Source: Patescibacteria group bacterium | GTDB lineage: Bacteria; Patescibacteriota; Patescibacteriia; XYB2-FULL-38-15 | Direction of reading: 5' to 3' | DNA length: 64,000 nucleotides | Assembly: GCA_041650995.1 (NCBI GenBank) | Contig: JBAZJZ010000001.1 | Location: forward strand, 363,302 to 427,301 | The notes under the pieces: model-generated | Seen by the model: the letters and a program-made list of their open reading frames with translations, nothing else | What the model was told of the DNA's origin: nothing | The model's database searches: none | Shown: positions 1 through 64,000 of the stretch, piece by piece | How positions within the stretch are numbered: the first letter of the stretch is position 1 | Layout of the letters: each line of letters begins with the position of its first letter | Position numbers and translations under genes: made by a program

Positions 1-167
1 GCTTCTTCGCTGACTTCTCTTATTACAGTCGCCTCTTCATCTAAATCAGACTCCTCCGCTCTGCCGCTCGGCGGTTTCCAGAGGCCAAACATTAAATCAC
101 GGCTTTCTTTAAGCAGTAAAAATCTATTGTCTTTTTTTATAATTGCCGCAATACCGTGGCTTTTCAT
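1..167 (-). CDS. NUDIX hydrolase, N-terminal part (gene runs off window start)
   Basis: minus-strand translation from ATG at 167 contains a Nudix box GX5EX7REVxEE (G..AEESDLDEEATVIREVSEE). Confidence 0.55.
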   Translation of the reverse strand, partial: MKSHGIAAIIKKDNRFLLLKESRDLMFGLWKPPSGRAEESDLDEEATVIREVSEE

Positions 168-177
168 ATTTTATTTT

Positions 178-969
178 TTAATCTAAGATCTTCAACTGAA
201 TAATCGTTAAAAGTAATACAATTAGCATTAGACTATAGTTTATTGAAAAATTGCGTAGAGTAATATAGTTTTCACTTGGCGAAATATTTATCTTTTTTAC
301 AAATTCGTCGTTAGTAGTACCATAATTTCCAGAATGCATTTTCATTTCGCCCCTAAACCTATAAAGGGATTTAAAGCTATACTCCCCCCGGCTATTGAAA
401 ATTATCGTAGCCCTACCATTCAATTTTCCTGGCTTTATTTCTACTCCACCTGCACTTTGAACTCCCATGCGTTCGCCGAGCTCAATTGGATATTTGAAAG
501 AGTTGAACCATGCCAATGAAAATTCATCAAACGAATCTTTAAACACGGACAGAGTGTCAATTTCATCGAACTTTTTTACGGATGCCTTTATTCTTATTTT
601 TCTGCCAGCAATAAATCCTCCCCTTGCCTTAATTATTATTTCTATTGGAATGCCTCCCGGCCCATCTGGAAATTTATTAATTTCAGGACTATTACTGGGG
701 TGCAATATTAACATATTTTCTTTCACGAAGGGGATAAAAAATCCAATAAGCGCTAATCCTGCCCATGCAATAAAAATAAAAATTATATAATATTTTATGT
801 TATATATCTCCAAAAAGAATTTATCTACTATGAAAAGTAAAACTATTATTATTGGAAAAGCAAACTCTATGACTCTGCGTATAGAAAAATCATAATAAAA
901 TAAAGAATATATATAGCCAAAAATCTTATTACAAGGCTTTAAAAATTTACTTTTCTTAGAAAATTTCAT
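178..969 (-). CDS. hypothetical membrane protein
   Basis: 263-aa ORF with hydrophobic helices near the N-terminus; no recognised motif. Confidence 0.35.
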   Translation of the reverse strand: MKFSKKSKFLKPCNKIFGYIYSLFYYDFSIRRVIEFAFPIIIVLLFIVDKFFLEIYNIKYYIIFIFIAWAGLALIGFFIPFVKENMLILHPSNSPEINKFPDGPGGIPIEIIIKARGGFIAGRKIRIKASVKKFDEIDTLSVFKDSFDEFSLAWFNSFKYPIELGERMGVQSAGGVEIKPGKLNGRATIIFNSRGEYSFKSLYRFRGEMKMHSGNYGTTNDEFVKKINISPSENYITLRNFSINYSLMLIVLLLTIIQLKILD

Positions 970-1291
970 AGTTGTAAATGTTGGTATATTTTAATCATAC
1001 CCTATTTATCCCGGACAATAAAGCCCGCCATTTGAACCCCTCACCCTAACCCTCTCCCCCAAGGGGCGAGGGGATTTTTGCGCCTTTGCTAATTTTGCGT
1101 TTTCGCGATATCAAAAACAGCTTCTTCATCCTTGAACAAAGGTAAGAAGAAGCCGTTAGCTCGCAGTTTTTATCAGAGTTTGCCAAAGGGTTAATTCTTC
1201 GACACTACCTCCGGAAAAACTGCGAAATATTTTTTTATAAATAATGAAATCCTTCGACTCGCTGTGCTCGCTCAGGAGATAACATTACACA

Positions 1292-1654
1292 TTATTTAAC
1301 GGCGACCGTGCCGCTCGTTTTCGCGTAATCAACTTTCGCCACGCCAACCATGCTCAAACTATTGATTCTCTCCTGAATCTTAGCCGTTGATTGCATTTCC
1401 GCCACTTGAAACTCAATCTTCCTGATATTTTCTTTAAGCGCGGCTTGTTTATCTTCCAAATCTTTTATGGCAAAGCCCTTTACTGCCATGCTATTAATTT
1501 GGGCGAGATAGAGCACGCCGAATAAACAAATCAAAACAACGAGGGCTATATTTATAGTTTTAACATTAGAAAAAATCTTGTACCAAACACGCGGTTTGGC
1601 TTCAAGCCTTTCTTTTTTGTTTTTGTTTTGGATCAGCGCCAAGAATTTTGACAT
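1292..1654 (-). CDS. ftsL: FtsL-like cell division protein
   Basis: 120 aa, single TM helix then coiled coil; sits immediately downstream of rsmH as in dcw clusters. Confidence 0.5.
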   Translation of the reverse strand: MSKFLALIQNKNKKERLEAKPRVWYKIFSNVKTINIALVVLICLFGVLYLAQINSMAVKGFAIKDLEDKQAALKENIRKIEFQVAEMQSTAKIQERINSLSMVGVAKVDYAKTSGTVAVK

Positions 1655-1668
1655 ATTTTGATTTTCGG

Positions 1669-2619
1669 CTACTTCAATTTCTCAACGGCTCGAAGTTTCG
1701 CGCTCCGAGACCTGGGATTTTGGGTTGCCTCCTCCTCACTGGGTACTATTGGTTTTTTATTTAAAATTTTTAAAATCGCTTTGTGGCCGCAGGTGCAGAC
1801 TGGAATGCTTTTTGGACAAACGCAGTCAATTGATTCTTTTTTAAAATATTGTTTGACGATTCTGTCTTCCAAGGAATGGAAGGAAATTATCGCGAGCCGG
1901 CCGCCCGGCGGAAGAATTTGAATCGCTTGCGGCAAAACTTCGGTTAAATTTTCAAGTTCGTGGTTTACAGCAATGCGAAGAGCCTGAAAAACTTTCGTGG
2001 CAAAATGGATTCGGCCAAACTGAAACTTTTTCGGGATCACTTCAGCAATCGCGTTCACCAGTTTAAAAGTCGTGTCTATTGGATTATTTTTTCTAATTTC
2101 GCAAATTCTCCTGGCAATTCTTCCGGAAAATTTTTCTTCGCCGTATTCTTTGAAAATTCTTTCTAATTCCTCTTCGCGAGAATGGTTTAAAATATCCGTT
2201 GCCGTCATCCCCTCTTCGCCATAGCGCATATCGAGCGGCGCGTCGATTTGAAAAGAAAAACCTTTTTTCGGATCCGCGATTTCCATGGAAGAAAATCCGA
2301 GGTCAATCAAGATGCCGGAAATATTTTTAAAATTATTTTGAAGGACTATGTCCTTTAAATCTCTGTAATTACCTCTGACGGCAACTAACCTCGTGTCCCC
2401 GATTCCCGCCTTCAAAGCTTTTTGCTTGGCGACAAGAATCGCCCGCATATCCATATCAATTCCCAGAACTTTTCCATTCGGCGAAATGCGTTTTAAAATT
2501 TCTATCGTATGTCCGCCGGCGCCTAAAGTACAATCCAGAAAATTTTGGTTTGGTTTTGGATCAAGAAATTTTATGACCTCATTTAAAAGGACTGGTATGT
2601 GCTCGGATTTTTTTTCCAT
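1669..2619 (-). CDS. rsmH: 16S rRNA (cytosine1402-N4)-methyltransferase RsmH/MraW
   Basis: N-terminal HIPVLL...LDCTLGAGGH motif; mraZ-rsmH gene order. Confidence 0.9.
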   Translation of the reverse strand: MEKKSEHIPVLLNEVIKFLDPKPNQNFLDCTLGAGGHTIEILKRISPNGKVLGIDMDMRAILVAKQKALKAGIGDTRLVAVRGNYRDLKDIVLQNNFKNISGILIDLGFSSMEIADPKKGFSFQIDAPLDMRYGEEGMTATDILNHSREEELERIFKEYGEEKFSGRIARRICEIRKNNPIDTTFKLVNAIAEVIPKKFQFGRIHFATKVFQALRIAVNHELENLTEVLPQAIQILPPGGRLAIISFHSLEDRIVKQYFKKESIDCVCPKSIPVCTCGHKAILKILNKKPIVPSEEEATQNPRSRSAKLRAVEKLK

Positions 2620-2620
2620 A

Positions 2621-3052
2621 TTAAACCCCGAGCTCCCCTAACTGTTCGGCGATGTCACCGCTTGTTTTTTCCGTGCCGCTCTTGTAAGTATTCCATTTTA
2701 CTTCATCCCAAATTTCCAAACGATTGTAAAGTCCGGCGACGATAGCGTTTTTTCCAAGGCCGGCATACTTCCTTAAATAATCAGGCAAGACTACTCTTCC
2801 CTGTTTGTCTAAAGAAACGTCCATCGCGCCGGCGAGCATTAATCTGGAAAAGGCGCGAGTGTTGGCGCGGCTGATCGGCAGCTTGGCTAATTTTTCCGCC
2901 AAGATTTTCCATTCAGCTCCCGTGTACAAAAAAAGGCAGTTGTCTAAACCCCGAGTCACAACTGCGCCTTTAGAAAGTTTATTTCTAAACTTAACCGGCA
3001 CGGCCAGTCTTCCCTTCTCGTCTATTGTGTGATTGTATTCTCCGATAAACAT
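2621..3052 (-). CDS. mraZ: transcriptional regulator MraZ
   Basis: MFIGEY..DEKGRL..VP duplicated MraZ fold motifs. Confidence 0.9.
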   Translation of the reverse strand: MFIGEYNHTIDEKGRLAVPVKFRNKLSKGAVVTRGLDNCLFLYTGAEWKILAEKLAKLPISRANTRAFSRLMLAGAMDVSLDKQGRVVLPDYLRKYAGLGKNAIVAGLYNRLEIWDEVKWNTYKSGTEKTSGDIAEQLGELGV

Positions 3053-3257
3053 GAAAGTAGTTTTATGCTGTTTGAAAAATTTTACGTGATTTTGCCGAGT
3101 CCCGCCCCGTACGAAGTAAAGGTTTCAGGCGAGAAAATTTTTAAATAACCATCTTGCGCTCATTGCCCTGCTAGCTACATCGCCCCGCTTAAACTTCGTA
3201 TGGGGTGATTGTATTCTCCGATAAACATAATATTTTGTGAAAGAAACAAAAGTGGAG

Positions 3258-3300
3258 GACGGTGGGTTTTGGGTACTAATTTTTTTTGGTTAAAGTGGAA
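3258..3300. promoter_or_regulatory. candidate MraZ operator (AAAGTGG / GGTGGG / TGGGTA direct repeats at about 10-bp phase, plus a second AAAGTGGA)
   Basis: direct repeats resembling reported MraZ boxes (GTGGG-type) upstream of mraZ. Confidence 0.3.
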
Positions 3301-3535
3301 TTGGCGCGTAATGTCTTGGCCAATTAGCCGCGGAGCTGTTATTTGAACTTTTGATTAAGGAATTCTGAAGGTTTTCCTCAGGATCCTTTGGCTCAAAGCA
3401 ACTCCGAGTTATCCACAAAGAACCATGTCTATCCCCACTTTTATCCACTTTCATATCTTATACTTCCATTTTACTCCACTTTTCCCAACTTGTCAACCAC
3501 TCTGTCAACGAATTATTTTCCTTTTAAATAAAACA

Positions 3536-3580
3536 AAAAATCCACTGCTGTGTATAAGTGGATTTCTATATTTCAAATTA
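3536..3580 (-). terminator. rho-independent terminator after tsaB-like gene
   Basis: aaatccact...agtggattt stem followed by a T-run on the minus strand. Confidence 0.5.
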
Positions 3581-3604
3581 AGCTTGTGGATAACTGGCGC
3601 CAAG

Positions 3605-4033
3605 CTACAACTTCCACTTCTTGGGCTTGGTGATATTTGGCTCCTTGCCGTAAGTCGGCAAAACGATTTTCTCTCCTTCGCCTTTAATCATTTTTTCATA
3701 ACCTATTCTTAAAAATTCAATTTCACTTTTAAATTCCTCCTGTTTTAATCCAATAACCGGAATTTTAAGCAAACTTCCCAGAAGATTCGCCGCGACCACG
3801 CCGCCGCGCACCGCCGTAAAAGATCCCGGACCGGAGACCACGGCGATTCCCCCGATTTTCCCCACCTCTTTTTTATTTTTCTTAAAAATTTTATCAATCA
3901 AAAAAAGCAATTTATCTTTTGTTTCTTTTGTTGCCTCTTTTTTAATTTTTTTTCCGTCAAACAAAAAAACAGTTGCTTCGCCTAGAACCGCCGTATTAAT
4001 TCCTAATAATATTTTTTTATTTTTTAATTTCAT
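3605..4033 (-). CDS. tsaB: TsaB/YeaZ-like t6A biosynthesis protein (short form)
   Basis: VSGPGSFTAVRGG motif similar to YeaZ GPGSFTGLRIG. Confidence 0.55.
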   Translation of the reverse strand: MKLKNKKILLGINTAVLGEATVFLFDGKKIKKEATKETKDKLLFLIDKIFKKNKKEVGKIGGIAVVSGPGSFTAVRGGVVAANLLGSLLKIPVIGLKQEEFKSEIEFLRIGYEKMIKGEGEKIVLPTYGKEPNITKPKKWKL

Positions 4034-5448
4034 TATTGATGCACAATAACAGGCGTGCCTTTCTCAGCCCATTCAAAAACTATTTCCGCGTTGGAAAGCG
4101 CGAGCCGTACGCAGCCATGCGAAACCCTTTTTCCTAGATGATTTACTCCTTCATAAACAAACTTACTGCCGCTCTTCCAATATGGCAAGCCGTGGATGCC
4201 CGCGCCACCCTTGGTGAACAACATAAAATGCGGCATATAAAGTGAATACGCGTTGGAATACGCCACCTCTGATTTGGATAAAATTTTAAAAGTTCCGAGC
4301 GGGGTCGGCATTTTTGTCGTGCCGGTGGAAACTAGATATTCTCCAAGCTTAAAACCGTTTTCAAAAAATTTAAGCTTTTGCTCGCTGATATCAATTTCAA
4401 TATATTTATATAAATCCGCCCTGCCACTCGGTTCGGTTTTATTGGGCATGGCCACAATCTTATTTTCTCCATCGGCAAACTTCCCTACTCCGACAAGCGT
4501 CCCGCTTCGCGAATTTTTATCAAAAGAAAAAAATTGATTTTCTAAATTTCCTTCACCGTCAAAAATTCTGATATGCGGCCCGCCCGTAAACCCCGCGCCC
4601 AAAATAATTTCTTCCTGGCTATCTTCGTCCACATTGCCCAGAGAGACGTTCACTCCTCCGCGGAAACTTTTTCCATAAGCCAAAAATCTTTTAACAAATT
4701 CTCCATCTGAATTAAAAATTTGAACTTCAGGAACGCTCCCCCATCCCGGCGCGACAACAACTTCTTCTTCCTCGCCAGCCAAAATATTTCCCGCCGCCAC
4801 CCGAACGCCGCTCCATTTATTTATGCCTGTCGGATTAATTTTGAACAAAGCCACGCCTAAATTATTAAAAACTTTTATTTCCGGCTCTTGCCCGGGCCCG
4901 CTGCCCACGATAATTTCATCCTGTCCATCATTATCCAAATCCCCGGCGGCGAGATTCGCGCCAAATTCCAAATTTTTATCAAAAGCAAAAAAGCTTTGGG
5001 AAATTTCCATTTGGCCATAACCGTCAAAAATTTTTATTTCCGCCGCCGCACCTTCGGCCGGTGCGGTTATAATCTCACCCTTGCCGTCTCCGTCAAAATC
5101 TCCGGCGCCAACCGTGACGCCTCCTAAAAATTTTTCATCATAAGCCAAAAAGGAATTTACGAGCGATCCATCCTCCCGATAAATTTTTACTTCTGGTTTT
5201 TTACCAAACGGCGCGCCAACCACGATTTCGTTTACCCCGTCCCCGCCCAAATCAACCATCGCCATACTCGGCGCTTCGTCCATTTTTGAAAAAGAAATAA
5301 AAAATCCCTTCTCCGGGGTGAAATTCGTTGTATTAAAAATTTTTACTTCCGAAACCCCCGCGGCATGAACAAAATTAACCGGTAATATTAATAAAAGTCC
5401 GGCACCTAACACGAAAAATAAATTTTTTGCTCCGTTGGGCATAATCAT
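4033..5448 (-). CDS. secreted FG-GAP repeat protein with C-terminal L,D-transpeptidase (YkuD) domain
   Basis: signal peptide; repeated DxDGDGxxEI motifs; C-terminal HGCVRL catalytic motif. Confidence 0.65.
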   Translation of the reverse strand: MIMPNGAKNLFFVLGAGLLLILPVNFVHAAGVSEVKIFNTTNFTPEKGFFISFSKMDEAPSMAMVDLGGDGVNEIVVGAPFGKKPEVKIYREDGSLVNSFLAYDEKFLGGVTVGAGDFDGDGKGEIITAPAEGAAAEIKIFDGYGQMEISQSFFAFDKNLEFGANLAAGDLDNDGQDEIIVGSGPGQEPEIKVFNNLGVALFKINPTGINKWSGVRVAAGNILAGEEEEVVVAPGWGSVPEVQIFNSDGEFVKRFLAYGKSFRGGVNVSLGNVDEDSQEEIILGAGFTGGPHIRIFDGEGNLENQFFSFDKNSRSGTLVGVGKFADGENKIVAMPNKTEPSGRADLYKYIEIDISEQKLKFFENGFKLGEYLVSTGTTKMPTPLGTFKILSKSEVAYSNAYSLYMPHFMLFTKGGAGIHGLPYWKSGSKFVYEGVNHLGKRVSHGCVRLALSNAEIVFEWAEKGTPVIVHQ

Positions 5449-5470
5449 AATAAACGTTCGCGCGGTAAAA

Positions 5471-6154
5471 TTATTTCACTCCTAAATTATTTACCATCAC
5501 GATTTTTTTACCTTCTAAAATATTATATAAAAACTTGTCCGTAATATCTTTGCGATATTTAAATTCCTGGCGGCTCATCAGGGTATAATTAATTTCCCGA
5601 CCAAAATCTTTTTCGAAACCTTTAATTAAGCAAGCCACCTTCCGCCGATTAAACCGGCCCACCAAAAGCAAGTCCACGGAAATACCTGGCATGCCGACAA
5701 ACTGACCGGCTAAAACCAAATAATCCACGCTCCCGGCACGGCTAACGGCTTTAACAAAATTCTTTTCCAACAAAAAATCCGCTTTTAAGAGTAATGCTTT
5801 AAGTTCCGGAAATAAAATAAAACCGCTGTTTGCCTGAAAAAATTTCTTTACGACGTCCTTATTTTTAACTTTTTTAAATTTTCCGGAAAATTTTTTTTGA
5901 CTATCGACTTTGGGAACCAGATAACTTTCCTTCGGGGCTTCCACCTCTAAAATTATTCCCAAATCTTTTAAATTTAAAAGCTCTCGACGGACGGAATTAA
6001 TTTGAGAATTGATCGCTCTCGCGATTTCTCTCACGAAAAACATCTTCTCCGCGCTGTTCAAAAATAACTTTAATAATTTGACCCTGGTCTTTGAACCAAA
6101 TAGTTGTTCAAGGCCGGAACTGCGGCTGTTTTGATGTCTTTTTTTAGTCGCCAT
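5471..6154 (-). CDS. putative winged-helix transcriptional regulator with C-terminal nucleotidyltransferase-like region
   Basis: N-terminal HTH-like segment (VREIARAINSQINSVRRELLNL); otherwise unassigned. Confidence 0.35.
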   Translation of the reverse strand: MATKKRHQNSRSSGLEQLFGSKTRVKLLKLFLNSAEKMFFVREIARAINSQINSVRRELLNLKDLGIILEVEAPKESYLVPKVDSQKKFSGKFKKVKNKDVVKKFFQANSGFILFPELKALLLKADFLLEKNFVKAVSRAGSVDYLVLAGQFVGMPGISVDLLLVGRFNRRKVACLIKGFEKDFGREINYTLMSRQEFKYRKDITDKFLYNILEGKKIVMVNNLGVK

Positions 6155-6243
6155 AGATTACCCCTATAATCTTTACTTTAATCCTAAAAAACATTATACT
6201 TATTATAATACATAAAAGCCAAAAAGAAAAGCCATTAAACCAA

Positions 6244-8598
6244 ATGTCTAGAATTGAATATAGCCAATTAATCACTGACTCTGGAAACGGAAAGTCCATT
6301 TCCAAGAGTTTTGTTTTTGATTTGCCTGAAAAAGAAGAAGCTGCGTTAGATAAGCCGGAGACGGCCGCGCCAAGGCGGGCTTCCGGCCAAATTTTCGGCA
6401 TGATTGAAATTGAAGCGCCGTCGAGCAAAAAATCATTATCTTTTCTCGATGTTTTAATCAGCGAAATCAAGGAGGCCGCGGCGGGAAGTTTTGGAAAACC
6501 GGGACAAAAAACGCCCGAGGAAATTTTTGAAAATTTTATCCAAAAAACAAACTACCGTTATCTGGAGTTGGTAAGCAATAAATCTTCGGCCGCTTTTCTT
6601 GATGAAGAGACGGACGGCTTGCCGAAAATAAATGCCATACTCTCCTTTTTAGATGAAAAAAATCTTCATCTCGCGGGCCGGGGAAAAATGCTACCATTTT
6701 TAATTTATGAAGTAAAGCAGGGAAATTTCCGAATCATGGACATCACGGAAACCGCCACGGGCAAAGAAGCGCGATCAAGCAAACTTAGCCTCTTCACCAA
6801 TATTGTCAGCGGAAAAATCGGCGCGAATGATTATCTCTTTTTTACAACTGAGAGTATCTTGGATTATTTTTCTTTAGAAAAAATTTGTAAAACCGTTTCC
6901 GCGGCAACTCCGGAAGCGGCGAAAGAAACCTTAAAAAATTTGCTCGGAGAAACAGCTAACCCCGGAACATCTTTTGCTTTCATGGTTATAAAACTCCGGA
7001 CAGAACTTCCGGTAATAAAAGCAACTTTATCCCCCGCCCCGGCCGCGAGCTCCGACAACAGGGAAACGACTTCTCCGCAAAATTCTATGGATGGCTTGCT
7101 CAAAACCGCAGCCGACACGGAAAAAATGTTAACTCCGTCACTTGGTTTAAATATCGGCGGCGGATTTTTCTCATTCCTCGGCGGCCTGAAAAATATTTTT
7201 AGAAAAAATGAAATAAAATCTAACGCCCGGCTTGAATATTATTCTTCCCAGTTCCATCCCCCAACAAGCATCAATAAATTTTTTAGATCAATTTCTCTCA
7301 TTCTTTTGGCAATCCTTCGCATTCCTTACTTTTTGATCAGAATAATTTTTTCATTTCTCTTCAATCTCCTTAAAATTATTTTCTATTCAATCACAAACTG
7401 GAAGGGGCAAAGGAAGACGGCCTTTGCAAACGCCGCCGAAAGTTTCCAAAAAAGCTGGTCAGCTATTTTACCCAAAACAGAAAAACTTCCCAAACTTTCC
7501 AAAACCCTTCTGGTTTTTGCCGTAATTTGCGTCACTCTTTTTGTCGGCAGCACCGCTTTTCTTTATTTTAAATATCAAAAAGATGTTGCCACAAAGGCGC
7601 TTCAAGAAAAAGTTGAGGTTGTCCAAAATAAAAAAAGTTCTGCCGAAGCCAGCTTAATTTACAACGACGAAACTGGAGCGAGAACTGTCTTAACTGAAAT
7701 CGACGCGCTTTTATCCGCTTTTCCACAAAAAACAAAAGATGAAAAAAAGGCCTACCAAAATCTCCTCGCGGAAACAGAAAAACTTCGAGAAAAATTAAGG
7801 CATGTCGAAAAAATTGAAAATCCCGTTGCGGTAGCTAATTTCCCGAGTTTTAATCCCGACGCGGCAGTGGAGAATTTTATCGTCACTAATAATAATATTT
7901 ATGCTTTTGATCGCTCAGCTTCGGTTATTTACAAAATAAATTTACAAAATAATGAAGTAGCGAATAAAAGCGTTTCCGGTCTTAATTTCCAGATCGTTTT
8001 TATGGAAAAAGATGATTCGGCTTTTCTTTATGAATCGGGGGAAAAATTCTTTAAACTTGACTTGAAAGAAGATATTTTAAAAGAGCTTGAAGTGGTAATG
8101 GCAAGCAATGAAACAGAAATCCAAGATCTCGCGGTTTATAACCAAAAACTTTATGTTTTGGATCCGCGCGACGGACAAATTTTCAAACATTTAGCGACCC
8201 CGACGGGATTTGGCGGCGGCACAAACTGGCTTCGCGAAACAGTAGATATTAGCAAAGCTAAAAGCCTAGCCATCGACGGCGCTATTTATCTTGGAACGAC
8301 AGACGGAAAAATTTTAGAATTTGCCAACGGCCAACAAACAGAATTTTCAGTTGAAGTTGATCCTACTCTTTCTTCTGAAATAAAAATCTGGACTTCGACC
8401 GAATCTTCATTCCTCTATGTTTTAGAGCCGCAAGCTAAACGTCTTATTGTTTTGGACAAACAAGGAAAATTGATCATCCAATATTTTTCAGAAAAATTTG
8501 ATAATTTAAAAAATTTAGCAGTCAGAGAAAAAGAAAAGAAAATCTATTTGCTTTCCGGCGATTTTGTTTACGAAATTACCGCTACTCATTTGCAATAA
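6244..8598 (+). CDS. large hypothetical protein (784 aa) with central TM helices
   Basis: long ORF with typical low-GC codon usage; no confident motif. Confidence 0.45.
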   Translation: MSRIEYSQLITDSGNGKSISKSFVFDLPEKEEAALDKPETAAPRRASGQIFGMIEIEAPSSKKSLSFLDVLISEIKEAAAGSFGKPGQKTPEEIFENFIQKTNYRYLELVSNKSSAAFLDEETDGLPKINAILSFLDEKNLHLAGRGKMLPFLIYEVKQGNFRIMDITETATGKEARSSKLSLFTNIVSGKIGANDYLFFTTESILDYFSLEKICKTVSAATPEAAKETLKNLLGETANPGTSFAFMVIKLRTELPVIKATLSPAPAASSDNRETTSPQNSMDGLLKTAADTEKMLTPSLGLNIGGGFFSFLGGLKNIFRKNEIKSNARLEYYSSQFHPPTSINKFFRSISLILLAILRIPYFLIRIIFSFLFNLLKIIFYSITNWKGQRKTAFANAAESFQKSWSAILPKTEKLPKLSKTLLVFAVICVTLFVGSTAFLYFKYQKDVATKALQEKVEVVQNKKSSAEASLIYNDETGARTVLTEIDALLSAFPQKTKDEKKAYQNLLAETEKLREKLRHVEKIENPVAVANFPSFNPDAAVENFIVTNNNIYAFDRSASVIYKINLQNNEVANKSVSGLNFQIVFMEKDDSAFLYESGEKFFKLDLKEDILKELEVVMASNETEIQDLAVYNQKLYVLDPRDGQIFKHLATPTGFGGGTNWLRETVDISKAKSLAIDGAIYLGTTDGKILEFANGQQTEFSVEVDPTLSSEIKIWTSTESSFLYVLEPQAKRLIVLDKQGKLIIQYFSEKFDNLKNLAVREKEKKIYLLSGDFVYEITATHLQ

Positions 8599-8615
8599 AT
8601 AAATGGTATAAAAAA

Positions 8616-8643
8616 ACACCCGCCGATTGGGCGGGTGTTTTTA
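8616..8643 (+). terminator. rho-independent terminator
   Basis: acacccgcc-gattgg-gcgggtgt stem followed by a T-run. Confidence 0.6.
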
Positions 8644-8716
8644 ATTATCAAGCGAGCGAGGGAAATGAAATTATATTTCATTTCCGAGCGAGCGCAGATA
8701 ACACGAAGTCTTTTTG

Positions 8717-9124
8717 TTACTTTAAGGTAACTTTGGCGCCAGCGGTTTCTAATTTCTTTTTCATCTCTTCCGCTTCGGCTTTGCCTACGCCTTCTTTCAC
8801 GACTTTCGGTGCGCCATCAACCAAGTCTTTCGCGTCTTTCAAACCCATCTGGGTCAATTCGCGAACCGCTTTAATCACGCCGATTTTATTGGCGCCGGAA
8901 TCAGTCAATTCCACGTTGAAAACGGTTTGTTCTTCAGCCGGGGCTGCTCCCGCGGCTGGGGCTCCTGCGGCCACGGCCATTACTGGCGCAGCGGCGGAAA
9001 CTCCAAACTTCTCTTCCAAAACTTTTACCAGTTCGGCTAAATCCAAAACTGATAATTTCTCAATCTGCTCGACAAGCGCCTTAAATTTTTCCGGCACTTG
9101 CACTTCTTTTGTTTCATCTGCCAT
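8717..9124 (-). CDS. rplL: 50S ribosomal protein L7/L12
   Basis: Ala-rich hinge and conserved C-terminal domain ([21 protein letters not shown]). Confidence 0.9.
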
Positions 9125-9160
9125 ATAATTTTTTAAATTATTATTTAATTAAATTATTTT

Positions 9161-9688
9161 TTAAGCCGTTTTTTTCTCGGACGCTGCTTTCAAGACTTGG
9201 ACCAAACCGCGTAAATTTCCCGCCAAAACATTTACAAATCCGGAAACCGGTGAATTGATGCTACCGACTAATTTTGCCAAAAGTTCCTGTTTGCCCGGAA
9301 TATTGGCAAGTTCCATAACTTTAGCGGCGTCAATAAATTTATTTTCCAATGTTCCGCCGATAATTTTTAACGCTTCATGAGTTGCCCCAAATTGGTTCAA
9401 AACTTTTGCCGGCATCACTTCGTCTTCAAAACCAAAAACTACGGCAATATTGCCATCAAAACTTTTTGGATCAACTCCTTCTTGACCGGTTTTTTCCACG
9501 GCAAGCTTCAAAAGTGTTTTTTTCGCGACCTCGTATTCAATTTTTTCTTTACGCAAAATATTCCGAAGGGCAGTCACGTCTTTGACATTTAATCCTTGAA
9601 AATTAACAAAAACCGCGGCTTTACTTTTTTTAAAATTGTCTTCCAGCTCCGCGAGAGTTTGTTTCTTTTGTTCTTTAGTTTTAGGCAT
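9161..9688 (-). CDS. rplJ: 50S ribosomal protein L10
   Basis: L10 family sequence and position directly upstream of rplL. Confidence 0.9.
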   Translation of the reverse strand: MPKTKEQKKQTLAELEDNFKKSKAAVFVNFQGLNVKDVTALRNILRKEKIEYEVAKKTLLKLAVEKTGQEGVDPKSFDGNIAVVFGFEDEVMPAKVLNQFGATHEALKIIGGTLENKFIDAAKVMELANIPGKQELLAKLVGSINSPVSGFVNVLAGNLRGLVQVLKAASEKKTA

Positions 9689-9857
9689 ATTGATAAGAAA
9701 TTATATAAATAAAAAACTGTGGGATTACCACAGAACACGAATGAAAAACCGAAAAATCACGGTTTTTACCTCGGCAGGAAATTAAGCCCCGCCTAAGCGG
9801 GACGCCTGCTGTCTTTGGTAATTTATTTATACTACAACATCCCCCAAAACCTGTCAA
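9689..9857 (-). promoter_or_regulatory. rplJ promoter (TTGACA-17-TAGTAT) and structured L10 leader with attenuator-like hairpins
   Basis: TTGACA at 9857-9852 on the minus strand; leader has cagcagg..cctgccg, aaaaccg..cggtttt and ctgtgg..cccacag+T-run hairpins. Confidence 0.35.
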
Positions 9858-9882
9858 GTTTAATTTGTCCACAGGACTTTCT

Positions 9883-9918
9883 AATAAAAAAGCCCGCCAT
9901 CCAGAGTGAATGACGGGC
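9883..9918 (-). terminator. terminator of GC-rich cassette G1
   Basis: gcccgtc...ggcgggc stem followed by TTTTTTATT on the minus strand. Confidence 0.45.
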
Positions 9919-9953
9919 AGAGACGGGCGTCCTAGACCGAGCGAATCCCGAGC

Positions 9954-10568
9954 CTAGAACTTCCGGCAGGAGGCCGAACCGTGATTCGGAAGAGCGCTAC
10001 CGCCCCAGCGCCAATCAAGCACGGTCCGACCGCTGATCACACGAAGACAGGCCACATCCTCGCGCTGCTTACGACGAACGGAACCCGGCAGGTCCATGAC
10101 GTGGCCGTCGCGGCGCGTGGTGTCGCTCACAACCTCGGGGTACTGGATGTAGGCCGAAACGGCTTCGAGCACCGTGAGGCCGAGTTCGTTCTTTGCGAAG
10201 TTGTGGCGACAGTCGACCACCGAACGGTTCCGGTTTTGACGGCCATCCTGCATCCGAATCCAAAAGGGAACTTCTGGATTACTGTGCAGAGCGTTCCACA
10301 ATTCGAAGGTTTTGTCGCTGCCGTCGAAGTCGATGTTGCCGCAAGCGCAGAGCCTCTTGAGCGGCAGCCGCGACTCCACGAGCACGAGGAGCGGAAAATC
10401 CTTGTCCGGAAGACGAAGCTGCGGAGGAATCTTGGGAATGGTCGCGAGGTACTTCTCGAAACTCGGAAAATCGAGCTCATGGCCGATGCCCGGCTCGCTG
10501 TTTCTCAAACGCGCCGTCTGGATCTCGTGCAGTTGGGCCACGTGGCCAAGATCGAAAAGGTCTCCCAT
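9954..10568 (-). CDS. G1: GC-rich cassette protein of unknown function (about 204 aa)
   Basis: AGGAGAAAAAAG-ATG Shine-Dalgarno; third-codon-position GC very high on the minus strand; own promoter and terminator. Confidence 0.5.
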   Translation of the reverse strand: MGDLFDLGHVAQLHEIQTARLRNSEPGIGHELDFPSFEKYLATIPKIPPQLRLPDKDFPLLVLVESRLPLKRLCACGNIDFDGSDKTFELWNALHSNPEVPFWIRMQDGRQNRNRSVVDCRHNFAKNELGLTVLEAVSAYIQYPEVVSDTTRRDGHVMDLPGSVRRKQREDVACLRVISGRTVLDWRWGGSALPNHGSASCRKF

Positions 10569-10621
10569 CTTTTTTCTCCTTCCATCCCGCGGCAGTTCCG
10601 GAGACAGCGCTTTGGCCATAA

Positions 10622-10703
10622 CCGGAATAAACCGAAGGACAGCTCGTCGCCGAACCCATTCCGGCGAACATTTTATTATTGTCTGTTTAAACAAAAAAGT
10701 CAA
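10622..10703 (-). promoter_or_regulatory. G1 promoter (TTGACT-17-AATAAT) and GC-rich hairpin leader
   Basis: minus-strand TTGACT at 10703-10698 and AATAAT at 10680-10675; ccggaat..attccgg hairpin at 10622-10664. Confidence 0.4.
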
Positions 10704-10738
10704 GCGTCTTGGCGCTCGGCTTTCACAAAAAATTAAAT

Positions 10739-11416
10739 TTATTTTATCACGCTTCCCTTAAACTTTTCTCCCTTTAAAAATTTTCTAAAGTTATCTAAAT
10801 GATTTGCTTTCATAATTACAACTTCCATTCCCCATTTTTCCGCAAAACGCGAAGCAATTGGATCAAACGGCGCGTGCATGCGCGGAATCCATTTACTCCC
10901 GACCATTTTCCTGTACTCTGCCCATTTTAGATTTTTGATAGGCCTGGCGTTTTTAAACTTTTTAGGATTTTTATCATAAACGTAATCCGTATTGGTTAAA
11001 TTTATTACTTGTTTCGCACCAAAATTTTTTGCCCACAAAATCGCGTCTTTGTCTGACGAACACCCCGGCAACCAGCCAGAAGCAATTATTATTTTTTTAT
11101 TAGTTTTAATTTTCTCTGTCGGATTAATAGCCACTTTTTCATACGCGGCCTCGCTAAAAATCACCCTCACTAACTCTGCGTTCAATTTTGTCGCGGCAAT
11201 ACCAAGCCAATCTAAATCAACGTTTTTAATCTTTGCTAATTTTTTCGCCGCCGCGTTATATTTTTTATTTGTCCCTCCTCCGCCGGCCACTATTACCGCC
11301 CGCCCGCCATTTTTAATAAAATCCAAAATCGCCCGACGAAAATTTTTTAAAAAAATCGTGTCCACTTCGTCTGGCACGATAACTGATCCGCCGAGAGAAA
11401 CTATTAATGTTTTCAT
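10739..11416 (-). CDS. amino-acid-kinase family protein, archaeal-type UMP kinase-like
   Basis: MKTLIVSLGGSVI...VIVAGGGG glycine-rich kinase motifs. Confidence 0.55.
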   Translation of the reverse strand: MKTLIVSLGGSVIVPDEVDTIFLKNFRRAILDFIKNGGRAVIVAGGGGTNKKYNAAAKKLAKIKNVDLDWLGIAATKLNAELVRVIFSEAAYEKVAINPTEKIKTNKKIIIASGWLPGCSSDKDAILWAKNFGAKQVINLTNTDYVYDKNPKKFKNARPIKNLKWAEYRKMVGSKWIPRMHAPFDPIASRFAEKWGMEVVIMKANHLDNFRKFLKGEKFKGSVIK

Positions 11417-11678
11417 TTATTTATTTTGTGAATTGTTTATAAAGTTCCTCAAATAATCTTTTTTGTTCTGTCGGATCATAACCCTCCCGACGTATGCGGG
11501 CTTTCTCCCCACGAATAAATTTTTTAACACTGCGGCTAAATTTTCTTTTTGACATAAATTTTGTCTCTCTTTGCACGCTCGGCCGACATTACTTTAAAAG
11601 GCGACGGCGTACGGTATCGCGTTTTTCCCTTTCCACAACGTGCACACGAATATTTTTTCATCTTCTTACAAATAATTT

Positions 11679-12272
11679 TTAGAGCGCGTTCTCCACGCCG
11701 CCCACAGTAATGATTGCGCCACCAACTTTAGGAAATTGTTTCGCGGTTTGGGAAAGTTGCGCTCGAAACATTTGAGCCCGACAATTATCCGCGGCTAAAA
11801 CAAATATCTCTGGAGAAAAATCAACATAAGCCATGCCAATCATAATCTTTACGCTATGGATTTTTATCTCGTCTCCAATGTACGGCGCCTGGCCCGTTTC
11901 CCCTTTCTTTTGTTCGCGATAATTTATCATTTCTTCTTTGCTCGGTATGGCTGAATAATATCCTTGTTCTATCTCGGTAGCACTTGGACCAAATAAAATT
12001 TCTTCAAATGCCCTACGTTTCACAATAAGATCGTTCGGGACAGTCCGCTCTATCGGAAAAACTGCCTTGCAATCGGCCTGATTTTGATTTAAATTTTTAT
12101 TCCCAAAAAATATTTTTACAGTCGTCTCTTTTGCTTCAACTTTTTTTGCTTCCTGAACCGCGTCTTTTAAATCAGCGCTCGCCTCTTTCATTCCCCCAAT
12201 ATAACCAAAAAGCATCGCTGCAGCAGCAATTAGCAAAATAATACTAGCAAATATTAAGAGCTTCTTTTTCAT
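11679..12272 (-). CDS. secreted or lipoprotein, GerMN-like domain
   Basis: signal peptide; weak GerMN-like pattern. Confidence 0.35.
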   Translation of the reverse strand: MKKKLLIFASIILLIAAAAMLFGYIGGMKEASADLKDAVQEAKKVEAKETTVKIFFGNKNLNQNQADCKAVFPIERTVPNDLIVKRRAFEEILFGPSATEIEQGYYSAIPSKEEMINYREQKKGETGQAPYIGDEIKIHSVKIMIGMAYVDFSPEIFVLAADNCRAQMFRAQLSQTAKQFPKVGGAIITVGGVENAL

Positions 12273-12357
12273 AAAATTTTATTTTTTCTAGCTCTACAAT
12301 AATTTTAACCTCAAATCCGACTTTGAGCAACAGCTCGCAAATAAAGCTAACCGACTT

Positions 12358-14265
12358 TTATCCGGCGCTTGATCCGCCGCCGCCTCCGCCGCCGGCTCCC
12401 CCACCTCCGCCAAAACCGGACGAGCTAGAAGGATTACTATAATTCACAGCTGCGCCAACGCTTGTTTTCATTCCTGAAATAGAGTTAACAAAAATAACAC
12501 TATTAAATCCGCTAAGCGGCGTCGAACTTTCGTACCAATCTGGCTGCGCTTTATAAATATCAGCAAACCTCTCCGCCCATTTTCCTTCCACACCAAAAAC
12601 CATGGCATAAGATAAATATTTTTCAAAAGTTTCCGGCGTGCAAGCCCCGAGCCGGAATCTTTCCGCCACTTGCAAATATTCCTTGAAGCCGAGTGCGTGC
12701 CATTTTGCTTCAATCCCCTTTTCCGTGAGCGGCGGGGGTTTAATAATTAAATAAATAACCCACAAACCCAATGAAATTAAAATCGCGGCTAAAATAGAAA
12801 ATGAAAAATTTGGGAGTAAGGCCGTGACTATGGGAATAAAAATAGCGGCCACGGCAAGTGCCACAATAAAACTTGTCTCACGAGCAATCGGCATGGATCT
12901 GAAATATTCTTTTTCTTTAACTAATTTTTCTAAAATTTCTTTTGGTAATTTAGTAATCGTCCCCCTAAACGATGATTTTGTTTTTAAGTCGCCGAGCTCA
13001 ATTGTTTCGGCCGTTCCAAAAATCGCTTTTAAAAAATCTGCTTCATAATCGGAAAGACTGGAGTCACTCGAAAATTCTTTTTTCTTCACGAGCGAATATT
13101 TTTTACTTTTTATCCATAAAGTTTTTTCTTCTCGTTCAACAATTTTTAAATAACCGCGGTAAGCCAAATCAATAAGCGTAGCCGTAAAATCTTTAGAACG
13201 AACGCTGTTGTAAACAAGTCCGCCCATTTCGGCCGGCAATAATTTCGCTGGCGGATCGTATTGGGCAATAATTGTCTTTTTTAGTTTTGGCGCGTTTTTA
13301 TATTTCTTAAAAAGAAAAATGCCAAATAAAATCGGGAGGAGATAACTTAATTTATCTAAAACATAAAACCAGGTTGTCTTTTCCAGTTTAAAATCTGATG
13401 TTACAACTTTTCCCGTTTCCATCTTCACCATTTTTTCGCCATCACCTTCGGGTTCAAAGCCAAATTTTTCCACGGAAATTTTATGTTCACCAAGAGAAAT
13501 CTCATAGTTTTCTTCAAGCACAGCCGGCGTGCGAAGACCGGTTTTCTGTCCGTCTAAAATTACTTCCGCGCCCGCAGGATCGGAATTGATTTTTAAAACA
13601 CCGGCGGAAAAAACAATTCCTTTTGGCCAGCCGGCGACAATTGTAAAATTTTCGTAGGGAAGAATGTTATTTCCAAAAAATTTAAAAGTTTTACCGTCAA
13701 CAATTTGATATGTTCCGGAAAATTCGCGACTACCAGCCGCTCCGGTGTAAAGCGCCTGCTTTAGAGCGCTGATATTAGACGCTTCGGGCAAGTGAACCGT
13801 GACTTCTACTTCCCCAATCGCCACATCCCGATTTTCAGAAACTGCGTTCCAATAAAGTTCATCATAATCTTCAAAATATCCAAGCCCACCGGACACCCTA
13901 TATTCAAAAATTCGCGTCATCGAGGTATCCGTTAAATCAAAACTTAATTTAATATTAACCTGATTTATATCTTCGGTAATTTCCACTTCTGGTGGAACAA
14001 TTTCTTGGCCATTTTCATCAAAAACTTTTATATCACTTATCGCCCGCACCCTATTTTTAGGAATAAATCTTTGTGTCCAATGAAAATTTCCATGAAAATT
14101 AAAAATCTGCGTTTCGCGGACTATAAAAGTGCTATCTTCATTTACATTTATGTCTACCGACCACTTTTCAAAATCCCACCATTTTTCTTCTTGGGCTGAA
14201 ACTTGACTACCGGAAAATAAAAAAACTGCCAGAGCTACCGCAAGAAAAAATATTTTTTTAAACAT
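12358..14265 (-). CDS. DUF2207-like membrane protein with C-terminal poly-Gly tail
   Basis: signal peptide, large ectodomain, two C-terminal TM helices, GGGGAGGGGGGGSSAG tail typical of DUF2207. Confidence 0.5.
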   Translation of the reverse strand: MFKKIFFLAVALAVFLFSGSQVSAQEEKWWDFEKWSVDINVNEDSTFIVRETQIFNFHGNFHWTQRFIPKNRVRAISDIKVFDENGQEIVPPEVEITEDINQVNIKLSFDLTDTSMTRIFEYRVSGGLGYFEDYDELYWNAVSENRDVAIGEVEVTVHLPEASNISALKQALYTGAAGSREFSGTYQIVDGKTFKFFGNNILPYENFTIVAGWPKGIVFSAGVLKINSDPAGAEVILDGQKTGLRTPAVLEENYEISLGEHKISVEKFGFEPEGDGEKMVKMETGKVVTSDFKLEKTTWFYVLDKLSYLLPILFGIFLFKKYKNAPKLKKTIIAQYDPPAKLLPAEMGGLVYNSVRSKDFTATLIDLAYRGYLKIVEREEKTLWIKSKKYSLVKKKEFSSDSSLSDYEADFLKAIFGTAETIELGDLKTKSSFRGTITKLPKEILEKLVKEKEYFRSMPIARETSFIVALAVAAIFIPIVTALLPNFSFSILAAILISLGLWVIYLIIKPPPLTEKGIEAKWHALGFKEYLQVAERFRLGACTPETFEKYLSYAMVFGVEGKWAERFADIYKAQPDWYESSTPLSGFNSVIFVNSISGMKTSVGAAVNYSNPSSSSGFGGGGGAGGGGGGGSSAG

Positions 14266-14333
14266 AAAATTAAATTAAAATTACTTCTTATAATTATACT
14301 AAATTTTTTACCAAAATACCATTGTGCCAGCTC

Positions 14334-14362
14334 TTGACAAAATAAAAAAACAATGCCAAGAT
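14334..14362 (+). promoter_or_regulatory. G2 promoter (TTGACAAAA-17-CAAGAT)
   Basis: consensus -35 hexamer with 17-bp spacer. Confidence 0.45.
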
Positions 14363-14386
14363 GAGGCGAGGAAAAGGAGGTATTTT

Positions 14387-14758
14387 ATGGCCCAATCAGC
14401 GCGACCGGAGACTCCCAGACTGTATCGCCTCACGATTCGCCGCCCATCATCCGATCCAAAGACGCCAGAACTCATGGACATCGTCAGCGAAGCGTTTCTG
14501 TTCACCAAGCCGGACGGATTCCCCATGACCGAAGCCATCGCCAAACAGAGAGCCACGAGAGTCCAGGAAACACTGCCGCCGGGCTGGGAAGCCAAGGTCA
14601 CGGAAGAGCCCTTCCTTGTCACGCATGGCACGCCGGCAATCGTCGGCACCTGCCGACGCGCGACTTGCCAGAATTTCGGCATTGGGGCTCCAAATCGCTT
14701 CCGCTGCCCCGAGTGCGGCGAGCTGACCGCGATCGAGATGGTCGCAACCGTAGAGTAG
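14387..14758 (+). CDS. G2: GC-rich cassette protein (123 aa) with C-terminal Cys4 zinc-ribbon
   Basis: AAAAGGAGG-N6-ATG; C..C...C..C at the C-terminus; high GC at third codon position. Confidence 0.55.
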   Translation: MAQSARPETPRLYRLTIRRPSSDPKTPELMDIVSEAFLFTKPDGFPMTEAIAKQRATRVQETLPPGWEAKVTEEPFLVTHGTPAIVGTCRRATCQNFGIGAPNRFRCPECGELTAIEMVATVE

Positions 14759-14766
14759 CGACTTCA

Positions 14767-14821
14767 CCCGAACCGATTGACTGAGTTTAGGATAACTCTC
14801 CATCGGCTCGGGTATTTTTTA
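14767..14821 (+). terminator. G2 terminator
   Basis: cccgaaccgattg...catcggctcggg stem followed by a T-run. Confidence 0.5.
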
Positions 14822-14859
14822 TAAAAAATTCGAACCTTTAAAAATCCGAATTTTTAAAT

Positions 14860-15186
14860 TTATTTATTTTTTAACTCTTCTAAAATCTCCGGGGGGATAG
14901 GAATCTCTTTCACCGGACTAATCCCCGGATATCGCCAGGCGGCAATAATTTTTTTCTGTCCGTCTTTTTCCTTCTGCCACATTACCCAAATTTCCGTTTG
15001 TCTTTTGCCTTTTCCAACTTTTTGCATCATGGCCACTGTTCCCGGCGCAATCCCCTCTTCTGTCCGATCCGGAGCGCGAAAAATCTTTTTCACCCTGCTC
15101 GACGCGAGGCCGTAAAAAAACATTTTAGCAATCGCGTGTTTAGTCCAAAAAAATTCCTTAGTTTCTTTGAACTTGGTCTCGTCCAT
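14860..15186 (-). CDS. DUF4258-like putative toxin (RelE/BrnT-fold like)
   Basis: HAxxKM..G..SxxV motif region; tightly coupled to an upstream small acidic ORF. Confidence 0.3.
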   Translation of the reverse strand: MDETKFKETKEFFWTKHAIAKMFFYGLASSRVKKIFRAPDRTEEGIAPGTVAMMQKVGKGKRQTEIWVMWQKEKDGQKKIIAAWRYPGISPVKEIPIPPEILEELKNK

Positions 15187-15188
15187 AC

Positions 15189-15398
15189 TTAAACCTTTTT
15201 CTCTTTAAGATAATCATCCCATCTCACCTCAAGTGCTTCAGTGATCGCTTTTATATCCTCTTCTGGTGAAATTTTACCAAACTCGGTAAGTTCACCAATC
15301 ACAGCCTCGGCTTCTTCAATAAAGGCTTCACGACTTTCAGGTACAACATAATCAAAGCGCGCAAGCAATTCTTCCCAAATTGAATCTATGTCGGGCAT
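15189..15398 (-). CDS. small acidic protein, putative antitoxin partner
   Basis: 69 aa, acidic; stop-to-start gap of 2 nt to the downstream ORF. Confidence 0.3.
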   Translation of the reverse strand: MPDIDSIWEELLARFDYVVPESREAFIEEAEAVIGELTEFGKISPEEDIKAITEALEVRWDDYLKEKKV

Positions 15399-15428
15399 AA
15401 TTAGATATTAAATTTAAAATTTTATAAT

Positions 15429-15929
15429 TTACGGCACTGCAGTAAAACGGAAAGTGGAAATTATAAATTCCCATTCTTCAATCACGTCTGGATCCCCCAA
15501 ATCTGAATTATAATCAACTGTCACCCAATCTCTACCGTTTGGATGTTCCACGATGTAGGCCGGATCTCTTCCATAAGTTGCGCGAAATTCTCCCTCTGTA
15601 TCCCAGGTTTCAATCTGAGCCCGGTAAGACTGCGTGCCAGGGACCGCTTCAATAAAATGAATTAAGGCATGCGGCCAGCCGTAAGTGTCAGAAATTGTTT
15701 TGTATTTCGCTGGATATTTCATTTCAATTGCCCATGGAACATCTCTATATATTTTCCAACCAGTGGTCGGGTCCGCGGCCGCGTTAACGTTTTCAGCCGA
15801 CACCTCTTCGTTGACATTTGCCGACGGCACGTTCGTTGCCTCTTCCCTTTCAGCCGGAAACCAAGCGCACCCCGCCCCGAGAAGAGTCATTGTCGCCAAA
15901 ATTGAAACTCCCAAAATAAATTTTTTCAT
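15429..15929 (-). CDS. putative lipoprotein
   Basis: signal peptide with lipobox LGAGC. Confidence 0.45.
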   Translation of the reverse strand: MKKFILGVSILATMTLLGAGCAWFPAEREEATNVPSANVNEEVSAENVNAAADPTTGWKIYRDVPWAIEMKYPAKYKTISDTYGWPHALIHFIEAVPGTQSYRAQIETWDTEGEFRATYGRDPAYIVEHPNGRDWVTVDYNSDLGDPDVIEEWEFIISTFRFTAVP

Positions 15930-15951
15930 AATTTTATTATTTAATTACTAA

Positions 15952-16293
15952 TTATTTTGTTAGCGCGTTTGTAATCCACCCGACCACCCATAAAACCAGA
16001 GCTCCCAAAAACGCGGCGGCGAAATTTCTAACATCAAAACCTTTAACGATTGAAGCGACAAACCATAACATCAACGCATTAATTACTAACGTAAAAAGTC
16101 CGAGGGTTAGAATATTTACCGGCAAGGTCAAAAGGATCAAGAGGGGCCTGATTACGGCATTGACAAGACCCAAAATGAGCGCCGCAATAAGGGCTGAATA
16201 AAAATTTTTCACGGAAATGCCCGGTACAATGTAGGTTAAAAGCATAATCGCCACGGCATAAATTAACCAACGAATAATAATGCCCATTCCCAT
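15952..16293 (-). CDS. holin-like 4-TM membrane protein (DUF360/YvlD-like)
   Basis: 113 aa, four TM helices, matches phage holin 4 superfamily architecture. Confidence 0.5.
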   Translation of the reverse strand: MGMGIIIRWLIYAVAIMLLTYIVPGISVKNFYSALIAALILGLVNAVIRPLLILLTLPVNILTLGLFTLVINALMLWFVASIVKGFDVRNFAAAFLGALVLWVVGWITNALTK

Positions 16294-16420
16294 AAATTTG
16301 TGATTTATTTATTAACTCCTTTTTAATTTTACCGCTATTGACTTTTGGCGTCAATAAATAAAAAATAGAGACAGATGAAATTTTTTCCGAATAAGCCCGT
16401 TTTAAGATAAAAGGAACCAT

Positions 16421-16990
16421 ATGGATTACGAATTAGAGCGACAATTAATCAAAAAAGCCAAGGAAAACGCTGCCGCTTTTGAGGAGCTATACAACCATTA
16501 TCTCCCCAAAATCTACGGTTTTCTCCTAAATCGCACCGGCCAGAAAGAACTGGCCGAAGATTTGACGTCCGAAGTTTTTGCCAAAGCCCTGGCTAATATT
16601 TCTAAATTTAACGACCGAGGCGTTCCTTTTGCCGCCTGGCTTTTTAGAATTGCGCGAAATACTTTAATTGACTGGAGCCGCAAAAAGAAAGAGATTCTAA
16701 CAGATGCCGTAGAAATATACGAACCAAAACCTGACCGCGCGGAAGTGGGAGCTGTATCCGGACTTATACAAGATGAAAAAAAAGTACTCCTCAGAAAAAC
16801 CATGGGAAACCTTCCCGAAAAATACCAGACGGTTTTATCTTTAAAATTTTTTGAAGAGTTAAGTAATGACGAGATCGCGGATATCGTCGGTTGTCAAAAA
16901 AATGCCGTAGCTGTAAGAGTTCACCGCGCGCTTCGTTTAATGAAAAAACATCTGATCGGCAATCCTGAATTTTTAGAAATCAATTTTTAA
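16421..16990 (+). CDS. ECF-type RNA polymerase sigma-70 factor
   Basis: sigma-70 region 2 (FxxWLFRIARN) and region 4 HTH. Confidence 0.8.
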   Translation: MDYELERQLIKKAKENAAAFEELYNHYLPKIYGFLLNRTGQKELAEDLTSEVFAKALANISKFNDRGVPFAAWLFRIARNTLIDWSRKKKEILTDAVEIYEPKPDRAEVGAVSGLIQDEKKVLLRKTMGNLPEKYQTVLSLKFFEELSNDEIADIVGCQKNAVAVRVHRALRLMKKHLIGNPEFLEINF

Positions 16991-16995
16991 CAAAC

Positions 16996-18864
16996 ATGTT
17001 TCAATTTTTAAATAGAAAATCAAAAAAATTGATCACGGCCTGGGAAGAAAAAAAACCAGCCGAGCTTAATGCTGAAGAAAAAATGCTCTACGCCCTGGCA
17101 GAGAAAATCCAAAATGCGCGGCTCGCGCGGCCAGGAGAAATTTTTGTTTCCGAAACGGAAAAAAATCGCATCAGGGAAAATTTTTATCATAAATATTTTA
17201 ATCTTGTCGGTTCCAAGGCAACTGCTCAAAATCTAATAAAGGAGCAGGCCAGAACCCAAGACGGAAGAAAGGAAAAACTTATGACTCTGCCCTTTAATTT
17301 AAAGCGAGCCACTCTCGCGTGGGCTGGTGCGGCCGTAGTAGTGGTCGCCTTGGCGCTCGGAATTTATTTCACTCGCGGCCCGGCCGGAACGGGTGGAATT
17401 TTTAACGGAGCTCTCGCGGCACATTTATCGATCGCTGACGGACAAGTTGAAACCTGGAATGGCAGTGACTGGCAAGAGGTTGCTGTCGGGGCCACCTTAT
17501 CCGGTCAGTCGCAGCTTAGAACGGGTGAAAACAGCAAGGCAGTTTTAGAATTTGATGAAGGCAGCGCCCTACGGCTCGACGAAAACACTCACGTAATTTT
17601 AGAAGAAGTCAATAATAAAAATATTTCTGTCGCGCAAGTGGTCGGCGAAACTTATAGCCGCGTTAATAAAACTTCAGGCTTAACTTATAAAGTAAAATCC
17701 GGCGGCGCGGAAACAACGGCGCTTGGCACGGCTTTCGGCGTAGCCACGGAAAAATCAAACTGGGTTAAAAAGGGCGAGAAAAAAGTTATCGTTAAGGTGG
17801 TGGAAAGTAAAGTAAAAGTAAAAATTATAAAAAATGACGAAACCCTGGAAAAAGAAGTCAGTGAGGGCGAAGAATTAATTGTTGATATGACAAAACCGAT
17901 TGAAGACACTGCAAAAAAAGTTCCTCTGCCAAAAGAAGAAACTGCGCAAGACGGATTTTATGCCTGGAACCGCCAAGAGGATAGTGAAAAATCTTATCCT
18001 CTCGGAGTTTTATCCGATACCACAGCGCCAGAAATAAATATCTCTGAACCTTTAGACGGAATCACAACAGAGTTGGTTCGCGTCGCTGTACGCGGCACGA
18101 CCGAGACCGGAGCAAAAGTTTTTGTGAATGGCACCTTGGCGGAAAACAAAGACGGATCATTTGAAAAAATTATTGATTTGAAAGTCGGCGCGAATACAGT
18201 TGAAGTAAAAGCAAAAGATGACTCGGGAAACGCTACCACCAAAAAAATTACTGTCACAAGAAAAGGCGAAGCAGTCCAAGCCTCCCCTCTTTATCTCAAG
18301 GGTTGGGCTGATTCTGACGGCGTGCATCTTTCTTGGTCGCTTTCGGGAATTACCGCGCCAAAAGGATTTAAACTGGTAAAATCGCTCACGGCTTACCCGA
18401 CTTATCCTGGCAACTCGGCGGTTTACCTAAATCCCGATGTCAGAAGCTATCTCTGGCAAATCAATGATGGAAAAACCTGGCATTTCAGAGTCTGCGTTTA
18501 TGAAGGCGGGGCTTGCGGCACATACAGTAATGATTTAAAAATCACTGCAAAATCAAGCAGCGCGACAAACAACGAAATTTACGGGACATTGTCTTTGACC
18601 GGCTGGATAAAAACAGGAAAAATTGTTGCTCTCTCTTGGGCACTTTCTGGAAATTCCCCGTACGGATATAAATTGGTGAAATCCACAGAACCAAATCCTG
18701 TTTATCCCGGAAATGAATATGTTTACCTCTCTTCACCGGACTTGAAAGGAAGTTATGTCTGGGACATGAAAGAAGCCGGCACATATCACTTCCGCGTTTG
18801 TGCTTATAATGGAGGCGGCGGATGCGTCTTCTATAGCAATGACTACTCTATAACAGTGCAATAA
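16996..18864 (+). CDS. putative anti-sigma factor (FecR-like) with two C-terminal tandem Ig/FN3-like domain repeats
   Basis: single TM after a cytoplasmic N-terminus; internal repeat LSW.LSG...KLVKS...YPGN..VYL...HFRVC.Y.GG.C occurs twice. Confidence 0.45.
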   Translation: MFQFLNRKSKKLITAWEEKKPAELNAEEKMLYALAEKIQNARLARPGEIFVSETEKNRIRENFYHKYFNLVGSKATAQNLIKEQARTQDGRKEKLMTLPFNLKRATLAWAGAAVVVVALALGIYFTRGPAGTGGIFNGALAAHLSIADGQVETWNGSDWQEVAVGATLSGQSQLRTGENSKAVLEFDEGSALRLDENTHVILEEVNNKNISVAQVVGETYSRVNKTSGLTYKVKSGGAETTALGTAFGVATEKSNWVKKGEKKVIVKVVESKVKVKIIKNDETLEKEVSEGEELIVDMTKPIEDTAKKVPLPKEETAQDGFYAWNRQEDSEKSYPLGVLSDTTAPEINISEPLDGITTELVRVAVRGTTETGAKVFVNGTLAENKDGSFEKIIDLKVGANTVEVKAKDDSGNATTKKITVTRKGEAVQASPLYLKGWADSDGVHLSWSLSGITAPKGFKLVKSLTAYPTYPGNSAVYLNPDVRSYLWQINDGKTWHFRVCVYEGGACGTYSNDLKITAKSSSATNNEIYGTLSLTGWIKTGKIVALSWALSGNSPYGYKLVKSTEPNPVYPGNEYVYLSSPDLKGSYVWDMKEAGTYHFRVCAYNGGGGCVFYSNDYSITVQ

Positions 18865-18882
18865 AAAAATAAAAACATAAAA

Positions 18883-18915
18883 ACACGACCCCAGTACCCG
18901 GGTCGTGTTTTTATT
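18883..18915. terminator. bidirectional rho-independent terminator
   Basis: cacgaccc..gggtcgtg stem with A-run before and T-run after. Confidence 0.6.
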
Positions 18916-18924
18916 TTAAAATCT

Positions 18925-19197
18925 TTATTCTACTTTTCCCCAAAATTCGTCTGCTTCCTTTTCCATTTTGTCCAATCTTGTGTAATAATCCGAAAATTCA
19001 TTTAAATGGGCTAGGGCGATTTTTCCTGTCATAAGCGCGTCATCGTTCGTGACATTGGTGTGCAAATCACGCGCACCATGCTCCAATTCAACATCCATTC
19101 CTCTTCTAAACTGCTCGATATCAAATTTACTCCAATCGATGCCCAACTCTTCTCCGATTTTTTTCGCCTCATCGGCGGTAAAATTTTCTTTAGCCAT
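18925..19197 (-). CDS. hypothetical protein (90 aa)
   Basis: ORF with plausible start; no motif. Confidence 0.4.
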   Translation of the reverse strand: MAKENFTADEAKKIGEELGIDWSKFDIEQFRRGMDVELEHGARDLHTNVTNDDALMTGKIALAHLNEFSDYYTRLDKMEKEADEFWGKVE

Positions 19198-19198
19198 A

Positions 19199-19849
19199 CT
19201 ATTTTTTCTCCTTTCTATACATTAAATAACTATAACCTATTGTGATAATCGTGGTGATAACCACACTACCAATTAAAACAATAAAACTTACCATGCTGCC
19301 AAAAAAAGCGGCGACCAAGCTCGCCACGCCGGCAAAAATAAATACCTTGCCGCCGAAATCGTGCGTCTTTTTCCAATTTTCGTCAGAAACGAGGGTCCAC
19401 GGCGTCTTGATGCCAATAAAAAAATTTCTTTTAAGCTGCGGCAATATCCATCCAATAAAACATAAAAGCAGGGAAAAAGGAATCGCAAACATCAAGCTTC
19501 CCTGTGGCGGACTAAAACGTATTGAAGAATAAAGCAAAAATATTTCTAAATAAATAAAGAAGAACGCCAAGAAAATTTTAAAATATAAATACGGCTTGGC
19601 AAATTTTTCATAATTTTTCCGGAACGGATCAATCGCCGGCAAAAAAGACATTAAAAGATACGCCGCGAGAGCAATTGTCGGCATTAAAAATAAATTGATA
19701 TATTTTGAACCCCAGCCATCAACTTCTCCTCTTATATTCCAGTGTGTCGGCACTCGATCGGGCATATTCGGTGCCATATAAATTCCCACCGCAAAAATCG
19801 TAATAATAAACAAAACCATTAACCAGTCTACTTTTCCCCAAAGTTTCAT
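19199..19849 (-). CDS. SdpI/YhfL-family membrane protein (DUF1648 + SdpI domain)
   Basis: PTHWNIRGEVDGWGSK DUF1648-like motif followed by multiple TM helices. Confidence 0.55.
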   Translation of the reverse strand: MKLWGKVDWLMVLFIITIFAVGIYMAPNMPDRVPTHWNIRGEVDGWGSKYINLFLMPTIALAAYLLMSFLPAIDPFRKNYEKFAKPYLYFKIFLAFFFIYLEIFLLYSSIRFSPPQGSLMFAIPFSLLLCFIGWILPQLKRNFFIGIKTPWTLVSDENWKKTHDFGGKVFIFAGVASLVAAFFGSMVSFIVLIGSVVITTIITIGYSYLMYRKEKK

Positions 19850-19903
19850 AAACTTTAATTATTATTTAAAGTATCTTTCTGAAATTATATCACAAAATCA
19901 TGT

Positions 19904-19932
19904 TTGACAAAAATCAAATAATATTTTAAATT
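19904..19932 (+). promoter_or_regulatory. G3 promoter (TTGACAAAA-17-TAAATT)
   Basis: consensus -35 hexamer, 17-bp spacer. Confidence 0.45.
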
Positions 19933-19956
19933 TAAAATCCGGAAAGGAGGGGAAAA

Positions 19957-20400
19957 ATGGAAGACGGAACGATGCTGCTCGACAGGGAAAAGCGGAAAGC
20001 GGAAATTGGCGGACGCCTCCAAGAATACGAGCGGGAAAATCCCGAAATCTGGCGAGTCATCCTCAGGGTTTTCAGAGTAGAAACGACCTACTCCAAATAT
20101 GATTTCCTGGAGGCAATGTGGTCATTGTTCGAAGGTCTGCGAATGGTCACAGAACTGCTCGGACAACTACCACTGATCCCGGCCGAGTCAGCCGAAAGGG
20201 TCTGGACCGAACTGCACGAAGCGCCTTCCGACGTGCTAAACAGCGAGGACTTCGACCGTTTTCGCTGCATCATCGAGTTTGGTTTCAGGACAGCGCTAAA
20301 TGCAGTAGTCCGGTCACCTGACATCAAGAAGCGGACCGAACGCATCTTCGCCATGATTCTCCGGATGGTTCAAATCGAACTGGACCGAAAACCAGACTGA
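19957..20400 (+). CDS. G3: GC-rich cassette protein, helical, unknown function (147 aa)
   Basis: GGAAAGGAGGGG-N5-ATG; high GC at third codon position. Confidence 0.55.
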   Translation: MEDGTMLLDREKRKAEIGGRLQEYERENPEIWRVILRVFRVETTYSKYDFLEAMWSLFEGLRMVTELLGQLPLIPAESAERVWTELHEAPSDVLNSEDFDRFRCIIEFGFRTALNAVVRSPDIKKRTERIFAMILRMVQIELDRKPD

Positions 20401-20415
20401 AAAGGGAGGAATAGC

Positions 20416-20458
20416 AAAGAGGCACCGACACGGCAAGCCTCTTTTTTTATTTTTTTAT
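20416..20458 (+). terminator. G3 terminator
   Basis: aagaggc...gcctctt stem followed by a T-run. Confidence 0.55.
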
Positions 20459-20465
20459 TTTACCC

Positions 20466-20494
20466 TTGACAAAAAATAAAAATTAAATTAAGAT
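20466..20494 (+). promoter_or_regulatory. G4 promoter (TTGACAAAA-17-TAAGAT)
   Basis: consensus -35 hexamer, 17-bp spacer. Confidence 0.45.
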
Positions 20495-20521
20495 TCATTG
20501 TTCCCCGGAAAGGAGAATTCC

Positions 20522-20995
20522 ATGGAAACCACGAGCGCCGACAAGCGCCAAAATCCCGTTCAAAATCAGTTTGAGCGTCTGGTCGCTGCCTTGCGGATGG
20601 AAGAATCCGCCGTGGCCGACTGGCTCGAGGAAACGCGGGACGACTTGGCCGGTATTTTCGGCGAGACGGAACTTGCCCTGGCCTGGGAAAACATCTCTTT
20701 TCTCTCCTACATCTGGGTGATGCTCGGCACGATCGAAAAGATGAGGGAGAAGGGCCGGTTGCCCACGATCACCGTCAACTCCTACCTACAAGCCACTCGC
20801 GAGTGGAACGACCGGGAAATCCGCGCTCAACTGGAGTGTGAGATCCTCAAGGCCATGCAGACGTTCCAACGCGAATCTTACGAAGACTTCGAAACTCTCC
20901 TCAGCGGTTCTCCTTCCGAGAACCAGAGGGCAGAAAGCTGTTGCCGCGGGAAGCTAGCAAAGCTCCTGCGTTTGGTCAGACTCTCTCAGCAGTAA
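20522..20995 (+). CDS. G4: GC-rich cassette protein, helical, unknown function (157 aa)
   Basis: AAAGGAGAA-N4-ATG; start METTSADKR. Confidence 0.55.
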   Translation: METTSADKRQNPVQNQFERLVAALRMEESAVADWLEETRDDLAGIFGETELALAWENISFLSYIWVMLGTIEKMREKGRLPTITVNSYLQATREWNDREIRAQLECEILKAMQTFQRESYEDFETLLSGSPSENQRAESCCRGKLAKLLRLVRLSQQ

Positions 20996-21010
20996 GAAAG
21001 GAGGCAAAAC

Positions 21011-21050
21011 GAAAAGCATCCCCGCTTCACGAGGATGCTTCTTTTTTTAT
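21011..21050. terminator. G4 terminator (bidirectional with the 21059 gene)
   Basis: aagcatcc..ggatgctt stem followed by a T-run. Confidence 0.6.
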
Positions 21051-21058
21051 TTTTAAAT

Positions 21059-21472
21059 TTAAGCAGCTCTTTTTCCCAGGGCGTTCTTAATTCTTTCTCT
21101 GCGAATGTCTTCCTTTTCTTGCTCTTCACGCGACATTTCTTTTACTTTCAACATTCTCATCGCAGCACCATAAACCCCTTCTTCAAATTTTTCCGGAGTA
21201 AGTGTTCCCTCGTCAAGTTGCTTGAGCCAAAATTCTTTGATACTAAGAGTAGCCATTTCTAATCTCTTAGGATCCCCTCCTTCTCTATCCAAAACCGACT
21301 TCACAAAATCTTCTGGACTCATTACCCCAGCAAGCAAACTACCAACGTCAGTTTCTCTTTCCGCTGCGGCGGCAGCGCCTTCGTGTTTTTGTTCCATATT
21401 TTTTTCTCCTCCCATTTTTTCGTATTCCGCCGCGACTTCCGGCGGAACTTCACCTTCTCTAAACATATTCAA
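21059..21472 (-). CDS. hypothetical protein (137 aa)
   Basis: ORF; no motif. Confidence 0.4.
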   Translation of the reverse strand: MNMFREGEVPPEVAAEYEKMGGEKNMEQKHEGAAAAAERETDVGSLLAGVMSPEDFVKSVLDREGGDPKRLEMATLSIKEFWLKQLDEGTLTPEKFEEGVYGAAMRMLKVKEMSREEQEKEDIRRERIKNALGKRAA

Positions 21473-21529
21473 AAAATTAATTTCTTAACACTAAATAATA
21501 ACATAAATTCCAAATTTTGGCAAGATCCC

Positions 21530-22945
21530 CTAGGCGGCCTTTGTTTTTTTAGCTTTAGGTTTCTTTTCTTCCGGCTCTGCTATTTTAAACGCCGCCTCAA
21601 CCCTCGCCCTTCCCTTCTGCGCTCTTATCCTTTTCCCTTTTTCACGGAGACCTTCAATTTTCGTCTTGATGCGCTCTTCCCTGGCGCGGCTTGCTGCGGC
21701 GCCTTTTTCAAGCCATTCATCTCCAGCCGCCTCTGTTTTCCCAATTTTTTGCCATTTCTTTAACGCATTTAAATCAACATTTTTAAATATTGGTTCTCCG
21801 TCCTTATCCGTTTTGCCGAGAAGCATTGTTTCTTTATTTTTACCAAAATTCACAACCGCCCAACCGGAATCCAACTTACCTGAATCATCTACCACTACAA
21901 CCTTATCGCCGATCTTAAAGCCAGAATCACCCAAAAATTCCTGCGCCGGTATTGCTTCAAGTTCTTCTTCCTCGACCGACGGCAATTCCCTTTTCGCTTT
22001 TTTTCTTTTAACAAGGGAAACTGGTTCAACTTTTGCTTTTTCCATTTCTTCTTCGGCCGATTCAATAACTTCCTCGGCCAAAACCTCAACCGGTTTAATT
22101 TTCTCTATGGAGGGAGGCAATTTTTCTTCGTGCTCTTTGTCTATTGCCTCAAATTCTTCACCTGGCGGGAGGTCAACCATTTTCATTTTTTCTTCTTTCA
22201 CCTTAAACAAACTATCCCTTTCCGCCTTAATTACACTACGCGTTTCTTCCATCTTTTCTTGCTCGTCCTTGAGTTTATCCGATTTAAAAAACTTTCCACT
22301 TTTTAAACCCTGTTCAATCTCTTCGTGACGGACGTCTTGCGCCCGCATCTGATCTTCTAAAAATTTAATTCTCTTATCAACCTCTTTTAATGAAGCTTTT
22401 TCATACTTCGTTTTTATCTTTTCGGATATTTCCTCGAGCAACGGTTTTTGTTCAAGAATTTCTACATCTTCAATTAAACCCGTCTTCGCTGCTTCCGCTT
22501 CTTGTTCAATTGCTGCCTCTTCTGCTTTGGCTTCCGCAATGGTCGGCGCGGCCTCTTCCACGCTCGCACCGGCGCGCGCCGCGCTTTCTAAAATTTTTTT
22601 AGGAATTTCCTGCCCTTTAGCTTTTACGTCACTAACTTCTGTTTTGGCAGCGGCTTCAATATCCTCCGCGGTTTCCTTACTCGCCTCCCTTTCCGCCTCT
22701 TCTTTTTCCATTTTCTCTTCCTGCTCAAAATAATCATTCATTCTCTCCCAATATTTCCCAATGCCAAATTGATTGAAAAATCTAGAAACAGATCCTGGTT
22801 TTTTTAACTTTTTTTCCTTACGGACCGCTTCAAATTCCTTTTGCTCTTCCGCGCGAATCTCGCTCGGTTTTTCAGCTTCTGTTTTAGCCTCTGCTTTTTT
22901 ATATTTTTCTAATGTTTCATCTGATTCAAATTCTCTGGGTGACAT
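21530..22945 (-). CDS. highly charged Glu/Lys-rich coiled-coil protein with KOW-like C-terminal segment
   Basis: 471 aa, E/K/A-rich repeats; GDKVVVV motif. Confidence 0.4.
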   Translation of the reverse strand: MSPREFESDETLEKYKKAEAKTEAEKPSEIRAEEQKEFEAVRKEKKLKKPGSVSRFFNQFGIGKYWERMNDYFEQEEKMEKEEAEREASKETAEDIEAAAKTEVSDVKAKGQEIPKKILESAARAGASVEEAAPTIAEAKAEEAAIEQEAEAAKTGLIEDVEILEQKPLLEEISEKIKTKYEKASLKEVDKRIKFLEDQMRAQDVRHEEIEQGLKSGKFFKSDKLKDEQEKMEETRSVIKAERDSLFKVKEEKMKMVDLPPGEEFEAIDKEHEEKLPPSIEKIKPVEVLAEEVIESAEEEMEKAKVEPVSLVKRKKAKRELPSVEEEELEAIPAQEFLGDSGFKIGDKVVVVDDSGKLDSGWAVVNFGKNKETMLLGKTDKDGEPIFKNVDLNALKKWQKIGKTEAAGDEWLEKGAAASRAREERIKTKIEGLREKGKRIRAQKGRARVEAAFKIAEPEEKKPKAKKTKAA

Positions 22946-23224
22946 AATTTTAAAAAATTAATTTAAATTTAAATTTTTGCGTATTTTTTCTATCTGCTCT
23001 GCCTCTATCTTTTTTATTGCCTTTTCCAAAACCGCCCTCTGGCGGCGCGATAATTTAAACATAATATCAGAGAACTTTTTATAAGCCTCCTCTGCTTTTA
23101 AAATTTTCTCTCGTGTGGATAAATTTTTTCCTTCAGCCATACGCTTGTGGATAGATCTTTTTATATATTCTATCATATTTTTAAAAATGAGTAAAAAAAT
23201 CCGGCAGATGAAATATCCGCCGAA

Positions 23225-23551
23225 CTAGATTTTGGAAGGCCATTCCCGAAATTCGATCTCAACCCATCCTTCATCTCCGCCCACTCCGCCCTCAATTGGC
23301 TTAACTCGGAGATAAATTGGAGCATTGCCGCCAGCCTGAATATCCGCGCAAACAAGACGAACGAGACACCGCGTAGTAAGCTCCGGATCGACGAACAGCA
23401 AGTAATCCAACGGCGGTGCGAAACGGACAAGGGACAGGCGATTTACGAGGTGCGAAAAGGCGATCTCTATCGCCCGACGAATTTCGCAGTTGATTTCCGG
23501 AAACTCTCGCGCGAGAATTTTCCTGACTTGTCTTCCTGAAAGGCCGCCCAT
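23225..23551 (-). CDS. G9: higher-GC cassette protein of unknown function (108 aa)
   Basis: GGAGGTAAGGAA-ATG; TTGACAAAA promoter. Confidence 0.45.
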   Translation of the reverse strand: MGGLSGRQVRKILAREFPEINCEIRRAIEIAFSHLVNRLSLVRFAPPLDYLLFVDPELTTRCLVRLVCADIQAGGNAPIYLRVKPIEGGVGGDEGWVEIEFREWPSKI

Positions 23552-23602
23552 TTCCTTACCTCCTTTTTTAGAAATGATTCGGATGACCACCCCCTTAATC
23601 GG

Positions 23603-23631
23603 AAATTAACAAAAAAGACGACTTTTGTCAA
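23603..23631 (-). promoter_or_regulatory. G9 promoter (TTGACAAAA-17-TAATTT)
   Basis: minus-strand TTGACA at 23631-23626. Confidence 0.4.
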
Positions 23632-23676
23632 TAACCGTCGCCCTTTTGTTAAAAATTATTTTAGTTGTTGCCTTTG

Positions 23677-24702
23677 TTATTGTAAATATTTCGCCTTATT
23701 TTCTTTGTGTTCTTCAAAATTTATGCTATAAATTGTCTGACCATCTTTCGCGTGCAAAAAATACCAATAGTCGTTTGCCTTGGGATAAATTGCCGCCCGA
23801 ATTGCTTCTAGCCCGGGATTTCCGATCGGCCCCGCGGGCAAACCGCGATATTTGTAAGTATTATGTGGCGAATCAATTTTTAAATCATCAAGGCTCGGCT
23901 GAGTTTCGTATTTTCCGGTTGCGTAATTTACCGTAGCATCGGACTGGAGGGCAATTCCTTCATCAATTCTCCGCCAAAATATATCAGCGACCATAGCCAT
24001 ATCTTCTCCCCTCGCCTCTTTTTCAATGATTGACGCCATCGTTAAAATTTCAAAAATATTTTTTTTCTGTTTAGCAATTTCCGCTCGGAGATCGGCCGAT
24101 AATTTTTTATCAAAATTATCCAACATTTTTTTGATGATATGTTTAGCAACGGCAATTCCTTCATCCTCACCGTTTAAAAATTCTGCCGGAAATTCTCTAT
24201 AAATCCTATATGTATCCGGGAATAAATATCCTTCAAGCGTCGCGCCAGCCGGCCGATCACTCAAAAATTCGTAATTCTTAATTCCTGATTCATAATTATC
24301 TGCTGTTGCCAAAAAAATATCTTTAGAAACCACGCCTTCTCGTTCTAAATAATTTGCGATTTCCGTGTTGTTCCAGCCCTCGAGAATCTTTATGTCGCGT
24401 TCGTTTGTTTCACCGGCAGAAGTTAAGACTGGAACAATTTCCCAAACCCTCATATTCTGCCGCAGTTTATGTTCGCCGGCCTTAAAATCGCTTTGAACTT
24501 TTTTTAACCAAACGTAAGTTTCAAAAACAAATTTATTTTTAATAAAATTTTGTTCTTTCAAATGTTGGCTTATTTCATTAACCCCCTCGCCCTTTTCAAT
24601 AACAAAAATTTTTTCCGCGGTATCCTCGGATGGAGACACAAAAATAAACCAACTAAAAGTGACCAAAACAATAAGAATTACCAAAAAAACAATTTTTTTC
24701 AT
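23677..24702 (-). CDS. mltG: endolytic murein transglycosylase MltG/YceG
   Basis: N-terminal TM; YceG-like domain with conserved Y..INFEEH C-terminus. Confidence 0.75.
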   Translation of the reverse strand: MKKIVFLVILIVLVTFSWFIFVSPSEDTAEKIFVIEKGEGVNEISQHLKEQNFIKNKFVFETYVWLKKVQSDFKAGEHKLRQNMRVWEIVPVLTSAGETNERDIKILEGWNNTEIANYLEREGVVSKDIFLATADNYESGIKNYEFLSDRPAGATLEGYLFPDTYRIYREFPAEFLNGEDEGIAVAKHIIKKMLDNFDKKLSADLRAEIAKQKKNIFEILTMASIIEKEARGEDMAMVADIFWRRIDEGIALQSDATVNYATGKYETQPSLDDLKIDSPHNTYKYRGLPAGPIGNPGLEAIRAAIYPKANDYWYFLHAKDGQTIYSINFEEHKENKAKYLQ

Positions 24703-24838
24703 ACCCCGTTAGAAGTCTGCCACTCCAGAGCAGAACTTTTTAAAACAAATTAAATTATTTTTTGCCTAAACCCGGTTAGATGTTAAGAAAAAATTTAAAA
24801 AAATTTTTTCGCGGAGGACTTCTAACGGGGCATAATTG

Positions 24839-25900
24839 CTATAAATATTTTTTTAATCTCTTTTTCTCTAATCCATCTACAATTTTTTTAACCTCTCCCG
24901 CTCTGCCTTTCGAACAAACAAGCAACGCATCTTCAGTCAAAACAATCACGAGATCACTTAAACCGACTGCCGCGACTAACTTATTATCCGGACTATAAAC
25001 CAAACAATTCTTTGTGTCAATTGAAATAACTTTTCCCCTTGTCACATTTCCATTTTTGTCGCCAGGAAGCATTTTCGAAATAATCTGCCATTTTCCCAAA
25101 TCACTCCAAGTAAATTTTTCCGAAACAGCAACAGCAATTTTCGGCGCTCGATTTGTAATCGCCGTTTCAACGGAAATTTTTTCTAGTTTAACATAATTTT
25201 TTGAACTTCCTCCGGCTGCCAATTTTTCACAAACATCATACATTTTTGGCTGAAATTTTCTAAATAAATCAAGAATGGTTTTTAACTTCCAAACATACAT
25301 TCCGGTATGATAAAAATATTTTCCTGACTTAATCAATTTTTTACAATAATTAATATCTGGTTTTTCAACCCAACCACCAACTTTAAAAATTCGCGCTCTT
25401 TTTTCTCCTCCTATTTTTTCCCCGATTTTTATATAACTGTATCCCGCGTCCGGACAAGTTGGTTTCGCCCCCGGCGTTACTATATAGTCAGGATTTTTTT
25501 CTAAAAATCTTTCCGCTGCCTGAAGCATCGCGCGAAAAGACGCGGCATTGGAAATATAATCATCAGAGGGTAAACTCGCAACAATTGCATTTTCTCCAAA
25601 ACGACGCGCTAAAACACAACTTTCAAGACACATCGCCGGCCCGGTATTTCGCCCCGCCGATTCCAAAATCATATTTTTAACCGGCAACTCCCCTATTTCC
25701 TTCTTCAACCTGCGGATCATTTTTTGATTTAAAGAAATAAAAAGATCTTCTTTATTTTTAAGAAGCGGTTTTACGCGATTTACTGTGTCGCGGATAAGAG
25801 TATTTTCCCCAACCAAAGCCTGAAATTGTTTTGGGTTATTTTCGCGCGATGCCGGCCAAAGCCTTGTCCCCGATCCTCCTGCCCTAATTACGATTTTCAT
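24839..25900 (-). CDS. mannose-1-phosphate guanylyltransferase-like nucleotidyltransferase
   Basis: MKIVIRAGGSGTRLWP sugar-nucleotidyltransferase N-terminal motif. Confidence 0.7.
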   Translation of the reverse strand: MKIVIRAGGSGTRLWPASRENNPKQFQALVGENTLIRDTVNRVKPLLKNKEDLFISLNQKMIRRLKKEIGELPVKNMILESAGRNTGPAMCLESCVLARRFGENAIVASLPSDDYISNAASFRAMLQAAERFLEKNPDYIVTPGAKPTCPDAGYSYIKIGEKIGGEKRARIFKVGGWVEKPDINYCKKLIKSGKYFYHTGMYVWKLKTILDLFRKFQPKMYDVCEKLAAGGSSKNYVKLEKISVETAITNRAPKIAVAVSEKFTWSDLGKWQIISKMLPGDKNGNVTRGKVISIDTKNCLVYSPDNKLVAAVGLSDLVIVLTEDALLVCSKGRAGEVKKIVDGLEKKRLKKYL

Positions 25901-26424
25901 ATTTTAAATATTTTTTTCCAATTAATTTTATTTACCGCATAAGCCGCGAGCCCCGCCAAAATTATTCCACCCAAAATATCTAATGGATAATGCACTCCAA
26001 CATAAACCCTTGAAACGCTGACAAACGCCGCCAAAATTATTAAAACGGCACCCAATTTTCTGTTATAAAAATAAATTCCAAACGCCATAACAAAAGACAA
26101 AAATGTATGTGCCGAAGGAAATGATCCGTCGGATATTTTCCCTATCAACAAATTTACGTCATGAACGGAAAACGGGCGCGGCCGGAAATAAATTAAATTA
26201 ATTATAATTTTTATAAGATAACTGAAAAATGCCGCCAAAATAATTTCTAAAATTATAATCGTGTCCGCGCGCCGATTATTTTTATTAAAAATCGTCCAGG
26301 CGATAATCACAAAAGCCATGGCAAAAATTAAATATTCAGCGCAAAAAATTCCGAAAAAATCCAACGGCCACCATCTCCCTGCCAGATTGTTTATAAGTTG
26401 GAATAAATAAAAATCCATAATCAA
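25897..26424 (-). CDS. PAP2-family phosphatase
   Basis: SFPSAHT and GVHYPLD PAP2 motifs. Confidence 0.7.
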   Translation of the reverse strand: MIMDFYLFQLINNLAGRWWPLDFFGIFCAEYLIFAMAFVIIAWTIFNKNNRRADTIIILEIILAAFFSYLIKIIINLIYFRPRPFSVHDVNLLIGKISDGSFPSAHTFLSFVMAFGIYFYNRKLGAVLIILAAFVSVSRVYVGVHYPLDILGGIILAGLAAYAVNKINWKKIFKI

Positions 26425-26425
26425 T

Positions 26426-27244
26426 TTATTTTTGGCAACCGGGACAAAAGCTCGTCCCCCGCCCGGCCAATTTAATTGTTTTTACTTTCCCCTTGCAACT
26501 GATGCACGACTCTCCTCCGCGGCCGTAAATTTTTAGAAAGGGCATGTAGCTACCTTTTTCTCCCAGGGCGTTGACATAAGAGTCAACCGATGAACCACCT
26601 CGCGCGATCGCCGCGGAAAGAATTTTTCTAAGGCAAAAATAAAGATTTTTAATTTCCGACGCAGTCAAAGTAGAAACCTTTCTTCCTGGCAAAATTTTGG
26701 CGCAAAAACACGCTTCTTGCGCGTAAATATTTCCGATGCCGGCGATGAATTTCTGATCCATCAAAAGCGGTTTTATTTTTGCGTTCGGTTTTTTCCCTAG
26801 CAAATTTTTAAAATCTTCCACGGAAAATTTTTGATCAAGAATTTCTGGCCCGTAATTTTCTTTATCTAAAAAATTTTTTACCTCGTACGTTTCCATTAAC
26901 TTCGCGTAACCGAAAAGACGAAAATCATAATGTTTCAATTCATGGTCGTCGGAAAAAGTATAAATAATATGCGGCTTACCAATCCCCTCTTTTCCATTAT
27001 AAATCAGCTGCCCCGTCATTTTTAAATGAATTACAATACTCCGACTATTGGACAAATCTAAAATTAAAATTTTAGCTCGCCTTCTTAAATCCGTAATACT
27101 CGCTCCAATAATATTTTTTCTAAATTCCCTTACTGGCACATTGACCATTCTCGCCAGCCTCACTTCAACGGATTTTATTTTTTTACCTTTTATTTTAGCA
27201 AGTAATTGTCTTCTTATTGTTTCTACTTCTGGCAACTCAGGCAT
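26426..27244 (-). CDS. mutM: formamidopyrimidine-DNA glycosylase
   Basis: MPELPEVE N-terminus; C-terminal zinc finger C..C...C..C. Confidence 0.85.
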   Translation of the reverse strand: MPELPEVETIRRQLLAKIKGKKIKSVEVRLARMVNVPVREFRKNIIGASITDLRRRAKILILDLSNSRSIVIHLKMTGQLIYNGKEGIGKPHIIYTFSDDHELKHYDFRLFGYAKLMETYEVKNFLDKENYGPEILDQKFSVEDFKNLLGKKPNAKIKPLLMDQKFIAGIGNIYAQEACFCAKILPGRKVSTLTASEIKNLYFCLRKILSAAIARGGSSVDSYVNALGEKGSYMPFLKIYGRGGESCISCKGKVKTIKLAGRGTSFCPGCQK

Positions 27245-27252
27245 AAAAAAAT

Positions 27253-29871
27253 TTAATTAACTGAAGAATTATTTAAAATTCTCATCTCTTTTTTATGTCT
27301 AGTGATAAAAATAAATTTTACTAACTCAATCAACAAAAGATTTATCAATCCCAAGAATAATATAATTCCCCAGTCGCGGATACCTAATGGCACAGTTCTC
27401 AAAACTTTTTGAAAAAAAGGAACATAAAGTGCGATGAAAAACATTAAAAAACCAAAAATCACAGAAATATTTAAAAATTTATTTTTAAAAGGGTTCATGT
27501 GCCAAAGAGAAAACCTTAAACTTCTGCAACTCCAAACATAAAATAATGAATTAATCCCAAGCCCCACGAATACAATCGTCCTTGTATATTCAATGTCTTG
27601 GTATATTTCCCAAAAATAATAAAATAAACCAAAAAGTAACAGATCTGTAAAAATTCCTATAACAAAAATTATAATTTTCATTTCCGCATTTAAAATATTT
27701 TCTGTCTTTTTTCTCGGTTTTTCCCGCATCAATCCTCTTTCTTCTGGCTCAAAAGAAAGAGCAATGGACGGCAAACCATCTTCAATTAAATTAACCCAAA
27801 GAATTTGCGCCGCCAAAACCGGCAATGGCAGCCCCAAAAGCAAACTTCCACCAACCAAAATCATCTCCGTAAAACTATCAGACAAAAGGTATGTAATAAC
27901 TTTTCTGATATTTTCAAAAATTGCCCGCCCTTGCTTAACTGCTTTGACAATAGTAGCAAAATTATCATCCAAAAGAACCATATCCGAAACTTCTTTTGCT
28001 ACCTCTGTTCCAGAGCCAAGCGCAACTCCTATGTCTGCTTTTTTGAGGGCCGGAGCGTCGTTTACTCCGTCGCCAGTCATAGCGACCACTTCACCCTTTT
28101 TCTGCCACGCTTCAATAATTCTCATTTTATGTTGCGGCAGAACGCGAGCATAAACATTAACTTGCCTCAATATTGAATTAAACTTTTCATCATTCATTTT
28201 ATCTAAATCCTTGCCTTCTAAGATATTCTCTTCCCCCGCCGGCAAGCCGATTTCTTGGGCAATCGTTTTTGCAGTCAATCTATGATCACCAGTGATAAGA
28301 ATCGGTCTAATCCCAGCTTTTTTGCACGCCTCCATTGTGTCTCTTGCCTCTTGCCGTAAAGGATCTTTCAGGGCGACCAAACCAACTAAAACCAAATCTT
28401 TTAATTCCTCGAGATTTCCATCTTCCTTGTAGGCAACAGCCAAAAGCCTAAGTCCTTTTTGAGTTAAATCATCAATTTCTTTCTCAAAATTTTTAATTCT
28501 ATCCCCGCTGAATTTTTCTTTTTCGCCGTTAACCTCCAACCACCCAGACATTTCTAATACCACTTCCGGCGCCCCCTTTATAAAAATAACTTTTGAATTT
28601 CCGACGGCGTGTAACGTCGCCATATATTTTTTTTCTTCATCAAAAGGAATTTCATCAATTCTTGGTTTTTGTTTTTCAATTTCTTCTTTCCGCAAACCGG
28701 TTTGAAGAGCCGCTAAAAGCAACGCTTGTTCCGTGGCATCACCTAAAATAACTAAATTTTCTAATTCTTCTTCTGGATTTTGAATAACTGCGTTATTACA
28801 CAAAAGACCAATCTCTAAAACCCTAATTCTTGATTTCTCGCTTTTACTTTCAGTAAAAATATGATCCACCATCATTTTTCCAAGCGTGATAGTTCCTGTT
28901 TTATCCGAACAAATTACCGAAACACTACCCAACGTTTCTGCGGCGACTAATTTTCTGACAAGTGCCCTTTCCTTGAGAATCCTCTGCATGCCAATCGCTA
29001 AAATTACAGTAAGAGCAACAAGCAAACCCTCTGGGATAGCCGCTACCGCCACAGCTACCGCCGTTAAAAATATTTCAATAAACGGCCTACCCTGGACAAT
29101 TCCAAATAAAAAAATGCATAGACACAACACAGAAAAAACCACCGCAAGCCATTTGCTAAATTTTGATAACTGTTTTTGGAGCGGAGTCTTTTCTTCTCCC
29201 GCCTCTTTTACCATCAAAGCAATCTTTCCCAGCTCTGTCCGAACGCCAGTTTCTATCACGACCGCCTTCCCTCGCCCACGGACCACATTAGTTCCCATAT
29301 AAACTATATTTTCCCTATCCGCCAAAACAGTTCCTGCGGCTAAAATTTTTACGTCTTTATTTGATGGCGCTGATTCACCGGTTAGGGGAGCCTCAATAAT
29401 TTGCAAATTATGAGCTTCCACTAACCTAGCGTCTGCCGTGATTTTATCTCCCGCTTCAACTAAAATAATGTCACCCGGCACTAACTCCTCTGCATTGATC
29501 TCCATTTCCTTCCCATTTCTTATTACTCTTGCCTTATGTTCAATCATCATCCTTAAACGCTCAATAGTTTTTTCAGCCTTCACTTCTTGAAAAAATCCTA
29601 CGATTGTATTTAATAAAACAGCGGCCAAGATCACTCCCGTATCAATAAATTCATCCAAAAAAATAGTAATGATCGCCGCAACTAACAAAATATAAACTAA
29701 GGGGCTTTTAAACTGATTAAAAAAAATCTGAAGCTGCGTTAATTTTTTTTCTTCAGGTAATTTATTTGGTCCAATTTTTTCTAATCTTTGTGCTGCTTCC
29801 GTTTTATCCAAACCATCCTCTGAAACATTCAATTTAGTTAGTACTTCTTTTATTTCTAAACTATGCCACAT
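27253..29871 (-). CDS. cation-transporting P-type ATPase (P2-type, Ca/Mg-like)
   Basis: ICSDKTGTIT phosphorylation motif, TGDGVNDAPAL, ten TM helices. Confidence 0.85.
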   Translation of the reverse strand: MWHSLEIKEVLTKLNVSEDGLDKTEAAQRLEKIGPNKLPEEKKLTQLQIFFNQFKSPLVYILLVAAIITIFLDEFIDTGVILAAVLLNTIVGFFQEVKAEKTIERLRMMIEHKARVIRNGKEMEINAEELVPGDIILVEAGDKITADARLVEAHNLQIIEAPLTGESAPSNKDVKILAAGTVLADRENIVYMGTNVVRGRGKAVVIETGVRTELGKIALMVKEAGEEKTPLQKQLSKFSKWLAVVFSVLCLCIFLFGIVQGRPFIEIFLTAVAVAVAAIPEGLLVALTVILAIGMQRILKERALVRKLVAAETLGSVSVICSDKTGTITLGKMMVDHIFTESKSEKSRIRVLEIGLLCNNAVIQNPEEELENLVILGDATEQALLLAALQTGLRKEEIEKQKPRIDEIPFDEEKKYMATLHAVGNSKVIFIKGAPEVVLEMSGWLEVNGEKEKFSGDRIKNFEKEIDDLTQKGLRLLAVAYKEDGNLEELKDLVLVGLVALKDPLRQEARDTMEACKKAGIRPILITGDHRLTAKTIAQEIGLPAGEENILEGKDLDKMNDEKFNSILRQVNVYARVLPQHKMRIIEAWQKKGEVVAMTGDGVNDAPALKKADIGVALGSGTEVAKEVSDMVLLDDNFATIVKAVKQGRAIFENIRKVITYLLSDSFTEMILVGGSLLLGLPLPVLAAQILWVNLIEDGLPSIALSFEPEERGLMREKPRKKTENILNAEMKIIIFVIGIFTDLLLFGLFYYFWEIYQDIEYTRTIVFVGLGINSLFYVWSCRSLRFSLWHMNPFKNKFLNISVIFGFLMFFIALYVPFFQKVLRTVPLGIRDWGIILFLGLINLLLIELVKFIFITRHKKEMRILNNSSVN

Positions 29872-29885
29872 AACATAAATTTTAT

Positions 29886-31460
29886 TTAAATTAACGTTGT
29901 GCCAGTCATCTCCTCTGGTTGATCAATGTTCATTATTTTCAAAATTGTTGGGGCAATATCGGCTAAAACTCCGACCGGAGACATTAAACTAAGATCTGTC
30001 CCCGGAGGACAAGCCGCGCCGACCCGATCTTTCAATTCTCGCCCGGCCAGAATAAATGGCACGGGGTTTGTGCTATGCTCTTTATCCATTTCTTCGGTTT
30101 GCAAATTAACAATTTCTTCCGCGTTGCCGTGATCCGCGGTAAGCGCGAGTACCCCACCCATGGGCAGAATGATATCTGCCAGCTGACCGATACATTTATC
30201 CACTGTCTCCACGGCCTCCACCGTTGCTTTATAATTTCCCGTATGTCCGACCATATCGGCATTCGCGAAATTCACTACAATAAAATCATATTTTCGCGAC
30301 ATTATCTCTTTGACTAATTTTTCGGTAATAATTTTGGCGGACATTTCCGGCTTCTCGGCATAAGAAGCGACGTGCGGCGAAGGGACAATTATCCGGTCTT
30401 CCCCGGGAAACTCCTCTTCCTTCATACCATTAAAAAAGAACGTCACGTGGGCGTATTTTTCCGTTTCGGCAATGTGGAGTTGTTTTAATCCGGCCTCGCT
30501 TAACACTTTTGCCAAACATACTTTTATTTCTTCCGGCGGAAAAATTACTTCAACCGGCAAGCCGGCTTCGTATTCCGTCATCGTGGCAAAAAATAATTTC
30601 GGGGGGAAATTATCTCTTCCAAATTTATCAAAATCGGGAATGACAAAAGTTTTAGTCATCTGCCTTGCGCGGTCGGCACGATAATTGAAAAAAATCATTG
30701 CGTCATTTTCCGAAATCGTGGCTACGGGTTTTTTTCTCTCCAAAATTACGACTGGAACAAACTCTTCATCATAAACTTTTTTCGCGTATGATTTTTTTAT
30801 TGCTTCTAATGGATCAGAAAAATATTCCTCGCTTTTTCCCTCGGCAATAGCGCGGTAAGCTTTTTCCGTCCTATCCCAACGATTATCGCGATCCATCGCA
30901 TAAAAACGTCCAGAAATTGTAGCAATTTTTCCCACGCCGCACTCTTTTATTTTTCCCTGCAATTTTTCAATAAAATCCAACCCGCTATTGTAAATTGTAT
31001 CCCGCCCATCCAAAAAACAATGGATAAAAACATTTTTTATTTTTTGTTCTTTGGCAAATTTTAGTAATGCGTAAAGGTGTTCAATTGTCGTATGGACACG
31101 ACCATTGCTCACGAGACCCATCAAGTGAAGACTCGATTTATTTTTTTTAACATGAGCGGCGGCGTCACGCAAAACCTTATTGCGGAAAAAAGAACAATCG
31201 CTAATTGCCTTATTGATTCGGGGAAGTGTCTGATAAAAAATTCTCCCAGTCCCGATATTTAAATGTCCAACTTCCGAAGTTCCCATCTCTCCCCAAGAAA
31301 GGCCAACTTCTTCTCCTGATGCCCGAAGCGTCATCGCGGGATACGTGGCGATTAATTTATCAATATTTGGCGTTTCTGCTCCGGCAACGGCATTACCCTT
31401 TCCTTCCGGGGCAATCCCCCACCCGTCTAAAATAGCAAGCATTACTGGTTTTGGACGCAT
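29886..31460 (-). CDS. gpmI: 2,3-bisphosphoglycerate-independent phosphoglycerate mutase
   Basis: LDGWGIAP N-terminus, metal-binding motifs ADHGN. Confidence 0.85.
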   Translation of the reverse strand: MRPKPVMLAILDGWGIAPEGKGNAVAGAETPNIDKLIATYPAMTLRASGEEVGLSWGEMGTSEVGHLNIGTGRIFYQTLPRINKAISDCSFFRNKVLRDAAAHVKKNKSSLHLMGLVSNGRVHTTIEHLYALLKFAKEQKIKNVFIHCFLDGRDTIYNSGLDFIEKLQGKIKECGVGKIATISGRFYAMDRDNRWDRTEKAYRAIAEGKSEEYFSDPLEAIKKSYAKKVYDEEFVPVVILERKKPVATISENDAMIFFNYRADRARQMTKTFVIPDFDKFGRDNFPPKLFFATMTEYEAGLPVEVIFPPEEIKVCLAKVLSEAGLKQLHIAETEKYAHVTFFFNGMKEEEFPGEDRIIVPSPHVASYAEKPEMSAKIITEKLVKEIMSRKYDFIVVNFANADMVGHTGNYKATVEAVETVDKCIGQLADIILPMGGVLALTADHGNAEEIVNLQTEEMDKEHSTNPVPFILAGRELKDRVGAACPPGTDLSLMSPVGVLADIAPTILKIMNIDQPEEMTGTTLI

Positions 31461-31484
31461 ATCAAAATTAAAAAATAAATTAAT

Positions 31485-33047
31485 TTATAAAAGCAGACTT
31501 TTTTTTGTCATTTCTCTCGGGGTTGTTACATCCATTATATCAAGAACGGTCGGCGCGACATTTGCCAAAACTCCTTTTGGTAAAACCTTTCTCCTTAAAT
31601 TTTTAAAACTAGGCCCAACCACAATAAAAGGCACCGGATTTACAGAATGTTCAGTATCAACTTCTCCACTTTTTAAGTTTACCATTTCCTCAACATTCCC
31701 GTGATCAGCAGTAACAATCGTTGTTCCTTCTTTTCTCCAAACACCCCGGATAATTTTACCAACACATTTATCAACCGTCTGCACCGCCCGAATTCCAGCG
31801 AACAAATTTCCCGTGTGGCCAATCATGTCGGGATTACAAAAATTCACCACTATAAAATCATATTGTCCGCTGTCAATGTGCCTCCTAACTTCTGTGACTA
31901 CTTTTTCCGCGTTCATTTCCGGCCTATCTTCGTAATGCGGTGTTGCAAGCGACGGGATTCTGATGCGTTCTTCGCCGTAAAGCGCGTCAGCGTTACCGCC
32001 ATTAAAAAAATACGTGACGTGCGCATATTTTTCTGCTTCAGCAATGTAAATTTGTTTTTTATCGCGAAGAACCGCCGGTAGGGCGCTTAAAATATTACGA
32101 GACGGATAAGCTGTCAAAAGATAAGGAAGATCCGGACCAAAGTCCGTCATCGCCGCGAAAATAATATTTTTAGGAATTTTTTTTCTTTTGAACGAACCTG
32201 GATTTTTCCCCGTAAAATCTTTTTGCACAAAGGTTTTTGTGATTTCTCTCGCTCTGTCTGAACGTAAATTAAAGAAAATTATCACATCATTATCACCTAT
32301 TGTCGCGACGGGCTTATGATCATTTGTAATAACCGTAGGTATAATAAATTCATCTGTCTCGCCGCGATTGTATGCGGAAGAAATCGCCGCTTCGGCCGAT
32401 TCCGCCGTCGCTCCCTCGCCCGCGACCATTGCGTTGTAAGCCGCTTCAATTCTCGGCCATCGCTTAATGCGATCCATGGCATAAAAACGCCCCATAATTG
32501 ATGCGATCTTTTCGCCATTATGAAAATGCGTTTTTAATTTTGGCAACAATCTGATCGCGGCGAAACGCGAAGAATCGCGGCCATCGGTAAAAAGATGCAA
32601 GAAAACTTTTTTTATTTCGTGCCGACTCAATAAATCTAACACAGCGTAAAGATGACCTGGGGAAGAATGAGCGCTCTCGCCATTTGATAATAAGCCCATT
32701 ACGTGAACTTTACTCTGATACTTTTCTGCATATTTTATGGCTTCAAGGAAAGCGGTATTTTTAAAGAATGTCCCATCTTTAATACTTTCATTAATATAAA
32801 CCGCATCTTGCTTAACAACCCAACCGGCAGACAAGTTCATATGGCCCGCCTCCGAGTTTCCCTCCTGATTGTGAGGCAATCCAACATTTTTTCCGTGCGC
32901 CAAAAGAAGGGTGTGGGGAAATTCTTTCCAAAGCGCTGACATGGTCGGCGTCTTGGCCAACGTCACGGCATTGCCAGGGCCTGGCGGCGCGATTCCCCAA
33001 CCATCGAGAATAACTAAAACGATTGGCTTTTTATTATTTTTAGCCAT
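31485..33047 (-). CDS. gpmI: 2,3-bisphosphoglycerate-independent phosphoglycerate mutase, divergent tandem paralog
   Basis: same family motifs (LDGWGIAP, TADHGN). Confidence 0.85.
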   Translation of the reverse strand: MAKNNKKPIVLVILDGWGIAPPGPGNAVTLAKTPTMSALWKEFPHTLLLAHGKNVGLPHNQEGNSEAGHMNLSAGWVVKQDAVYINESIKDGTFFKNTAFLEAIKYAEKYQSKVHVMGLLSNGESAHSSPGHLYAVLDLLSRHEIKKVFLHLFTDGRDSSRFAAIRLLPKLKTHFHNGEKIASIMGRFYAMDRIKRWPRIEAAYNAMVAGEGATAESAEAAISSAYNRGETDEFIIPTVITNDHKPVATIGDNDVIIFFNLRSDRAREITKTFVQKDFTGKNPGSFKRKKIPKNIIFAAMTDFGPDLPYLLTAYPSRNILSALPAVLRDKKQIYIAEAEKYAHVTYFFNGGNADALYGEERIRIPSLATPHYEDRPEMNAEKVVTEVRRHIDSGQYDFIVVNFCNPDMIGHTGNLFAGIRAVQTVDKCVGKIIRGVWRKEGTTIVTADHGNVEEMVNLKSGEVDTEHSVNPVPFIVVGPSFKNLRRKVLPKGVLANVAPTVLDIMDVTTPREMTKKSLLL

Positions 33048-33100
33048 AAATTAAATCTTAAATCTGGAACTTTAACTTTCTGGAACTTTAACTTTTCAAT

Positions 33101-33916
33101 CTATTTTATCTCGTAACTCACAGTCACATTCACGACAATATCCATGCTGCCGCTTTCTACGGTAGGCGCAACTGCTTCTTCACCCCCTCCGCCATAACCA
33201 AGTGCGTCAAATGATTTATACGCCGAATATGGAGTTGACGTGTATTCGCTAAAAGATACTATTTTTCCAAGATCCACGCCAGCCACGCGCGCCAAGGCGT
33301 CTGCTTTTTCTTTCGCGTTTTCTAAAGCCTTCACTCTCGCTTCTTGCCGCAAAGCTTCAGGGTCATCAATATTGAAAGATAAGCCGCTCACTTGATTCGC
33401 GCCATTTTCACCAGCTGCCGCCAAAATGTCTCCAATTTTTGTCAAATTTCTAATTTTTACCGTAACGCCCTGGCTCACTTGGTAACCTCGTAAAATCTGT
33501 TTTCCGTTCGGCCAATCATACTGAGGATAAATATTGTAATAACTTGTTTGGATATCTTTACTCTCCACTCCTAAATTTTTTAAATTCGTGATAAGCCTGT
33601 TCATTTTATCAGTATTTTCTTTTTGGGCACTCTTCACGTCAGGTTTTTCGGTCTGCAGCCCCACGCTAATCGTAGCAATATCCGGGATGCCGGTAACTTT
33701 CCCTTCGCCGGAAATGGCAATTGTGTCTCGCTCCGCCGTCGGTTTACCGATGTATTGGTAGCTCTTTAGATTGTTCGCGACGAGCGTCCCTAAAAATACC
33801 AAAAATCCGAGTATCACGAGCGAGACAAACACCGCGAAAACTTTGTTGTTTTTCCACGATGGCCAACAACAATTTTCCATATTTTTGACAAACGACAGAC
33901 AGCTCGCGACGAACAA
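33101..33916 (-). CDS. SIMPL/DUF541-domain protein (YggE-like); start codon uncertain
   Basis: TM anchor then SIMPL-like repeats. Confidence 0.5.
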   Translation of the reverse strand: MFVASCLSFVKNMENCCWPSWKNNKVFAVFVSLVILGFLVFLGTLVANNLKSYQYIGKPTAERDTIAISGEGKVTGIPDIATISVGLQTEKPDVKSAQKENTDKMNRLITNLKNLGVESKDIQTSYYNIYPQYDWPNGKQILRGYQVSQGVTVKIRNLTKIGDILAAAGENGANQVSGLSFNIDDPEALRQEARVKALENAKEKADALARVAGVDLGKIVSFSEYTSTPYSAYKSFDALGYGGGGEEAVAPTVESGSMDIVVNVTVSYEIK

Positions 33917-33955
33917 TAAAGTGTTGGTCGTTAGTTGTTAGTCGTAAGTTGTTAA

Positions 33956-35152
33956 TTATTTTAATAATGGTTTAACTCCGGGCAAAATTTTCCCCTCCAG
34001 GAATTCCAACATCGCTCCCCCGCCAGTGGAAACATGATCAATATATTCGGACATACCGGTTTTTTCTATTGCTTCAATTGTTTCCCCTCCACCCACGACA
34101 CCAAAAACTTTTCCCTTAGATCGCGCCGCAATAAGCCGTCCGAGCGCAACCGACCCATGACTATATTTTGAAATTTCAAAATACCCCATTGGCCCGTTCC
34201 AAACAATAGTTTGCGCTTTTCTGATAATTTCAGAATATTTTTTAATAGTTTCCGGACCGATGTCTAAAAGCGCATAAGGTTTTTTACAAAGTACTGTTTT
34301 ATTTTTCAGCACACCAGCCACTCGCGCTTTCTTCCCTTTAAAATCCCCTACTACAAAATCTACGGGCAAAATAATCTTTTTGTTCTTCAAAAGTTTTTTT
34401 GCCGTTTTTAATTCTTTTGCCTCATACACCGAGGCGCCGATGCCATAGCCCTTTGCGGCAAAAAAATTATTAACCAGCGCTCCGCCCAAAAGAAGCGAGT
34501 TAACTTTTTTCAATAAATTTTCTATTACGGAAATTTTTGTGGAAATTTTTGCTCCGCCAATTAAGGCGACAAACGGTTTTGACGGCTTCCCGACCAGACT
34601 ACTTAAAACGCTGATTTCTTTCTTCATTAAAAGTCCCGCATAGCTCGGCAAAAATTTTGGGACGCCAACAATAGAAGCGTGCGCCCGATGTGCCGCGGCA
34701 AAAGCGTCATTTACGTAAAGATCTGCCAAACTCGCGAGTCCCGCGGCAAATTTTTTATCATTTTTTTCCTCGCCTGGATGAAAGCGCAAATTTTCTAGCA
34801 TCATCACTTCACCGGTCTTCATCGCGTCAATTTTTTTCAATCCTTTTTTACCAACCCAGTCGGTAGGCACTCTCCCTTTCATTAATAAAAATTTTCCGAG
34901 CACAACGCCAATCGGCTTCAAACTTAAATTATTCTTCACTTTCCCGCCCGGATCCCCCAAATGGCTCATCAATATTACCTTAGCTCCTTGCCCTAAAAGA
35001 TATTTTATTGTTGGCAAAGCCGCCCTGATTCTCGTATCATCGGCCACAACAATTTTTGTCCCGGATTTTTTAAGCGGAACATTAAAATCAACTCGGACGA
35101 GCACCCGCTTGCCTTTTAGACTTTTGATTTGGTCAATCGTTTTTAATCTCAT
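33956..35152 (-). CDS. pgk: phosphoglycerate kinase
   Basis: RVDFNVP and hinge motifs; start taken at MRLKTID. Confidence 0.85.
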   Translation of the reverse strand: MRLKTIDQIKSLKGKRVLVRVDFNVPLKKSGTKIVVADDTRIRAALPTIKYLLGQGAKVILMSHLGDPGGKVKNNLSLKPIGVVLGKFLLMKGRVPTDWVGKKGLKKIDAMKTGEVMMLENLRFHPGEEKNDKKFAAGLASLADLYVNDAFAAAHRAHASIVGVPKFLPSYAGLLMKKEISVLSSLVGKPSKPFVALIGGAKISTKISVIENLLKKVNSLLLGGALVNNFFAAKGYGIGASVYEAKELKTAKKLLKNKKIILPVDFVVGDFKGKKARVAGVLKNKTVLCKKPYALLDIGPETIKKYSEIIRKAQTIVWNGPMGYFEISKYSHGSVALGRLIAARSKGKVFGVVGGGETIEAIEKTGMSEYIDHVSTGGGAMLEFLEGKILPGVKPLLK

Positions 35153-35241
35153 AATATTTGATAAAAACAACCAATTACTTAATTACTACCAATTACTTAA
35201 TTACAACGAGGTAATTAGGTAATTGCTATTTTATTATTTTG

Positions 35242-35499
35242 CTATTTATCCCCCTCAATTTCTTCAAGTTCCCACGTGTCGGCTTTTATTTTTTTTACCA
35301 CCACCTCTGCGTTTTCCGCTTTTGTCCCACGCGCGAGCGTGCCGACGTTAAATTTCAAATTCTCCGGATTTATTTCCGAACCATGTTCAATCACGCTGCC
35401 AAGGCCAATGACAATTTTTGTCACCTTCTTCAATTTATTTTTCTCGGCATGATCCAAAACTAATTTTAAAATTCTATCTGCTTCATGTAAGTCGTGCAT
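35242..35499 (-). CDS. hypA: HypA-like Ni-insertion protein, N-terminal domain only (no zinc finger)
   Basis: MHDLHEAD N-terminal MHE Ni-binding motif; 85 aa; no CxxC pairs. Confidence 0.45.
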   Translation of the reverse strand: MHDLHEADRILKLVLDHAEKNKLKKVTKIVIGLGSVIEHGSEINPENLKFNVGTLARGTKAENAEVVVKKIKADTWELEEIEGDK

Positions 35500-35536
35500 A
35501 CAATAAATTACGTATTAATAAATTTAAAGTAACAAT

Positions 35537-36802
35537 TTAATGCGTCGCGCAAGTCATGCAAGGATCATAAGCGCGGACCATCATATTTATTTTCCATCTT
35601 CTGTCTCGTTCATCTTTAATGTCTGCCTCATTCAAATATTTTTCTAAATCATTTTCCAAATTGTCCAAAAACTGCGCTGTTGGCGTGACAATATTGCAAG
35701 CGCGAACAATGCCGTATTTATCAATTTTATAATAATGATAAAGCGTGCCTCGCGGCGCCTCGGTCGCGGCCAAACCTTCAGAATTTTTTAAAGTATGTTT
35801 CACCATTAAAATTCTTGATTTCTCACGCAAATATTCTTTAAGTAGTTTTCTAACTTCTTCAACGCAATGGACGAGTTCCACGGCCTGCGCGTAAATATTA
35901 TGGAAAGTGTTGTAAGTCAAAATTTTTCCTGATGGCTTGTCAAAAAAAGTTAAAAATTTTTTTGCTTCGGGATTCAAATAGCGATGGCTCAAATTCAATC
36001 GCGCAATCGCGCCAGGCATAAAACTTTTTCCAAGATGGCGCGCGCGTTTTGTCGGATCACCGCTTGTTTGCTTCTCCACAATTTCTTTATAAAATTTTTT
36101 CACCGGACGGGACGATTGCACAGTTGATCCAATTATCCCATCATAAAACGGATATTCCCGCGGCGCGACAAGCCCAGTGTATTCCGTTTTCCTCTCATAT
36201 TTTGGATAGTCAAGCGCCCGAAAAAATTTTGCCGCGCCAATCGCCGCTTCAAGTACCGACTCGGTTTCGTCAATTAATCCTCTAATAATTTTATCATCAA
36301 GCACTCTTCTAAATCCGCCGATCTCCGTCACAATCAAATGCATATCCCGGCCGCCGACCACATCTTTAATTTTATTCCCAAAATCTCGAATTAAAATAAT
36401 TTTTTGGGCGAGGTTTGGATATTTTTTTATTAAATCAACATCGCTTTCATATTTAAAAAAATCCCCGAGCGATAAAAAGAAAAGATGCGCCGCGTGGCTT
36501 TGAATCGGCTCGGCAAGGACCAAAACTTTTCGGAGCCGCTCAATCTGCGGATTAATTTTCACGCCAAGAGCGTTTTCAATCGCTTTAATGCTTGTGATAT
36601 TATGCGCCACCGAACATATTCCACAAATGCGCGAAGTAACAATCGGCGTCTCAATATAATTTCGATTTAAAATTATTGATTCAATCAATCGCGCGCCAAT
36701 CGTAACTTTCATTTTAGCGTTTTTAATGTCGCCAGCGAGCATGTCGGCAAAAAAACTGGCGTGACCTTCAATTTTCGCGAGATGGCTTATTTTTATTTTC
36801 AT
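35537..36802 (-). CDS. NiFe hydrogenase large (alpha) subunit, group-3-like
   Basis: RICGICSVAH N-terminal and DPCMTCATH C-terminal NiFe ligand motifs. Confidence 0.85.
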   Translation of the reverse strand: MKIKISHLAKIEGHASFFADMLAGDIKNAKMKVTIGARLIESIILNRNYIETPIVTSRICGICSVAHNITSIKAIENALGVKINPQIERLRKVLVLAEPIQSHAAHLFFLSLGDFFKYESDVDLIKKYPNLAQKIILIRDFGNKIKDVVGGRDMHLIVTEIGGFRRVLDDKIIRGLIDETESVLEAAIGAAKFFRALDYPKYERKTEYTGLVAPREYPFYDGIIGSTVQSSRPVKKFYKEIVEKQTSGDPTKRARHLGKSFMPGAIARLNLSHRYLNPEAKKFLTFFDKPSGKILTYNTFHNIYAQAVELVHCVEEVRKLLKEYLREKSRILMVKHTLKNSEGLAATEAPRGTLYHYYKIDKYGIVRACNIVTPTAQFLDNLENDLEKYLNEADIKDERDRRWKINMMVRAYDPCMTCATH

Positions 36803-36828
36803 ATTTTCTTATATTTACTGATTAGACA

Positions 36829-37014
36829 ATTATATCAAAAAATTAAAATTAAAACAAAGCCCCCGAGTGATGCCCGGAGTGACACGCTTTAGCGTGTTAC
36901 TTACCGAAATAACAGCCTAAAGGCTGTCAGTCCGATTTATTAAAAATAAAAAAATGCCCCGTTCCATTTCTTCGGCTTTGTGAAAGCTTCAGATTTGAAA
37001 CGGGGCCAAGAGAC
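36829..37014. repeat. conserved structured flank, copy 1 (G5 terminator hairpins plus outward TGATATAAT promoter)
   Basis: about 80% identical to 56973-57176; three hairpins; extended -10 on the minus strand at 36837-36829. Confidence 0.7.
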
Positions 37015-37080
37015 CGAAAGTCCAAGGATCCGAGTGACCCGGCCTTTTTGAAGGGCCGAGTTACCCAGGATCCAAGGACC

Positions 37081-37542
37081 CTACTTGCGACGGAGCACCC
37101 GGAAGCCGCCGCCCCAGTCGTAGCCGAGCCAGCGCCAGTCCTGGCACCAGCCGTCGTCGTGCCAGCGGACGCACGCCACGAGCCCGCGGTCGACCGGGAA
37201 CCGCCAGTCCGGGAAGACGAAGACGACCTTGCCGCGGAGAGCGGCAGGGACCTCGTCCTGGTGGGCGAGGAGGAACTCGCAGTCCTCCTTGCCGAGGTTG
37301 GCGCCGAGCCTCTCGGCGCGGGCGACCATCACGCGGCCGACCACCGAGGTCTCGCCCTCCCAGAGGAAGGAGAGGATCTCGTAGGTGCGGCCGCCGATGG
37401 TCATCTCGGTGGGGAGGGAGGACTTGACGAGCGTCTCGGCGAACTCCCGCACCGCCTCGGTGTTGTCCGAGGAGACGAGTGCCGAGAACAGTTCGTCGCC
37501 GATCTCGCGCTGCAGATGGGCCGTAGAACGCAGAGTATCCAT
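37081..37542 (-). CDS. G5: GC-rich cassette protein, paralog of G8 (153 aa)
   Basis: shared block LPTEMT.GGRTYEILSFL...LGKEDCEF.LAHQDE.PAALRGK.VFVFPD with G8. Confidence 0.55.
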   Translation of the reverse strand: MDTLRSTAHLQREIGDELFSALVSSDNTEAVREFAETLVKSSLPTEMTIGGRTYEILSFLWEGETSVVGRVMVARAERLGANLGKEDCEFLLAHQDEVPAALRGKVVFVFPDWRFPVDRGLVACVRWHDDGWCQDWRWLGYDWGGGFRVLRRK

Positions 37543-37784
37543 TGCCGTTTCCTTTTGCCTCCTCTTTCGAGAAAGCGCACTCCTCGCCGACCTGGCAAAG
37601 AGGAAGCGCCGGTTTCCCAGCCTTCTTTCCAAATTTTATTATTCTTCGAGCGGAACGGAGCGAAGTCGAGAAGCGGTTCTCGACACCCCGCCGAATTGGC
37701 GGGTTGCTCGAACAATAAAATAGAGAAAGAAAACCGGGAAATTAACCAAAATTTCGCTTAAAAAGAACTATTTACTAACAATTA

Positions 37785-37813
37785 AATATACCATATTTTA
37801 ATGGTTTTGTCAA
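37785..37813 (-). promoter_or_regulatory. G5 promoter (GGGGTTGACAAAA-17-TATATT), followed by about 230-nt structured leader
   Basis: minus-strand TTGACA at 37813-37808, TATATT at 37790-37785. Confidence 0.5.
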
Positions 37814-37827
37814 CCCCATTTTTCTAT

Positions 37828-37888
37828 GTCATTCCCGCGAAAGCGAGAATCCAGATTACTGGATCCCCGGGTCAAGCCCGAGGATGAC
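37828..37888. mobile_element. MITE-like double-hairpin repeat, copy A
   Basis: GTCATTCCCGCGAAAGCGAGAATCCAG-ATTA-CTGGATCCCCGGGTCAAGCCCGAGGATGAC; terminal inverted repeats GTCAT(T/C)CCC / GGGGATGAC. Confidence 0.65.
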
Positions 37889-37894
37889 AAAATA

Positions 37895-37925
37895 AAAACC
37901 CGACTTTCGTCGGGACTCCGCCTTT
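37895..37925 (-). terminator. terminator after hydrogenase small subunit
   Basis: cccgacgaaagtcggg followed by a T-run on the minus strand. Confidence 0.5.
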
Positions 37926-37942
37926 AAAATCAAATAAAAAAA

Positions 37943-38710
37943 TTATTTTTCAATTCTCAAAAAATCATCCTCCGCGCCATAGGTTTGCATAATTTCCCGG
38001 AGATATTTTTTTCCGACTAATTTCTGAATATTTTTCAAATGTTTTTTAATTTGCGGTCCGGCTCCGGGAAGCGGTCCGCGGCAACCATAACAAAATCTTT
38101 TACTGCGCAAACATATTGCTTTGCATCCGCCAAGAGTGATCGGCCCCATGCATGGCTCCCCTTTTTGCAAAAGACACTCATAACCTTGAGCCTGACACTC
38201 GAAGCACACCGGTCTTTGAGGAATTCTTGGCTCCCGTCCAAAAATAATATCTGAAATAACTCGATAAAATTCATCTTGATCAATCGGGCAGCCTGGAACA
38301 GTGTAATCAACTTTTACCACCTTAGAGAGCGGCACAACTCTGGAATTTTGAATGCGCTGATATTTTGGATAGACGTATTTGACCTTTTCGTTTTTCAATT
38401 GCTCTGAATAATTTTTTATCTCCTGAACTCCGCCCAAATGAGCGCAACTGCCGATGGCCACCAAAATTTTTGATTTTTTTCTCAACTCCTTTAAATATTT
38501 TATGTCTTCCTTGGTAAGCGGCGTCCCTTCAATCACGGCCACGTCATAACTCGGACGCTCCCGTTTTTCTTCCGCCCAAGAAAAATTTCCCAAATCAAAA
38601 ACCTGAAAAAGATCCAATAATCTTTTTCCCAAATTTAGGATTTCCACCTGGCAACCCTCACAACAAGTCATACTGGCAATGGCAAGTGTCGGCTTCGGCA
38701 TATGTTTCAT
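37943..38710 (-). CDS. NiFe hydrogenase small (delta) subunit
   Basis: N-terminal CCEGC cluster motif and further Cys clusters. Confidence 0.8.
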   Translation of the reverse strand: MKHMPKPTLAIASMTCCEGCQVEILNLGKRLLDLFQVFDLGNFSWAEEKRERPSYDVAVIEGTPLTKEDIKYLKELRKKSKILVAIGSCAHLGGVQEIKNYSEQLKNEKVKYVYPKYQRIQNSRVVPLSKVVKVDYTVPGCPIDQDEFYRVISDIIFGREPRIPQRPVCFECQAQGYECLLQKGEPCMGPITLGGCKAICLRSKRFCYGCRGPLPGAGPQIKKHLKNIQKLVGKKYLREIMQTYGAEDDFLRIEK

Positions 38711-38844
38711 TATAGCACTTTTTAAAGGGTATGAAAAACTGTATAATTTAATCAGGATTATGGCCTGAGCCTGTCGAAGGCCAACTTATCAATAGCACCC
38801 CCTTCGACTTCGCTACGCTTCGCTCAGGGAATAAATGGATATAT

Positions 38845-39486
38845 ATGATATTCAAAAATCGCGTGGAAGCTGGCCAAAAATTAGCCGAAACGCTCAAAAA
38901 ATTTAAAGACGCCCAAGGCACGCTTATTTTAGCGCTTCCCCGCGGCGGGGTTGTTGTCGGTTTTGAAGTAGCAAAAACCTTAAGCTTGCCGATGGATATT
39001 ATTGTCCCGCGAAAAATCGGCGCCCCGGGAAATCCGGAATTTGCCATTGGCGCGATTACCGAACAGGGCGTTGGAATTTTTGACGAGATGGTAATTGGCA
39101 CTTACGGAATAACCGAATCGTATTTACAAAATGAAATAAAAAAAGAAAAAGCCGAGGCGGAACGGCGGTTGAAATTATACCGCGGGACTCGTCCGCCACT
39201 AGATTTAAAAAATAAAACGGTCATTATTGTTGATGACGGATTAGCAACCGGAATGACAATGCGCGCGGCCATTAAGACGGCCAAAAAACTCAGAGCGGAA
39301 AAGATTATTGTCGCAATCCCCGTTACCTCGCCCGAAGCGGCAGAATTAGTTAAAAAAGAAGTTGATGAAATAATTTATCTTGAAGCTCCGGCATTTTTCG
39401 GCGCTGTTGGATCTTTTTACGAAGAATTCGGACAAACAACAGATGAGGAAGTAATAGATTTGTTAAAAAAATCGGAAAATTTTTAA
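38845..39486 (+). CDS. phosphoribosyltransferase-family protein
   Basis: PRPP-binding VIIVDDGLATGMT motif. Confidence 0.7.
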   Translation: MIFKNRVEAGQKLAETLKKFKDAQGTLILALPRGGVVVGFEVAKTLSLPMDIIVPRKIGAPGNPEFAIGAITEQGVGIFDEMVIGTYGITESYLQNEIKKEKAEAERRLKLYRGTRPPLDLKNKTVIIVDDGLATGMTMRAAIKTAKKLRAEKIIVAIPVTSPEAAELVKKEVDEIIYLEAPAFFGAVGSFYEEFGQTTDEEVIDLLKKSENF

Positions 39487-39588
39487 AAATAAAAAACCAC
39501 CTCGCCATATCAGTCGTTCAGGCTCGCGCAATGACAAAAAAACAAAACTCCGCCAACCAGCGGAGTTTTAAAATCTATTTTATTAAAT

Positions 39589-40308
39589 TTATAAATACTT
39601 TAACGTCCTCCCAGTCCAATATTCAAGCCGTTGCGCCGTTTCCCTTGAAATAATTTCGACCGCTCTACCCCAATGGTAAGAAACCGTATCCCCAGCTTTA
39701 ACTCGCGGAAGAATCAACGGGTCGCGTTTTATTTCTATCAATTTTTCCTTGCCGATTTTTGGTAAATATTTACCCCGTAATTTTATAAGCGTTTTTGCGC
39801 GTATAACAAGCGCGTCACCCTTAATCAACTTTACTTTTCCCCACCCGATACGGCAAAGTTCTTGGCCAATCGTACCGCGTTCTACCCTGCCGGTAATGCT
39901 ACCAACCACAAAAACGTGAAAGCTATGGTGCGGCCTATGCCTTTTATGAACCCGCGAAGCAATCTTCTCGGCCGCGGCAGCAGTCATTCGTCCTTGATTA
40001 GCAAAACTGCGTACAAGATCAGCTAAATCCTTAGAGCTAACATTTTCTAATAAATTATTTCCAATCCAATAAGCATCAAATACTCGCGGATCAAACCAAT
40101 CGGCGATTTTATTGCTCTCGGCGATAAGTTTAAGATAGGGAGCTAGGGCAATAAATTCTCGAAGAATTTTTTTTAGCTGTGCGTCACTGACTTTATCTGT
40201 CGTCAAATATCGATAAAGTTTCCCCTTCCCTGCTCCCTGCGGCCCGCAAAGACCAAGCTCGTGTGGATGCAGGGAATATTTAACTCCCCTTTTAAGATAT
40301 TTTTTCAT
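39589..40308 (-). CDS. hypothetical protein adjacent to hypC
   Basis: ORF; 4-nt overlap with hypC. Confidence 0.4.
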   Translation of the reverse strand: MKKYLKRGVKYSLHPHELGLCGPQGAGKGKLYRYLTTDKVSDAQLKKILREFIALAPYLKLIAESNKIADWFDPRVFDAYWIGNNLLENVSSKDLADLVRSFANQGRMTAAAAEKIASRVHKRHRPHHSFHVFVVGSITGRVERGTIGQELCRIGWGKVKLIKGDALVIRAKTLIKLRGKYLPKIGKEKLIEIKRDPLILPRVKAGDTVSYHWGRAVEIISRETAQRLEYWTGRTLKYL

Positions 40309-40541
40309 TTTTTAACCCCTCTATTTTTTATTTTTGAAGGCTCACGAAATAATGCCAAAAATTCCTTTGCTTCTGCTTCGGAAATTTTTTTAATCCCCAC
40401 ATCTCCCTGTACCAATATCCACTCTCCCTTCTTTGTCCCCGATAAAAGCGACGTATCAACATTAAAAACCTTGCCACCATTTTTTATGGTGGCCTTATTT
40501 TTAGAAATTTTTTCAATTTTACAGGGGATCCCAAAGCACAT
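40305..40541 (-). CDS. hypC: hydrogenase assembly chaperone HypC/HupF
   Basis: MCFGIP N-terminus (Cys2) typical of HypC; start taken at the internal Met. Confidence 0.65.
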   Translation of the reverse strand: MCFGIPCKIEKISKNKATIKNGGKVFNVDTSLLSGTKKGEWILVQGDVGIKKISEAEAKEFLALFREPSKIKNRGVKK

Positions 40542-40549
40542 AAAAAATC

Positions 40550-41461
40550 TCAAACCTTAAAACTCAAAACTTTTTCTTTTTTAAATTTTGACATCAAATC
40601 TACGACGACAATCACCCCCAAAAATATTATCAAGCTACCAAAGAAAATTTGCCAATCAAAAATTCCTTTCTGCGCCATTTCAAGTAAACTCGTTATCGGC
40701 GCGCCAAGCGCGAGAACGCAGGCCGCCGAAGAAACCGGGATATATTTTAAACCGGCATACCAGGTTAAAACATAGCCCAAGAGGAAAATCGCCGTTATCC
40801 AGACCCAACTTAACTCTGCCACGCTCATACTTCCGAGCAGTTTCATCTGCCCGGTCGCCGTCCAAAAAATAAAAATAAATAAAAATCCAAAAAACATTCT
40901 GCCCCAAGCAACAATTTTTGGAGAAATATTCTCCAATGCTTTTTTAGAAATAATTTGTTCTGCCGCCCAAAATAACGTAGCAACTAAAACTAAAAACTCA
41001 CCATACCCGAATTGTAATCCATTAAAAATTTTCAAAAGAAATATGTTGCCCAAAAGAAGCAATGAAGCACCAATCACTAAATTTTTACTTACTTTTTCTT
41101 TCAAAACTAACACCGCTAAAACAATTACATAAATAAATAAAGTTTTATGGATAAAAGATGTACTCGCCCCGCTTGTCGCGGCCAATCCCTTAAAAAAAAG
41201 TAAAAACGGAATACTGCCGCCAACCAAACCGATTAAAACCAACACCCCCCATTCTTTAATTTTCAATTTTGCCAACAACTTCCATTCCTTAAACCAAAAA
41301 ATTAAGCACAACAAAATTACGGCCACAACTATATTTTTCAAGCCGGTGAAAATATCTGAATTAATAACTTTAACACCGAATTGATTTATAAAAATAGAAA
41401 CGCCGGAAATTATTGCTGTTCCTAAAACTAACAAATATCCCTTCTTCTTATTAATGTTCAT
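40550..41461 (-). CDS. EamA/DMT-family transporter
   Basis: 10-TM, two EamA-like halves. Confidence 0.65.
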   Translation of the reverse strand: MNINKKKGYLLVLGTAIISGVSIFINQFGVKVINSDIFTGLKNIVVAVILLCLIFWFKEWKLLAKLKIKEWGVLVLIGLVGGSIPFLLFFKGLAATSGASTSFIHKTLFIYVIVLAVLVLKEKVSKNLVIGASLLLLGNIFLLKIFNGLQFGYGEFLVLVATLFWAAEQIISKKALENISPKIVAWGRMFFGFLFIFIFWTATGQMKLLGSMSVAELSWVWITAIFLLGYVLTWYAGLKYIPVSSAACVLALGAPITSLLEMAQKGIFDWQIFFGSLIIFLGVIVVVDLMSKFKKEKVLSFKV

Positions 41462-41476
41462 AATAGTTGTTTAATA

Positions 41477-42295
41477 TTAAATCGCGCCTTTGATATCCTT
41501 CAACTCCGCCCAGGAAAAAACCGGACCGTCTTGGCAGACGAAAAAACTGCCGACGGCGCAATGGTTGCAGACGCCAACGCCGCAATGCATCCGCCGTTCA
41601 AGCGAAAGAAAAATATCACTATCTAAAAAAGCTGATTCTTTTAATTTTTTGATAACAAATTTATACATCACTGGCGGACCGCAGAGAAATGCGACTGGAT
41701 TTTCGGCAAGAGGCTCCTTTTCAAACAAAACCGTAACCAATCCCTGGATTACCGGGCAAGATAATTTAAATTTATCCGTGGGTTTATCAAGACATAAATG
41801 AAAATCAATATCATTTTTCATCCACAGATCATATTCATTGCGGAAAAGTAGATCATCTTCAGTTCTCGCTCCGTAGAAAATTTGGACTTTTTTATATTGA
41901 TTTCGGTTTTTTACGATTTCAAAAATTGCCGTCCGAACCGTTTCAAGTCCCAAACCGCCAACAACAATAAGTAGATTTCTTTGTTTAGCCAATTCTAAGG
42001 GAAACGGCCGGCCATACGGCCCGCGCACCCCGACTTTATCCCCCACCTTTAGAGCGTGCATCGCTTCTGTCACCATTCCGACATTTCTTGCGCAAACCTG
42101 AAATTTATTTTTCAATGAAGCATCGGAACAAAGACAAAACGGCGCCTCTCCATATCCCGGCAGAGAAATTTCCACAAATTGACCGCTTCGAACCATAAAT
42201 CCGCGCGGGGCAACAAGGGTAAATAATTTTGAATTTGAACCCTCGTCCTCAATTTTTAAAATTTTTACCGATTGCGTTTCGTATTGATTTTTCAT
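41477..42295 (-). CDS. hydrogenase gamma subunit (FAD/NAD-binding, 2Fe-2S)
   Basis: oxidoreductase FAD/NAD-binding fold; C-terminal CGVGVCNHC. Confidence 0.65.
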   Translation of the reverse strand: MKNQYETQSVKILKIEDEGSNSKLFTLVAPRGFMVRSGQFVEISLPGYGEAPFCLCSDASLKNKFQVCARNVGMVTEAMHALKVGDKVGVRGPYGRPFPLELAKQRNLLIVVGGLGLETVRTAIFEIVKNRNQYKKVQIFYGARTEDDLLFRNEYDLWMKNDIDFHLCLDKPTDKFKLSCPVIQGLVTVLFEKEPLAENPVAFLCGPPVMYKFVIKKLKESAFLDSDIFLSLERRMHCGVGVCNHCAVGSFFVCQDGPVFSWAELKDIKGAI

Positions 42296-43257
42296 AACTC
42301 CGCCAACACTTTAAAAATATTTATATTTACCGGACAAACCTTCGCGCAGCGGCCACAACCGACGCAACCCATAATTTGAAATTGATCGGGAATTCTAACA
42401 AATTTATGGTAATACCAAAAATGAATTCTCTCGGCCGTAGTGCGCAAAAACTTATGCCCGCCGGCAACTTCCGAAAAATCATTATAAAAACAAGCGGACC
42501 ACGCGCGCTTGCGAACACCACTGCCATTGATTAAATTTGGCTGATCTTTTATATCAAAACAAAAACAGGTCGGACAAATTAAAGTACATTTGCCACATTC
42601 AATGCATCGCGCCCCAACATCTTCTTCCCAAATTTCTTTTTTATAAGTTTTCCGAAGCGCGTCGCGATATTTTACCATCATCGGATCTAATCCCTCTTCC
42701 TTAATCGGCCCGGCGTACGCGATATGTTCGTAATTCTTATATCCAAAATCCTCTAAAATTTTTTGTCCTTCTTCCGAGCCGGTATAAACAAAATATTTAT
42801 TATTCTGCACTTCCAAAAAGATATCAAACTGCAAATGTTCCAAAATATTTTCTTCATATTTAACCTGAAAAAGATTTTGCTCCACATTTTCCGGAATCAA
42901 ACTTTGGCCAATGATAAACGTCTGCCGCATTCTCTCCTGATACCATGGATCGCGTTCAAAAACTTGATTCAACAGTACAACCGCTTTCAAATCTATTGGA
43001 TTAATGCCAAATATTACCTGCTTTTCCGCTTTTTTAACTTCAGCCATTTTTTCCTTTTTATATTCAAAAAGAGTTTCCTCAGGCGGAACTAAAAATCTTT
43101 TGAATGAGTGTAGGGGCGGTTCAGAAATAAGTTTCACTTTCTTCGCGTCGTCAACTTCAGCGTAAACAACTTCTCCCGGCCGTTTTTCCGGCGCCCAAAC
43201 TTTATAACCGCGCTTCATTAAAAAGGCAATAAATTGTTGTAACTCGCCGTGGGTCAT
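42292..43257 (-). CDS. hydrogenase beta subunit (4Fe-4S ferredoxin-like)
   Basis: CIECGKCTLICPTC and CVGCGRCAKVCPV motifs. Confidence 0.65.
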   Translation of the reverse strand: MTHGELQQFIAFLMKRGYKVWAPEKRPGEVVYAEVDDAKKVKLISEPPLHSFKRFLVPPEETLFEYKKEKMAEVKKAEKQVIFGINPIDLKAVVLLNQVFERDPWYQERMRQTFIIGQSLIPENVEQNLFQVKYEENILEHLQFDIFLEVQNNKYFVYTGSEEGQKILEDFGYKNYEHIAYAGPIKEEGLDPMMVKYRDALRKTYKKEIWEEDVGARCIECGKCTLICPTCFCFDIKDQPNLINGSGVRKRAWSACFYNDFSEVAGGHKFLRTTAERIHFWYYHKFVRIPDQFQIMGCVGCGRCAKVCPVNINIFKVLAEL

Positions 43258-43337
43258 ATTTTGAAATTATAGCATAAAATCGCTCGAAAATAAAAATGGG
43301 CTCACAACGTCCCAATCTTTCCACGCGAAAACATCTC

Positions 43338-44024
43338 TCACAAATCGTTTGTCGTCAGTCGTTTGTCGTCAGTCGTTTTCAACCATTTTTTATTCCATTT
43401 TTCCCAATTTTTAAAAATTAAAACACAACCAGCAAAAACTCCGAAGACATCAGCCACTAAATCATTTGCAACATCAATCGCGATCGGCTGGTTGGAATCA
43501 AAAAACATCTCTGTCCCCCACCAAATATCCCCTTGCTCCTGAAAAATTTCCCAAAAAAACGATAAAGCCAAAATCAAAATACTGCTAATCAAAATAACCT
43601 TCACTTTATCCGACACACCATTTTTTATTTTTAAAATTTCATAAAACATCGCCGCCATCACCACAAAAGCAGCCGGAATAATCATGTGGACAAGAAAATC
43701 ATATTCAAAAAATTTTATGTATTTATAAAAATATACAGTGCCGAGGGATGTCGTAAAAAAAATTAACCCGCCGATGCCCAACAAAGTTTCCCCGAAGGCC
43801 TCGGAATAATATTTTTTGACCCGACTTGATTTTGAAATTAAAAATAAAATAAATAAAGAAAAGGCTCCCAAGAGGAAAGTAGTAACTAAATAAAAATTTT
43901 CAAAATACCAATAAACCCCGGCCAAAACAAAAGCCGAAAAGAAAACCGACCAAAAAATAACTTTCATTGCGCGATAAAACATATTCAGAAACATCAAATT
44001 TATTTTATTATAGCACAAAAACAA
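43338..44024 (-). CDS. hypothetical polytopic membrane protein
   Basis: multiple TM helices. Confidence 0.35.
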   Translation of the reverse strand: MFLCYNKINLMFLNMFYRAMKVIFWSVFFSAFVLAGVYWYFENFYLVTTFLLGAFSLFILFLISKSSRVKKYYSEAFGETLLGIGGLIFFTTSLGTVYFYKYIKFFEYDFLVHMIIPAAFVVMAAMFYEILKIKNGVSDKVKVILISSILILALSFFWEIFQEQGDIWWGTEMFFDSNQPIAIDVANDLVADVFGVFAGCVLIFKNWEKWNKKWLKTTDDKRLTTNDL

Positions 44025-44063
44025 AAAGCCGGCCTTTTAGACCGACTTCTGTTTTACCTAAAT

Positions 44064-45077
44064 TTATTTTAATTTTTTTCCGACCATTTCCGTAAATTCC
44101 ACCAGTCGCGTGCTGTATCCCCATTCATTATCATACCAGGCAATCACTTTCACCAAATTTTCACCGACTACCGCCGTCAGTTCGGCGTCAACAATTGAGG
44201 AATATGACGATTTTCTATAATCAACTGAAACAAGCGGTTCGTTTGAGACATCCAAAATTCCCTTTAATTCTTTTTTCGCCGCATCGGATAAGGCTTTATT
44301 CACTGCTTCAATCGTTGTATTTTTCCCAACCATCAAAACAAAATCCAGAAGCGACACAGACGGCGTTGGAACACGGATAGACAGACCGCTCAATTTTCCT
44401 TTCAAATCGGGAATAACTTTTTCTACGGCTTTGGTCGCACCGGTTGTTGTCGGAATCATGGAAAGCGCGGCGGCACGGGCTCGGCGCAAATCTTTATGTG
44501 GTAAATCCAAAAGGCGCTGATCATTGGTGTAACTATGGCAGGTCGTCATCGTGCCTTTTAAAATTTTAAATTTATCGTTCAAAACTTTAGCAACCGGCGC
44601 CATGGCGTTTGTCGTGCAGGATGCCATGGAAATTACAATATCTTTTTTGGGATCGTATCCTTTTTCGTTACAGCCAATCACATAAGTCGGAATTCCCTCG
44701 CCTTTGCACGGCGCAGAAATTATTACTTTCTTCGCGCCGGCTTTTATGTGCGCAGAAGCACCAACGTAATCCGTAAAAACACCCGTTGACTCAACCACAA
44801 TATCAACGCCTAGTTTTTTCCACGGCAGTGCCGCCGGATCCTTTTCCGCAAAAATTTTTATTTTTTCTCCGTCAACTTCTATAAAATCTTTTCCGGCCGC
44901 GACTTTGCCCGGATGCACGCCATAAACTGAATCGTATTTATAAAGATGAGCCAGGGTCGCCGGGTCCGTTAAGTCGTTAACTGCGACAATATCAATATCC
45001 GGATGGTCTTGGGCGATGGCAAAAAATTGTCTGCCAATTCGGCCAAAACCATTAATCACGACTTTGATTTTTGGCAT
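44064..45077 (-). CDS. gapA: glyceraldehyde-3-phosphate dehydrogenase
   Basis: [14 protein letters not shown] motifs; start at MPKIKV with AGGAGG Shine-Dalgarno. Confidence 0.9.
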
Positions 45078-45108
45078 ATTACCTCCTAAATTTATTAATT
45101 TTAAAAAT

Positions 45109-45900
45109 TTATTTTTTAATAGGAACTTCAATAATCGTCCCCTCTTCTAATTTTACATCAACTGACTGTTTTAGGGTATGCCAACCGATTACTTTTCCCC
45201 GACCGTGGTCGGTCCGGACATTCGTACCGATGGGTGGAAGTTTTTTTGCCGCCTCCTCATAATTTTTTTGCTCATATGCCAGGCAGCACATCAGCCGGCC
45301 GCAAACGCCGGTTAAGCGATCCGATCCGCGATGAGCGATTTGCTGGAGATCGGCAAGATCGGAAGAAATATTTCCTAAATCTTTTTTAAATTTTTGGCAG
45401 CAAAGATGACGGCCACAAGCCCCGACATCACCGGAAATTTTTGCTTCATCGCGAATGCCCAATTGCTGAAGGCGAATTGATTTTTGAAAAGTTTTGGTTA
45501 AGTCTTTTACCAAATCGCGAAAATCAACTCGTCCATCGGCCACAAAAGCAAAAGTAAGACGCCCACCATCAAAAGAAAAATGGGCGTCGATTAATTTTAT
45601 CGGCAAATTATATTTTTTTATCAGCTGTTTGCAAGCCGCGAGCGCTTCTGTTTTTTGTTCTTCTTTCTCTTTTAATTTTGCCAAATCAGCCGTGCTGGCT
45701 TTTCTGAAAATCGGTTTGATCTCAAGTTTTGCCGTTTCAATTTCTTTCGCGTCAATTTCTTTTACACCGACTATTTTTCCCATTTCCACTCCAAGGTCAG
45801 TTTTAACTACCACAAAATCCCCTACCGGAAAATTTAATTCCCCGGCGTCAAAATCGTAAACTCTCCCCCAGGGCGTAAATTGAACTTCAACAATTTTCAT
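45109..45900 (-). CDS. PSP1/RicT (YaaT)-family protein
   Basis: PSP1 C-terminal-like region with Cys cluster. Confidence 0.55.
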
Positions 45901-45906
45901 GGCGAC

Positions 45907-46497
45907 TTATATTTGGAATCTTACAAATCTCTTCACCTCAATCTTCTCTCCGATTTTGGCTATTTTTTGATTTATCAATTCCTCAATCGTCACGTCTTCA
46001 TCTTTCACAAACGGCTGCCTTATAAGACAAACATCTTCAAAATATTTTTCTAATTTCCCTTCAAGAATTTTTTCCACCACTGCCGGCGGTTTTTCCTGCC
46101 CCTGAAGCTCTTCAAGATACATTTGTTTTTCCTTAGCAACAACTTCTTCCGGCACATCTTCCGGTTTTACGTATAAAGGATTTGTCGCCGCGACTTGCAT
46201 CGCGATATCATGAACCAATGCCTGAAATTCTTCTGTGCGCGCCACAAAATCGGTTTCGCAACTTATTTCAACCATTGCTCCGACTTTGCCGTTCGCATGG
46301 ACATAGGCGTGAATCAAACCTTCTTTAGTTTCGCGCTCAGCTGATTTTTTCGCGGCTTTTATTTCACCTTTTTTTCTTAAAATTTCAATTGCCTTTTCAA
46401 TGTCTCCGTCTGCTTCATCCAGGGCATTTTTACACTCAACAATCCCTGCGCCAGTCCGTTCACGGAGTTGAACTACGAGTTTTGAATCGATTGCCAT
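45907..46497 (-). CDS. tsf: elongation factor Ts
   Basis: UBA-like N-terminus [16 protein letters not shown]. Confidence 0.85.
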
Positions 46498-46507
46498 ATT
46501 TTTGAAA

Positions 46508-46586
46508 GTAACGGGTAACGCGTAACGGGTAACGCGTACAAGCGTATCAAAAATTACCAATTACTAATTACCAATTACCAATTACT
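46508..46586. repeat. tandem heptanucleotide repeats (GTAACGS)x4 and (CAATTAC)x4-5 filling the tsf-rpsB spacer
   Basis: direct reading of gtaacgggtaacgcgtaacgggtaacgc and attaccaattactaattaccaattaccaattact. Confidence 0.8.
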
Positions 46587-47379
46587 CCGATAAATTATTT
46601 TTTTCTTCCTTCACCTCTTCTGCTTTTGCTTCTTCCTCTTCCACAACGACCGGGGCTGCCGGTTTTTCCGGAGCCGCACCTCTTTTTGCTTCAAACTCCG
46701 CCTTCCCTTCTTTCACGGCCGCGGCCACGAGCCCAACCATCATTTCAATTGCTTTTACCGCGTCGTCGTTTGAGGGAACCGGATAATCAACGTCATCCGG
46801 ATTGATATTTGTGTCACATAACGCGACAACCGGAACCTTTCTTTTTCTCGCTTCAGCCACCGCGGTTTTTTCCGCTTTGACATCAACGACAAAAATCGCT
46901 TCAGGCAATTTTTTTAAAGTTTCAATGCCGCCAACCAATTCTTCCAACTTCACGATTTCTTTTTGAAAATTCAGCTGCTCTTTTTTGGTGTATTTCGCGA
47001 GTCCGCCGGTCGCTGTCTTATTTTTCAAATCAGTGAAGCGGTCCGTTACGGTTTTGATGGTTTTGAAATTCGTGAAAGTTCCTCCGAGCCAACGTGTCGT
47101 GACATAAGGCATGCCGGCATCTTTCGCGTAGCGTTTCACAATTTCTTTGGCCTGCTCTTTTGATCCAACAAAAAGAACAACTCCGCCCGCGGCTGTTGTT
47201 TTTTTAATAAAATCTAGCGCCTCTTTTAATTTTTTTGCCGTTTCTTCTAAGTTGATGATGTGGATATCGCTCCGCTCTCCGAAAATATACGGCTTCATTT
47301 TCGGATGCCATTTAGAAGCCTTGTGCCCAAAATGAACACCGGCCTGGAGCATTTCCAACATTGTTGGGATCTCTGACAT
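46582..47379 (-). CDS. rpsB: 30S ribosomal protein S2 (acidic C-terminal extension)
   Basis: LEAGVHFGH motif; start at MSEIPT. Confidence 0.9.
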   Translation of the reverse strand: MSEIPTMLEMLQAGVHFGHKASKWHPKMKPYIFGERSDIHIINLEETAKKLKEALDFIKKTTAAGGVVLFVGSKEQAKEIVKRYAKDAGMPYVTTRWLGGTFTNFKTIKTVTDRFTDLKNKTATGGLAKYTKKEQLNFQKEIVKLEELVGGIETLKKLPEAIFVVDVKAEKTAVAEARKRKVPVVALCDTNINPDDVDYPVPSNDDAVKAIEMMVGLVAAAVKEGKAEFEAKRGAAPEKPAAPVVVEEEEAKAEEVKEEKNNLSE

Positions 47380-47581
47380 AAGTTTTCCTTTTCGCCTCTG
47401 TTTTGCCAAAACTTGCGGGTCCCGCCAGGGCGGGATCAGGAACAAGTTTTTAAGAGCAAAACATGTGGGATTATTTAAATTTAAGATTTTAGATTGTAGA
47501 TTGTAGATTTAAAACAAAAATCCATAACCCATAATCTATAATCCATTCTCGCACAAAACTAAAAATCGCGCAAGGGTTTAA

Positions 47582-47633
47582 TAAAAAAACGCCCTGCCGA
47601 GCCAAGCGTCGAAACACTTGACCTCGGCAGGGC
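47582..47633 (-). terminator. G6 terminator
   Basis: gccctgccgag...ctcggcagggc stem; T-run on the minus strand. Confidence 0.55.
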
Positions 47634-47639
47634 TGAAGG

Positions 47640-48332
47640 TCAGGGCCCGTCGTGACCGTAGACCCTGAAGCGCTCACCGGTCTCCGGCCGTTCGTAGGCC
47701 AGATACCAGGAGACGCCCACGCTGAGCGGATCCTCGCCCGGACGACGTGAACGTGTCGCGTCCACCTCACCGAGCATCAGATCCGTCGGTCGGACCTCCT
47801 CCTTGCGACGCGACGGGAGAAGGAGAATCTCCTCGCGCTTGAGTGCGGTCGGCAGCATGGGTGAGGTGTAGTAGAAGTCGCCCTGGGCCGTCACGTAGAT
47901 CTTGAGCGGCCAGAGCGACTCGCCGCCGTCGTGCGTCCGCAGAACCTTGATCTTGCGAACCAGGTGATCGGTCGGCTGAACCTGATCCATCGGACGGCCC
48001 GGCCGCGGACAGAGTCTGTCCCACTCATCGTCCGAGAGAGGGACATCACAGAAGAAGTTCGGGCAGACACCCAGGATAAGCGGACTGCCGCAGTTCCTAC
48101 AGCGTTCCGGCGTACCACCACAGGTGTGCAGCATCACGCCCCCGCCGATGACGATCTGGCTGGCCTGACACTGAACGTACCGAGCCACCTTGACCACTCG
48201 TACGAAGGGCTCCACGCACTCATTGCCGTAGATGCTGTTCTGGAACAGCACCCGGGCGTAGTGGGCCATGACGCGCCTCTCGGCCGCGAAGCAGCCGACG
48301 CAGATCTCGTTCTGGCTCATCTTCTCCTCCAT
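47640..48332 (-). CDS. G6: GC-rich cassette protein, Cys-rich (multiple CxxC zinc-ribbon-like pairs), 230 aa
   Basis: CVGC..C..C, CGGTPERCRNCG, CPNFFC; high GC at third codon position. Confidence 0.5.
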   Translation of the reverse strand: MEEKMSQNEICVGCFAAERRVMAHYARVLFQNSIYGNECVEPFVRVVKVARYVQCQASQIVIGGGVMLHTCGGTPERCRNCGSPLILGVCPNFFCDVPLSDDEWDRLCPRPGRPMDQVQPTDHLVRKIKVLRTHDGGESLWPLKIYVTAQGDFYYTSPMLPTALKREEILLLPSRRKEEVRPTDLMLGEVDATRSRRPGEDPLSVGVSWYLAYERPETGERFRVYGHDGP

Positions 48333-48380
48333 CCTCTGGCTGTTCCTCAGCCAAGGTCCAAGTCCATCTTGGAACTTATA

Positions 48381-48409
48381 AAAATATCACAGAAAATTAT
48401 TTTTGTCAA
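48381..48409 (-). promoter_or_regulatory. G6 promoter (GGGGTTGACAAAA-17-TATTTT)
   Basis: minus-strand TTGACA at 48409-48404. Confidence 0.4.
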
Positions 48410-48549
48410 CCCCGTAGTGAAATTTCGGATCTCCGCCCGAAGGCGGAAAAAAATATTTTAATTTTAGAAATATTTTAATTAGAAACACTGTTCCCTTGCT
48501 TGCTTAAACCAATTTTACCATTCCGAAATTCTACTACGGGGCAACCCCC
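48410..48549. repeat. 20-bp inverted repeats (ccccgtagtgaaatttcgga / tccgaaattctactacgggg) flanking a hairpin, overlapping the G6 promoter
   Basis: 18/20 complementary arms at 48410-48429 and 48522-48541. Confidence 0.6.
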
Positions 48550-48598
48550 TAATTAACCCTTGCTTTTTTAACGTATTTTTGCTAAATTAAATACACAA

Positions 48599-49033
48599 TT
48601 GTTCATCAAAAATATGAACCCGCTACAAACGGAAAAATCAAACGACAAAATCTGGAGGCAACTTTCCAATCTCTGGACTTTCGCAGCCATGGGATTTTTC
48701 ATGTTTGATTTTTTCACGAACGATAAATACAGCGGATACGCCGCGGCGATCTCAATTATTTACATTTCTATTCTCGGCCTTTACGCCGGAACCAAAGAAT
48801 TTGACCGCTGGCAAGATTCTCATTTTTCAAAACGCAAAGGCGAATTATTTGTTATTCTCTGGACAATTTTAATTTTTTTCTTTATCATTACCGCGATTGT
48901 CTCCGGCGGAAAATACAAAATGCCATCGGAATTCACGGCGACCTACATCGCGCTTTTATCCATTTTCGCCTTGACACAAAGGTCTAAATTCCTGCATAAT
49001 CAAAAAGAGAAAGATATTAATCAAAAACAATAA
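48599..49033 (+). CDS. hypothetical membrane protein
   Basis: four TM helices. Confidence 0.4.
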   Translation: MFIKNMNPLQTEKSNDKIWRQLSNLWTFAAMGFFMFDFFTNDKYSGYAAAISIIYISILGLYAGTKEFDRWQDSHFSKRKGELFVILWTILIFFFIITAIVSGGKYKMPSEFTATYIALLSIFALTQRSKFLHNQKEKDINQKQ

Positions 49034-49042
49034 TCAATAATT

Positions 49043-49300
49043 ATGAAAAAAGACATCCACCCTGAATATTATCCAAAAGCAAAAGTAACCTGCGCCTGCG
49101 GCAATGCTTTTACTGTTGGCTCAACCGTGAAAGAAATTAAAGTTGAGTTGTGTTCTGCCTGCCATCCGTTCTACACCGGCAAACAGAAACTTGTTGACTC
49201 AGCGAGACGCGTAGAAAAATTCAAAGAAAAAATGGAAAAAAAGGCGGCTATTTCCGCGACGAAAAAAGAAAAGAAGCCGAGAGCGAAAAAAACCAAGTAG
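49043..49300 (+). CDS. rpmE: 50S ribosomal protein L31
   Basis: MKKDIHPEY...C.C...C..C...FYTGKQ. Confidence 0.85.
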
Positions 49301-49376
49301 CTATTCCAATCATAAAAAACATGGTAACGTTTTTGTTATCATGTTTTTATGTTAGAATAAACTAATAATTTAATTT

Positions 49377-50414
49377 ATGATTCCTGAAATCACTAAAACC
49401 GAAGAAAGATTTAAGGAACTCGAGGCCGAACTTGCCCGCCCCGAGGTGGTTTCCAATCCGGAAAAATTAAAAACCGTTTCCCGAGAATACAGTGACTTAA
49501 AAGAAGTTATGGAAAAAATAAATAAATTTCATAAATTGAAAAAGGCCGAATTGGAAACAGAGGTTATCGCCAAACAGGACGTCGACGAGATGGCGGCCAT
49601 CGCTAAAGAAGAATTAGAAAAAATTCGGCGGGAAAAATCAACGCTTGAAACGGAAATTAAAGAAGAATTAACGCCGAAAGATCCGCTGGACAAAAGAAAT
49701 ATTATCGTGGAAATTCGGGCCGGCGCCGGCGGCGATGAAGCCGCTCTTTTTGCCGCGCAATTATTCAGAATGTATTCGCGCTTCGCCGAGCGCAAAGGCT
49801 GGCAGACAAAATTGATTTCCGCAAACCGGACAGACCTCGGCGGATTCAAAGAAATTATTTTTTCAGTTGAGGGAAAAGGCGCTTGGGGAAATTTAAAATT
49901 TGAAAGCGGCGTGCACCGCGTTCAGCGCGTTCCGGAAACGGAAAAAAGCGGACGAGTCCATACTTCAACCGCCTCTGTCGCCGTTCTTCCAGAAGCCGAA
50001 GAAATTGATATAAAAATTGAACCAAAAGATTTAAGAATTGATACGTTTTTATCCGGCGGCCACGGCGGTCAAAGCGTGCAGACAACTTATTCGGCCGTGC
50101 GTATTACTCATATTCCGACCGGTCTTGTTGTCGCCTGCCAAGACGAACGCTCACAGGCGCAAAATAAAGAAAAAGCCATGCAGGTTTTGCGTTCCCGGCT
50201 TTTTGTAATGGAGCAGGAAAAACGGCAAGCGGCGGAAGTCGCGGCGCGACGTTCGCAAATCGGTTCGGCCATGCGGGCGGAAAAAATCAGAACATATAAT
50301 TTTCCCCAGGACCGCGTTTCCGATCATCGCGTTAAAGAAAGCTGGCACAATATTAATAATGTTATGGATGGCGAACTGGATCAAATTATTGAAGTGTTGA
50401 AAAAGGAAGTGTAA
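49377..50414 (+). CDS. prfA: peptide chain release factor 1
   Basis: GGQ motif; RVQRVPETE (PxT-type, RF1-like); followed by prmC. Confidence 0.8.
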
Positions 50415-50437
50415 AAAATAATAAATATAATAAAAAA

Positions 50438-50462
50438 ACCGGCCGCAAGGCCGGTTTTTTGT
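50438..50462 (+). terminator. prfA terminator
   Basis: accggccgcaaggccggt followed by a T-run. Confidence 0.65.
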
Positions 50463-50469
50463 ATAGAAC

Positions 50470-50547
50470 TTGACAAATTAATCTTTTTATAATATTCTAA
50501 AAACATCAAACAGGGTGGCCTTTCGTTTTTGGCGCGCGCCGAAAACG
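50470..50547 (+). promoter_or_regulatory. G7 promoter (TTGACAAAT.. with TATAAT/TATTCT) and leader hairpin cgtttttggcgcgcgccgaaaacg
   Basis: -35 at 50470-50475; perfect palindrome at 50524-50547. Confidence 0.4.
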
Positions 50548-50622
50548 TGAAGGAAGGTGGCCCTAAATCTCGGCCCGACGGACGGGACGAGTTAAAATAG
50601 GGAAGGTTGAGGAGGATAGGGA

Positions 50623-50832
50623 ATGTTGAATCCGATTTGGGTCGACGGAATACGCCTCGTCGACGACAATGGCCAACCGCTTTGGGCGGATCGTGGCCCC
50701 ATCGAAATTTCGTCGAGGCGACCGCATCAGCCCGGTGGCGAAGGGAATGACGACATGTTCTTCCCGGACGACGAAGAAGCGGCCAGGCGGCGAAGCGACG
50801 CCCGGAAGAGAGACCGTCGGCGCCAGCAGTAG
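50623..50832 (+). CDS. G7: GC-rich small cassette protein (69 aa), acidic then Arg-rich tail
   Basis: GAGGAGGATAGGGA-ATG Shine-Dalgarno; followed by about 150 nt GC-rich untranslated region and a terminator. Confidence 0.4.
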   Translation: MLNPIWVDGIRLVDDNGQPLWADRGPIEISSRRPHQPGGEGNDDMFFPDDEEAARRRSDARKRDRRRQQ

Positions 50833-50987
50833 TATCCCGTCCCACCATCAACGTGAGAGCTGCGAGCTTCGCTCGCCCACTCTCCGTTTCAAGTTCGCGC
50901 CCCCCCTCCCGGAAGCGGCGCGAAGCCCGCGTAGCGGAAAACGGGGAACACGAGTTCCCCGCCCCCCCCTCCTCGCTACCGGGCCCC

Positions 50988-51050
50988 AGCCCGTGGATTG
51001 TTTTGGAGAGATCTCCCCTCCTTCAAGCAGTCCACGGGCTCCTTTTTTTA
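50988..51050 (+). terminator. G7 terminator
   Basis: agcccgtgga...tccacgggct stem followed by a T-run. Confidence 0.5.
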
Positions 51051-51065
51051 TGCTACAATAATCGC

Positions 51066-51950
51066 ATGACAATAAAACAATCTCTCATTTTGGCGACAAA
51101 AATTTTACAAAAAAATAAACTATCCTCCCCTGCTCTGGACGCCGAAGTCCTCCTATCTTTTGTTATAAAAAAACAAAAAGAATTTTTGTACGCACATTCT
51201 GAAAAAAAATTAACCGCGGCGCAATTTTTAAAATTTAAAAAACTGATCGCCCGGCGTTCTAAACATGAGCCTATCGCCTACATCATTGACCACAAATTTT
51301 TCTACGGCCTGAATTTTTTTGTTGATAAAAATGTTTTAATCCCCCGCCCGGAAACGGAAACACTAGTTGAAACTGTAATCGATAAAAATCCAACTGCAGT
51401 CGTTGACGTGGGAACCGGCAGCGGCGTTATTGCCATCTCACTCGCTTATCATCTACCCAAAACGAAAATTTTTGCCACGGAAATTTCGCCGTCCGCGGCC
51501 AAAATTGCGCAAAAAAATATTCTTCATCATAAAGTCACCATTACTTTGCTTCGCGGAAATCTTCTTGAACCTTTTTTAAAAAATTTAAAATCAAAAATAA
51601 AAAACTTAAAATCTTTAATCGTTGTCGCCAATCTCCCCTATCTCAAAACTCGTCAATGGAAAAAAACTCTGCCAGAAATAAAAAAATATGAGCCACGGCA
51701 AGCTCTGGACGGCGGTGAAGATGGTTTGAATTATTACCGCGAACTTTTACAGCAAATCGAATTACTAATTACCGATTACCAATTACCAATTACTTCAATC
51801 TTCGAAATTGATCCATCTCAAAAAAAAACCATTGCGAAATTGGTCAACTGCCGCTTCCCTGCCGCGAAAATTGAAATAAAAAAAGACCTCGCCGGCCGAG
51901 ATCGGGTTGTTATATTTAAAATAAATCCCAAAAAACAATCAATTACTTAA
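51066..51950 (+). CDS. prmC: release factor glutamine methyltransferase PrmC/HemK
   Basis: VGTGSG SAM motif, NLPY (NPPY-type) motif, C-terminal DLAGRDRV; start at MTIKQ after the G7 terminator. Confidence 0.75.
   Translation: MTIKQSLILATKILQKNKLSSPALDAEVLLSFVIKKQKEFLYAHSEKKLTAAQFLKFKKLIARRSKHEPIAYIIDHKFFYGLNFFVDKNVLIPRPETETLVETVIDKNPTAVVDVGTGSGVIAISLAYHLPKTKIFATEISPSAAKIAQKNILHHKVTITLLRGNLLEPFLKNLKSKIKNLKSLIVVANLPYLKTRQWKKTLPEIKKYEPRQALDGGEDGLNYYRELLQQIELLITDYQLPITSIFEIDPSQKKTIAKLVNCRFPAAKIEIKKDLAGRDRVVIFKINPKKQSIT
51759..51793 (+). repeat. five tandem heptamers (NAATTAC) inside the prmC coding sequence
   Basis: gaattac taattac cgattac caattac caattac. Confidence 0.8.
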
Positions 51951-52007
51951 TTACTATTTACCAATTACTGAAATCTGCAAATGGTAATTAGTAACTGGTA
52001 ATTACGG
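51939..52007. repeat. CAATTAC/GTAATTA heptamer repeats arranged as an inverted repeat in the convergent spacer
   Basis: caattacttaattac...tggtaattagtaactggtaattac. Confidence 0.7.
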
Positions 52008-52017
52008 CACTTAAAAA

Positions 52018-53118
52018 TTAAAACTCCACTTCAGTATTTATCGGCACCACTTCAACCCAGGTCACTCCCGGGTTGAATTTTATTTCCGCGCCTGTTGCGT
52101 CATAAAATCTCGTCCGCTCACCACGCGCATCTTTTCTCCAAGTTCCATCAATCCGAATTCCATCCTGAAAAATAATTGCCTCGCCACTACCAATCGTATC
52201 AATTTTTTTTCGACCAACATCATCTAAAACCACCATTTTAGTAAACTGCACAATAATATTTTTTGCCCGAACTTCCTCGCCATTTCTGTCTTGCTGGATT
52301 GCTCCCGCTTGATATCTCAAATAGTCATTTGTCTCGCGATCATACTGCCAACCGGCTTCGTAAGTTTTCGTGGAAAAATAAATTTTAACTCTTTTTTCTT
52401 CATCGGGTCGCGACTCTTCGGGTATTTCATTCTTAAACTGCCATGGCGTAAAATTTTTCACTTCACCATTTTTCGCCGTAAAAGCTTCATTTAATAATTC
52501 TGTTGAAGTGTAAAGATTGTGCGGCGCATATCTTGATTTTGATCGCCAAAAGAATCTGCCGTAAGCGAATTCATTCAAATCCAAAATGTCATATTGCGGA
52601 ATTAACCTCAGCGCTTCAGGACTGCCGCCGGAATGGACATAAAGCGTGCCAAACTCCTCCGCCCAATCAAGAAAATATGGCCGCGCGCTTCGAACTGGAC
52701 CGATTTCCGGGACATCGCTATCTGCTGTGTAAATTGCGAGCAATCTTGTAATCCCCGCTTCGGCTAAAGTTTCGTAAACCAAATTAGCGCCCGAGACTCC
52801 CGAAAGCGGCCGGGCGTCAATCATGTTTTCAATTTGCACGGCAAAAAGCGCGGGATTAATTTTTATTTCTTCGTCCACTTCCACTCCATCAACCAATCGA
52901 CGAAACCCAGGAAGAGATACTTCTTTATTTTCTTCATTGCTTTGCTCCGCCCTCGCCCGAGAAAAAAAATCCAAAAAAGAAGTCCTGGACAAAAGCAAAT
53001 AGCCGCCGCCGACCACCACAAAAACTGAAATTAAAAGCAAAGAAACAACCAGCCAAATACGCGGTTGTTTCTTCACAAAAACAATTATTTTTGAGAATAA
53101 TTCCTTTATTAACTTCAT
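52018..53118 (-). CDS. DUF3048 (YerB-like) secreted/anchored protein
   Basis: N-terminal TM anchor; architecture and length as in DUF3048. Confidence 0.45.
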   Translation of the reverse strand: MKLIKELFSKIIVFVKKQPRIWLVVSLLLISVFVVVGGGYLLLSRTSFLDFFSRARAEQSNEENKEVSLPGFRRLVDGVEVDEEIKINPALFAVQIENMIDARPLSGVSGANLVYETLAEAGITRLLAIYTADSDVPEIGPVRSARPYFLDWAEEFGTLYVHSGGSPEALRLIPQYDILDLNEFAYGRFFWRSKSRYAPHNLYTSTELLNEAFTAKNGEVKNFTPWQFKNEIPEESRPDEEKRVKIYFSTKTYEAGWQYDRETNDYLRYQAGAIQQDRNGEEVRAKNIIVQFTKMVVLDDVGRKKIDTIGSGEAIIFQDGIRIDGTWRKDARGERTRFYDATGAEIKFNPGVTWVEVVPINTEVEF

Positions 53119-53135
53119 AGCTTCGAGTATAATTC

Positions 53136-53834
53136 CTATTTTTTCTCTTCTTTTTTCTCGCCCGCAGCTTCGGGCGCGGCAGCTTCTTCTTCGCCCTCTT
53201 TCTTTTCTTTTTCCACAACTTCCACTTCGTCAACTTTTTCCGCGACTGGAGTTTCAAGTTCAGCTTTTAATTCTTCTTCAGTCAAAGGTGCTTCAACTGT
53301 GGCAATGGTCGCGTTCATATCATCTAAAATTTTCACTCCCTCCGACACCTTTAAATCTTTAATCTGAATGCTGTCTTCAAAAGTTTTAAGGCCGGAAATA
53401 TCAACTTCAATTTCGTGCACCAAATCTTGCGGCAAACATTCAATTTCTATTTTTTCCATACTATGGACAAAAGTACCGCCGAGTTCTTTAACTGCCGGCG
53501 CTTCGCCAATAAATTTCAAGAGCGCGTCAACTTTAAGTTTTTCCGTCATCTTAATCTGGCGAAAATCAACGTGAGAAAATTTACCTGTGCGAGGATCCAT
53601 TTGTACTTCCTGAACCAGAACTTTAACCGGCGCGGCTTCATCAATTTTTAAATCAATTAAAGTGCTTTCTCCGGCTTCTTTGTAAAGTTTGTTGAAAGGA
53701 AGATACTCCACAACCAAATTTAAGGACGGCACGTCTTTACCGTAAATAACGGCCGGAATAAAATTTTGTTTACGGAGATTCTTTACTCCCCTTCCAGTCA
53801 CCTCTCGCTTTTTGACATTTAGACTTAAGGTCAT
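53136..53834 (-). CDS. rplY: 50S ribosomal protein L25/general stress protein Ctc
   Basis: L25 N-terminal beta-barrel motifs plus acidic C-terminal tail. Confidence 0.8.
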   Translation of the reverse strand: MTLSLNVKKREVTGRGVKNLRKQNFIPAVIYGKDVPSLNLVVEYLPFNKLYKEAGESTLIDLKIDEAAPVKVLVQEVQMDPRTGKFSHVDFRQIKMTEKLKVDALLKFIGEAPAVKELGGTFVHSMEKIEIECLPQDLVHEIEVDISGLKTFEDSIQIKDLKVSEGVKILDDMNATIATVEAPLTEEELKAELETPVAEKVDEVEVVEKEKKEGEEEAAAPEAAGEKKEEKK

Positions 53835-53904
53835 AAGAATTCTCTGTTTAGAGATTAATTAATAATGATTAGATTCTAACAATAAACCCGAAATTAGTCA
53901 AGAA

Positions 53905-55002
53905 TTAACCGTTTCTCACCGCAATACTCTCTAAAATCCCTACCATTGCCAAATTTGTGACCAAAGCGCTTCCGCCGTAACTTATAAAGGGGAGGGAAAT
54001 ACCTGTTACTGGCGCCACACCAATTGTCATCCCAATATTAATAAAAATCTGAATCAAAAAAATAATTGCCGTGCCTGCCGCGAAAAATAAACTGAAATCA
54101 TCACGCGCGCGCCTCGCGATTCGGACAATCCGCCAAAAAATAATTCCAAATAGAGCAAGGATCAAAGCCGAGCCCAAAAAACCCAACTCTTCGGCCAAAA
54201 CGGCAAAAATAAAATCTGTTTGACTTTCCGGAACAAAGCGCAATTGACTTTGCGGCCCAAAACTAATTCCCCGTCCGAGCATTTGTCCCGACCCGACGGC
54301 GATTTGCGCCTGAGCAATGTTATAGCCGCGGCCGAGTGGATCGCGCGAAGCGTCCAAAAAACTTAAAATTCTTTCTTTTTGATAATCTTCAAAAATAAAA
54401 AACCATGAACCGGCAAGGAGAGTCGCGATTAAAAGTAAAAGGAGCGCGAGATGCGATCGTTTGATTCCTATTAAAAATAGCATGCCAAGCCACAGAAAAA
54501 AAAGAACCAAAGCTGAACCAAAATCCGGCTGAAGCAAAACTAAGCCAATCAGAACGCCCGAAAAAATACCGCTCACTGTGATATGCTTGAAATTAAAAAT
54601 TTCATGCGCCCCGCGGGAAAAATATTTCGCCAAAAAAATAATCAAGGCGAGCTTTGCCAATTCCACCGGCTGAAAATTAAACCATCCAAAGCCAAACCAA
54701 CCTTGAGTTCCTCGGATGACCTGGCCGAAAATTAAAACCGCAACCAAGAGCGCCGCGGCCAGACCATAAATGGGAAAACTATAAAATTTCAACCACTTAT
54801 AATCAATCATGCTCGCGGCAAAAAAACCAACCAATCCAATCAAAATAAAAATTGCTTGTTTTTTAAAATTCAAAAAATCCGGATTAGCTTTGCTTAAAGA
54901 AATGCCATAAAGCGCGACCAAGCTTAAAACCAAAAGCAAAAATACTGAAGTTACGAGCACCCAGTCAAAACGTCTTAAAAATGAAAAATACCGGGAAAGC
55001 AT
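53905..55002 (-). CDS. ftsW: SEDS-family peptidoglycan glycosyltransferase FtsW/RodA
   Basis: 10-TM SEDS pattern; listed ORF N-terminus comes from a repeat, so start set at MLSRYF. Confidence 0.7.
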   Translation of the reverse strand: MLSRYFSFLRRFDWVLVTSVFLLLVLSLVALYGISLSKANPDFLNFKKQAIFILIGLVGFFAASMIDYKWLKFYSFPIYGLAAALLVAVLIFGQVIRGTQGWFGFGWFNFQPVELAKLALIIFLAKYFSRGAHEIFNFKHITVSGIFSGVLIGLVLLQPDFGSALVLFFLWLGMLFLIGIKRSHLALLLLLIATLLAGSWFFIFEDYQKERILSFLDASRDPLGRGYNIAQAQIAVGSGQMLGRGISFGPQSQLRFVPESQTDFIFAVLAEELGFLGSALILALFGIIFWRIVRIARRARDDFSLFFAAGTAIIFLIQIFINIGMTIGVAPVTGISLPFISYGGSALVTNLAMVGILESIAVRNG

Positions 55003-55146
55003 AAAATAAAAAATCCAAATGTCAAAATCCAAATACCAAATCAAGCCCAAAATCCAAAAATTTAGTCATTTGGATTTGATTTGACATTTGAGCTTTGGGT
55101 TTTGGATTTTAAATAACAAAGACAGTAAAAAATCACTTAAAAACTA

Positions 55147-56013
55147 TCAATCCACCGGCATGTATACCTTTGAATCAAAGATATTCACTTCTGGTACGAC
55201 TTTCACTTGCGTAATAGACGGCAAAGTCTCAAACCAACTTACTTCAACTAAGCGGTTTTGTCCAGAACGAAACTCTTCAAGAGTTACATAATTCACACTG
55301 GCGATGGAACTTCCTCGATAAAGAAAAATTTCAAAACCAACATCCCAAAAACTGAAAGCCGAGGCATTTCTAACCGTAAAAGAGGCGCGGCTGATAGGAA
55401 TATTTTCCCCGACCGCGGCTGGCGTAAATTTTACATCAGAGACGGGAAAATTGAGGCGGTCTTCCTGCCAGGTCGCGTAATCGGGAATTTCATGAGCGTC
55501 AATTTTTTGCCATTTTAAATTTTTTATTTCCAAAGTCGCGGAGCGAGGTTTGGCCGCCGCCGAAACTCCAAGATCAAAAATATATTTTTCCTCGCCAGGC
55601 AAAATAAATCCGCTCTTCTCCAAACGCGATACCCCGTCAACTAAAAAACTGTAAGTAAATTCCGCTCGCCAATTAAGAGAAGGATTAAAAACTTTTCCGA
55701 CAAAATCATATCTTCCTTTTCCGGAAGAAAAAATTGTTGTCGTGCCAAGTTCAAGACTTTTTGGCTGGAGCGCGCTATTTACGGCCGAATAATCAATCCC
55801 GCGGCTCAACTCTCTCATTGCCAAATTAAAACTTGGTCCTTCAATAAAATAATAATTAATCAAGCCATAAAGACCAAACCCCCAAAAAATCACGCAAATA
55901 AATATTAAAAAACCAATAAAAATTTTCTTCAATAAAATTTTATGGGAAACATACCACGTGGCGAATTTTAATTGACCTTCAGTGAAGTCTGTCGGCTGAT
56001 CTTCGTAAGCCAT
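55147..56013 (-). CDS. hypothetical membrane-anchored protein
   Basis: single N-terminal TM. Confidence 0.4.
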   Translation of the reverse strand: MAYEDQPTDFTEGQLKFATWYVSHKILLKKIFIGFLIFICVIFWGFGLYGLINYYFIEGPSFNLAMRELSRGIDYSAVNSALQPKSLELGTTTIFSSGKGRYDFVGKVFNPSLNWRAEFTYSFLVDGVSRLEKSGFILPGEEKYIFDLGVSAAAKPRSATLEIKNLKWQKIDAHEIPDYATWQEDRLNFPVSDVKFTPAAVGENIPISRASFTVRNASAFSFWDVGFEIFLYRGSSIASVNYVTLEEFRSGQNRLVEVSWFETLPSITQVKVVPEVNIFDSKVYMPVD

Positions 56014-56031
56014 ATTTTTATATAGTTAAGT

Positions 56032-56871
56032 TTAATGCAAAGGCTTCGGCGCGGCCAAGGTAATAAATTGCAAAACATCCGCGTGATCTGAAACTATTTT
56101 TATCGTCTTTTCATCTAGATCTTCGTTGTGGCGCGCCATAAATTCCAAAACTTCTCCATAGTTTTTAAGGTCTCTTCCTTCGCCGAGAAATCCGCTGCGA
56201 ATCAGAATATAATTTATAAATTTAAGCAATTGCTTTTCAGCTGAAGCAAGAAATTTATATTTTTCTCCCGCGTCCTCTGTTAAATTCGGCTTTTCCACCA
56301 TTAATTTTTGCAGAGCAACTGTTTTTTCAGGACTAAGCGCCAAAACAACACGCGGCATTTGAACTTCGCCCGCTATTCCGTCCGGATCTTCAAAATATTT
56401 AATCGAAGCCATTTTTCTTCCGGCCAATTTTTCAAAATTTTTATCCGCCTTGCGGCGTAAAACCATTTCATCCGAAGAAGTCGTGGCATCAATCGCGAGA
56501 TTTATAAATCTGTCTGTGTCTTCATCATGAAAAGTTACGACAAAATCCGCGCCATTCATTACATCGTCATATTCTGAAGTTTTTTGGATTGAAAAAACAT
56601 TGTCACCAAACCAGCCGTGAACTTTTATCCCTTCCATCAAAACATACTCCAAAGCGACCGCCTCGCTTCCTCGTTCATGAATATACCTCGGCGATTTTTT
56701 AATTTCAGAAACTTTTTGCAAATCCGCGGCTACCTCTTCTCGCTTATACGGCCGATCAACAAAATCTTCCGGGACAAACGCAGAGTCTCTCCAAGACCGA
56801 GCAATCTCCCGATTAAAATTTTCGTCGTCGGTTTGACCCCAAACTCTCCGGCGATCCAGCGCCGCCACCAT
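56032..56871 (-). CDS. hypothetical protein; start taken at MVAALD after a GAAGGAAG Shine-Dalgarno
   Basis: ORF. Confidence 0.4.
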   Translation of the reverse strand: MVAALDRRRVWGQTDDENFNREIARSWRDSAFVPEDFVDRPYKREEVAADLQKVSEIKKSPRYIHERGSEAVALEYVLMEGIKVHGWFGDNVFSIQKTSEYDDVMNGADFVVTFHDEDTDRFINLAIDATTSSDEMVLRRKADKNFEKLAGRKMASIKYFEDPDGIAGEVQMPRVVLALSPEKTVALQKLMVEKPNLTEDAGEKYKFLASAEKQLLKFINYILIRSGFLGEGRDLKNYGEVLEFMARHNEDLDEKTIKIVSDHADVLQFITLAAPKPLH

Positions 56872-56972
56872 TCTTCCTTCAATTCCTACTGCCATAATTG
56901 GAATAGCAGGCTTTAGCCTGCGCTTATTTTTCTTACTTCGACGCGAGCTAAAGCTCGCTAATCTATTTTTAT

Positions 56973-57176
56973 ATTATATCAAAAAAATTAAATTAAAACA
57001 AAGGCACTCTGGCAAAAAAAATTCGGCGTGACACCCGGAGTGACACCCTTTAGGGTGTTATTTCAAACAACATTGTAACAGCCTAAAGGCTGTCAGTCCG
57101 ATTTATTAAAAAATAAAAAAACGGCCCCGCTTCATTTCCTTTGCTTTGTGAGCATTAGATTTGAAACGGGGCCAAG
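56973..57176. repeat. conserved structured flank, copy 2 (G8 terminator hairpins plus outward TGATATAAT promoter)
   Basis: about 80% identical to 36829-37014. Confidence 0.7.
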
Positions 57177-57189
57177 GAACCTTCTGTCT

Positions 57190-57250
57190 GTCATTCCCGC
57201 GAAAGCGGGAATCCAGATTACTGGATCCCCGGGTTAAACCCGAGGACGAC
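57190..57250. mobile_element. MITE-like double-hairpin repeat, copy B
   Basis: GTCATTCCCGCGAAAGCGGGAATCCAG-ATTA-CTGGATCCCCGGGTTAAACCCGAGGACGAC. Confidence 0.65.
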
Positions 57251-57264
57251 ATTGAGGTTGTGGG

Positions 57265-57789
57265 CTACGCGGCTTTGCGACGGAGCACCCGAGCGCCGTC
57301 GTCCCAGCCGACGTCGAGCCAGCCCCAGTACTGGTACCAGCGGTCGCCGCGCCAGCGGAGGTACGCCACGCACTCGCGGCCGACGGGGTACCGCATGTCC
57401 GGGAAAACGAAGACGATCTTGCCGCGGAGTGCGGCGGGAATCTCGTCCTGGTGGGCGAGGATGAACTCGCAGTCCTCCTTGCCGAGGTAGGCGCCGAGCT
57501 TCTCGGCGCGGGCGACCATGGTGTGGCCGTGGACGCGCTCCTCGCCCTCCCGGAGAAAGGAGAGGATCTCGTAGGTGCGGCCGCCGACCGTCATTTCGGT
57601 GGGGAGTTCCAGCTCCGTGGGCTTCGCGGGCTGCCTCGCGATGAGTGCGCCATCGAGCGTCGTGGCCAACAAATCCTGATGCAGAATCCAAAATTGGGCC
57701 AACTCCGGCTCCATGTCCCGCGGCAGAGAGCGCAGCACTGCCGCACCGAGTTCCGCAAACTGATCCGTTCCGAGTTTCTTCTTTCCCAT
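57265..57789 (-). CDS. G8: GC-rich cassette protein, paralog of G5 (174 aa)
   Basis: AAGGAGGAAGCG-ATG; conserved block shared with G5. Confidence 0.55.
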   Translation of the reverse strand: MGKKKLGTDQFAELGAAVLRSLPRDMEPELAQFWILHQDLLATTLDGALIARQPAKPTELELPTEMTVGGRTYEILSFLREGEERVHGHTMVARAEKLGAYLGKEDCEFILAHQDEIPAALRGKIVFVFPDMRYPVGRECVAYLRWRGDRWYQYWGWLDVGWDDGARVLRRKAA

Positions 57790-58045
57790 CGCTTCCTCCT
57801 TGGCTTATCCTGGTTCATCTCTTTAGGAGAGGCAGGACTTAAGGAGAGGCAGGACTTACCAAAAGCGGCTGGAACCCTTTCCCAGCCTTGTTTTGATTGT
57901 GCTCCCCTCTTAAGATAAGAGGGGCTGGGGGCGTTATGAATCTTTGTTTTTAAATCTACAACTCATAACCCCTCTTAATCTCCCCTTACCTTAAGGGGAG
58001 AAACCAGAGCACTGCCAAAAGAAAGGTAGAAACTTCCAACGTTTC

Positions 58046-58074
58046 ATAATATTCCATTATTACCTTTTTGTCAA
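58046..58074 (-). promoter_or_regulatory. G8 promoter (GGGATTGACAAAA-17-TATTAT), followed by about 270-nt hairpin-rich leader
   Basis: minus-strand TTGACA at 58074-58069. Confidence 0.5.
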
Positions 58075-58087
58075 TCCCTCTTTTGAT

Positions 58088-58154
58088 GTCATTCCCCGGC
58101 TTGACCGGGGAATCCAGAAATAGGAACTGGATCCCCGATCGGGTCGGGGATGAC
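58088..58154. mobile_element. MITE-like double-hairpin repeat, copy C (variant loops)
   Basis: GTCATTCCCCGGCTTGACCGGGGAATCCAG..CTGGATCCCCGATCGGGTCGGGGATGAC. Confidence 0.65.
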
Positions 58155-58197
58155 AAAAAACAAACTTCTGGCGAAGCTTGTTTTCTCAAAAACATTA

Positions 58198-58206
58198 TGG
58201 TATAAT
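58198..58206 (+). promoter_or_regulatory. gyrB extended -10 promoter TGGTATAAT
   Basis: TGnTATAAT; leader contains agctcaaa..tttgagct hairpin. Confidence 0.45.
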
Positions 58207-58294
58207 TAAGATAATAAAACTTAGCAAATTATACCCAATTTCCAAGCTCAAAATTCAATAGATTTGAGCTTTGAGTTTTGAGTTTATTTTTATT

Positions 58295-60328
58295 ATGTCT
58301 CCAAAAGTTAAAACCAAAAAAGAAGAATACGGCGCGAAACAAATTACCGTTTTGGAAGGATTGGAAGCAGTCCGTCGCCGGCCGGGTATGTACATTGGTT
58401 CCACCGGCCCGGAAGGTTTGCATCATTTAGTTTGGGAAGTTGTTGATAACTCAATTGATGAAGCCATGGCCGGACACTGCACGGAAATTCAAGTCCGTCT
58501 TTTGCCAGGAAATCGCGCCTCAGTTTCAGATAACGGCCGCGGCATTCCGGTTGAAATTCATAAACAAACAAAAAAATCAGCCTTGGAAACGGTTTTAACA
58601 ATCCTCCACGCCGGCGGAAAATTCGGCGAGGGCGGATATAAAGTTTCCGGTGGTTTGCACGGCGTCGGCGTTTCAGTTGTAAATGCACTTTCAAAATACA
58701 TGCGCGCCGAAGTGAGGCGCGACGGAAAACTTTGGGCGCAAGAATATGCCAAAGGAAAACCTCAGGGAAAAGTAAAACCGGTTGGAAACGCCCGTGGCAC
58801 TGGCACGACAATTATTTTTGAACCTGATCCGGAAATTTTTACCACAACCGATTTTGATTTACAAACTATCCTCACCCATCTTCGCCAGCAGGCCTATCTC
58901 ACCAAGGGCGTAAAAATTTTAATTTTTGATGAACGAACGGCGGAGAAAGGAAAAAAGAAAGACCAACCGACTTATGCTTTTTATTTTGAAGACGGCGTCG
59001 CTTCTTACGTTGGTTTTTTAAACCATCATAAAGAATTAAAACAGGAAAATGTTTTTTATGTTCAAAAAGAATCCGCGGGCGTTGGCGTGGAAGTGGCCGT
59101 TCAATACACTGCTGATTTTAAAGAAACTGTTTACGCGTTTTGCAATAATATTTTTAATCCGGAAGGCGGATCGCACATGGTTGGTTTTCGCACGGCTCTA
59201 ACTCGTGTTTTAAATAACTACGCAAGAACAAAGGGATATTTGAAAGAAAAAGATGAAAACCTGACTGGCGAAGATGTGCGCGAAGGTTTGACTGCCGTCG
59301 TCTCCGTTAAAGTTAAAGATCCGCAATTTGAAGGCCAGACTAAAGCAAAACTCGGCAACCCCGAAGTACGGCCGGCGGTTGATACAATTTTCTCCGAAGC
59401 TCTTACAACATTTTTGGAAGAACATCCGCGCGACGCCGAAGGAATTATTGAAAAAAGTATTTTGGCATCCCGCGCGAGAAACGCGGCTCGTGTCGCGCGC
59501 GAAACAATTTTAAGAAAAGGTGTTTTGGAAGGATTAACTCTTCCTGGAAAACTTTCCGACTGTTCAAGCCGCGAGTCGGAAAAAACTGAACTCTACATCG
59601 TTGAGGGCGATTCCGCCGGCGGTTCGGCAAAACAAGGCCGCGACCGAGATTTCCAGGCGATTTTGCCTCTGCGCGGAAAAATTTTAAACGTGGAACGGGC
59701 GCGCTTGGATAAAATGCTCGCGAACAATGAGATAAAATCATTGATCATTGCCATGGGCACAAACATCGGCGAACAATTTGATATCACAGGCTTAAGATAT
59801 GGAAAAATTATTATTATGACTGATGCCGACGTTGACGGTGCCCACATCCGCACACTACTTTTGACTCTTTTCTTCCGATATTTTCCGGACTTAATTACCA
59901 AAGGACATATTTTCATTGCCCAACCGCCGCTTTATAAAGTTCAATCCGGTAAAGAAGCCCACTATGTTTTCAGTGATGAAGAAAAAGATAAAGTTGTCGC
60001 CGAATTACAGAAGAATAAAAAACCTGATACTAAAAAATTAAAAAGGGAAACTGAAGAAAAAGTAGAAGGTGAGATCGCGGAAGGCGAAGAAGCAACCGCG
60101 ACTATTTCCGGCATCAATATTCAGCGCTACAAAGGTTTGGGCGAAATGAATCCTGAACAACTTTGGGAAACAACCATGAATCCGGCCAGCCGTCTTATGA
60201 AACAAGTAAACGTTCAAGACGCCGCGGCAGCTGATGAAACTTTTAGTATTTTAATGGGCGACGAAGTTGAGCCGCGAAAAAGATTTATTCAGACTCACGC
60301 GAAAGCAGTGAAAAATTTGGATATATAA
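58295..60328 (+). CDS. gyrB: DNA gyrase subunit B
   Basis: GHKL ATPase motifs, Toprim EGDSAGG, C-terminal GyrB tail. Confidence 0.9.
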   Translation: MSPKVKTKKEEYGAKQITVLEGLEAVRRRPGMYIGSTGPEGLHHLVWEVVDNSIDEAMAGHCTEIQVRLLPGNRASVSDNGRGIPVEIHKQTKKSALETVLTILHAGGKFGEGGYKVSGGLHGVGVSVVNALSKYMRAEVRRDGKLWAQEYAKGKPQGKVKPVGNARGTGTTIIFEPDPEIFTTTDFDLQTILTHLRQQAYLTKGVKILIFDERTAEKGKKKDQPTYAFYFEDGVASYVGFLNHHKELKQENVFYVQKESAGVGVEVAVQYTADFKETVYAFCNNIFNPEGGSHMVGFRTALTRVLNNYARTKGYLKEKDENLTGEDVREGLTAVVSVKVKDPQFEGQTKAKLGNPEVRPAVDTIFSEALTTFLEEHPRDAEGIIEKSILASRARNAARVARETILRKGVLEGLTLPGKLSDCSSRESEKTELYIVEGDSAGGSAKQGRDRDFQAILPLRGKILNVERARLDKMLANNEIKSLIIAMGTNIGEQFDITGLRYGKIIIMTDADVDGAHIRTLLLTLFFRYFPDLITKGHIFIAQPPLYKVQSGKEAHYVFSDEEKDKVVAELQKNKKPDTKKLKRETEEKVEGEIAEGEEATATISGINIQRYKGLGEMNPEQLWETTMNPASRLMKQVNVQDAAAADETFSILMGDEVEPRKRFIQTHAKAVKNLDI

Positions 60329-60447
60329 GTGTTAAAGACTTTAAACTTGCGTTATTTTTCCCCTGTGCTATACTTTAGATAAATAGCCCCCAGGGCTGTT
60401 TTAAATACCATAAATTTCGCTAAAAATCGTTTAAAATACATAAAAAT

Positions 60448-60645
60448 ATGCAAGTCTCCATTCCCAGCAACAAATTAACAAATTACTTTCGCGATTCTTA
60501 CAGAGAATTAAAGAAAGTTGTCTGGCCAACAAAGCGTGAAACCATAAACCATACTCTGGTTGTGATTGGCATAAGTTTGGGCGTGGCCATTTTTTTAGGA
60601 GCTCTTGATTTTCTCTTCACCCGGATCCTGGAAAAATATTTATAA
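60448..60645 (+). CDS. secE: preprotein translocase subunit SecE
   Basis: 65 aa, single C-terminal TM, KVVWP motif; upstream of nusG. Confidence 0.8.
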   Translation: MQVSIPSNKLTNYFRDSYRELKKVVWPTKRETINHTLVVIGISLGVAIFLGALDFLFTRILEKYL

Positions 60646-60703
60646 TAAATTTGAAAACATAAATTTTTAACTTTTAATTTGACTGAGCGGAGCGAAGGAA
60701 TAT

Positions 60704-61249
60704 ATGCCTAAACAAATAGCTCAAAGAGGTCGACTCTGGTATGCGATTCACACTTATTCCGGATACGAAGAAAACGTCGCCCATAATTTAAAACAAAGAA
60801 TTGAATCCATGGCAATGCAGGACAAGATTTTTAATGTCTTGATTCCTACCGAGAAAAAGATAAAAATAAAAAACGGCAAGCGCCGAACGGTCATTGAAAA
60901 AATCTTTCCCGGTTATGTTTTGGTGGAAATGCTTGTCACCGACGATTCGTGGTATGTAGTCAGAAATACTCCGAACGTTACCGGCTTTATCGGCACGGGC
61001 ACAATCCCCACTCCCCTTTCTGAAGCTGAGATAAAAGTTTTGCAAAAAAGAATGGGCGAAGAAGAACCGCAATATAAAATTGATGTTACGGTTGGCGCGC
61101 CGGTTAAAATCAATGACGGACCGTTCAAAGGTTTTGAAGGAAAAATTTCCGCCATTGACGAAGCTCGCGGAAAAGTTAAAGTACTGGTAAGTATGTTCGG
61201 CCGCGAAACTCCGGTGGAATTGGATTTCTTACAAGTTAAAAAAATATAA
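60704..61249 (+). CDS. nusG: transcription antitermination factor NusG
   Basis: NGN domain WYAIHTYSGYE; KOW motif. Confidence 0.9.
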   Translation: MPKQIAQRGRLWYAIHTYSGYEENVAHNLKQRIESMAMQDKIFNVLIPTEKKIKIKNGKRRTVIEKIFPGYVLVEMLVTDDSWYVVRNTPNVTGFIGTGTIPTPLSEAEIKVLQKRMGEEEPQYKIDVTVGAPVKINDGPFKGFEGKISAIDEARGKVKVLVSMFGRETPVELDFLQVKKI

Positions 61250-61316
61250 AATAAAAGTGCATTGTTAAATTGCTAAAGGCTTCTAGTTTAGCTCTTAACA
61301 ATCCAACTTAAAAAGT

Positions 61317-61739
61317 ATGGCAAAAAAAATTAAAACAATTATAAAATTACAAATCGAAGCTGGCAAAGCAAATCCAGCGCCGCCAATCGGCCCGGCACTT
61401 GGTCAACACGGTTTGAATATTGCTGAATTCTGCACGAAGTTCAACGCCGCGACTGCTAAAATGGCTGGTGATGTTATTCCCGCGGAAATCACGGTTTTTG
61501 AAGATCGCACCTACACCTTCATTCTAAAAACCCCGCCGGCAGCTGAACTTTTAAAAAAAGCTGCTGGAATTGAAAAGGGTTCGGGAAAACCGCTTCAGGA
61601 AAAAGTTGGAAAAGTGACAAAAGCCCAGATTCGGGAAATCGCCGAGAAAAAAATGCCGGACTTAAACGCGAATGATATTGAAGCGGCGATGAGAATTATT
61701 GAAGGCACGGCAAGACAAATGGGATTGGAAGTAGTTTAA
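61317..61739 (+). CDS. rplK: 50S ribosomal protein L11
   Basis: L11 N-terminal PPIGPALG motif. Confidence 0.9.
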
Positions 61740-61757
61740 AAAATTTAAATTTAAATT

Positions 61758-62198
61758 TTGACTATGGCTTTCAAATTTAGCTCAATTCGAACTGTCTATT
61801 TCTACCTTATTGCCCTGATTTCCTTGATGATGATTGTTTGGGGAACGGTTGATCTCGCGAATCTCGGACTTAGAACTTGGGTTTTTAAAAACGCTGATAA
61901 AGCTGATGACTGGTCAATGCCCGCTCCGTATTACATGACAGCTGAAATAAAAATGGGAGAAACAGCAGAACGCTGCGCGGAAAAATGCGATATGACTGCC
62001 GAGGAAAAACAACAAATTCAAACTTGGCTTGCCGATTACAAAAATTGGCAGGATCAAAATAATCTCCGAAATGCGAGAAAACAAAAAAATGCCGTTCGGG
62101 ATATCTCCATGCTCGTTGTTGCCATTCCCCTATTTATTTGGCACTGGAAAATGATTAGCAAAGAAACTAAAGAGGCAAAAGAAAAGATGGAGTCATAG
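61758..62198 (+). CDS. hypothetical small membrane protein inserted between rplK and rplA
   Basis: two TM helices. Confidence 0.4.
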   Translation: MTMAFKFSSIRTVYFYLIALISLMMIVWGTVDLANLGLRTWVFKNADKADDWSMPAPYYMTAEIKMGETAERCAEKCDMTAEEKQQIQTWLADYKNWQDQNNLRNARKQKNAVRDISMLVVAIPLFIWHWKMISKETKEAKEKMES

Positions 62199-62337
62199 GC
62201 TCCATGTTGTCTGCGACGCTCGGGAAAAGCGCAAGCGCTCTTTCCTCTCGCTATCCTCGACAATAATAAAAAGTTTAATTAAAAAAATAATTTCGTGGGA
62301 GTCCGCCAAGGGCGGACGTTATTACCACCAAAAACTT

Positions 62338-63015
62338 ATGCGCGGAAAACGTTACCAGGAGGCAAAAAAATCTATTGACCCCAAAAAGAGTTATTCTCTC
62401 GCTGAGGCCCTGGACTTAATTAAAAATGGCCCTAAAGAAAAATTTGATGCCGGTGTGGAAGTCCACATCAAACTCGGCATTGATCCTAAAAAGGGCGACC
62501 AGTTAGTGCGCGGCACTTTAGTTTTGCCGCACGGAATCGGTAAGACCAAAAAAATCGCGGCTTTCGTTGAACCGGCTTTGGAAAAAGAAGCAAAAGAGGC
62601 CGGAGCGGAAATTGTCGGTGGCGAAGATTTAATTAAAGAAATTAAATCTTCAGAAAGAGCTAATTTTGAAATCGCCGTGGCCACTCCGACCATGATGGCT
62701 AAATTGGCGCAAATCGCGAAAATTTTGGGTCCAAAAGGTTTGATGCCAAATCCAAAAACAGAAACCGTTAACCCAAATATCAAAAAAATTATTGGTGAAT
62801 TAAAAAAGGGCAAAATCAACTTCAAAAATGATGACGGCGGAAATATCCATCAATTGCTCGGCAAAGTTTCTTACGATAAAGAAAAGCTTTTGGAAAATTT
62901 AACTGCTTTTGTTGAAGCGGTGAAAAAAGCAAAACCCGCCGCGGCCAAAGGCGTTTACATTCAAACCGCGGTGCTTTGTACTACAATGGGTCCGGGAATA
63001 AAACTCAGTGTCTAA
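62338..63015 (+). CDS. rplA: 50S ribosomal protein L1
   Basis: L1 family. Confidence 0.9.
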   Translation: MRGKRYQEAKKSIDPKKSYSLAEALDLIKNGPKEKFDAGVEVHIKLGIDPKKGDQLVRGTLVLPHGIGKTKKIAAFVEPALEKEAKEAGAEIVGGEDLIKEIKSSERANFEIAVATPTMMAKLAQIAKILGPKGLMPNPKTETVNPNIKKIIGELKKGKINFKNDDGGNIHQLLGKVSYDKEKLLENLTAFVEAVKKAKPAAAKGVYIQTAVLCTTMGPGIKLSV

Positions 63016-63155
63016 TCAAAATTTATTTAAAAAACACCCTCTAAACCGGGGTGTTTTTAGTTTGTTTTTAGATGCCATTTTATTCCTAAAATTTTAATTG
63101 CCTATTCTTTTTCATTTTGCTAAAATGTAAGGGCTAACTAACATATAAAATCCAT

Positions 63156-63686
63156 ATGGGAAATTTACAAAATCCTAGAAAAAATCGTTTATCTTGGGAT
63201 GAAACTTTTATGAATATGGCGCTGATCTTGGCACAACGCACCGCCTGCAAATTTCATACCGCCGGAGTCGTCTTGGTTGATAATAACAAAAGAATTGTCT
63301 CGGTCGGCTATAACGGTCCGACTGCTGGCGACGACCATTGTATCGAAGTCGGCTGCGCCAAAGTTGACGGCGATCCGGTCACTGGAAAATTAAAGCGCTG
63401 CCGCGGGGCGCACGCTGAAATAAACAGCATTATCAACGCGCAGGATACAAGAAGATTAAACGGCGCGACGGTTTATACCGCGCTTTACCCTTGCTACGAC
63501 TGCATGAAGGCATTTAACAACGTCGGTATAAAAGAAATCGTTTATTTTGAAAAATATGAACGGATAAAAACTGGCGGCGAAGGAAAAGAAGAAGAAAACG
63601 AAGCGCAGGAGTTGGCCGACAAACGCGGGATTATAATTAGAAAATACGACGGGCCGGTTTATTGCAACATTGATTTTACTGTATAA
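63156..63686 (+). CDS. dCMP/cytidine deaminase-family protein
   Basis: HAEINSI and PCYDCMK zinc-binding motifs. Confidence 0.8.
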   Translation: MGNLQNPRKNRLSWDETFMNMALILAQRTACKFHTAGVVLVDNNKRIVSVGYNGPTAGDDHCIEVGCAKVDGDPVTGKLKRCRGAHAEINSIINAQDTRRLNGATVYTALYPCYDCMKAFNNVGIKEIVYFEKYERIKTGGEGKEEENEAQELADKRGIIIRKYDGPVYCNIDFTV

Positions 63687-63703
63687 ATACGATTTTTATC
63701 AAT

Positions 63704-63762
63704 GTCATCCCCGACCTGATCGGGGATCCAGTAATCTGGATTCCCGCTTTCGCGGGAATGAC
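63704..63762. mobile_element. MITE-like double-hairpin repeat, copy D (opposite orientation)
   Basis: GTCATCCCCGACCTGATCGGGGATCCAG-TAAT-CTGGATTCCCGCTTTCGCGGGAATGAC, reverse complement of the A/B type. Confidence 0.65.
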
Positions 63763-63769
63763 AAATCAT

Positions 63770-64000
63770 ATGATTCTTGGAATAAAAAAACTACACGAAT
63801 TAGTTAAAGAAATAAATTTAGTAGAAAATTTATGCGACCGGGAAAAAAATAATCCCGAAGGCGCCGGTTTTGATTTGCGGCTCGGAGAAATTTACGAATT
63901 GGAAGGCGACGGATTTTTGGGTGTGGAAGAACGCAACACGCCGACCATTAAACTTGTGGCAAAAAATGAAGAAGGAAAACCGGAGAGCGAAAATTATTTT
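63770..64000 (+). CDS. dCTP deaminase/dUTPase-family protein, N-terminal part (runs off window end)
   Basis: GAGFDLRLGE motif. Confidence 0.45.
   Translation, partial: MILGIKKLHELVKEINLVENLCDREKNNPEGAGFDLRLGEIYELEGDGFLGVEERNTPTIKLVAKNEEGKPESENYF

Follow-up and report, generated by a model that had tools for sequence, protein, structure and literature searches.

Nine short genes (G1–G9), spread as single-gene units over about 48 kb of a Patescibacteria chromosome, are best read as moron-like, self-contained accessory cassettes. We put the probability at about 0.55 that they are lineage-restricted, fast-evolving accessory genes from a GC-rich pool which circulates horizontally among Patescibacteria. 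The nine ORFs encode proteins and belong to the Patescibacteria MAG; neither RNA genes nor chimeric assembly account for them. All were present where a first-pass annotation of the window (the whole 64-kb stretch of DNA analysed here) had placed them, apart from the start of G6, which is probably the ATG at 48320 rather than 48332 because the homologues are 226–227 aa long. The units lie between housekeeping loci of a cellular chromosome, including rplJ, rpsB, prfA-prmC, gyrB and hydS-hydL (Table 1).

Table 1. Positions of the nine units and associated features in the window.
Feature	Position	Strand	Remarks
G1 unit	9883..10703	-	TTGACT (10703-10698), 17-nt spacer, AATAAT (10680-10675); about 100-nt leader; UMP-kinase-like gene on one side, rplJ promoter with L10 leader on the other
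G1 CDS	9954-10568	-	204 aa; terminator 9918-9892
G2 unit	14334..14822	+	TTGACAAAA -35 at 14334; about 18-nt leader
G2 CDS	14387-14758	+	123 aa, CxxC...CxxC motif; terminator hairpin about 14766-14813, then T-run
G3 unit	19904..20448	+	TTGACAAAA at 19904, -10 TAAATT
G3 CDS	19957-20400	+	147 aa; terminator about 20418-20448
G4 unit	20466..21046	+	directly after G3; TTGACAAAA at 20466, -10 TAAGAT
G4 CDS	20522-20995	+	157 aa; terminator about 21012-21046
G9 unit	23198..23631	-	TTGACAAAA at 23631; terminator 23226-23198, followed by TG-extended -10 promoter for next gene
G9 CDS	23225-23551	-	108 aa; lowest GC3 of the nine, 0.52
G5 segment	36803..37942	-	1140 bp between hydS and hydL; absent in L020
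hydS terminator in G5 segment	37914-37899	-	
65-nt repeat in G5 segment	37889-37827	-	
G5 promoter	37813-37785	-	TTGACAAAA-17-TATATT; about 236-nt leader
G5 CDS	37081-37542	-	153 aa, GC3 0.94; conserved 3'UTR
G5 terminator	about 37006-36950	-	then hairpins
Outward TGATATAAT promoter of G5 segment	about 30 nt upstream of hydL ATG (36802)	-	
G6 unit	47585..48409	-	GGGGTTGACAAAA at 48409, -10 TATTTT; upstream of rpsB
G6 CDS	47640-48320	-	226 aa, probable start; terminator about 47633-47592, 19-bp stem
G7 unit	50470..51050	+	between prfA and prmC; TTGACAAAT at 50470, -10 TATTCT, about 118-nt leader
G7 CDS	50623-50832	+	69 aa
G7 3'UTR	50833-51050	+	about 200 nt, highly structured, terminator at end
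G8 unit	57112..58155	-	beside gyrB; GGGATTGACAAAA-17-TATTAT (58074-58046), about 250-nt leader
G8 CDS	57265-57789	-	174 aa, G5 paralogue; terminator about 57173-57120
65-nt repeats of G8 unit	58155-58093 and 57251-57189	-	second copy in 3'UTR
MITE-like palindrome in G8 leader	about 58000-57904	-	at other positions in relatives
Segment past G8 terminator	56973..57111	-	hairpins and outward TGATATAAT promoter for next gene (56895); homologous to segment past G5 (36829-36949)

Results

Base composition and coding status

The first-pass annotation had singled out the nine ORFs for their G+C, above all at third codon positions, and the computed values agreed. GC was 0.53–0.69 against 0.416 for the window, an excess over the host of 12–28 points, and a 500-nt GC profile showed an island at each of the nine loci. 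GC3 ranged from 0.52 to 0.94, while the 62 other called genes averaged 0.39 (sd 0.048) with a maximum of 0.51; the two sets were completely separated (Mann–Whitney U = 558 = 9 × 62, p = 7e-7), with z-scores of +2.7 to +11.4 for the nine. The encoded proteins are arginine-rich and lysine-poor, with K/(K+R) of 0.08–0.33 against 0.55–0.89 in housekeeping genes.

GC3 far exceeded GC2 in the G genes (for instance 0.94 against 0.45), representing a strong three-base periodicity, and dN/dS was 0.18–0.77. Families of 43, 28 and 3 homologues were found among them, and a profile search with the G5/G8 domain yielded 1515 cluster representatives. No RNA genes were detected in the islands by Rfam, at gathering and E-value thresholds, or by ARAGORN. 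The same junctions were recovered in NCBI, JGI, ENA and Logan assemblies, contrary to what chimeric assembly would produce.

Expression signals

Exact matches to TTGACAAAA numbered eight in the window against 2.35 expected, a count reached in none of 100 shuffles, and seven of the eight lie upstream of G2, G3, G4, G9, G5, G6 and G8; eight of the 32 TTGACA sites in the window are directly followed by AAA. The extended -35 which had been ascribed to every unit was therefore confirmed for these seven, but G7 has TTGACAAAT, and in G1 the hexamer is TTGACT and overlaps a hairpin and T-run resembling a terminator, downstream of the preceding gene. The GGG(G/A) extension described for G5, G6 and G8 was found as GGGGTTGACAAAA in the first two and GGGATTGACAAAA in the third, and the 17-nt spacer was present in all nine units, as had been claimed. 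The proposed near-consensus sigma70 promoters held for the -35, a perfect TTGACA in 8/9 units, but the -10 hexamers were mediocre (3–5 of 6 consensus matches). At the sequence level, eight units carry TTGACA-17-TAnnnT and G1 the weaker TTGACT form.

An AGGAGG-type Shine–Dalgarno is visible in all nine units and a long-stem hairpin followed by a T-run, a putative terminator, lies downstream of every gene, both in agreement with the first-pass annotation. A long GC-rich leader, also ascribed to each unit, was found for G5, G8, G7 and G1 (lengths in Table 1), but those of G9 and G6 are about 45–54 nt and those of G2, G3 and G4 about 18–21 nt. In some units a putative promoter for the gene that follows is present as well.

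Homologues in other genomes keep TTGACA, often as TTGACAAAA, with a TG-extended -10. Across 13 AT-rich loci a consensus promoter preceded 16 of 23 GC3-rich ORFs and 17 of 294 others (p = 6e-13), and TTGACAAA was present in 15 of 23 and 6 of 294 respectively (p = 1e-15), although this association is inflated, the presence of one family having been the ground for choosing many of the loci.

Presence and position in related genomes

Orthologues of G1, G5, G7 and G8 occupy the same sites in independent assemblies with the same GC excess; the anomalous composition is thus found in the relatives too. G1, G7 and G8 occupied matching sites in the relatives available, the same-site comparison having no syntenic relative for G2, G3, G4, G6 and G9. 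G1, G7 and G8 are therefore not recent arrivals, and as the flanking genes in these relatives have dS of about 0.7–1.5, they either have long been resident or were exchanged at the same site. Neutral drift would be expected to have lowered their GC3, yet it remains 0.86–0.94.

The content of other sites was variable. In L020, whose HydS and HydL are 95 % and 94 % identical in amino acids, TAA-t-ATG stands where the window has the G5 segment, while the more distant L003 (89 %) has a homologous filled site. The empty site in the closer relative indicates that G5 is an insertion; L020 could instead represent a loss, but hydS and hydL are adjacent in three distant relatives too. In L001 a further GC-rich gene, of 185 aa, adjoins G7, and close relatives thus differ in what lies between prfA and prmC. 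Homologues of G6 have HSP20 and tsaD as neighbours instead of rpsB. In tsaD, 70 nt from the G6 homologue, no hitch-hiking was seen, which speaks against flanking recombination as the route of transfer.

The G+C richness of the gene families was observed in hosts of 33–62 % GC. Relatives of G5/G8 have GC of 0.51–0.69 in genomes of 0.34–0.50, and one member lies on a 55–60 % GC contig that also encodes LpxC. G1 relatives have GC3 of 0.74–0.82 in genomes of 42–50 % GC and are unremarkable in a 62 % GC genome, and G6 relatives have GC3 of 0.82–0.86 in genomes of 45–48 % GC.

Kinship among the units and search for mobility signals

G5 and G8 were the only pair among the nine genes with sequence similarity. 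Their C-terminal domains share 0.84 nucleotide identity within the genome against 0.78–0.80 to each syntenic orthologue, L006a and L006b are likewise 0.89 identical, and the G5/G8 homology is continuous through the 3'UTR, terminator and outward promoter. The cassettes in the 64-kb window were without integrase, transposase and reverse transcriptase genes, and neither attC-like sites nor target-site duplications were found with them. The suggestion that one family accounts for all nine units was rejected, similarity linking G5 and G8 only, and that of a single insertion mechanism was not supported, the window holding no insertion machinery.

No phage genes were found in the window, and of seven families scanned against viral contigs, six (G1, G2, G3, G4, G6 and G9) gave no match. 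The single viral-contig match, to G5/G8, likewise stands out as a GC island from the AT-rich contig around it.

Predicted protein folds

AF2 models gave pLDDT of 85 (G8) and 89, exceeding 95 in the core. The G1 and G8 models adopt a C-type-lectin-like fold whose core matches solved C-type-lectin domains, and the products of G1, G5 and G8 are likely to be small soluble C-type-lectin-fold binding proteins. No signal peptide was apparent in their N-termini, which are helical and variable, and a J-domain was found in one distant relative. Compared with known domains of this fold (the Bdellovibrio fibre tip Bd2740 (8oks), invasin/intimin, and the variable proteins TvpA and Mtd of diversity-generating retroelements, DGRs), the G proteins have only 6–8 % sequence identity; they have neither a fibre, adhesin or signal-peptide context nor any DGR parts in the window. 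The zinc-ribbons proposed for G2 and G6 are tentative, with Cys spacing pointing to them in both and a sub-threshold Pfam match (E = 0.079) in G2.

Discussion

Comparison with known systems

A moron is defined by its own promoter and terminator, GC unlike that of its neighbours, and addition relative to related genomes (PMC3594210). Phage morons of the HK97 gene 15 type (Cumby, Davidson and Maxwell, 2012; PMC3594210) share with the G units a single gene, its own promoter and terminator, odd GC and, in the case of G5, addition between conserved syntenic genes. The likeness to morons drawn in the first-pass annotation therefore stands for promoter, terminator, composition and the additions at G5 and in L001, but not for residence in a phage: the G units occupy housekeeping loci of a cellular chromosome, their GC offset is conserved across orthologues and hosts, and some also carry a promoter for the downstream gene.

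Acquired ORFans and genomic islets are similarly short, lineage-restricted, fast-evolving (dN/dS 0.2–0.8), atypical in composition and variable in presence. ORFans and recently acquired genes have generally been reported as more A+T-rich than the host genome, whereas the G genes are more G+C-rich and each has a near-consensus promoter. Integron gene cassettes, too, hold one gene each, vary in function (for the most part unknown) and can be gained or lost, but they are promoterless, bear attC and are arrayed next to intI. The G units are dispersed, with their own promoters and terminators, no attC and no intI, and no end repeat shared among the nine was found; an integron identity was ruled out on the grounds of promoters, dispersal, end repeats and the absence of an integrase from the window.

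Origin of the high G+C

The simplest account would be a GC-rich gene pool moving horizontally among Patescibacteria. In L030, L008 and other GC-rich genomes the composition of this pool would be native, and some force or turnover would stop the genes drifting to host composition. G+C richness is a property of the gene families rather than of the host genome, affecting codons and amino acids alike. Under this reading, for which we infer horizontal circulation, promoter strength and the function of the G genes, each cassette comprises a TTGACA with an A-tract, the 17-nt spacer, a strong Shine–Dalgarno and a long-stem intrinsic terminator; one placed between co-directional genes is followed by a fresh putative promoter for the next gene. 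The cassettes would be additions to conserved housekeeping arrays, and from one related genome to another their presence, position and content vary.

A doubtful but serious alternative is that the G genes are native and vertically inherited, their G+C being held by selection on the nucleic acid (for very stable or nuclease-resistant mRNAs, or for a preferred codon set), with differences in presence as ordinary losses. GC4 of syntenic orthologues is 0.88–0.96 while 4-fold sites in the flanks are only 36–70 % identical, and these sites are more conserved in the G genes than in the flanks although the G proteins are less conserved. Differences of C↔G against strong↔weak type number 44:44 in G genes and 19:164 in flanks, and polarised changes, in small counts, were 6 S→W, 4 W→S and 12 S→S. 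Folding of the CDS at -0.33 to -0.51 kcal/mol/nt, against -0.18 to -0.24 in housekeeping genes, points the same way, but this structure beats synonymous-codon shuffles in G6 and G3 only, and ribosomal protein genes, presumably highly expressed, are without such codon use. Vertical descent also fits poorly with an empty hydS-hydL site in the closer relative and a filled one in the more distant, with G6 homologues at another locus and with the extra cassette in L001.

GC-biased gene conversion, if frequent between paralogues or through allelic recombination at these accessory loci, could drive them to high GC whatever their origin. The greater identity of G5 and G8 within the genome than to orthologues, the similarity of L006a and L006b, and the continuous G5/G8 homology are all compatible with it. 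It is nevertheless improbable, G1 and G6 being single-copy on the 567-kb contig (one match each in searches) and the flanking housekeeping genes having no GC enrichment. The required shift from 0.4 to 0.9 is, to our knowledge, far beyond any attributed to biased conversion in bacteria.

It is very improbable that the G genes are DGR targets whose C-type-lectin-fold C-termini are rewritten from a template repeat elsewhere in the genome. Neither a reverse transcriptase nor a third copy resembling a template was found in the window, and over the last 45 aa G8 and P0002 are alike but for a single position, though the proteins are 74 % identical overall, so the C-terminus is not the hypervariable part between close relatives; nor would this explain GC richness along whole genes or the six other units.

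RNA genes often form GC-rich islands in AT-rich genomes, and long antisense ORFs and strongly structured UTR segments are present here, but chimeras with a GC-rich organism or structured RNA genes with accidental ORFs are scarcely credible given the periodicity, conserved protein families, dN/dS below 1, confident folds and lack of Rfam or tRNA matches described above, the AT-rich promoters and terminators contiguous with the ORFs, and junctions shared by at least five independent assemblies.

Implications

Beyond accessory cassettes drawn from a circulating GC-rich pool, it is conceivable, if rather unlikely, that portable, insulated one-gene cassettes form a dedicated class common to Patescibacteria, their G+C-rich composition being actively maintained by selection on the nucleic acid or by biased conversion. 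Speculatively, universal expression signals and GC-rich codons would suit expression in a GC-rich host cell. If such a class exists, each cassette would be read from its own consensus promoter, end in a terminator and often carry a second promoter directed outward, and high GC would not be a fading foreign mark. Many cassettes would encode small, fast-evolving C-type-lectin-fold binders, as expected for interaction with host bacteria or phages.

Composition and coding status of the G genes

All nine short ORFs (G1-G9) that the first-pass annotation had singled out as G+C-rich, especially at third codon positions, were found, and that observation is real and mostly as described. Their G+C content was 0.53-0.69 and their third-position G+C (GC3) 0.52-0.94, in a window of overall G+C 0.416. 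GC3 in the 62 other called genes averaged 0.39 ± 0.048 and peaked at 0.51, giving zero overlap with the nine ORFs (U = 558 = 9 × 62, p = 7e-7), G9 being the marginal case. GC3 was also far above second-position G+C in the nine ORFs, and third-position A fell to 0.01-0.06 in G1, G5, G6 and G8. The shift extended to the proteins, with a K/(K+R) of 0.08-0.33 in the G proteins vs 0.55-0.89.

The nine ORFs are protein genes, neither RNAs nor chimeras. RNA genes are a frequent cause of GC islands in AT-rich genomes; no Rfam match (gathering threshold and E ≤ 1) and no ARAGORN match fell inside the islands, the sole Rfam match in the window being the L10 leader, outside them. The dN/dS ratio was 0.18-0.77 for the G genes vs 0.04-0.16 for their neighbours, and AlphaFold models from family alignments gave mean pLDDT values of 85 and 89, with a core above 95. 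An assembly chimera is contradicted by identical gene-plus-flank junctions, which recurred in independent NCBI, JGI, ENA and Logan assemblies.

Annotation of 40 ORFs identified the window as ordinary chromosome, the G genes making up nine of its ~70 genes. The remainder included translation and ribosome genes (rplJ with its L10 leader, rplL, rpsB, tsf, prfA, prmC and rpmE), metabolic genes (a UMP-kinase-like gene, gap, pgk, two iPGM copies, a P-type ATPase and the NiFe-hydrogenase small and large subunits), gyrB, nusG, ftsW, mraW, fpg and an ECF sigma/FecR pair. G8 was 100 % identical to NCBI WC445_02390, a 'hypothetical protein' of Patescibacteria group bacterium on a 567,161-bp contig, and G5 was WC445_02275 on the same contig. 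The ECF-type sigma factor (Sigma70_r2/r4_2) and the FecR-domain protein of 622 aa encoded after it form a sigma/anti-sigma pair. The adjacent phosphoglycerate-mutase (iPGM) paralogues were 72-79 % identical over stretches, and the pair was also found in L003, a related contig. Locations are collected in the table.

Features of the window and of related contigs (window positions unless a contig is named)
Feature	Position	Strand	Remark
G1	9954-10568	-	
G2	14387-14758	+	
ECF sigma factor and FecR-domain protein	16421-18864	+	between G2 and G3 units
G3	19957-20400	+	
G4	20522-20995	+	
G9	23225-23551	-	
iPGM paralogues	29886-31460; 31485-33047	-	
CAATTAC(T/C)AATTAC-type tandem short repeats	35165-35218; 46552-46591; 51760-51799; 51935-51974		at several gene ends
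hydS-hydL gap	36803-37942		
G5	37081-37542	-	
G5/G8 homologous span	37416-36829; 57606-56973		
G5/G8-family 3'UTR	36950-37080; 57112-57264; L001 4359-4560; L003 10505-10640		
65-nt repeat	37827-37889	-	before G5 promoter
65-nt repeat	57189-57251; 58093-58155	-	flanking G8
65-nt repeat	63703-63763	+	after deaminase gene
G6	47640-48320	-	
G7	50623-50832	+	
G7 3'UTR	50833-51050	+	
Longest prmC ORF	50853-51950	+	GTG at 50853
G8	57265-57789	-	
MITE-like element	~57904-58000; L003 9610-9650 and 10655-10840; L033 ~3225-3330		G8 leader in window
tRNA gene and repeat of its 3' end	L034 ~7560-7900		

Expression signals

Each unit had been credited with its own expression signals, and two of these held throughout: an AGGAGG-type ribosome-binding site was present in nine of nine units, as was a predicted terminator of a long-stem hairpin and a T-run. 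The proposed shared promoter core, TTGACAAAA, occurred in eight copies (2.35 expected), and it precedes seven of the G genes, not all nine. TTGACA was followed by AAA at only eight of its 32 sites in the window. In the aligned promoters the spacer was 17 nt in 9/9 and the -35 perfect in 8/9, with middling -10 hexamers; the claim of a near-consensus sigma70 promoter in every unit stands for the spacer but not for the hexamer of G1, a TTGACT that lies partly within a terminator-like hairpin after the upstream gene. Long GC-rich leaders were seen for G5, G8, G7 and G1 only, those of G2, G3 and G4 being ~20 nt, and the G6 start, previously placed at 48332, is most likely at 48320. Across 13 AT-rich loci, a sample biased towards one family, a consensus promoter was found at 16/23 GC3-rich ORFs vs 17/294 other ORFs, and TTGACAAA at 15/23 vs 6/294.

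The G7 3'UTR (~200 nt) is predicted to form a very stable multi-hairpin RNA (MFE -101.8 vs -64.5 when shuffled, z -9.25), and ~130 nt of it were conserved in L001, another related contig; it may represent either what remains of a second cassette or an RNA derived from the 3'UTR. The longest prmC ORF extends back through this 3'UTR, its PrmC_N domain beginning only at residue 78. The true prmC start is probably ATG 51067, right after a TGCTACAAT -10-like site, which would leave almost no leader.

Protein families, the G5/G8 pair and repeated elements

None of the nine ORFs matched Pfam, PHROGs, PADLOC or NCBIfam above threshold, and PDB sequence profiles gave no match for the G proteins. Exact matching of G5 against an index of contigs also came up empty. 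Homologues, the window's own entries included, numbered 43 for G8, 28 for G1 and three for G6, nearly all of them unnamed or Patescibacteria records. Of 1.84 billion cluster representatives searched with a profile of the G5/G8 domain, 1515 matched, and in some of them the domain occurs two to four times in tandem; this is a large, uncatalogued family with no Pfam model. All-against-all BLASTP joined only G5 and G8, and hhalign of the G1 profile against the G5/G8 profile was not significant. The suggestion of a single family or mechanism behind all units is therefore unsupported, there being also no mobility genes among the 40 annotated ORFs.

G1 of the window lacks, in-frame, ~45 residues (REVEELIRRLTSGGVAG...KRLWDLGVG) that are present in nearly all aligned homologues. 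Four G8 relatives (P0084, P0043, P0141 and P0149) carry a second, distinct conserved module, ...NFPLE...WEVVEYHFD...GYRLLGG...YGWLVLRK, whose helix-then-strands layout resembles the G8 domain; the module may have the same fold, as a branch that has diverged further.

G5 and G8 shared one uninterrupted stretch of homology (76 %) that begins with the conserved domain, runs past the stop codon and across the 3'UTR and terminator, and ends at the outgoing promoter. The N-terminal halves and leaders were unrelated. Within the shared domain G5 and G8 had a nucleotide identity of 0.84, closer than either was to its own syntenic orthologue (0.78-0.80), and paralogues in the related contig L006 were likewise closer within the genome. 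This pattern in the sequences indicates gene conversion between G5/G8-type copies within a genome.

The 3'UTR of this family was conserved, with repeated YTYGG(A) motifs spaced 8-10 nt apart and a GGTAACTCGGCC...GGCCGGGTCACT hairpin, and the leaders have a common AAGGCTGGGAA ~60 nt ahead of the start codon; these elements may be protein-binding or regulatory RNA. A 65-nt GC-rich repeat, TGTCATCC...GGAATGACA, gave RNA fold z-scores of -5.3 to -6.2 and no ARAGORN or Rfam call. Two of its four copies fold with a closing stem around three hairpins and the other two have different minimum-energy folds; the copies vary in hairpin arms 1 and 3 with pairing kept. A MITE-like palindromic element, CTCCCCTTAAGGTAAGGGGAG...TCATAACGCCCCC...CTCTTATCTTAAGAGGGGAG, varies between genomes in its position in or around cassettes and forms part of what had been noted as a GC-rich hairpin leader.

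Occupied and empty sites in related genomes

L001 (GCA_964649075.1) and the window were collinear over the nusG-rpmE stretch, at protein identities of 75-97 %. Its G8 orthologue adjoins gyrB (GC 0.67, GC3 0.89), its G7 orthologue lies between prfA and prmC (GC 0.66), and it has an extra GC-rich gene (185 aa, GC3 0.83) absent from the window. L003, a Falkowbacteria MAG of 42 % GC (GCA_016214745.1), has a G5 orthologue between hydS and hydL (GC3 0.92), and contig L033 carries G1 at full length (GC3 0.74 vs ~0.38), flanked by the UMP-kinase-like gene and rplJ. Since these orthologues are GC-rich, the counter-reading named in the first-pass annotation, the same genes with ordinary composition in relatives, fails.

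The hydS-hydL gap of the window is 1140 bp and contains, in order, the hydS terminator, a 65-nt repeat, a TTGACAAAA promoter, a 236-nt leader, G5 and its conserved 3'UTR, then a terminator with two hairpins behind it and, immediately ahead of hydL, a TGATATAAT promoter. L003 is arranged in the same way, down to the hydS terminator and outgoing promoter. L020, like L033 assembled from JGI sample 3300029288, has hydS and hydL 95 % and 94 % identical to those of the window, and there the hydS stop and hydL start are one base apart (TAA-t-ATG), an empty site; the two genes are also adjacent in three distant relatives. With the more distant L003 filled and the closer L020 empty, the segment was either precisely lost or moved between lineages.

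Two G6 homologues sit between HSP20 and tsaD, away from rpsB. In contig L034 a tRNA gene lies just upstream of the G6 homologue and its own 3' end (TTCCCCGTGGCGGTACCA) is directly repeated ~220 nt after it, followed by a 65-nt-type repeat and then the promoter of the homologue. The repeated tRNA end looks like an att-like scar of integration beside the cassette. As for mobility machinery, no phage, integrase, transposase or reverse transcriptase gene was among the 40 annotated ORFs of the window, and no repeats bracketed the units there, except the 65-nt element around G8.

Persistence of the GC excess

The GC excess is a property of the gene families. The G genes, of 60-70 % GC and GC3 up to 0.94, lie within genomes of 33-46 % GC; G5/G8 relatives had a GC of 0.51-0.69 across eleven genomes of GC 0.34-0.50, and a G1 relative had a GC3 of 0.82 in a host of 50 % GC. 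A G1 relative in L030, from a 62 % GC genome, was unremarkable in composition and still stood behind TTGACAAAA with a TG-extended -10, and one G5/G8 member was on a 55-60 % GC contig also encoding LpxC. GC-rich genomes therefore exist where these genes look native.

In four syntenic pairs the G genes had better-conserved 4-fold sites than their flanks, and the G proteins were less conserved. The 4-fold identity was 0.79 for G1 and L033 (flanks 0.46-0.63, rplL 0.78), 0.77 for G8 and L001 (flanks 0.45-0.70, rpmE 0.77), 0.73 for G5 and L003 (flanks 0.36-0.59) and 0.87 for the G6 homologues of L032 and L034 (flanking tsaD 0.43). The ratio of C<->G to strong<->weak differences at these sites was 44:44 in G genes vs 19:164 in flanks, and five close G5/G8 members had six strong-to-weak, four weak-to-strong and 12 strong-to-strong changes. 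The GC excess persists over divergences at which neighbouring synonymous sites are near saturation.

These data fit selection or biased conversion that keeps synonymous sites at G or C. The folding results go against selection for one specific mRNA structure: the minimum free energy of the coding sequence equalled that of synonymous-codon shuffles in 7/9, and only G6 (z -4.0) and G3 (z -3.0) out-folded theirs; all G coding sequences had about twice the housekeeping stability per nucleotide because of composition alone. The data also fit an exchange of cassettes between lineages after their flanks had diverged, but tsaD, 70 nt from the G6 homologue, was without the reduced divergence expected of exchange by flank recombination.

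Comparison with known systems

Morons have been described by five features: their own promoter, their own terminator, deviant GC, absence in a relative and phage residence (PMC3594210). The units resemble them in four of the five (predicted promoter and terminator, deviant GC and, at least in the case of G5, a relative's site that lacks the unit) but fail phage residence. Seven scans of viral contigs for a phage origin gave one match, itself a GC island in an AT-rich contig. The moron analogy drawn at first pass captures the build of the units and that at least some of them are additions.

The units are not integron cassettes. Targets of a diversity-generating retroelement were rejected: no reverse transcriptase or template copy was present in the window, and the C-terminus was not hypervariable, the last 45 residues of G8 having one difference from a homologue only 74 % identical overall. 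Reports generally describe acquired ORFans as richer in A+T than their host; the units are like acquired ORFans in general, and unlike them in deviating towards G+C, in being dense (nine units in ~48 kb) and in persisting. Full-text literature searches returned no account of this pattern.

Bacteria of the candidate phyla radiation have tiny genomes with many genes of no known function. A compositionally marked, self-expressing, fast-evolving accessory set would offer an easy way into the variable portion of these genomes, which is the likeliest to be involved in their reliance on other cells or in defence against phages. The evolutionary question is whether a GC-rich reservoir feeds fast horizontal turnover or GC is kept high locally by some force, and both readings are testable with existing metagenomes.

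Follow-up and report, generated by a model that had tools for sequence, protein, structure and literature searches.

The window analysed here, a 64,000-nucleotide stretch of Patescibacteria DNA, carries short tandem arrays of seven-nucleotide units in the spacers between housekeeping genes, which raises the question of whether these arrays depart from chance and, if so, what they are. The arrays are real and far from random: TRF returns 8 period-7 arrays in the window, whereas 200 block-wise dinucleotide shuffles of the window gave a mean of 0.17 and a maximum of 2, and no other period from 4 to 12 exceeded 1 array. A second, independent run-scoring scan found 3 strong runs at period 7 and 0 at periods 4-6 and 8-12. 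The arrays comprise 3-5 units and are imperfect (73-92% matches in TRF). The AATTAC hexamer shows no overall enrichment in the window (61 occurrences, compared with 49 +/- 7 in shuffles), its occurrences being clustered at four sites. Close relatives (Ca. Falkowbacteria, Patescibacteria) have 37 period-7 arrays in 236 kb and at most 4 of any other period, i.e. 15.7 arrays per 100 kb compared with 2.0 in 1.87 Mb of unrelated bacteria used as controls. Heptanucleotide arrays of this kind form a population that spans Ca. Falkowbacteria, a group of uncultured ultrasmall bacteria. The interpretation in the initial annotation is partly supported. Its six arrays are all present and, as it held, non-random, but it missed two, at 55010-55110 (ftsW) and 58244-58285 (gyrB); the link it saw with ribosomal and glycolytic genes is incidental, since arrays also adjoin ftsW, gyrB, hypA, prmC and a DUF3048 gene in the window, with EamA, prs and PSP1 genes among the neighbours in relatives.

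In the close relatives, 31 of the 37 arrays are intergenic, where intergenic sequence makes up 12% of the total (p = 5e-23). Most are paired, the two arrays of one spacer being reverse complements that form the arms of one hairpin; complementary pairs number 11 in the close set versus 2 in the controls. This inverted arrangement had been noted at two loci, whereas fold tests reveal that it applies to most arrays, such that the spacer transcript would be able to fold into a long imperfect stem-loop. The hairpins have 15-40 bp with approximately one mismatch per 7 nt (about 6 paired bases per heptad), begin at the upstream stop codon, end about 1-20 nt short of the next start codon, and have significant folds (z from -2 to -8). 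The start codons downstream of them mostly lack a Shine-Dalgarno sequence, the core of which precedes only 15 of 70 genes. Elsewhere, the window also has canonical terminators, G+C-rich and with T-tracts, which are a class apart from the heptad hairpins.

Several sites in the window illustrate this architecture. On the minus strand, site A (33888-33955) lies between the pgk stop codon and a SIMPL/DUF541 gene; its period-7 array (33922-33954, 4.7 copies in TRF; AACRACT on the transcribed strand, GTTAGTY on the plus strand) forms with a degenerate downstream arm a hairpin ending 7 nt before the ATG at 33880 (fold of 33872-33960, minus strand, -20.7 kcal/mol, z = -3.66). Between hypA and pgk, site B (35172-35226, minus strand; TRF array 35170-35226) is an AATTAC/GTAATT hairpin composed of 8/18-nt AATTAC units and an inverted GTAATT arm. 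Read on the transcribed strand, two units make up its 5' arm and four its 3' side (an 18-nt unit x1.9), giving two alternative pairing registers, an ambiguity also implied by the low frequency of the MFE structure (z = -2.05); a U-rich tail follows, with the pgk ATG (35152) 19 nt downstream. Site E (47474-47546, minus strand) comprises TAGATTG and ATAAYCY arrays, which form a hairpin approximately 100 nt upstream of the rpsB ATG (47379) by pairing AUGGAUU-type with AAUCUAC-type units in six- to seven-pair segments split by single mismatches (fold of 47420-47560, z = -3.5). It is flanked by a promoter-like TTGCGC-N17-GAGAAT and a conserved rpsB leader, and the rpsB mRNA would carry it at its 5' end. 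Site G (51939-52007), an AATTAC/GTAATT hairpin with z = -3.6 and -3.7 for the two strands, occupies the convergent junction of prmC (plus strand) and the DUF3048 gene (minus strand), the prmC stop codon falling within its first units; in L001 this junction has an ordinary G+C-rich hairpin instead. The longest hairpin, of about 40 pairs, is site H (55010-55110, minus strand), in the spacer that separates ftsW/rodA from an unannotated gene. Its stem joins AAANNUC-type heptads to UUGGAUU/UUUGAC-type units (-34.1 kcal/mol, z = -4.6), and UUUUUUAUUUU and the ftsW ATG (55002) come next; the corresponding spacer of L001 has a heptad hairpin of different sequence (AAARRUC/UUUUGAC, z = -4.6). At site I (58244-58285, plus strand), (TTTGAGY)x3.3 pairs with an upstream GCTCAAAA arm, ending 9 nt before the ATG (58295) of gyrB, a gene identified by its domains (z = -3.5). 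Two arrays lack such folds. Site C (43345-43378, minus strand), previously taken for a spacer array, is a direct 14-mer (x2.4, 100% matches) of alternating GTCGTCA and GTCGTTT heptads within the final codons of a long ORF called as DUF2238, for which no partner arm was found and the fold is not significant (z = +0.31); a weak (AATTCNT)x4.6 array in a coding region (24266-24297) gives no fold signal (z about +1).

The most informative hairpin is that between rpsB and tsf (site D, 46508-46586, minus strand), with arrays at 46508-46538 (GTAACGS x4.4) and 46552-46585 (AATTACC x4.9). Its transcribed strand runs from the rpsB stop codon (46582-46584) through (GGTAATT)x5, a 15-nt loop, (SCGTTAC)x4 and UUUCAAAAAU to the tsf ATG (46497); the fold is -23.8 kcal/mol in the sense and -19.1 in the antisense direction, with z = -3.87 for the whole spacer. 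The hairpin is kept in five species (the window, L086, L088, L001 and L092), with a consensus structure of 27 pairs. The latter includes U.G<->C.G changes, C<->U changes having occurred in each of four heptads with the pair kept as U.G on the transcribed strand only; the arms of the window lineage pair only through G.U, and hence are no longer a DNA-level inverted repeat. More widely, a hairpin fills 12 of 13 informative Falkowbacteria rpsB-tsf spacers, with arm sequences that depend on the sub-lineage (GTAATTR/YCGTTAC, GAATYAW/TTRATTC, an 8-nt ATGRTAAC version and a non-periodic version). The 5' arm has 3-5 units depending on species. The loop and 3' arm before tsf are of equal length in all near relatives compared, i.e. 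L086, L088 and the three cluster-mate proteins P0125, P0127 and P0128 (the last of which appears to be the L086 lineage); the sole difference in L001 and L092 is an extra hairpin within the loop.

The reading that we favour, at about even confidence, is that these are slippage-built, partly dispersed intergenic stem-loops that are kept through action at the RNA level. Replication slippage of 7-nt units would account for the origin of the units and for changes in their number, with homogenisation within an array. At least one family, TTTGA-(GTAAYNN)n-loop-(NNRTTAC)n-TCAAA, may then have spread to different spacers as a palindromic element of about 90 nt, and the copies that persist would do so because the hairpin acts on RNA as an intercistronic stem-loop, setting how the mRNA is processed, how stable it is or how accessible the next start codon is. 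The stem-loops probably act at the RNA level; however, sense and antisense folding energies, compared over roughly independent hairpins, favoured each strand about equally (about 5:5), a result that does not demonstrate RNA-level action in general.

It may instead be that a lineage-specific slippage bias, perhaps with reduced repair, fills tolerant spacers with functionless arrays and quasi-palindromes, a proposal that we consider unlikely despite several observations in its favour. Several hairpins turn over rapidly between close relatives. L001 and L085 lack sites E and B, the site E position in both being occupied by approximately 35 non-repeat nucleotides between conserved flanks and the site B spacer in L001 being 12 nt. 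Even between L094 and L096, which are 92% identical, the same spacer holds a heptad hairpin in one and a direct TAATCTA array in the other. The L002/L085 lineage, the closest by Tsf identity, has no period-7 array in 11-19 kb, and a degenerate prmC array, implying that many copies may be dispensable. AT-rich heptad repeats of arbitrary sequence are also frequent in viral contigs, and heptamers are the most abundant class of long simple sequence repeat in many prokaryotes, with polymerase slippage as the proposed cause (Mrazek 2007, cited through PMC4679880). Evidence against a purely neutral origin comes from the rpsB-tsf spacer, in which the arms are 88-100% identical in four species (the window, L086, L088 and L001) while four-fold sites of tsf, at 47-60%, are near saturation, although dispersed copies may have homogenised one another, in which case purifying selection would not account for all of this identity. 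Judged from the alignment, the loop and linker seem about equally well preserved; moreover, the C<->U changes preserve pairing, and the same spacer keeps a hairpin across sub-lineages despite unrelated arm sequences.

Dispersal raises the alternative of mobile palindromes, similar to REP or MITE elements, that would persist between genes by mobility and not by benefit to the host, which we regard as distinctly improbable. Homologous palindromic copies of about 90 nt do occur in other spacers of relatives: copies alignable with the rpsB-tsf element, with terminal TTTGA/TCAAA, lie in the tsf-PSP1 spacer of L092 and L093 and in the spacer that separates prs from a PRTase gene in L089, making three loci across genomes, two of them in L092. 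Their orientation relative to transcription is not fixed, and RTTAC/GTAAY arrays number 18 in the 236 kb of relatives versus 2 in the 1.87 Mb of controls. Against this, comparison of empty and filled sites revealed no target-site duplication, no transposase was found in support of mobility, and the copy between rpsB and tsf has kept its position across five species; the unit sequences of many hairpins are unrelated, which argues that there is no single element.

Proteins that bind consecutive short DNA units are known: the omega repressor of pSM19035 binds WATCACW heptads and MetJ binds 8-bp metboxes. The 7-bp register, the mixture of direct and inverted units, the recurrence of RTTAC-type units at several loci and the GTTAC heptads adjoining regulator-like genes in some phage contigs would all be consistent with operator arrays for a ribbon-helix-helix-type protein. 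We nonetheless think this very unlikely. Loops of 6-50 nt separate the arms and an extra hairpin in the loop is tolerated, which speaks more for a folded hairpin than for a contiguous operator array; many unit sequences are unrelated, the majority of sites separate co-transcribed cistrons instead of occupying promoters, and the G.U-paired arms of the window lineage are not inverted repeats at the DNA level.

The array inside prmC (site F, 51759-51793, plus strand; (NAATTAC)x5, AATTACC x4.9 at 51760-51793 in TRF) bears on the initial annotation's further proposal, that slippage by one unit would frameshift PrmC. The array is, as annotated, in frame and a genuine coding segment conserved across the clade: it encodes ELLITDYQLPITS, straight after the conserved DGLxYYR helix, and the sequence match to solved PrmC structures ends at residue 223, just before it. 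At these codons, the heptad periodicity is shared by L001, L091 and L092 (YCGTTAC/CCATTAC units), whereas the segment is degenerate in L085, reduced to two units in L096 (-21 nt) and without the array in Magasanikbacteria L007. Length differs only in 21-nt steps (3 units), with many point substitutions, and no homologue has a frame-breaking change of +/-1 unit. Unit changes at prmC and in the 3-5-unit rpsB-tsf 5' arm fit slippage as such, but slipped-strand phase variation, in which unit gain or loss switches or tunes neighbouring genes, is extremely improbable: despite a unit length that is not a multiple of three, the differing 5' arm copy number between species and the precedent of variable promoter/5'-UTR heptanucleotide repeats in Haemophilus, the arrays are short, imperfect and adjoin housekeeping genes, the rpsB-tsf loop and 3' arm hold their length in near relatives other than for the loop insertion, and no repeat-number heterogeneity is seen among the close strains available, the arrays of the 97.8% identical assemblies L094 and L095 being identical.

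The Falkowbacteria arrays join known intergenic heptanucleotide repeats, i.e. the Xanthomonas GGGAATC pairs and the cyanobacterial and Beggiatoaceae heptamers. According to Rehm et al. (2015, PMC4692102), the GGGAATC heptamers of Xanthomonas (and GGGGAYT of Nostoc) show a strong excess in intergenic DNA (89-93%), near neighbouring ORFs and mostly between co-oriented genes, and 70-75 cases of two convergent arrays form an inverted repeat capable of a stem-loop. Their G-rich units adopt G-quadruplexes, and a single unit prevails across the genome. The intergenic heptamer excess and the capacity of some array pairs to form stem-loops are shared; Falkowbacteria, however, have A+T-rich units that belong to several unrelated families, hairpin pairing is the rule rather than a property of a subset, and the complete element of one hairpin family is found again at other loci. 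TAACTGA direct repeats, in marine Beggiatoaceae and some Cyanobacteria and Bacteroidetes, form sets of 2-6 intergenic heptamers, most a few nucleotides upstream of start codons, although some overlap ORF ends or fall inside ORFs; ribosomal-protein genes are among those associated with them, Shine-Dalgarno sequences are rare in this gene set, and a post-transcriptional role has been proposed (MacGregor 2015, PMC4679880). Those sets are likewise short and close to start codons where Shine-Dalgarno sequences are rare, but are almost all direct repeats of one unit, chosen such that the RNA stays unfolded (169 direct sets versus 1 inverted; PMC4679880), whereas the Falkowbacteria arrays are mostly hairpin-paired, with many different units. 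The long simple sequence repeats of prokaryotes with an excess of heptanucleotides (Mrazek et al. 2007) and the STRR heptamers of cyanobacteria (Mazel et al. 1990), both cited through PMC4679880 and PMC4692102, are similar in that period 7 stands out, the arrays are non-coding, their taxonomic spread is sporadic and slippage is proposed. Falkowbacteria add to these the hairpin architecture and one strongly conserved copy; the literature searched held no Patescibacteria case of such repeats. REP/BIME and similar small dispersed palindromes are thought to act as mRNA stem-loops, and are comparable as imperfect palindromes in operon intergenic spacers with related copies at different loci, but the Falkowbacteria arms are internally periodic heptads. 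The heptanucleotide contingency repeats of Haemophilus influenzae, in promoters or 5'-UTRs, are long, perfect, hypervariable between isolates and control surface proteins; they share 7-nt units upstream of genes with the Falkowbacteria tracts, which are short, imperfect and stable, and adjoin housekeeping genes. The Falkowbacteria arrays are best placed as one lineage's version of a wider bacterial pattern, the known and still unexplained over-representation of 7-base repeats.

Seven-nucleotide periodicity is markedly over-represented in the window, with TRF reporting eight period-7 arrays compared with a mean of 0.17 and a maximum of two in 200 block-wise dinucleotide shuffles, and no more than a single array for any other period from 4 to 12. 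A run-scoring scan yielded three strong runs, all of period 7, and zero at other periods. The arrays listed in the initial annotation (33917-33955, 35172-35226, 43345-43378, 46508-46586, 47480-47545, 51759-51793 and 51939-52007) are all present, but the list was incomplete, omitting those before ftsW (55010-55110) and gyrB (58244-58285). At least five unrelated unit families (GTAAY/RTTAC, GATT/AATC, AAANNTC, TTTGAGY and AACRACT) coexist within 64 kb, with further ones in relatives, and no single dominant genome-wide unit underlies the window arrays; AATTAC hexamers, clustered at four sites, show no overall enrichment (61 occurrences versus 49 +/- 7 in shuffles).

The EF-Ts encoded in the window has its nearest named relatives in Candidatus Falkowbacteria (Patescibacteria/CPR), and the loci around tsf in these close relatives (L001, L002 and L085-L097; 73-93% Tsf identity, 236 kb) contain 37 period-7 arrays, i.e. 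15.7 per 100 kb, with at most four arrays of any other period. The corresponding value is 2.0 per 100 kb for control loci from ~1.9 Mb (1.87 Mb) of unrelated bacteria, which were obtained by a Tsf-based contig search and have identities of at most 64% among the matches listed. Arrays of at least three RTTAC/GTAAY units number 18 in the 236 kb of relatives versus two in the 1.87 Mb of controls, and complementary array pairs 11 versus two; zero period-7 arrays were found in the L002 and L085 loci scanned. A random distribution of the arrays was not seen, with 31 of the 37 in relatives being intergenic, a fraction that makes up 12% of the sequence (p = 5e-23). Complementary heptad-array hairpins are present in two control loci, from Nitrospira lenta (L028, 6275-6336) and, immediately downstream of tsf, from the Omnitrophota (L041, 10586-10657); the architecture is thus not unique to Falkowbacteria, only much denser there, and may be widespread at low density. 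The matches of (GTAATTN)3 to viral contigs, at least 120, carry nothing specific, because two composition-matched control heptads are likewise abundant among the matches listed, and 26 (GTTACNC)-type viral matches are unrelated repeats that lack the hairpin element. In one viral contig (L188, IMG/VR 3300045988_182923, ~6111-6129) a (CGTTACT)n array runs straight into (TGTTAGT)n, these being the unit types of the rpsB-tsf and pgk/SIMPL-DUF541 spacers of the window, which may reflect either coincidence or a mutational relationship of the units.

In most spacers the two differing arrays are mutually reverse-complementary, and RNA folding predicts long imperfect hairpins in the pgk/SIMPL-DUF541 (site A), hypA/pgk (B) and rpsB-tsf (D) spacers, upstream of rpsB (E), at the prmC/DUF3048 junction (G) and upstream of ftsW/rodA (H) and gyrB (I), with z-scores of -2 to -4.6 and helices composed of ~six-pair segments with one mismatch per heptad. 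The folds of the arrays in the tail of the DUF2238 ORF (site C, 43345-43378) and inside prmC (site F) are not significant. Each hairpin fills its spacer, starting at or a few nt from the upstream stop codon (at site D the rpsB stop codon lies inside the first unit) and ending 7-19 nt ahead of the downstream ATG, with an A/U-rich linker between, e.g. UUUCAAAAAU-AUG; a 4-nt Shine-Dalgarno core is found upstream of only 15 of 70 genes. The neighbouring genes (pgk, hypA, NiFe-hydrogenase subunits, gap, a PSP1-domain gene, tsf, rpsB, rpmE, prfA, prmC, a DUF3048 gene, rplY, ftsW/rodA and gyrB) are all ordinary housekeeping genes. Rfam 15 gave zero matches at E <= 1 at the arrays (33000-59000), and an intrinsic terminator scan called none of the heptad hairpins, which do not combine a G+C-rich stem with a T-tract; canonical terminators of that kind are present elsewhere in the window. 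U-rich tails follow the hairpins at sites H, B and I, where partial attenuation may occur. The proportion of array bases that pair in MFE folds is no discriminator, the counts being 30 of 37 for relatives and 23 of 38 for controls.

We consider it about an even bet that these structures are slippage-built and partly spread hairpins that persist as intercistronic RNA stem-loops. Slippage of 7-nt units, together with homogenisation within arrays, would build and retune the arms, and quasi-palindromic cores (GTWAC, GAWTC and GTTAAC) would render direct and inverted arrays nearly interchangeable, such that hairpins arise easily; some hairpins would then spread into other spacers. Those that persist would affect RNA processing, stability or access to the nearby Shine-Dalgarno-less start, with the 25-40 bp imperfect duplex making an RNase III-type substrate a natural candidate.

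The rpsB-tsf spacer carries a spacer-filling hairpin in 12 of 13 informative Falkowbacteria, with z-scores of -1.8 to -5.6; that of L090, which is 24 nt long, has none. The arms consist of GTAATTR/YCGTTAC heptads in the window, L086, L088, L001 and L092, of GAATYAW/TTRATTC heptads in L094-L096, and of 8-nt units (ATGRTAAC x4 / GTTATCAT) in L093 (1508-1592), implying that the periodic-arm architecture is not strictly bound to 7 nt. They are largely non-periodic in L085, L087 and L091, all scored; the L085 spacer sequence recurs in L002 and L003, both outside the scored set. Members of the GTAATTR/YCGTTAC group range over 3-5 units in the 5' arm and hardly vary in the 3' arm and linker, and the loop accommodates an inserted ~50-nt G+C-rich hairpin in L001 and L092. 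An alignment that includes copies at other loci, with 27 base pairs in total, reveals a C/U difference in each of four heptads that leaves the pair as C-G or U.G, a relationship that holds on the transcribed strand only and suggests action at the RNA level at site D; for the hairpins in general this is not established, the comparison of sense and antisense folding energies over roughly independent hairpins being split ~5:5.

That the arrays are purely neutral slippage debris is unlikely, though it is the rival reading to which we give most weight. There is rapid turnover at some sites: of L094 and L096, which are 92% identical, one has a perfect GTATCTG/AAATACT hairpin in a spacer where the other has three direct TAATCTA units, and sites E and B are missing in L001 and L085 despite conserved flanks. 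Against neutrality, the site D arms are 88-100% identical among the window, L086, L088 and L001 compared with 47-60% at four-fold sites of tsf, a difference that is hard to reconcile with neutral drift of this spacer. The rpsB-tsf and ftsW-upstream spacers are occupied in relatives, with varying length and sequence; the L001 counterpart of site H is a heptad hairpin of different sequence in the same place.

The arrays also carry a warning for annotation, in that gene callers stretch ORFs through them. The heptads of the site D type are stop-free in all frames, and tsf is over-called upstream through the array to 212-217 residues instead of 196 (the window ORF at 45907-46560, with 217, and P0001, P0003, P0005 and P0032); the open frame is therefore no evidence for a longer Tsf, and we rejected the 21-residue N-terminal extension as genuine, with the conserved N terminus beginning at the ATG at 46497. 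Similarly over-extended calls are seen for the DUF2238 ORF (43338-44024) and prmC (GTG-start ORF at 50853). Upstream of rpsB we observed a conserved leader, CACATGTTTTGC...TCCTGATCC-hairpin-GACCCGCAAGTTTTGGCAAAACAGAGG, in the window (47380-47470) and at orthologous positions in L001, L085, L086, L091 and L092; it has zero Rfam matches at E <= 1 and may represent the S2 autoregulatory leader in a version particular to this lineage. The sole Rfam match in the window at the gathering threshold is an L10 leader (RF00557; 9701-9836, minus strand, 62.7 bits).

On sequence comparison, the site D hairpins look like a dispersed REP-like family of the form TTTGA-(GTAAYNN)n-GTAATTTTTGA...TTGTAC-(NNRTTAC)n-TCAAA. 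Copies aligning over the full ~90 nt are located in the tsf/PSP1 spacer of L092 and L093 (the window spacer there being 6 nt) and, reversed relative to transcription, in the phosphoribosyltransferase/prs spacer of L089, which brings the loci with related copies to three over all genomes, and to two within L092, in the 20-64 kb sampled per genome. No target-site duplications were found on comparing filled with empty tsf-PSP1 and rpsB-tsf spacers. A purely selfish palindromic element is an improbable explanation. It is more improbable again that the arrays are DNA operators of the omega/MetJ type: the operators of ribbon-helix-helix proteins such as omega (pSM19035) consist of contiguous 7-bp units, direct and inverted, at promoters, whereas the arms here lie 6-50 nt apart and tolerate loop insertions, and most sites are intercistronic.

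Several other repeats accompany these hairpins. In L001 complementary arrays (ACAATTA x4.4, 15140-15170; GTTAACT x4.4, 16073-16103) bracket an EamA gene at ~900 nt from each other, and with a unit containing the palindrome GTTAAC each could self-fold as well. Small G+C-rich hairpins of the CCCCTCC...GGAGGGG type seem to insert into existing structures, namely the rpsB-tsf hairpin loop of L001 (9953-10003) and L092 and, as a 21-nt palindrome, the prmC array of L092; similar motifs occur in window spacers at 970-1291 and 57790-58270. A segment of ~0.55-0.7 kb is duplicated in the window (36867-37416 and 57028-57606, 85-96% identical), comprising an ORF without a Pfam match (37081-37632 and 57265-57789, minus strand) and, upstream of it, conserved sequence rich in hairpins. 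A ~70-nt palindromic element, TGTCATTCCCGCGAAAGCGGGAATCCAG...CTGGATCCCCGGG...GATGACA, is present in four copies in long spacers (37820-37889, 57182-57251, ~58087-58160 and, inverted, 63721-63780), often directly after a TTGTCAACCCC motif, and seems to represent a dispersed repeat family of its own.

The array inside prmC (51759-51793) is in frame and translated, as had been annotated; the frameshift predicted from a change of one unit is, however, seen in no homologue compared. Its five NAATTAC units encode ELLITDYQLPITS, immediately after the conserved DGLxYYR helix, where similarity to solved PrmC structures stops. The prmC codons of relatives are heptad-periodic with lineage-typical units, (YCGTTAC)x4-5 in L091 and CGTTACC/CATTACT in L001; the array is degenerate in L085, reduced to two units (-21 nt) in L096, and has an in-frame 21-nt G+C-rich palindrome inside it in L092. 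A recent insertion was considered and discarded, since outgroup PrmC proteins hold a segment of similar length at this position, which in Magasanikbacteria is non-repetitive. The comparisons imply that the array is old, translated and constrained to three-unit steps. As its catalytic motif IV, PrmC has NLPY in place of the canonical NPPY in both the window (51090-51947) and L001 (4251-5135).

Repeat number is stable among the near relatives compared. The loop and 3' arm before tsf are of equal length in L086, L088 and the proteins P0125, P0127 and P0128, cluster-mates of the window Tsf in one 90% cluster that have been called as ORFs extending across the array; in P0125 (MFA5128786.1), which comes from another assembly of this species, the translated loop and 3' arm are identical. 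The sole length difference here among the close lineages compared is the loop insertions of L001 and L092, the arrays of L094 and L095 (97.8% identical assemblies) are the same, prmC homologues change only in 21-nt steps, and no repeat-number heterogeneity was found among strains. We accordingly give almost no credence to the slipped-strand phase variation proposed initially, given that the tracts are short and imperfect (3-5 units, 73-92% matches) compared with the long, perfect or near-perfect tracts of contingency loci, and that they adjoin rpsB, tsf, pgk, ftsW, gyrB and prmC, rather than surface, host-interaction or restriction-modification genes.

Beyond the reading of slippage-built hairpins persisting as RNA stem-loops, a broader proposal would be that self-propagating heptad-armed stem-loops are general intercistronic regulators, read by a putative protein in a 7-nt register or cut by RNase III, in Falkowbacteria and perhaps also in other Shine-Dalgarno-poor uncultured lineages; we regard this as doubtful. 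Were it true, a hairpin could grow, shrink and retune by slippage and arm-to-arm homogenisation while its fold is kept, and units could move into coding regions 21 nt at a time, as in prmC.

That bacterial spacers contain an excess of 7-nt tandem repeats was recognised in 1990-2007, and no function for it is generally accepted. The present work adds a case from Patescibacteria, which have tiny genomes and short spacers and in which junk sequence should be costly; no paper in the literature searched pairs Patescibacteria with heptamer repeats. A heptad hairpin conserved far beyond synonymous sites provides some of the clearer support at sequence level for selection on at least some such repeats. 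Testable targets are the hairpin between rpsB and tsf, the family of copies homologous to it, and the coding array that moves in 21-nt steps.

According to Mrazek (2007), as related in PMC4679880, heptanucleotides are the commonest class of long simple sequence repeats in many prokaryotes, with slippage as the proposed origin. The GGGAATC repeats of Xanthomonas are 89-93% intergenic, conserved in location and variable in length, with convergent pairs able to form stem-loops in 70-75 cases (PMC4692102); the TAACTGA repeats of Beggiatoaceae lie just upstream of Shine-Dalgarno-less starts, including those of ribosomal-protein operons (PMC4679880); and a Nostoc preprint describes contiguous heptamers near start codons with regulatory effects. 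The Falkowbacteria arrays share with the Mrazek-type, Xanthomonas, Nostoc and Beggiatoaceae heptamers a period-7 excess, a spacer location near ORF ends and the occupation of one spacer in related species with differing length and sequence, and thus belong to that class as a new member. They differ in having several coexisting unit families, whereas the published cases each have one dominant unit, a trait of those cases rather than part of the definition of the Mrazek class. They differ further in that their units are A+T-rich, that pairing into hairpins is the rule, and that one family recurs as an entire element, of which one copy is strongly conserved.

What the first reader, a model, noticed from the sequence alone, without database searches (positions are those of the whole stretch)
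35537..38710. GC-rich cassette G5 is inserted between the NiFe hydrogenase small and large subunit genes
The delta/small subunit (37943-38710) ends with its own terminator at about 37895-37925. Then come MITE copy A, the G5 promoter and leader, G5, terminator hairpins, the outward TGATATAAT promoter, and then the alpha/large subunit (35537-36802). In related group-3 hydrogenase operons the subunits are contiguous and co-transcribed. Here the catalytic subunit appears to depend on the promoter supplied by the inserted element. The hydrogenase maturation genes nearby are also atypical: hypA lacks its zinc-finger domain and hypC is separated from the other genes.
Basis: partly seen in the sequence, partly recalled or inferred. 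Interest (0 to 1): 0.65.

Follow-up and report, generated by a model that had tools for sequence, protein, structure and literature searches.

The report
Hypervariable-protein gene cassette splitting a hydrogenase operon
A 1.1-kb GC-rich insert really does sit between the two core hydrogenase genes of this tiny-genome (CPR) bacterium, and the gene it carries belongs to a family that reverse-transcriptase elements (DGRs) hypermutate; this is an interesting case of a known kind of system, not a new one.

Summary
Window 36806-37941 (about 1136 nt, up to 70% GC in a 41.6% GC window) separates the NiFe hydrogenase small (delta) and large (alpha) subunit genes. In eight relatives with alpha 74-94% identical, the two genes abut (…TAATATG…), so this is a derived insertion.

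G5 (37081-37542, minus strand, 153 aa) belongs to a large Patescibacteria-only family of DGR variable (target) proteins. In four other contigs a family member is followed by a template repeat, Avd and a reverse transcriptase. In three of them the template differs from the gene's 3' end only, or almost only, at template adenines (18/0, 18/0 and 14/2 mismatches). One contig also has a second, non-adjacent target.

G5 keeps the IMH-like 3' end and a long post-VR hairpin. It differs from its in-window paralog G7 mainly at those adenine sites (p about 1e-7). No template repeat or reverse transcriptase lies in the 64-kb window, so current activity is unproven.

The insert starts with a terminator and ends with terminators plus a TGATATAAT promoter 26 nt upstream of alpha. 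Promoter dependence of alpha is therefore plausible but untested. The short HypA and detached HypC are lineage-wide traits, not linked to the insertion. The GC-richness belongs to the target gene family, not to a foreign donor.

The parts
37943..38710 (-). NiFe hydrogenase small (delta) subunit gene. The probable true start is ATG 38701. A TGCTATAAT promoter-like site lies at 38717-38709.
   Evidence: PF01058, E 6.6e-26. 83-95% identical to relatives from residue 4 onward. Extended -10 match.
36806..37941 (-). Inserted segment, about 1136 nt, with a 3-nt 'AAT' ambiguity at the junctions. It is absent from eight relatives.
   Evidence: blastn against L008 breaks at window 37942 and 36805. Junctions in relatives read …GAAAAATAATATGAAAATAAA….
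37890..37915 (-). Intrinsic terminator T1 (CCCGACGAAAGTCGGG plus a T-run). It is the first element of the insert and would stop transcripts coming from delta.
   Evidence: Terminator scan. The 22-nt sequence is identical in L018, right after the delta stop, and occurs nowhere else in the window or the other fetched loci.
37820..37889 (.). Palindromic MITE-like repeat. It is an independent small element, not part of the G5 unit.
   Evidence: Three copies in the window: 37820-37889, 57182-57251 and about 63730-63770. Weak sub-threshold Rfam similarity to FtrB.
37785..37813 (-). G5 promoter: TTGACA, 17 nt, TATATT, with an upstream TG.
   Evidence: 11 of 12 consensus matches. The promoter and the following roughly 30 nt are nearly identical in Falkowbacteria locus L002.
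37543..37634 (-). Conserved 5' leader with three hairpins. The third hairpin pairs the GAGGAGG Shine-Dalgarno-like sequence.
   Evidence: Alignment of 7 loci gives 24 pairs, 6 with compensatory changes, and an invariant P2. Fold z = -6.3.
37081..37542 (-). G5 coding sequence, 153 aa. It belongs to a DGR variable (target) protein family, with an N-terminal helical part and a C-type-lectin-like domain.
   Evidence: GC3 0.92. 128 homologs, all in Patescibacteria. 1400 clusters at 50% identity. AF2 pLDDT 93.4. Best fold matches are C-type lectin domains, but weak.
37084..37205 (-). Putative variable region (VR). Diversified positions use NNC codons between invariant Trp, Leu and Arg residues. The last 18 nt (37084-37101, CGGGTGCTCCGTCGCAAG) are IMH-like.
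   Evidence: Register taken from verified TR/VR pairs. 17-18 of the 25 G5/G7 differences fall on TR adenines, p about 1e-7. The 18 nt are identical to the VR and TR 3' ends of L007.
37020..37080 (-). Long GC-rich inverted repeat (hairpin) starting directly after the stop codon. It sits where DGR targets carry the hairpin that promotes retrohoming.
   Evidence: Fold. Its inner part is conserved in L002. The role is inferred from PMC5758913.
36941..37007 (-). Terminator T2: stem GGCCCCGTT…AACGGGGC followed by a T-run.
   Evidence: Fold. Conserved downstream of G7.
36851..36934 (-). Two small hairpins and a third terminator-like hairpin (36879-36861).
   Evidence: Repeat families D15 and D16 are shared with the G7 3' region at 86-96% identity. 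Terminator scan. Fold.
36829..36837 (-). Outward-facing extended -10 promoter TGATATAAT, 26 nt upstream of the alpha ATG.
   Evidence: Part of the module shared with G7, whose similarity ends right after TATAAT. The motif is 4-fold enriched in the window, and 7 of the 8 sites are on the minus strand, including those before delta, alpha and the gene after G7. L018 has TGGTATAAT at the equivalent place.
35537..36802 (-). NiFe hydrogenase large (alpha) subunit gene. It is intact, with RICGIC and DPCMTCATH motifs.
   Evidence: PF00374. 421 aa, full length, 94% identical to L008.
35242..35499 (-). Short HypA (85 aa, no zinc module). This is a lineage-wide feature.
   Evidence: PF01155. An 85-aa ortholog is present in all 13 related loci.
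57265..57789 (-). Paralog G7. It has the same C-terminal domain, VR scaffold and 3' module, but a different N-terminus. A MITE is inserted right after its stop codon.

Best explanation
G5 is a self-contained expression cassette for a DGR variable (target) protein. It was inserted into the junction between the hydrogenase delta and alpha genes in the recent ancestry of this Patescibacteria genome.

The protein. It has an N-terminal helical segment and a C-type-lectin-like domain. The last roughly 40 codons of that domain form a variable region. In related genomes a neighbouring template repeat is reverse-transcribed by a DGR reverse transcriptase, with Avd, with errors at adenines. The cDNA then replaces the variable region, rewriting NNC codons between fixed Trp, Leu and Arg scaffold residues.

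The situation here (inferred). G5 and its paralog G7 lie far from any reverse transcriptase. They are therefore either non-adjacent targets served in trans by a DGR elsewhere in the genome, or former targets.

Effect on the hydrogenase (inferred). The insert starts with a terminator that should end the delta transcript. It carries its own strong promoter and a structured leader for G5. It ends with terminators followed by an extended -10 promoter, which most likely now drives alpha, hypA and downstream genes. This would replace the ancestral co-transcription and translational coupling.

GC content. The high GC is a property of this target gene family in every host, not a mark of a foreign donor. 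Its cause is unexplained.
For: Insertion:
- Eight relatives (alpha 74-94% identical) have delta and alpha abutting.
- Homology to L008 breaks at window 37942 and 36805.
- Both hydrogenase genes are intact.

DGR target family:
- Homologs in L002, L004, L007 and L021 are each followed by a TR-like copy of their 3' end, then bAvd, then an RVT_1 reverse transcriptase.
- TR/VR mismatches are 18 at TR adenines and 0 elsewhere in L007, 18 and 0 in L021, and 14 and 2 in L004.
- A second, non-adjacent copy (L005) on the same contig as L007 differs from that TR only at adenines within the VR.
- The C-terminal roughly 35 residues are hypervariable between invariant Trp residues in 45 homologs.

G5 itself:
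- The 18-nt 3' end is identical to the IMH of L007, and a long hairpin follows the stop codon directly.
- G5 and G7 differ at 25 of the last 122 nt. 17-18 of these fall on adenines of the verified TRs (p about 1e-7), and 22 of the 25 are at codon positions 1 or 2.
- The AF2 model has pLDDT 93, and the best fold hits are C-type lectin domains.

Insulating architecture:
- Terminator and promoter calls, and the fold of the 3' UTR.
- The 3' module, including TTGATATAAT, is duplicated after G7.
- Extended -10 motifs are enriched, and most lie on the gene-coding strand.

GC content:
- Target genes are 54-69% GC in loci of 35-50% GC, while the adjacent RT and Avd genes are 37-44% GC.

Known background: CPR DGR targets lack recognisable domains, and non-adjacent targets exist (PMC8144416, PMC5758913).
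Against: - No template repeat, Avd or reverse transcriptase lies in the 64-kb window. The rest of the 567-kb contig could not be read.
- None of the 120 best RT homologs lies on that contig. G5 may no longer be diversified.
- Fold matches to C-type lectins are weak (Foldseek E 0.05-1.5, TM 0.38-0.55), and known DGR variable proteins such as Mtd or TvpA were not among the 50 best matches shown.
- In L002 the TR/VR pair has 24 non-adenine mismatches, so not every family member is an active target.
- Promoter and terminator function rests on consensus matches and folding only.
- The mechanism of insertion is unknown. There is no clear target-site duplication and no recombinase nearby.
- L018 carries an ORF-less insert with homologous ends at the same junction. 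This complicates a simple one-event history.
Confidence: 0.78

Rival explanations
1. G5 and G7 are orphaned former DGR targets. The genome has lost its DGR, or never had one because the cassettes arrived alone. The variable regions are frozen, and the genes persist as ordinary or decaying genes.
For: No RT, Avd or TR in 64 kb. No RT on the 567-kb contig among the 120 best RT hits. In G7 a MITE replaces the post-VR hairpin. In L002 the TR/VR pair has already drifted, with 24 non-adenine mismatches.
Against: Both ORFs are intact and have strong promoters. G5 keeps a perfect IMH-like end and the hairpin. G5/G7 differences concentrate on TR-adenine sites. Non-adjacent targets served in trans exist in this family. 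About 500 kb of the contig was never examined.
Confidence: 0.35
2. G5 is a foreign gene recently acquired from a high-GC donor or a phage, unrelated to DGRs. Its GC content marks its origin.
For: 68.6% GC and GC3 0.92 against about 41% for host genes. No Pfam, NCBIfam, PHROGs or PADLOC match.
Against: Every homolog that a source names comes from Patescibacteria. The family is GC-rich in each of eight further low-GC loci examined, while the neighbouring RT and Avd genes are host-like. Only 1 of 2.9 million viral contigs carries a relative. The TR/VR adenine signature is present in four loci.
Confidence: 0.04
3. The gene between delta and alpha is an ancestral operon member that the relatives lost.
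For: L018, the most distant relative, also has an insert at the same junction with an identical 22-nt terminator and a homologous promoter end.
Against: Eight intermediate relatives have compact junctions of varied sequence with stop and start nearly overlapping. This would need many precise deletions. L018 has no ORF. A paralogous cassette, G7, sits in an unrelated context, and homologs elsewhere lie in non-syntenic places.
Confidence: 0.04
4. The arrangement is an assembly artefact, a chimeric join at the repeat shared by G5 and G7.
For: G5 and G7 share about 500 nt at 85-96% identity, and the sequence comes from a MAG.
Against: Both flanks of the insert belong to the same hydrogenase unit that is contiguous in relatives. 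A chimera would need two coincident misjoins. The shared repeats are too divergent for k-mer collapse. An independent metagenome (L018) shows a related insert at the same junction.
Confidence: 0.02

Closest known systems
DGR variable (target) proteins with a C-type-lectin fold (Bordetella phage Mtd, Treponema TvpA, archaeal AvpA), and the domain-less targets of CPR 'clade 2' DGRs (PMC8144416, PMC5758913, PMC5006420)
   Same: A C-terminal variable region of about 120 nt with AAC-type codons in the template. An adenine-only TR/VR mismatch pattern in family members. A GC-rich IMH-like 3' end followed by an inverted repeat. Avd and RT as neighbours in four loci. A CLec-like predicted fold. No other recognisable domain, as reported for CPR targets.
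   Different: G5 itself has no TR, Avd or RT within at least 27 kb. The whole gene, not only the VR flanks, is strongly GC-rich relative to the host. The family has no Pfam model. Fold similarity to solved CLec domains is weak.
Non-adjacent or remote DGR target genes (for example the Treponema denticola and Legionella multi-target DGRs, PMC5758913)
   Same: Several paralogous targets share the VR scaffold and IMH. One contig (L005 and L007) shows an adjacent and a non-adjacent target matching a single TR.
   Different: [quoted passage not shown] Here a CPR family shows multi-target use. For the window itself the trans DGR has not been found.
Mobile elements that carry outward-facing promoters (IS elements that create or supply promoters, promoter-bearing gene cassettes); this comparison rests on my own background knowledge
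   Same: The insert interrupts an operon, terminates upstream transcription, and provides a promoter-like site directly upstream of the downstream gene.
   Different: No transposase, inverted terminal repeats, attC-like site or clear target-site duplication. The mechanism of movement is unknown.
Group 3 (probably 3b-type, four-subunit) NiFe hydrogenase loci of CPR bacteria
   Same: Alpha, delta and gamma subunits with HypA and HypC nearby. The gene order is conserved with 13 related metagenome loci.
   Different: The delta/alpha junction is split by 1.1 kb here, and by an ORF-less 450 nt in L018. The subgroup assignment and the beta subunit were not tested here.

Membership tests
DGR variable (target) gene | A variable region at the 3' end of the ORF with a cognate template repeat that differs only at template adenines. 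| not testable with these tools
   Met for family members: L007 18 adenine / 0 other mismatches, L021 18/0, L004 14/2, and L005 adenine sites only within the VR.
DGR variable (target) gene | A DGR reverse transcriptase, usually with Avd, in the same genome. | not testable with these tools
   Absent from the 64-kb window. Present next to homologs in L002, L004, L007 and L021. The 120 best RT homologs include none from the 567-kb contig, but more than 8000 hits were not listed.
DGR variable (target) gene | Homology to targets with verified TR/VR pairs, and a VR scaffold in register. | tested here: met
   50-67% amino-acid identity over the full length to the targets in L002, L004 and L021, and 59% to L007 over residues 42-156. 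The exact scaffold pattern TGGNNCTGGCTC…CGGGTGCTCCG is shared with the L005, L006 and L007 VRs and with the L007 TR.
DGR variable (target) gene | Diversification confined to TR-adenine positions (NNC codons) between paralogs or homologs. | tested here: met
   17-18 of the 25 G5/G7 differences in the last 122 nt fall on adenines of three verified TRs (hypergeometric p about 1e-7), and 22 of 25 are at codon positions 1 or 2. The C-terminus is hypervariable in 45 homologs.
DGR variable (target) gene | A GC-rich IMH at the VR 3' end, followed by a GC-rich inverted repeat. | tested here: met
   CGGGTGCTCCGTCGCAAG (37101-37084) is identical to the 3' ends of the L007 VR and TR. A hairpin of about 61 nt at 37080-37020 follows the stop codon directly. 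The feature is defined in PMC5758913.
DGR variable (target) gene | A C-type-lectin (or Ig) fold that displays the variable residues. | tested here: inconclusive
Transposable element or MITE-borne cassette | Terminal inverted repeats, a target-site duplication, or a transposase or recombinase. | tested here: not met
   Only a 3-nt junction ambiguity ('AAT'). No terminal inverted repeats for the whole insert. The internal MITE (37820-37889) is a separate element with an unlinked third copy. No recombinase in the hydrogenase neighbourhood.
NiFe hydrogenase delta-alpha operon (co-transcribed, coupled subunits) | Small and large subunit genes adjacent. | tested here: not met
   1140 nt apart in the window, against 4-14 nt, counted as in the observation check, in eight relatives.

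The most novel reading that the evidence does not exclude
The unit as a whole comprises an upstream terminator, a strong promoter, a conserved three-hairpin leader, a GC-rich CLec-type target gene with IMH and hairpin, a terminator, and an outward promoter. On this reading it is a portable 'DGR target cassette' that spreads within and between CPR genomes independently of the RT. It can land inside operons with little polarity because it insulates itself and re-promotes the downstream gene. The recurrent, end-homologous inserts at the same hydrogenase junction (window and L018), and the family-wide GC enrichment, would then be footprints of its mode of movement or maintenance, for example RT- or recombination-mediated copying with GC-biased conversion.
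Probability: 0.12. Interest if true: 0.75.

Novelty: new member of a known kind. Interest (0 to 1): 0.45.

Why it matters
This result turns an unexplained 'GC-rich cassette' into an identifiable object: a non-adjacent DGR target gene.

- **Annotation.** A large, unannotated Patescibacteria protein family (about 1400 clusters at 50% identity) is a DGR target domain. That gives an annotation handle for many hypothetical genes.
- **Detection of DGR targets.** CPR DGRs of this family can serve more than one target, including non-adjacent ones. Metagenome surveys that require RT adjacency miss these.
- **A compositional marker.** Strong local GC enrichment marks these target genes in low-GC CPR genomes. 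The cause is unexplained and testable.
- **Hydrogenase biology.** This is a natural case in which the catalytic subunit has been uncoupled from the small subunit and probably placed under a promoter brought by the insert. That could alter subunit stoichiometry in an organism with a minimal metabolism.

Tried and rejected
**Template repeat in the window.** I searched with a degenerate scaffold pattern and with an adenine-tolerant sliding comparison. Only G5 and G7 themselves were found.

**Reverse transcriptase in the window.** A YxDD motif scan and tblastn with the RT and Avd of L002 found nothing.

**Reaching the rest of this genome.** All three routes failed:
- P0001 is not on record in the look-up of encoding contigs.
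- The genome is not among the GTDB representative contigs.
- The RT homolog search returned more than 8000 hits, and none of the listed 120 lies on the 567-kb contig.

**Protein family libraries.** Pfam, NCBIfam, PHROGs, PADLOC and a PDB sequence search with the family profile gave no meaningful hit for G5.

**RNA families.** Rfam gave nothing at gathering score in the insert. The only sub-threshold hit is FtrB similarity of the MITE.

**Explanations rejected.**
- A high-GC donor or phage origin.
- An ancestral operon member.
- A misassembly, because both flanks belong to the same hydrogenase unit.
- A target-site duplication. Only a 3-nt ambiguity and a weak AT-rich similarity (GAAAAAT versus GAAAAT) are present, which is not significant.


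Full report
**1. The observation**

The window is 41.6% GC. On the minus strand it encodes:
- the NiFe hydrogenase large subunit at 35537-36802 (PF00374, E 1e-28);
- the small/delta subunit at 37943-38710 (PF01058, E 6.6e-26);
- an 85-aa HypA at 35242-35499;
- HypC at 40305-40553;
- an FAD/NAD/Fe-S gamma subunit at 41477-42295.

Between delta and alpha lie 1140 nt containing a GC island (36968-37632) that reaches 70% GC. GC-rich DNA has open frames in several phases. Only the minus-strand frame at 37081-37542 shows coding periodicity, with GC at codon positions 1, 2 and 3 of 0.68, 0.46 and 0.92. NCBI annotates its product as a 153-aa hypothetical protein of a Patescibacteria MAG (locus tag WC445_02275, contig 567 kb).

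- an intrinsic terminator directly after delta, with its stem-loop at 37914-37899;
- a palindromic MITE-like repeat at 37820-37889;
- a near-consensus promoter, TTGACA-17-TATATT with TG, at 37813-37785;
- a long structured leader;
- a strongly structured 3' UTR, z = -6.7, containing a long hairpin, a terminator and further hairpins;
- TGATATAAT at 36837-36829, 26 nt before the alpha start codon.

**2. Is it an insertion?**

A scan of metagenome contigs with the alpha protein returned 13 loci with alpha 69-94% identical. In eight of them (L008, L009, L010, L011, L012, L015, L016, L017) delta and alpha are adjacent. Typical junctions read …GAAAAATAATATGAAAATAAAAATAAGCC…, with the stop and start codons one to a few bases apart.

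Nucleotide alignment to the closest relative (L008, 87% nt identity) stops at window 37942 on one side and resumes at 36805 on the other. The inserted segment is therefore about 36806-37941. There is a 3-nt junction ambiguity and no convincing target-site duplication.

Both hydrogenase genes are full length and keep their metal-binding motifs.

Two further points on the surrounding genes:
- The 85-aa HypA is found in all 13 loci.
- The order gamma-(EamA)-hypC-DUF6390-PRTase(opposite strand)-delta-alpha-hypA-pgk is conserved in relatives that lack the insert.

These 'atypical' maturation genes are therefore lineage traits. The four-subunit operon was already split upstream of delta in the whole clade.

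**3. What G5 is**

G5 has no Pfam, NCBIfam, PHROGs or PADLOC match. It does have many homologs:
- 128 in the word-indexed search. All those that a source names are from Patescibacteria (Magasanikbacteria, Falkowbacteria, Parcubacteria).
- 1400 clusters at 50% identity in the exhaustive profile search. The conserved core covers profile positions 40-153, and the N-termini vary.

Genomic context gave the identification. In L002 (Falkowbacteria), L004, L007 (Parcubacteria) and L021, the homolog is followed by:
- an AAC-rich copy of its own 3' end;
- a bAvd gene on the opposite strand;
- an RVT_1 reverse transcriptase.

This is the layout of a diversity-generating retroelement (DGR). The diagnostic mismatch pattern is present:

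| Locus | Mismatches at template adenines | Mismatches elsewhere | Aligned length |
|---|---|---|---|
| L007 | 18 | 0 | 122 nt |
| L021 | 18 | 0 | 124 nt |
| L004 | 14 | 2 (plus a 1-nt indel) | 125 nt |
| L002 | 28 | 24 | 153 nt |

L002 is a drifted pair. On the contig that carries L007, a second family member (L005) lies apart from the DGR and also differs from that template only at adenines within the VR. The family therefore includes non-adjacent targets served in trans.

Other supporting evidence:
- Across 45 homologs the last roughly 35 residues are hypervariable between invariant Trp, Leu and Arg positions (…W..G.RW…W.WL…W….RVLRRK).
- The AlphaFold model is confident (pLDDT 93.4). Its best structural matches are C-type lectin domains, but with weak scores. 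I count the fold as weakly supportive only.
- The literature already reports that CPR DGRs ('clade 2') diversify small proteins without recognisable domains, and that non-adjacent targets exist (PMC8144416, PMC5758913).

**4. G5 itself**

No template repeat, Avd or reverse transcriptase occurs in the 64-kb window. I could not reach the remainder of the genome.

G5 nevertheless carries the target-side features:
- Its last 18 coding nucleotides (CGGGTGCTCCGTCGCAAG) are identical to the IMH-like end of the L007 VR and TR.
- A GC-rich hairpin of about 61 nt follows the stop codon directly, at 37080-37020. This is where DGR targets carry the inverted repeat that promotes retrohoming (PMC5758913).

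A paralog, G7 (57265-57789, minus strand), shares the C-terminal domain and the 3' region at 85-96% nt identity but has a different N-terminus. In the last 122 nt G5 and G7 differ at 25 positions. Of these, 17-18 coincide with adenines of the three verified templates in the same register (hypergeometric p about 1e-7), and 22 are at codon positions 1 or 2.

This is what two variable regions written from an adenine-mutagenised template should look like. I conclude with high confidence that G5 is a DGR variable-protein gene. Whether it is still being diversified is open, at roughly even odds.

**5. The cassette and the hydrogenase**

The insert has a suggestive architecture:
- Its first element is a terminator (T1).
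- Its last elements are a terminator (T2, 37007-36941), two hairpins, a further terminator-like hairpin, and the extended -10 site TGATATAAT.

The block from T2 to TTGATATAAT is duplicated downstream of G7. There the similarity ends immediately after TATAAT, and the block again sits upstream of the next gene.

TGNTATAAT occurs 8 times in the window against 1.9 expected. Seven of the eight are on the minus strand, including the sites upstream of delta, of alpha and of the gene after G7, and the eighth lies upstream of the plus-strand gyrB-like ORF at 58271. It is therefore a credible promoter type for this organism.

It follows, as inference and not demonstration, that:
- delta transcripts end at T1;
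- G5 is expressed from its own strong promoter;
- alpha, hypA and downstream genes are now driven by the promoter at the 3' end of the insert, without the ancestral translational coupling to delta.

**6. A complication**

L018, the most distant relative (alpha 69%), has an ORF-less insert of about 450 nt at the same junction. It begins with the identical 22-nt terminator sequence, which is found nowhere else in the window or the other loci. It contains hairpins resembling the G5 3' UTR and ends with TGGTATAAT and a homologous short 5' UTR.

Two histories are possible. Related elements may have entered this junction twice, or an insertion allele may have spread by recombination through the conserved flanking coding sequence. 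Ancestral presence with many precise losses is unlikely given the varied compact junctions in the eight intermediate relatives.

In L014 a different gene precedes alpha. The junction appears evolutionarily labile in this clade.

**7. GC content**

Target genes of this family are 54-69% GC (GC3 0.64-0.95) in host loci of 35-50% GC. The adjacent RT and Avd genes are 37-44% GC. Only one of 2.9 million viral contigs carries a relative.

The composition is therefore a family property rather than a trace of a high-GC donor. Adenine avoidance in and around the template-matched region explains only part of it, because T is depleted too and the enrichment spans the whole ORF. I leave this unexplained.

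**8. Verdict**

The insertion is real, promoter dependence is plausible but untested, and the link to HypA and HypC is not supported.
- The element is a new member of a known kind: a non-adjacent DGR target gene of a CPR bacterium, in an unusual position that splits the catalytic core of a hydrogenase operon.
- Interest is moderate. The most novel reading still open is a portable, self-insulating DGR target cassette. I give it about 12%.

Noticed in passing
window 37543-37634 (-); also L001 3905-4003, L002 3915-4009, L003, L004 5910-6003, L006, L021: A conserved 5' leader lies upstream of G5-family genes. It has three hairpins. P2 (CCUCUUUGCC/GGCGAGGAG) is invariant in 7 loci. P1 and P3 show a few compensatory changes. 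P3 pairs the GAGGAGG Shine-Dalgarno-like sequence. It has no Rfam match and may be an undescribed cis-regulatory RNA of CPR DGR target genes.
   Followed up: partly
window 9954-10757 (-), 14303-14758 (+), 20499-20876, 47640-48386 (-), 50563-51084: Other GC-rich islands (56-62% GC) contain GC3-enriched ORFs that have no Pfam, NCBIfam, PHROGs or PADLOC hits and were not picked up as G5 relatives by tblastn with G5 (E <= 1e-4). The ORF at 47640-48386 also has a TTGACA…TG.TAT-type promoter at about 48409. I did not test whether they are also DGR targets or share the cause of the GC enrichment.
   Followed up: partly
L018 2170-2632: An ORF-less insert of about 450 nt lies at the same delta/alpha junction in the most distant relative. 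It has an identical 22-nt terminator, hairpins resembling the G5 3' UTR, and its own TGGTATAAT promoter.
   Followed up: partly
L014 1-184: In this relative (alpha 84% identical) a different ORF, not delta, ends just upstream of alpha. The delta/alpha junction has been rearranged there as well.
   Followed up: no
window 35242-35499 (-) and all 13 related loci: HypA is only 85 aa and lacks the zinc-binding module in every member of this clade. It starts MHD… rather than with the usual MHE nickel-binding motif.
   Followed up: partly
window 38701-38717 (-): TGCTATAAT lies about 8 nt upstream of the probable true delta start (ATG 38701; tblastn alignments to relatives begin at residue 4). This suggests a leaderless or near-leaderless delta mRNA.
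   Followed up: no
window 37820-37889, 57182-57251, about 63730-63770: A 70-nt palindromic MITE-like repeat (GTCATTCCCGCGAAAGCGGGAATCCAG…) has three copies. One is inserted right after the G7 stop codon, where G5 has its post-VR hairpin. It has sub-threshold Rfam similarity to the Francisella sRNA FtrB (39 bits, against a gathering score of 66).
   Followed up: partly
L004 6440-6480: The VR of this active-looking DGR target has a 1-nt insertion relative to its TR. The resulting frameshift makes the gene call read through to 244 aa.
   Followed up: no
P0241 (517 aa), P0242, P0244: Some family members contain 3-4 tandem copies of the domain. I did not check whether these are true multi-domain proteins or read-through of tandem GC-rich genes.
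   Followed up: no
window 35163-35206, 46552-46591, 51760-51799, 51931-51974: Intergenic tandem motifs AATTACCAATTACTAATTAC… recur at four places. One lies between hypA and pgk.
   Followed up: no
L002 2580-3497; L001 1367-2452: A tyrosine recombinase (L002) and an rve-type transposase (L001) lie next to G5-family genes in other genomes. This hints at mobile contexts.
   Followed up: no
window 9701-9836 (-): A ribosomal protein L10 leader (RF00557, 62.7 bits) directly abuts the GC-rich island at 9862-10660.
   Followed up: no
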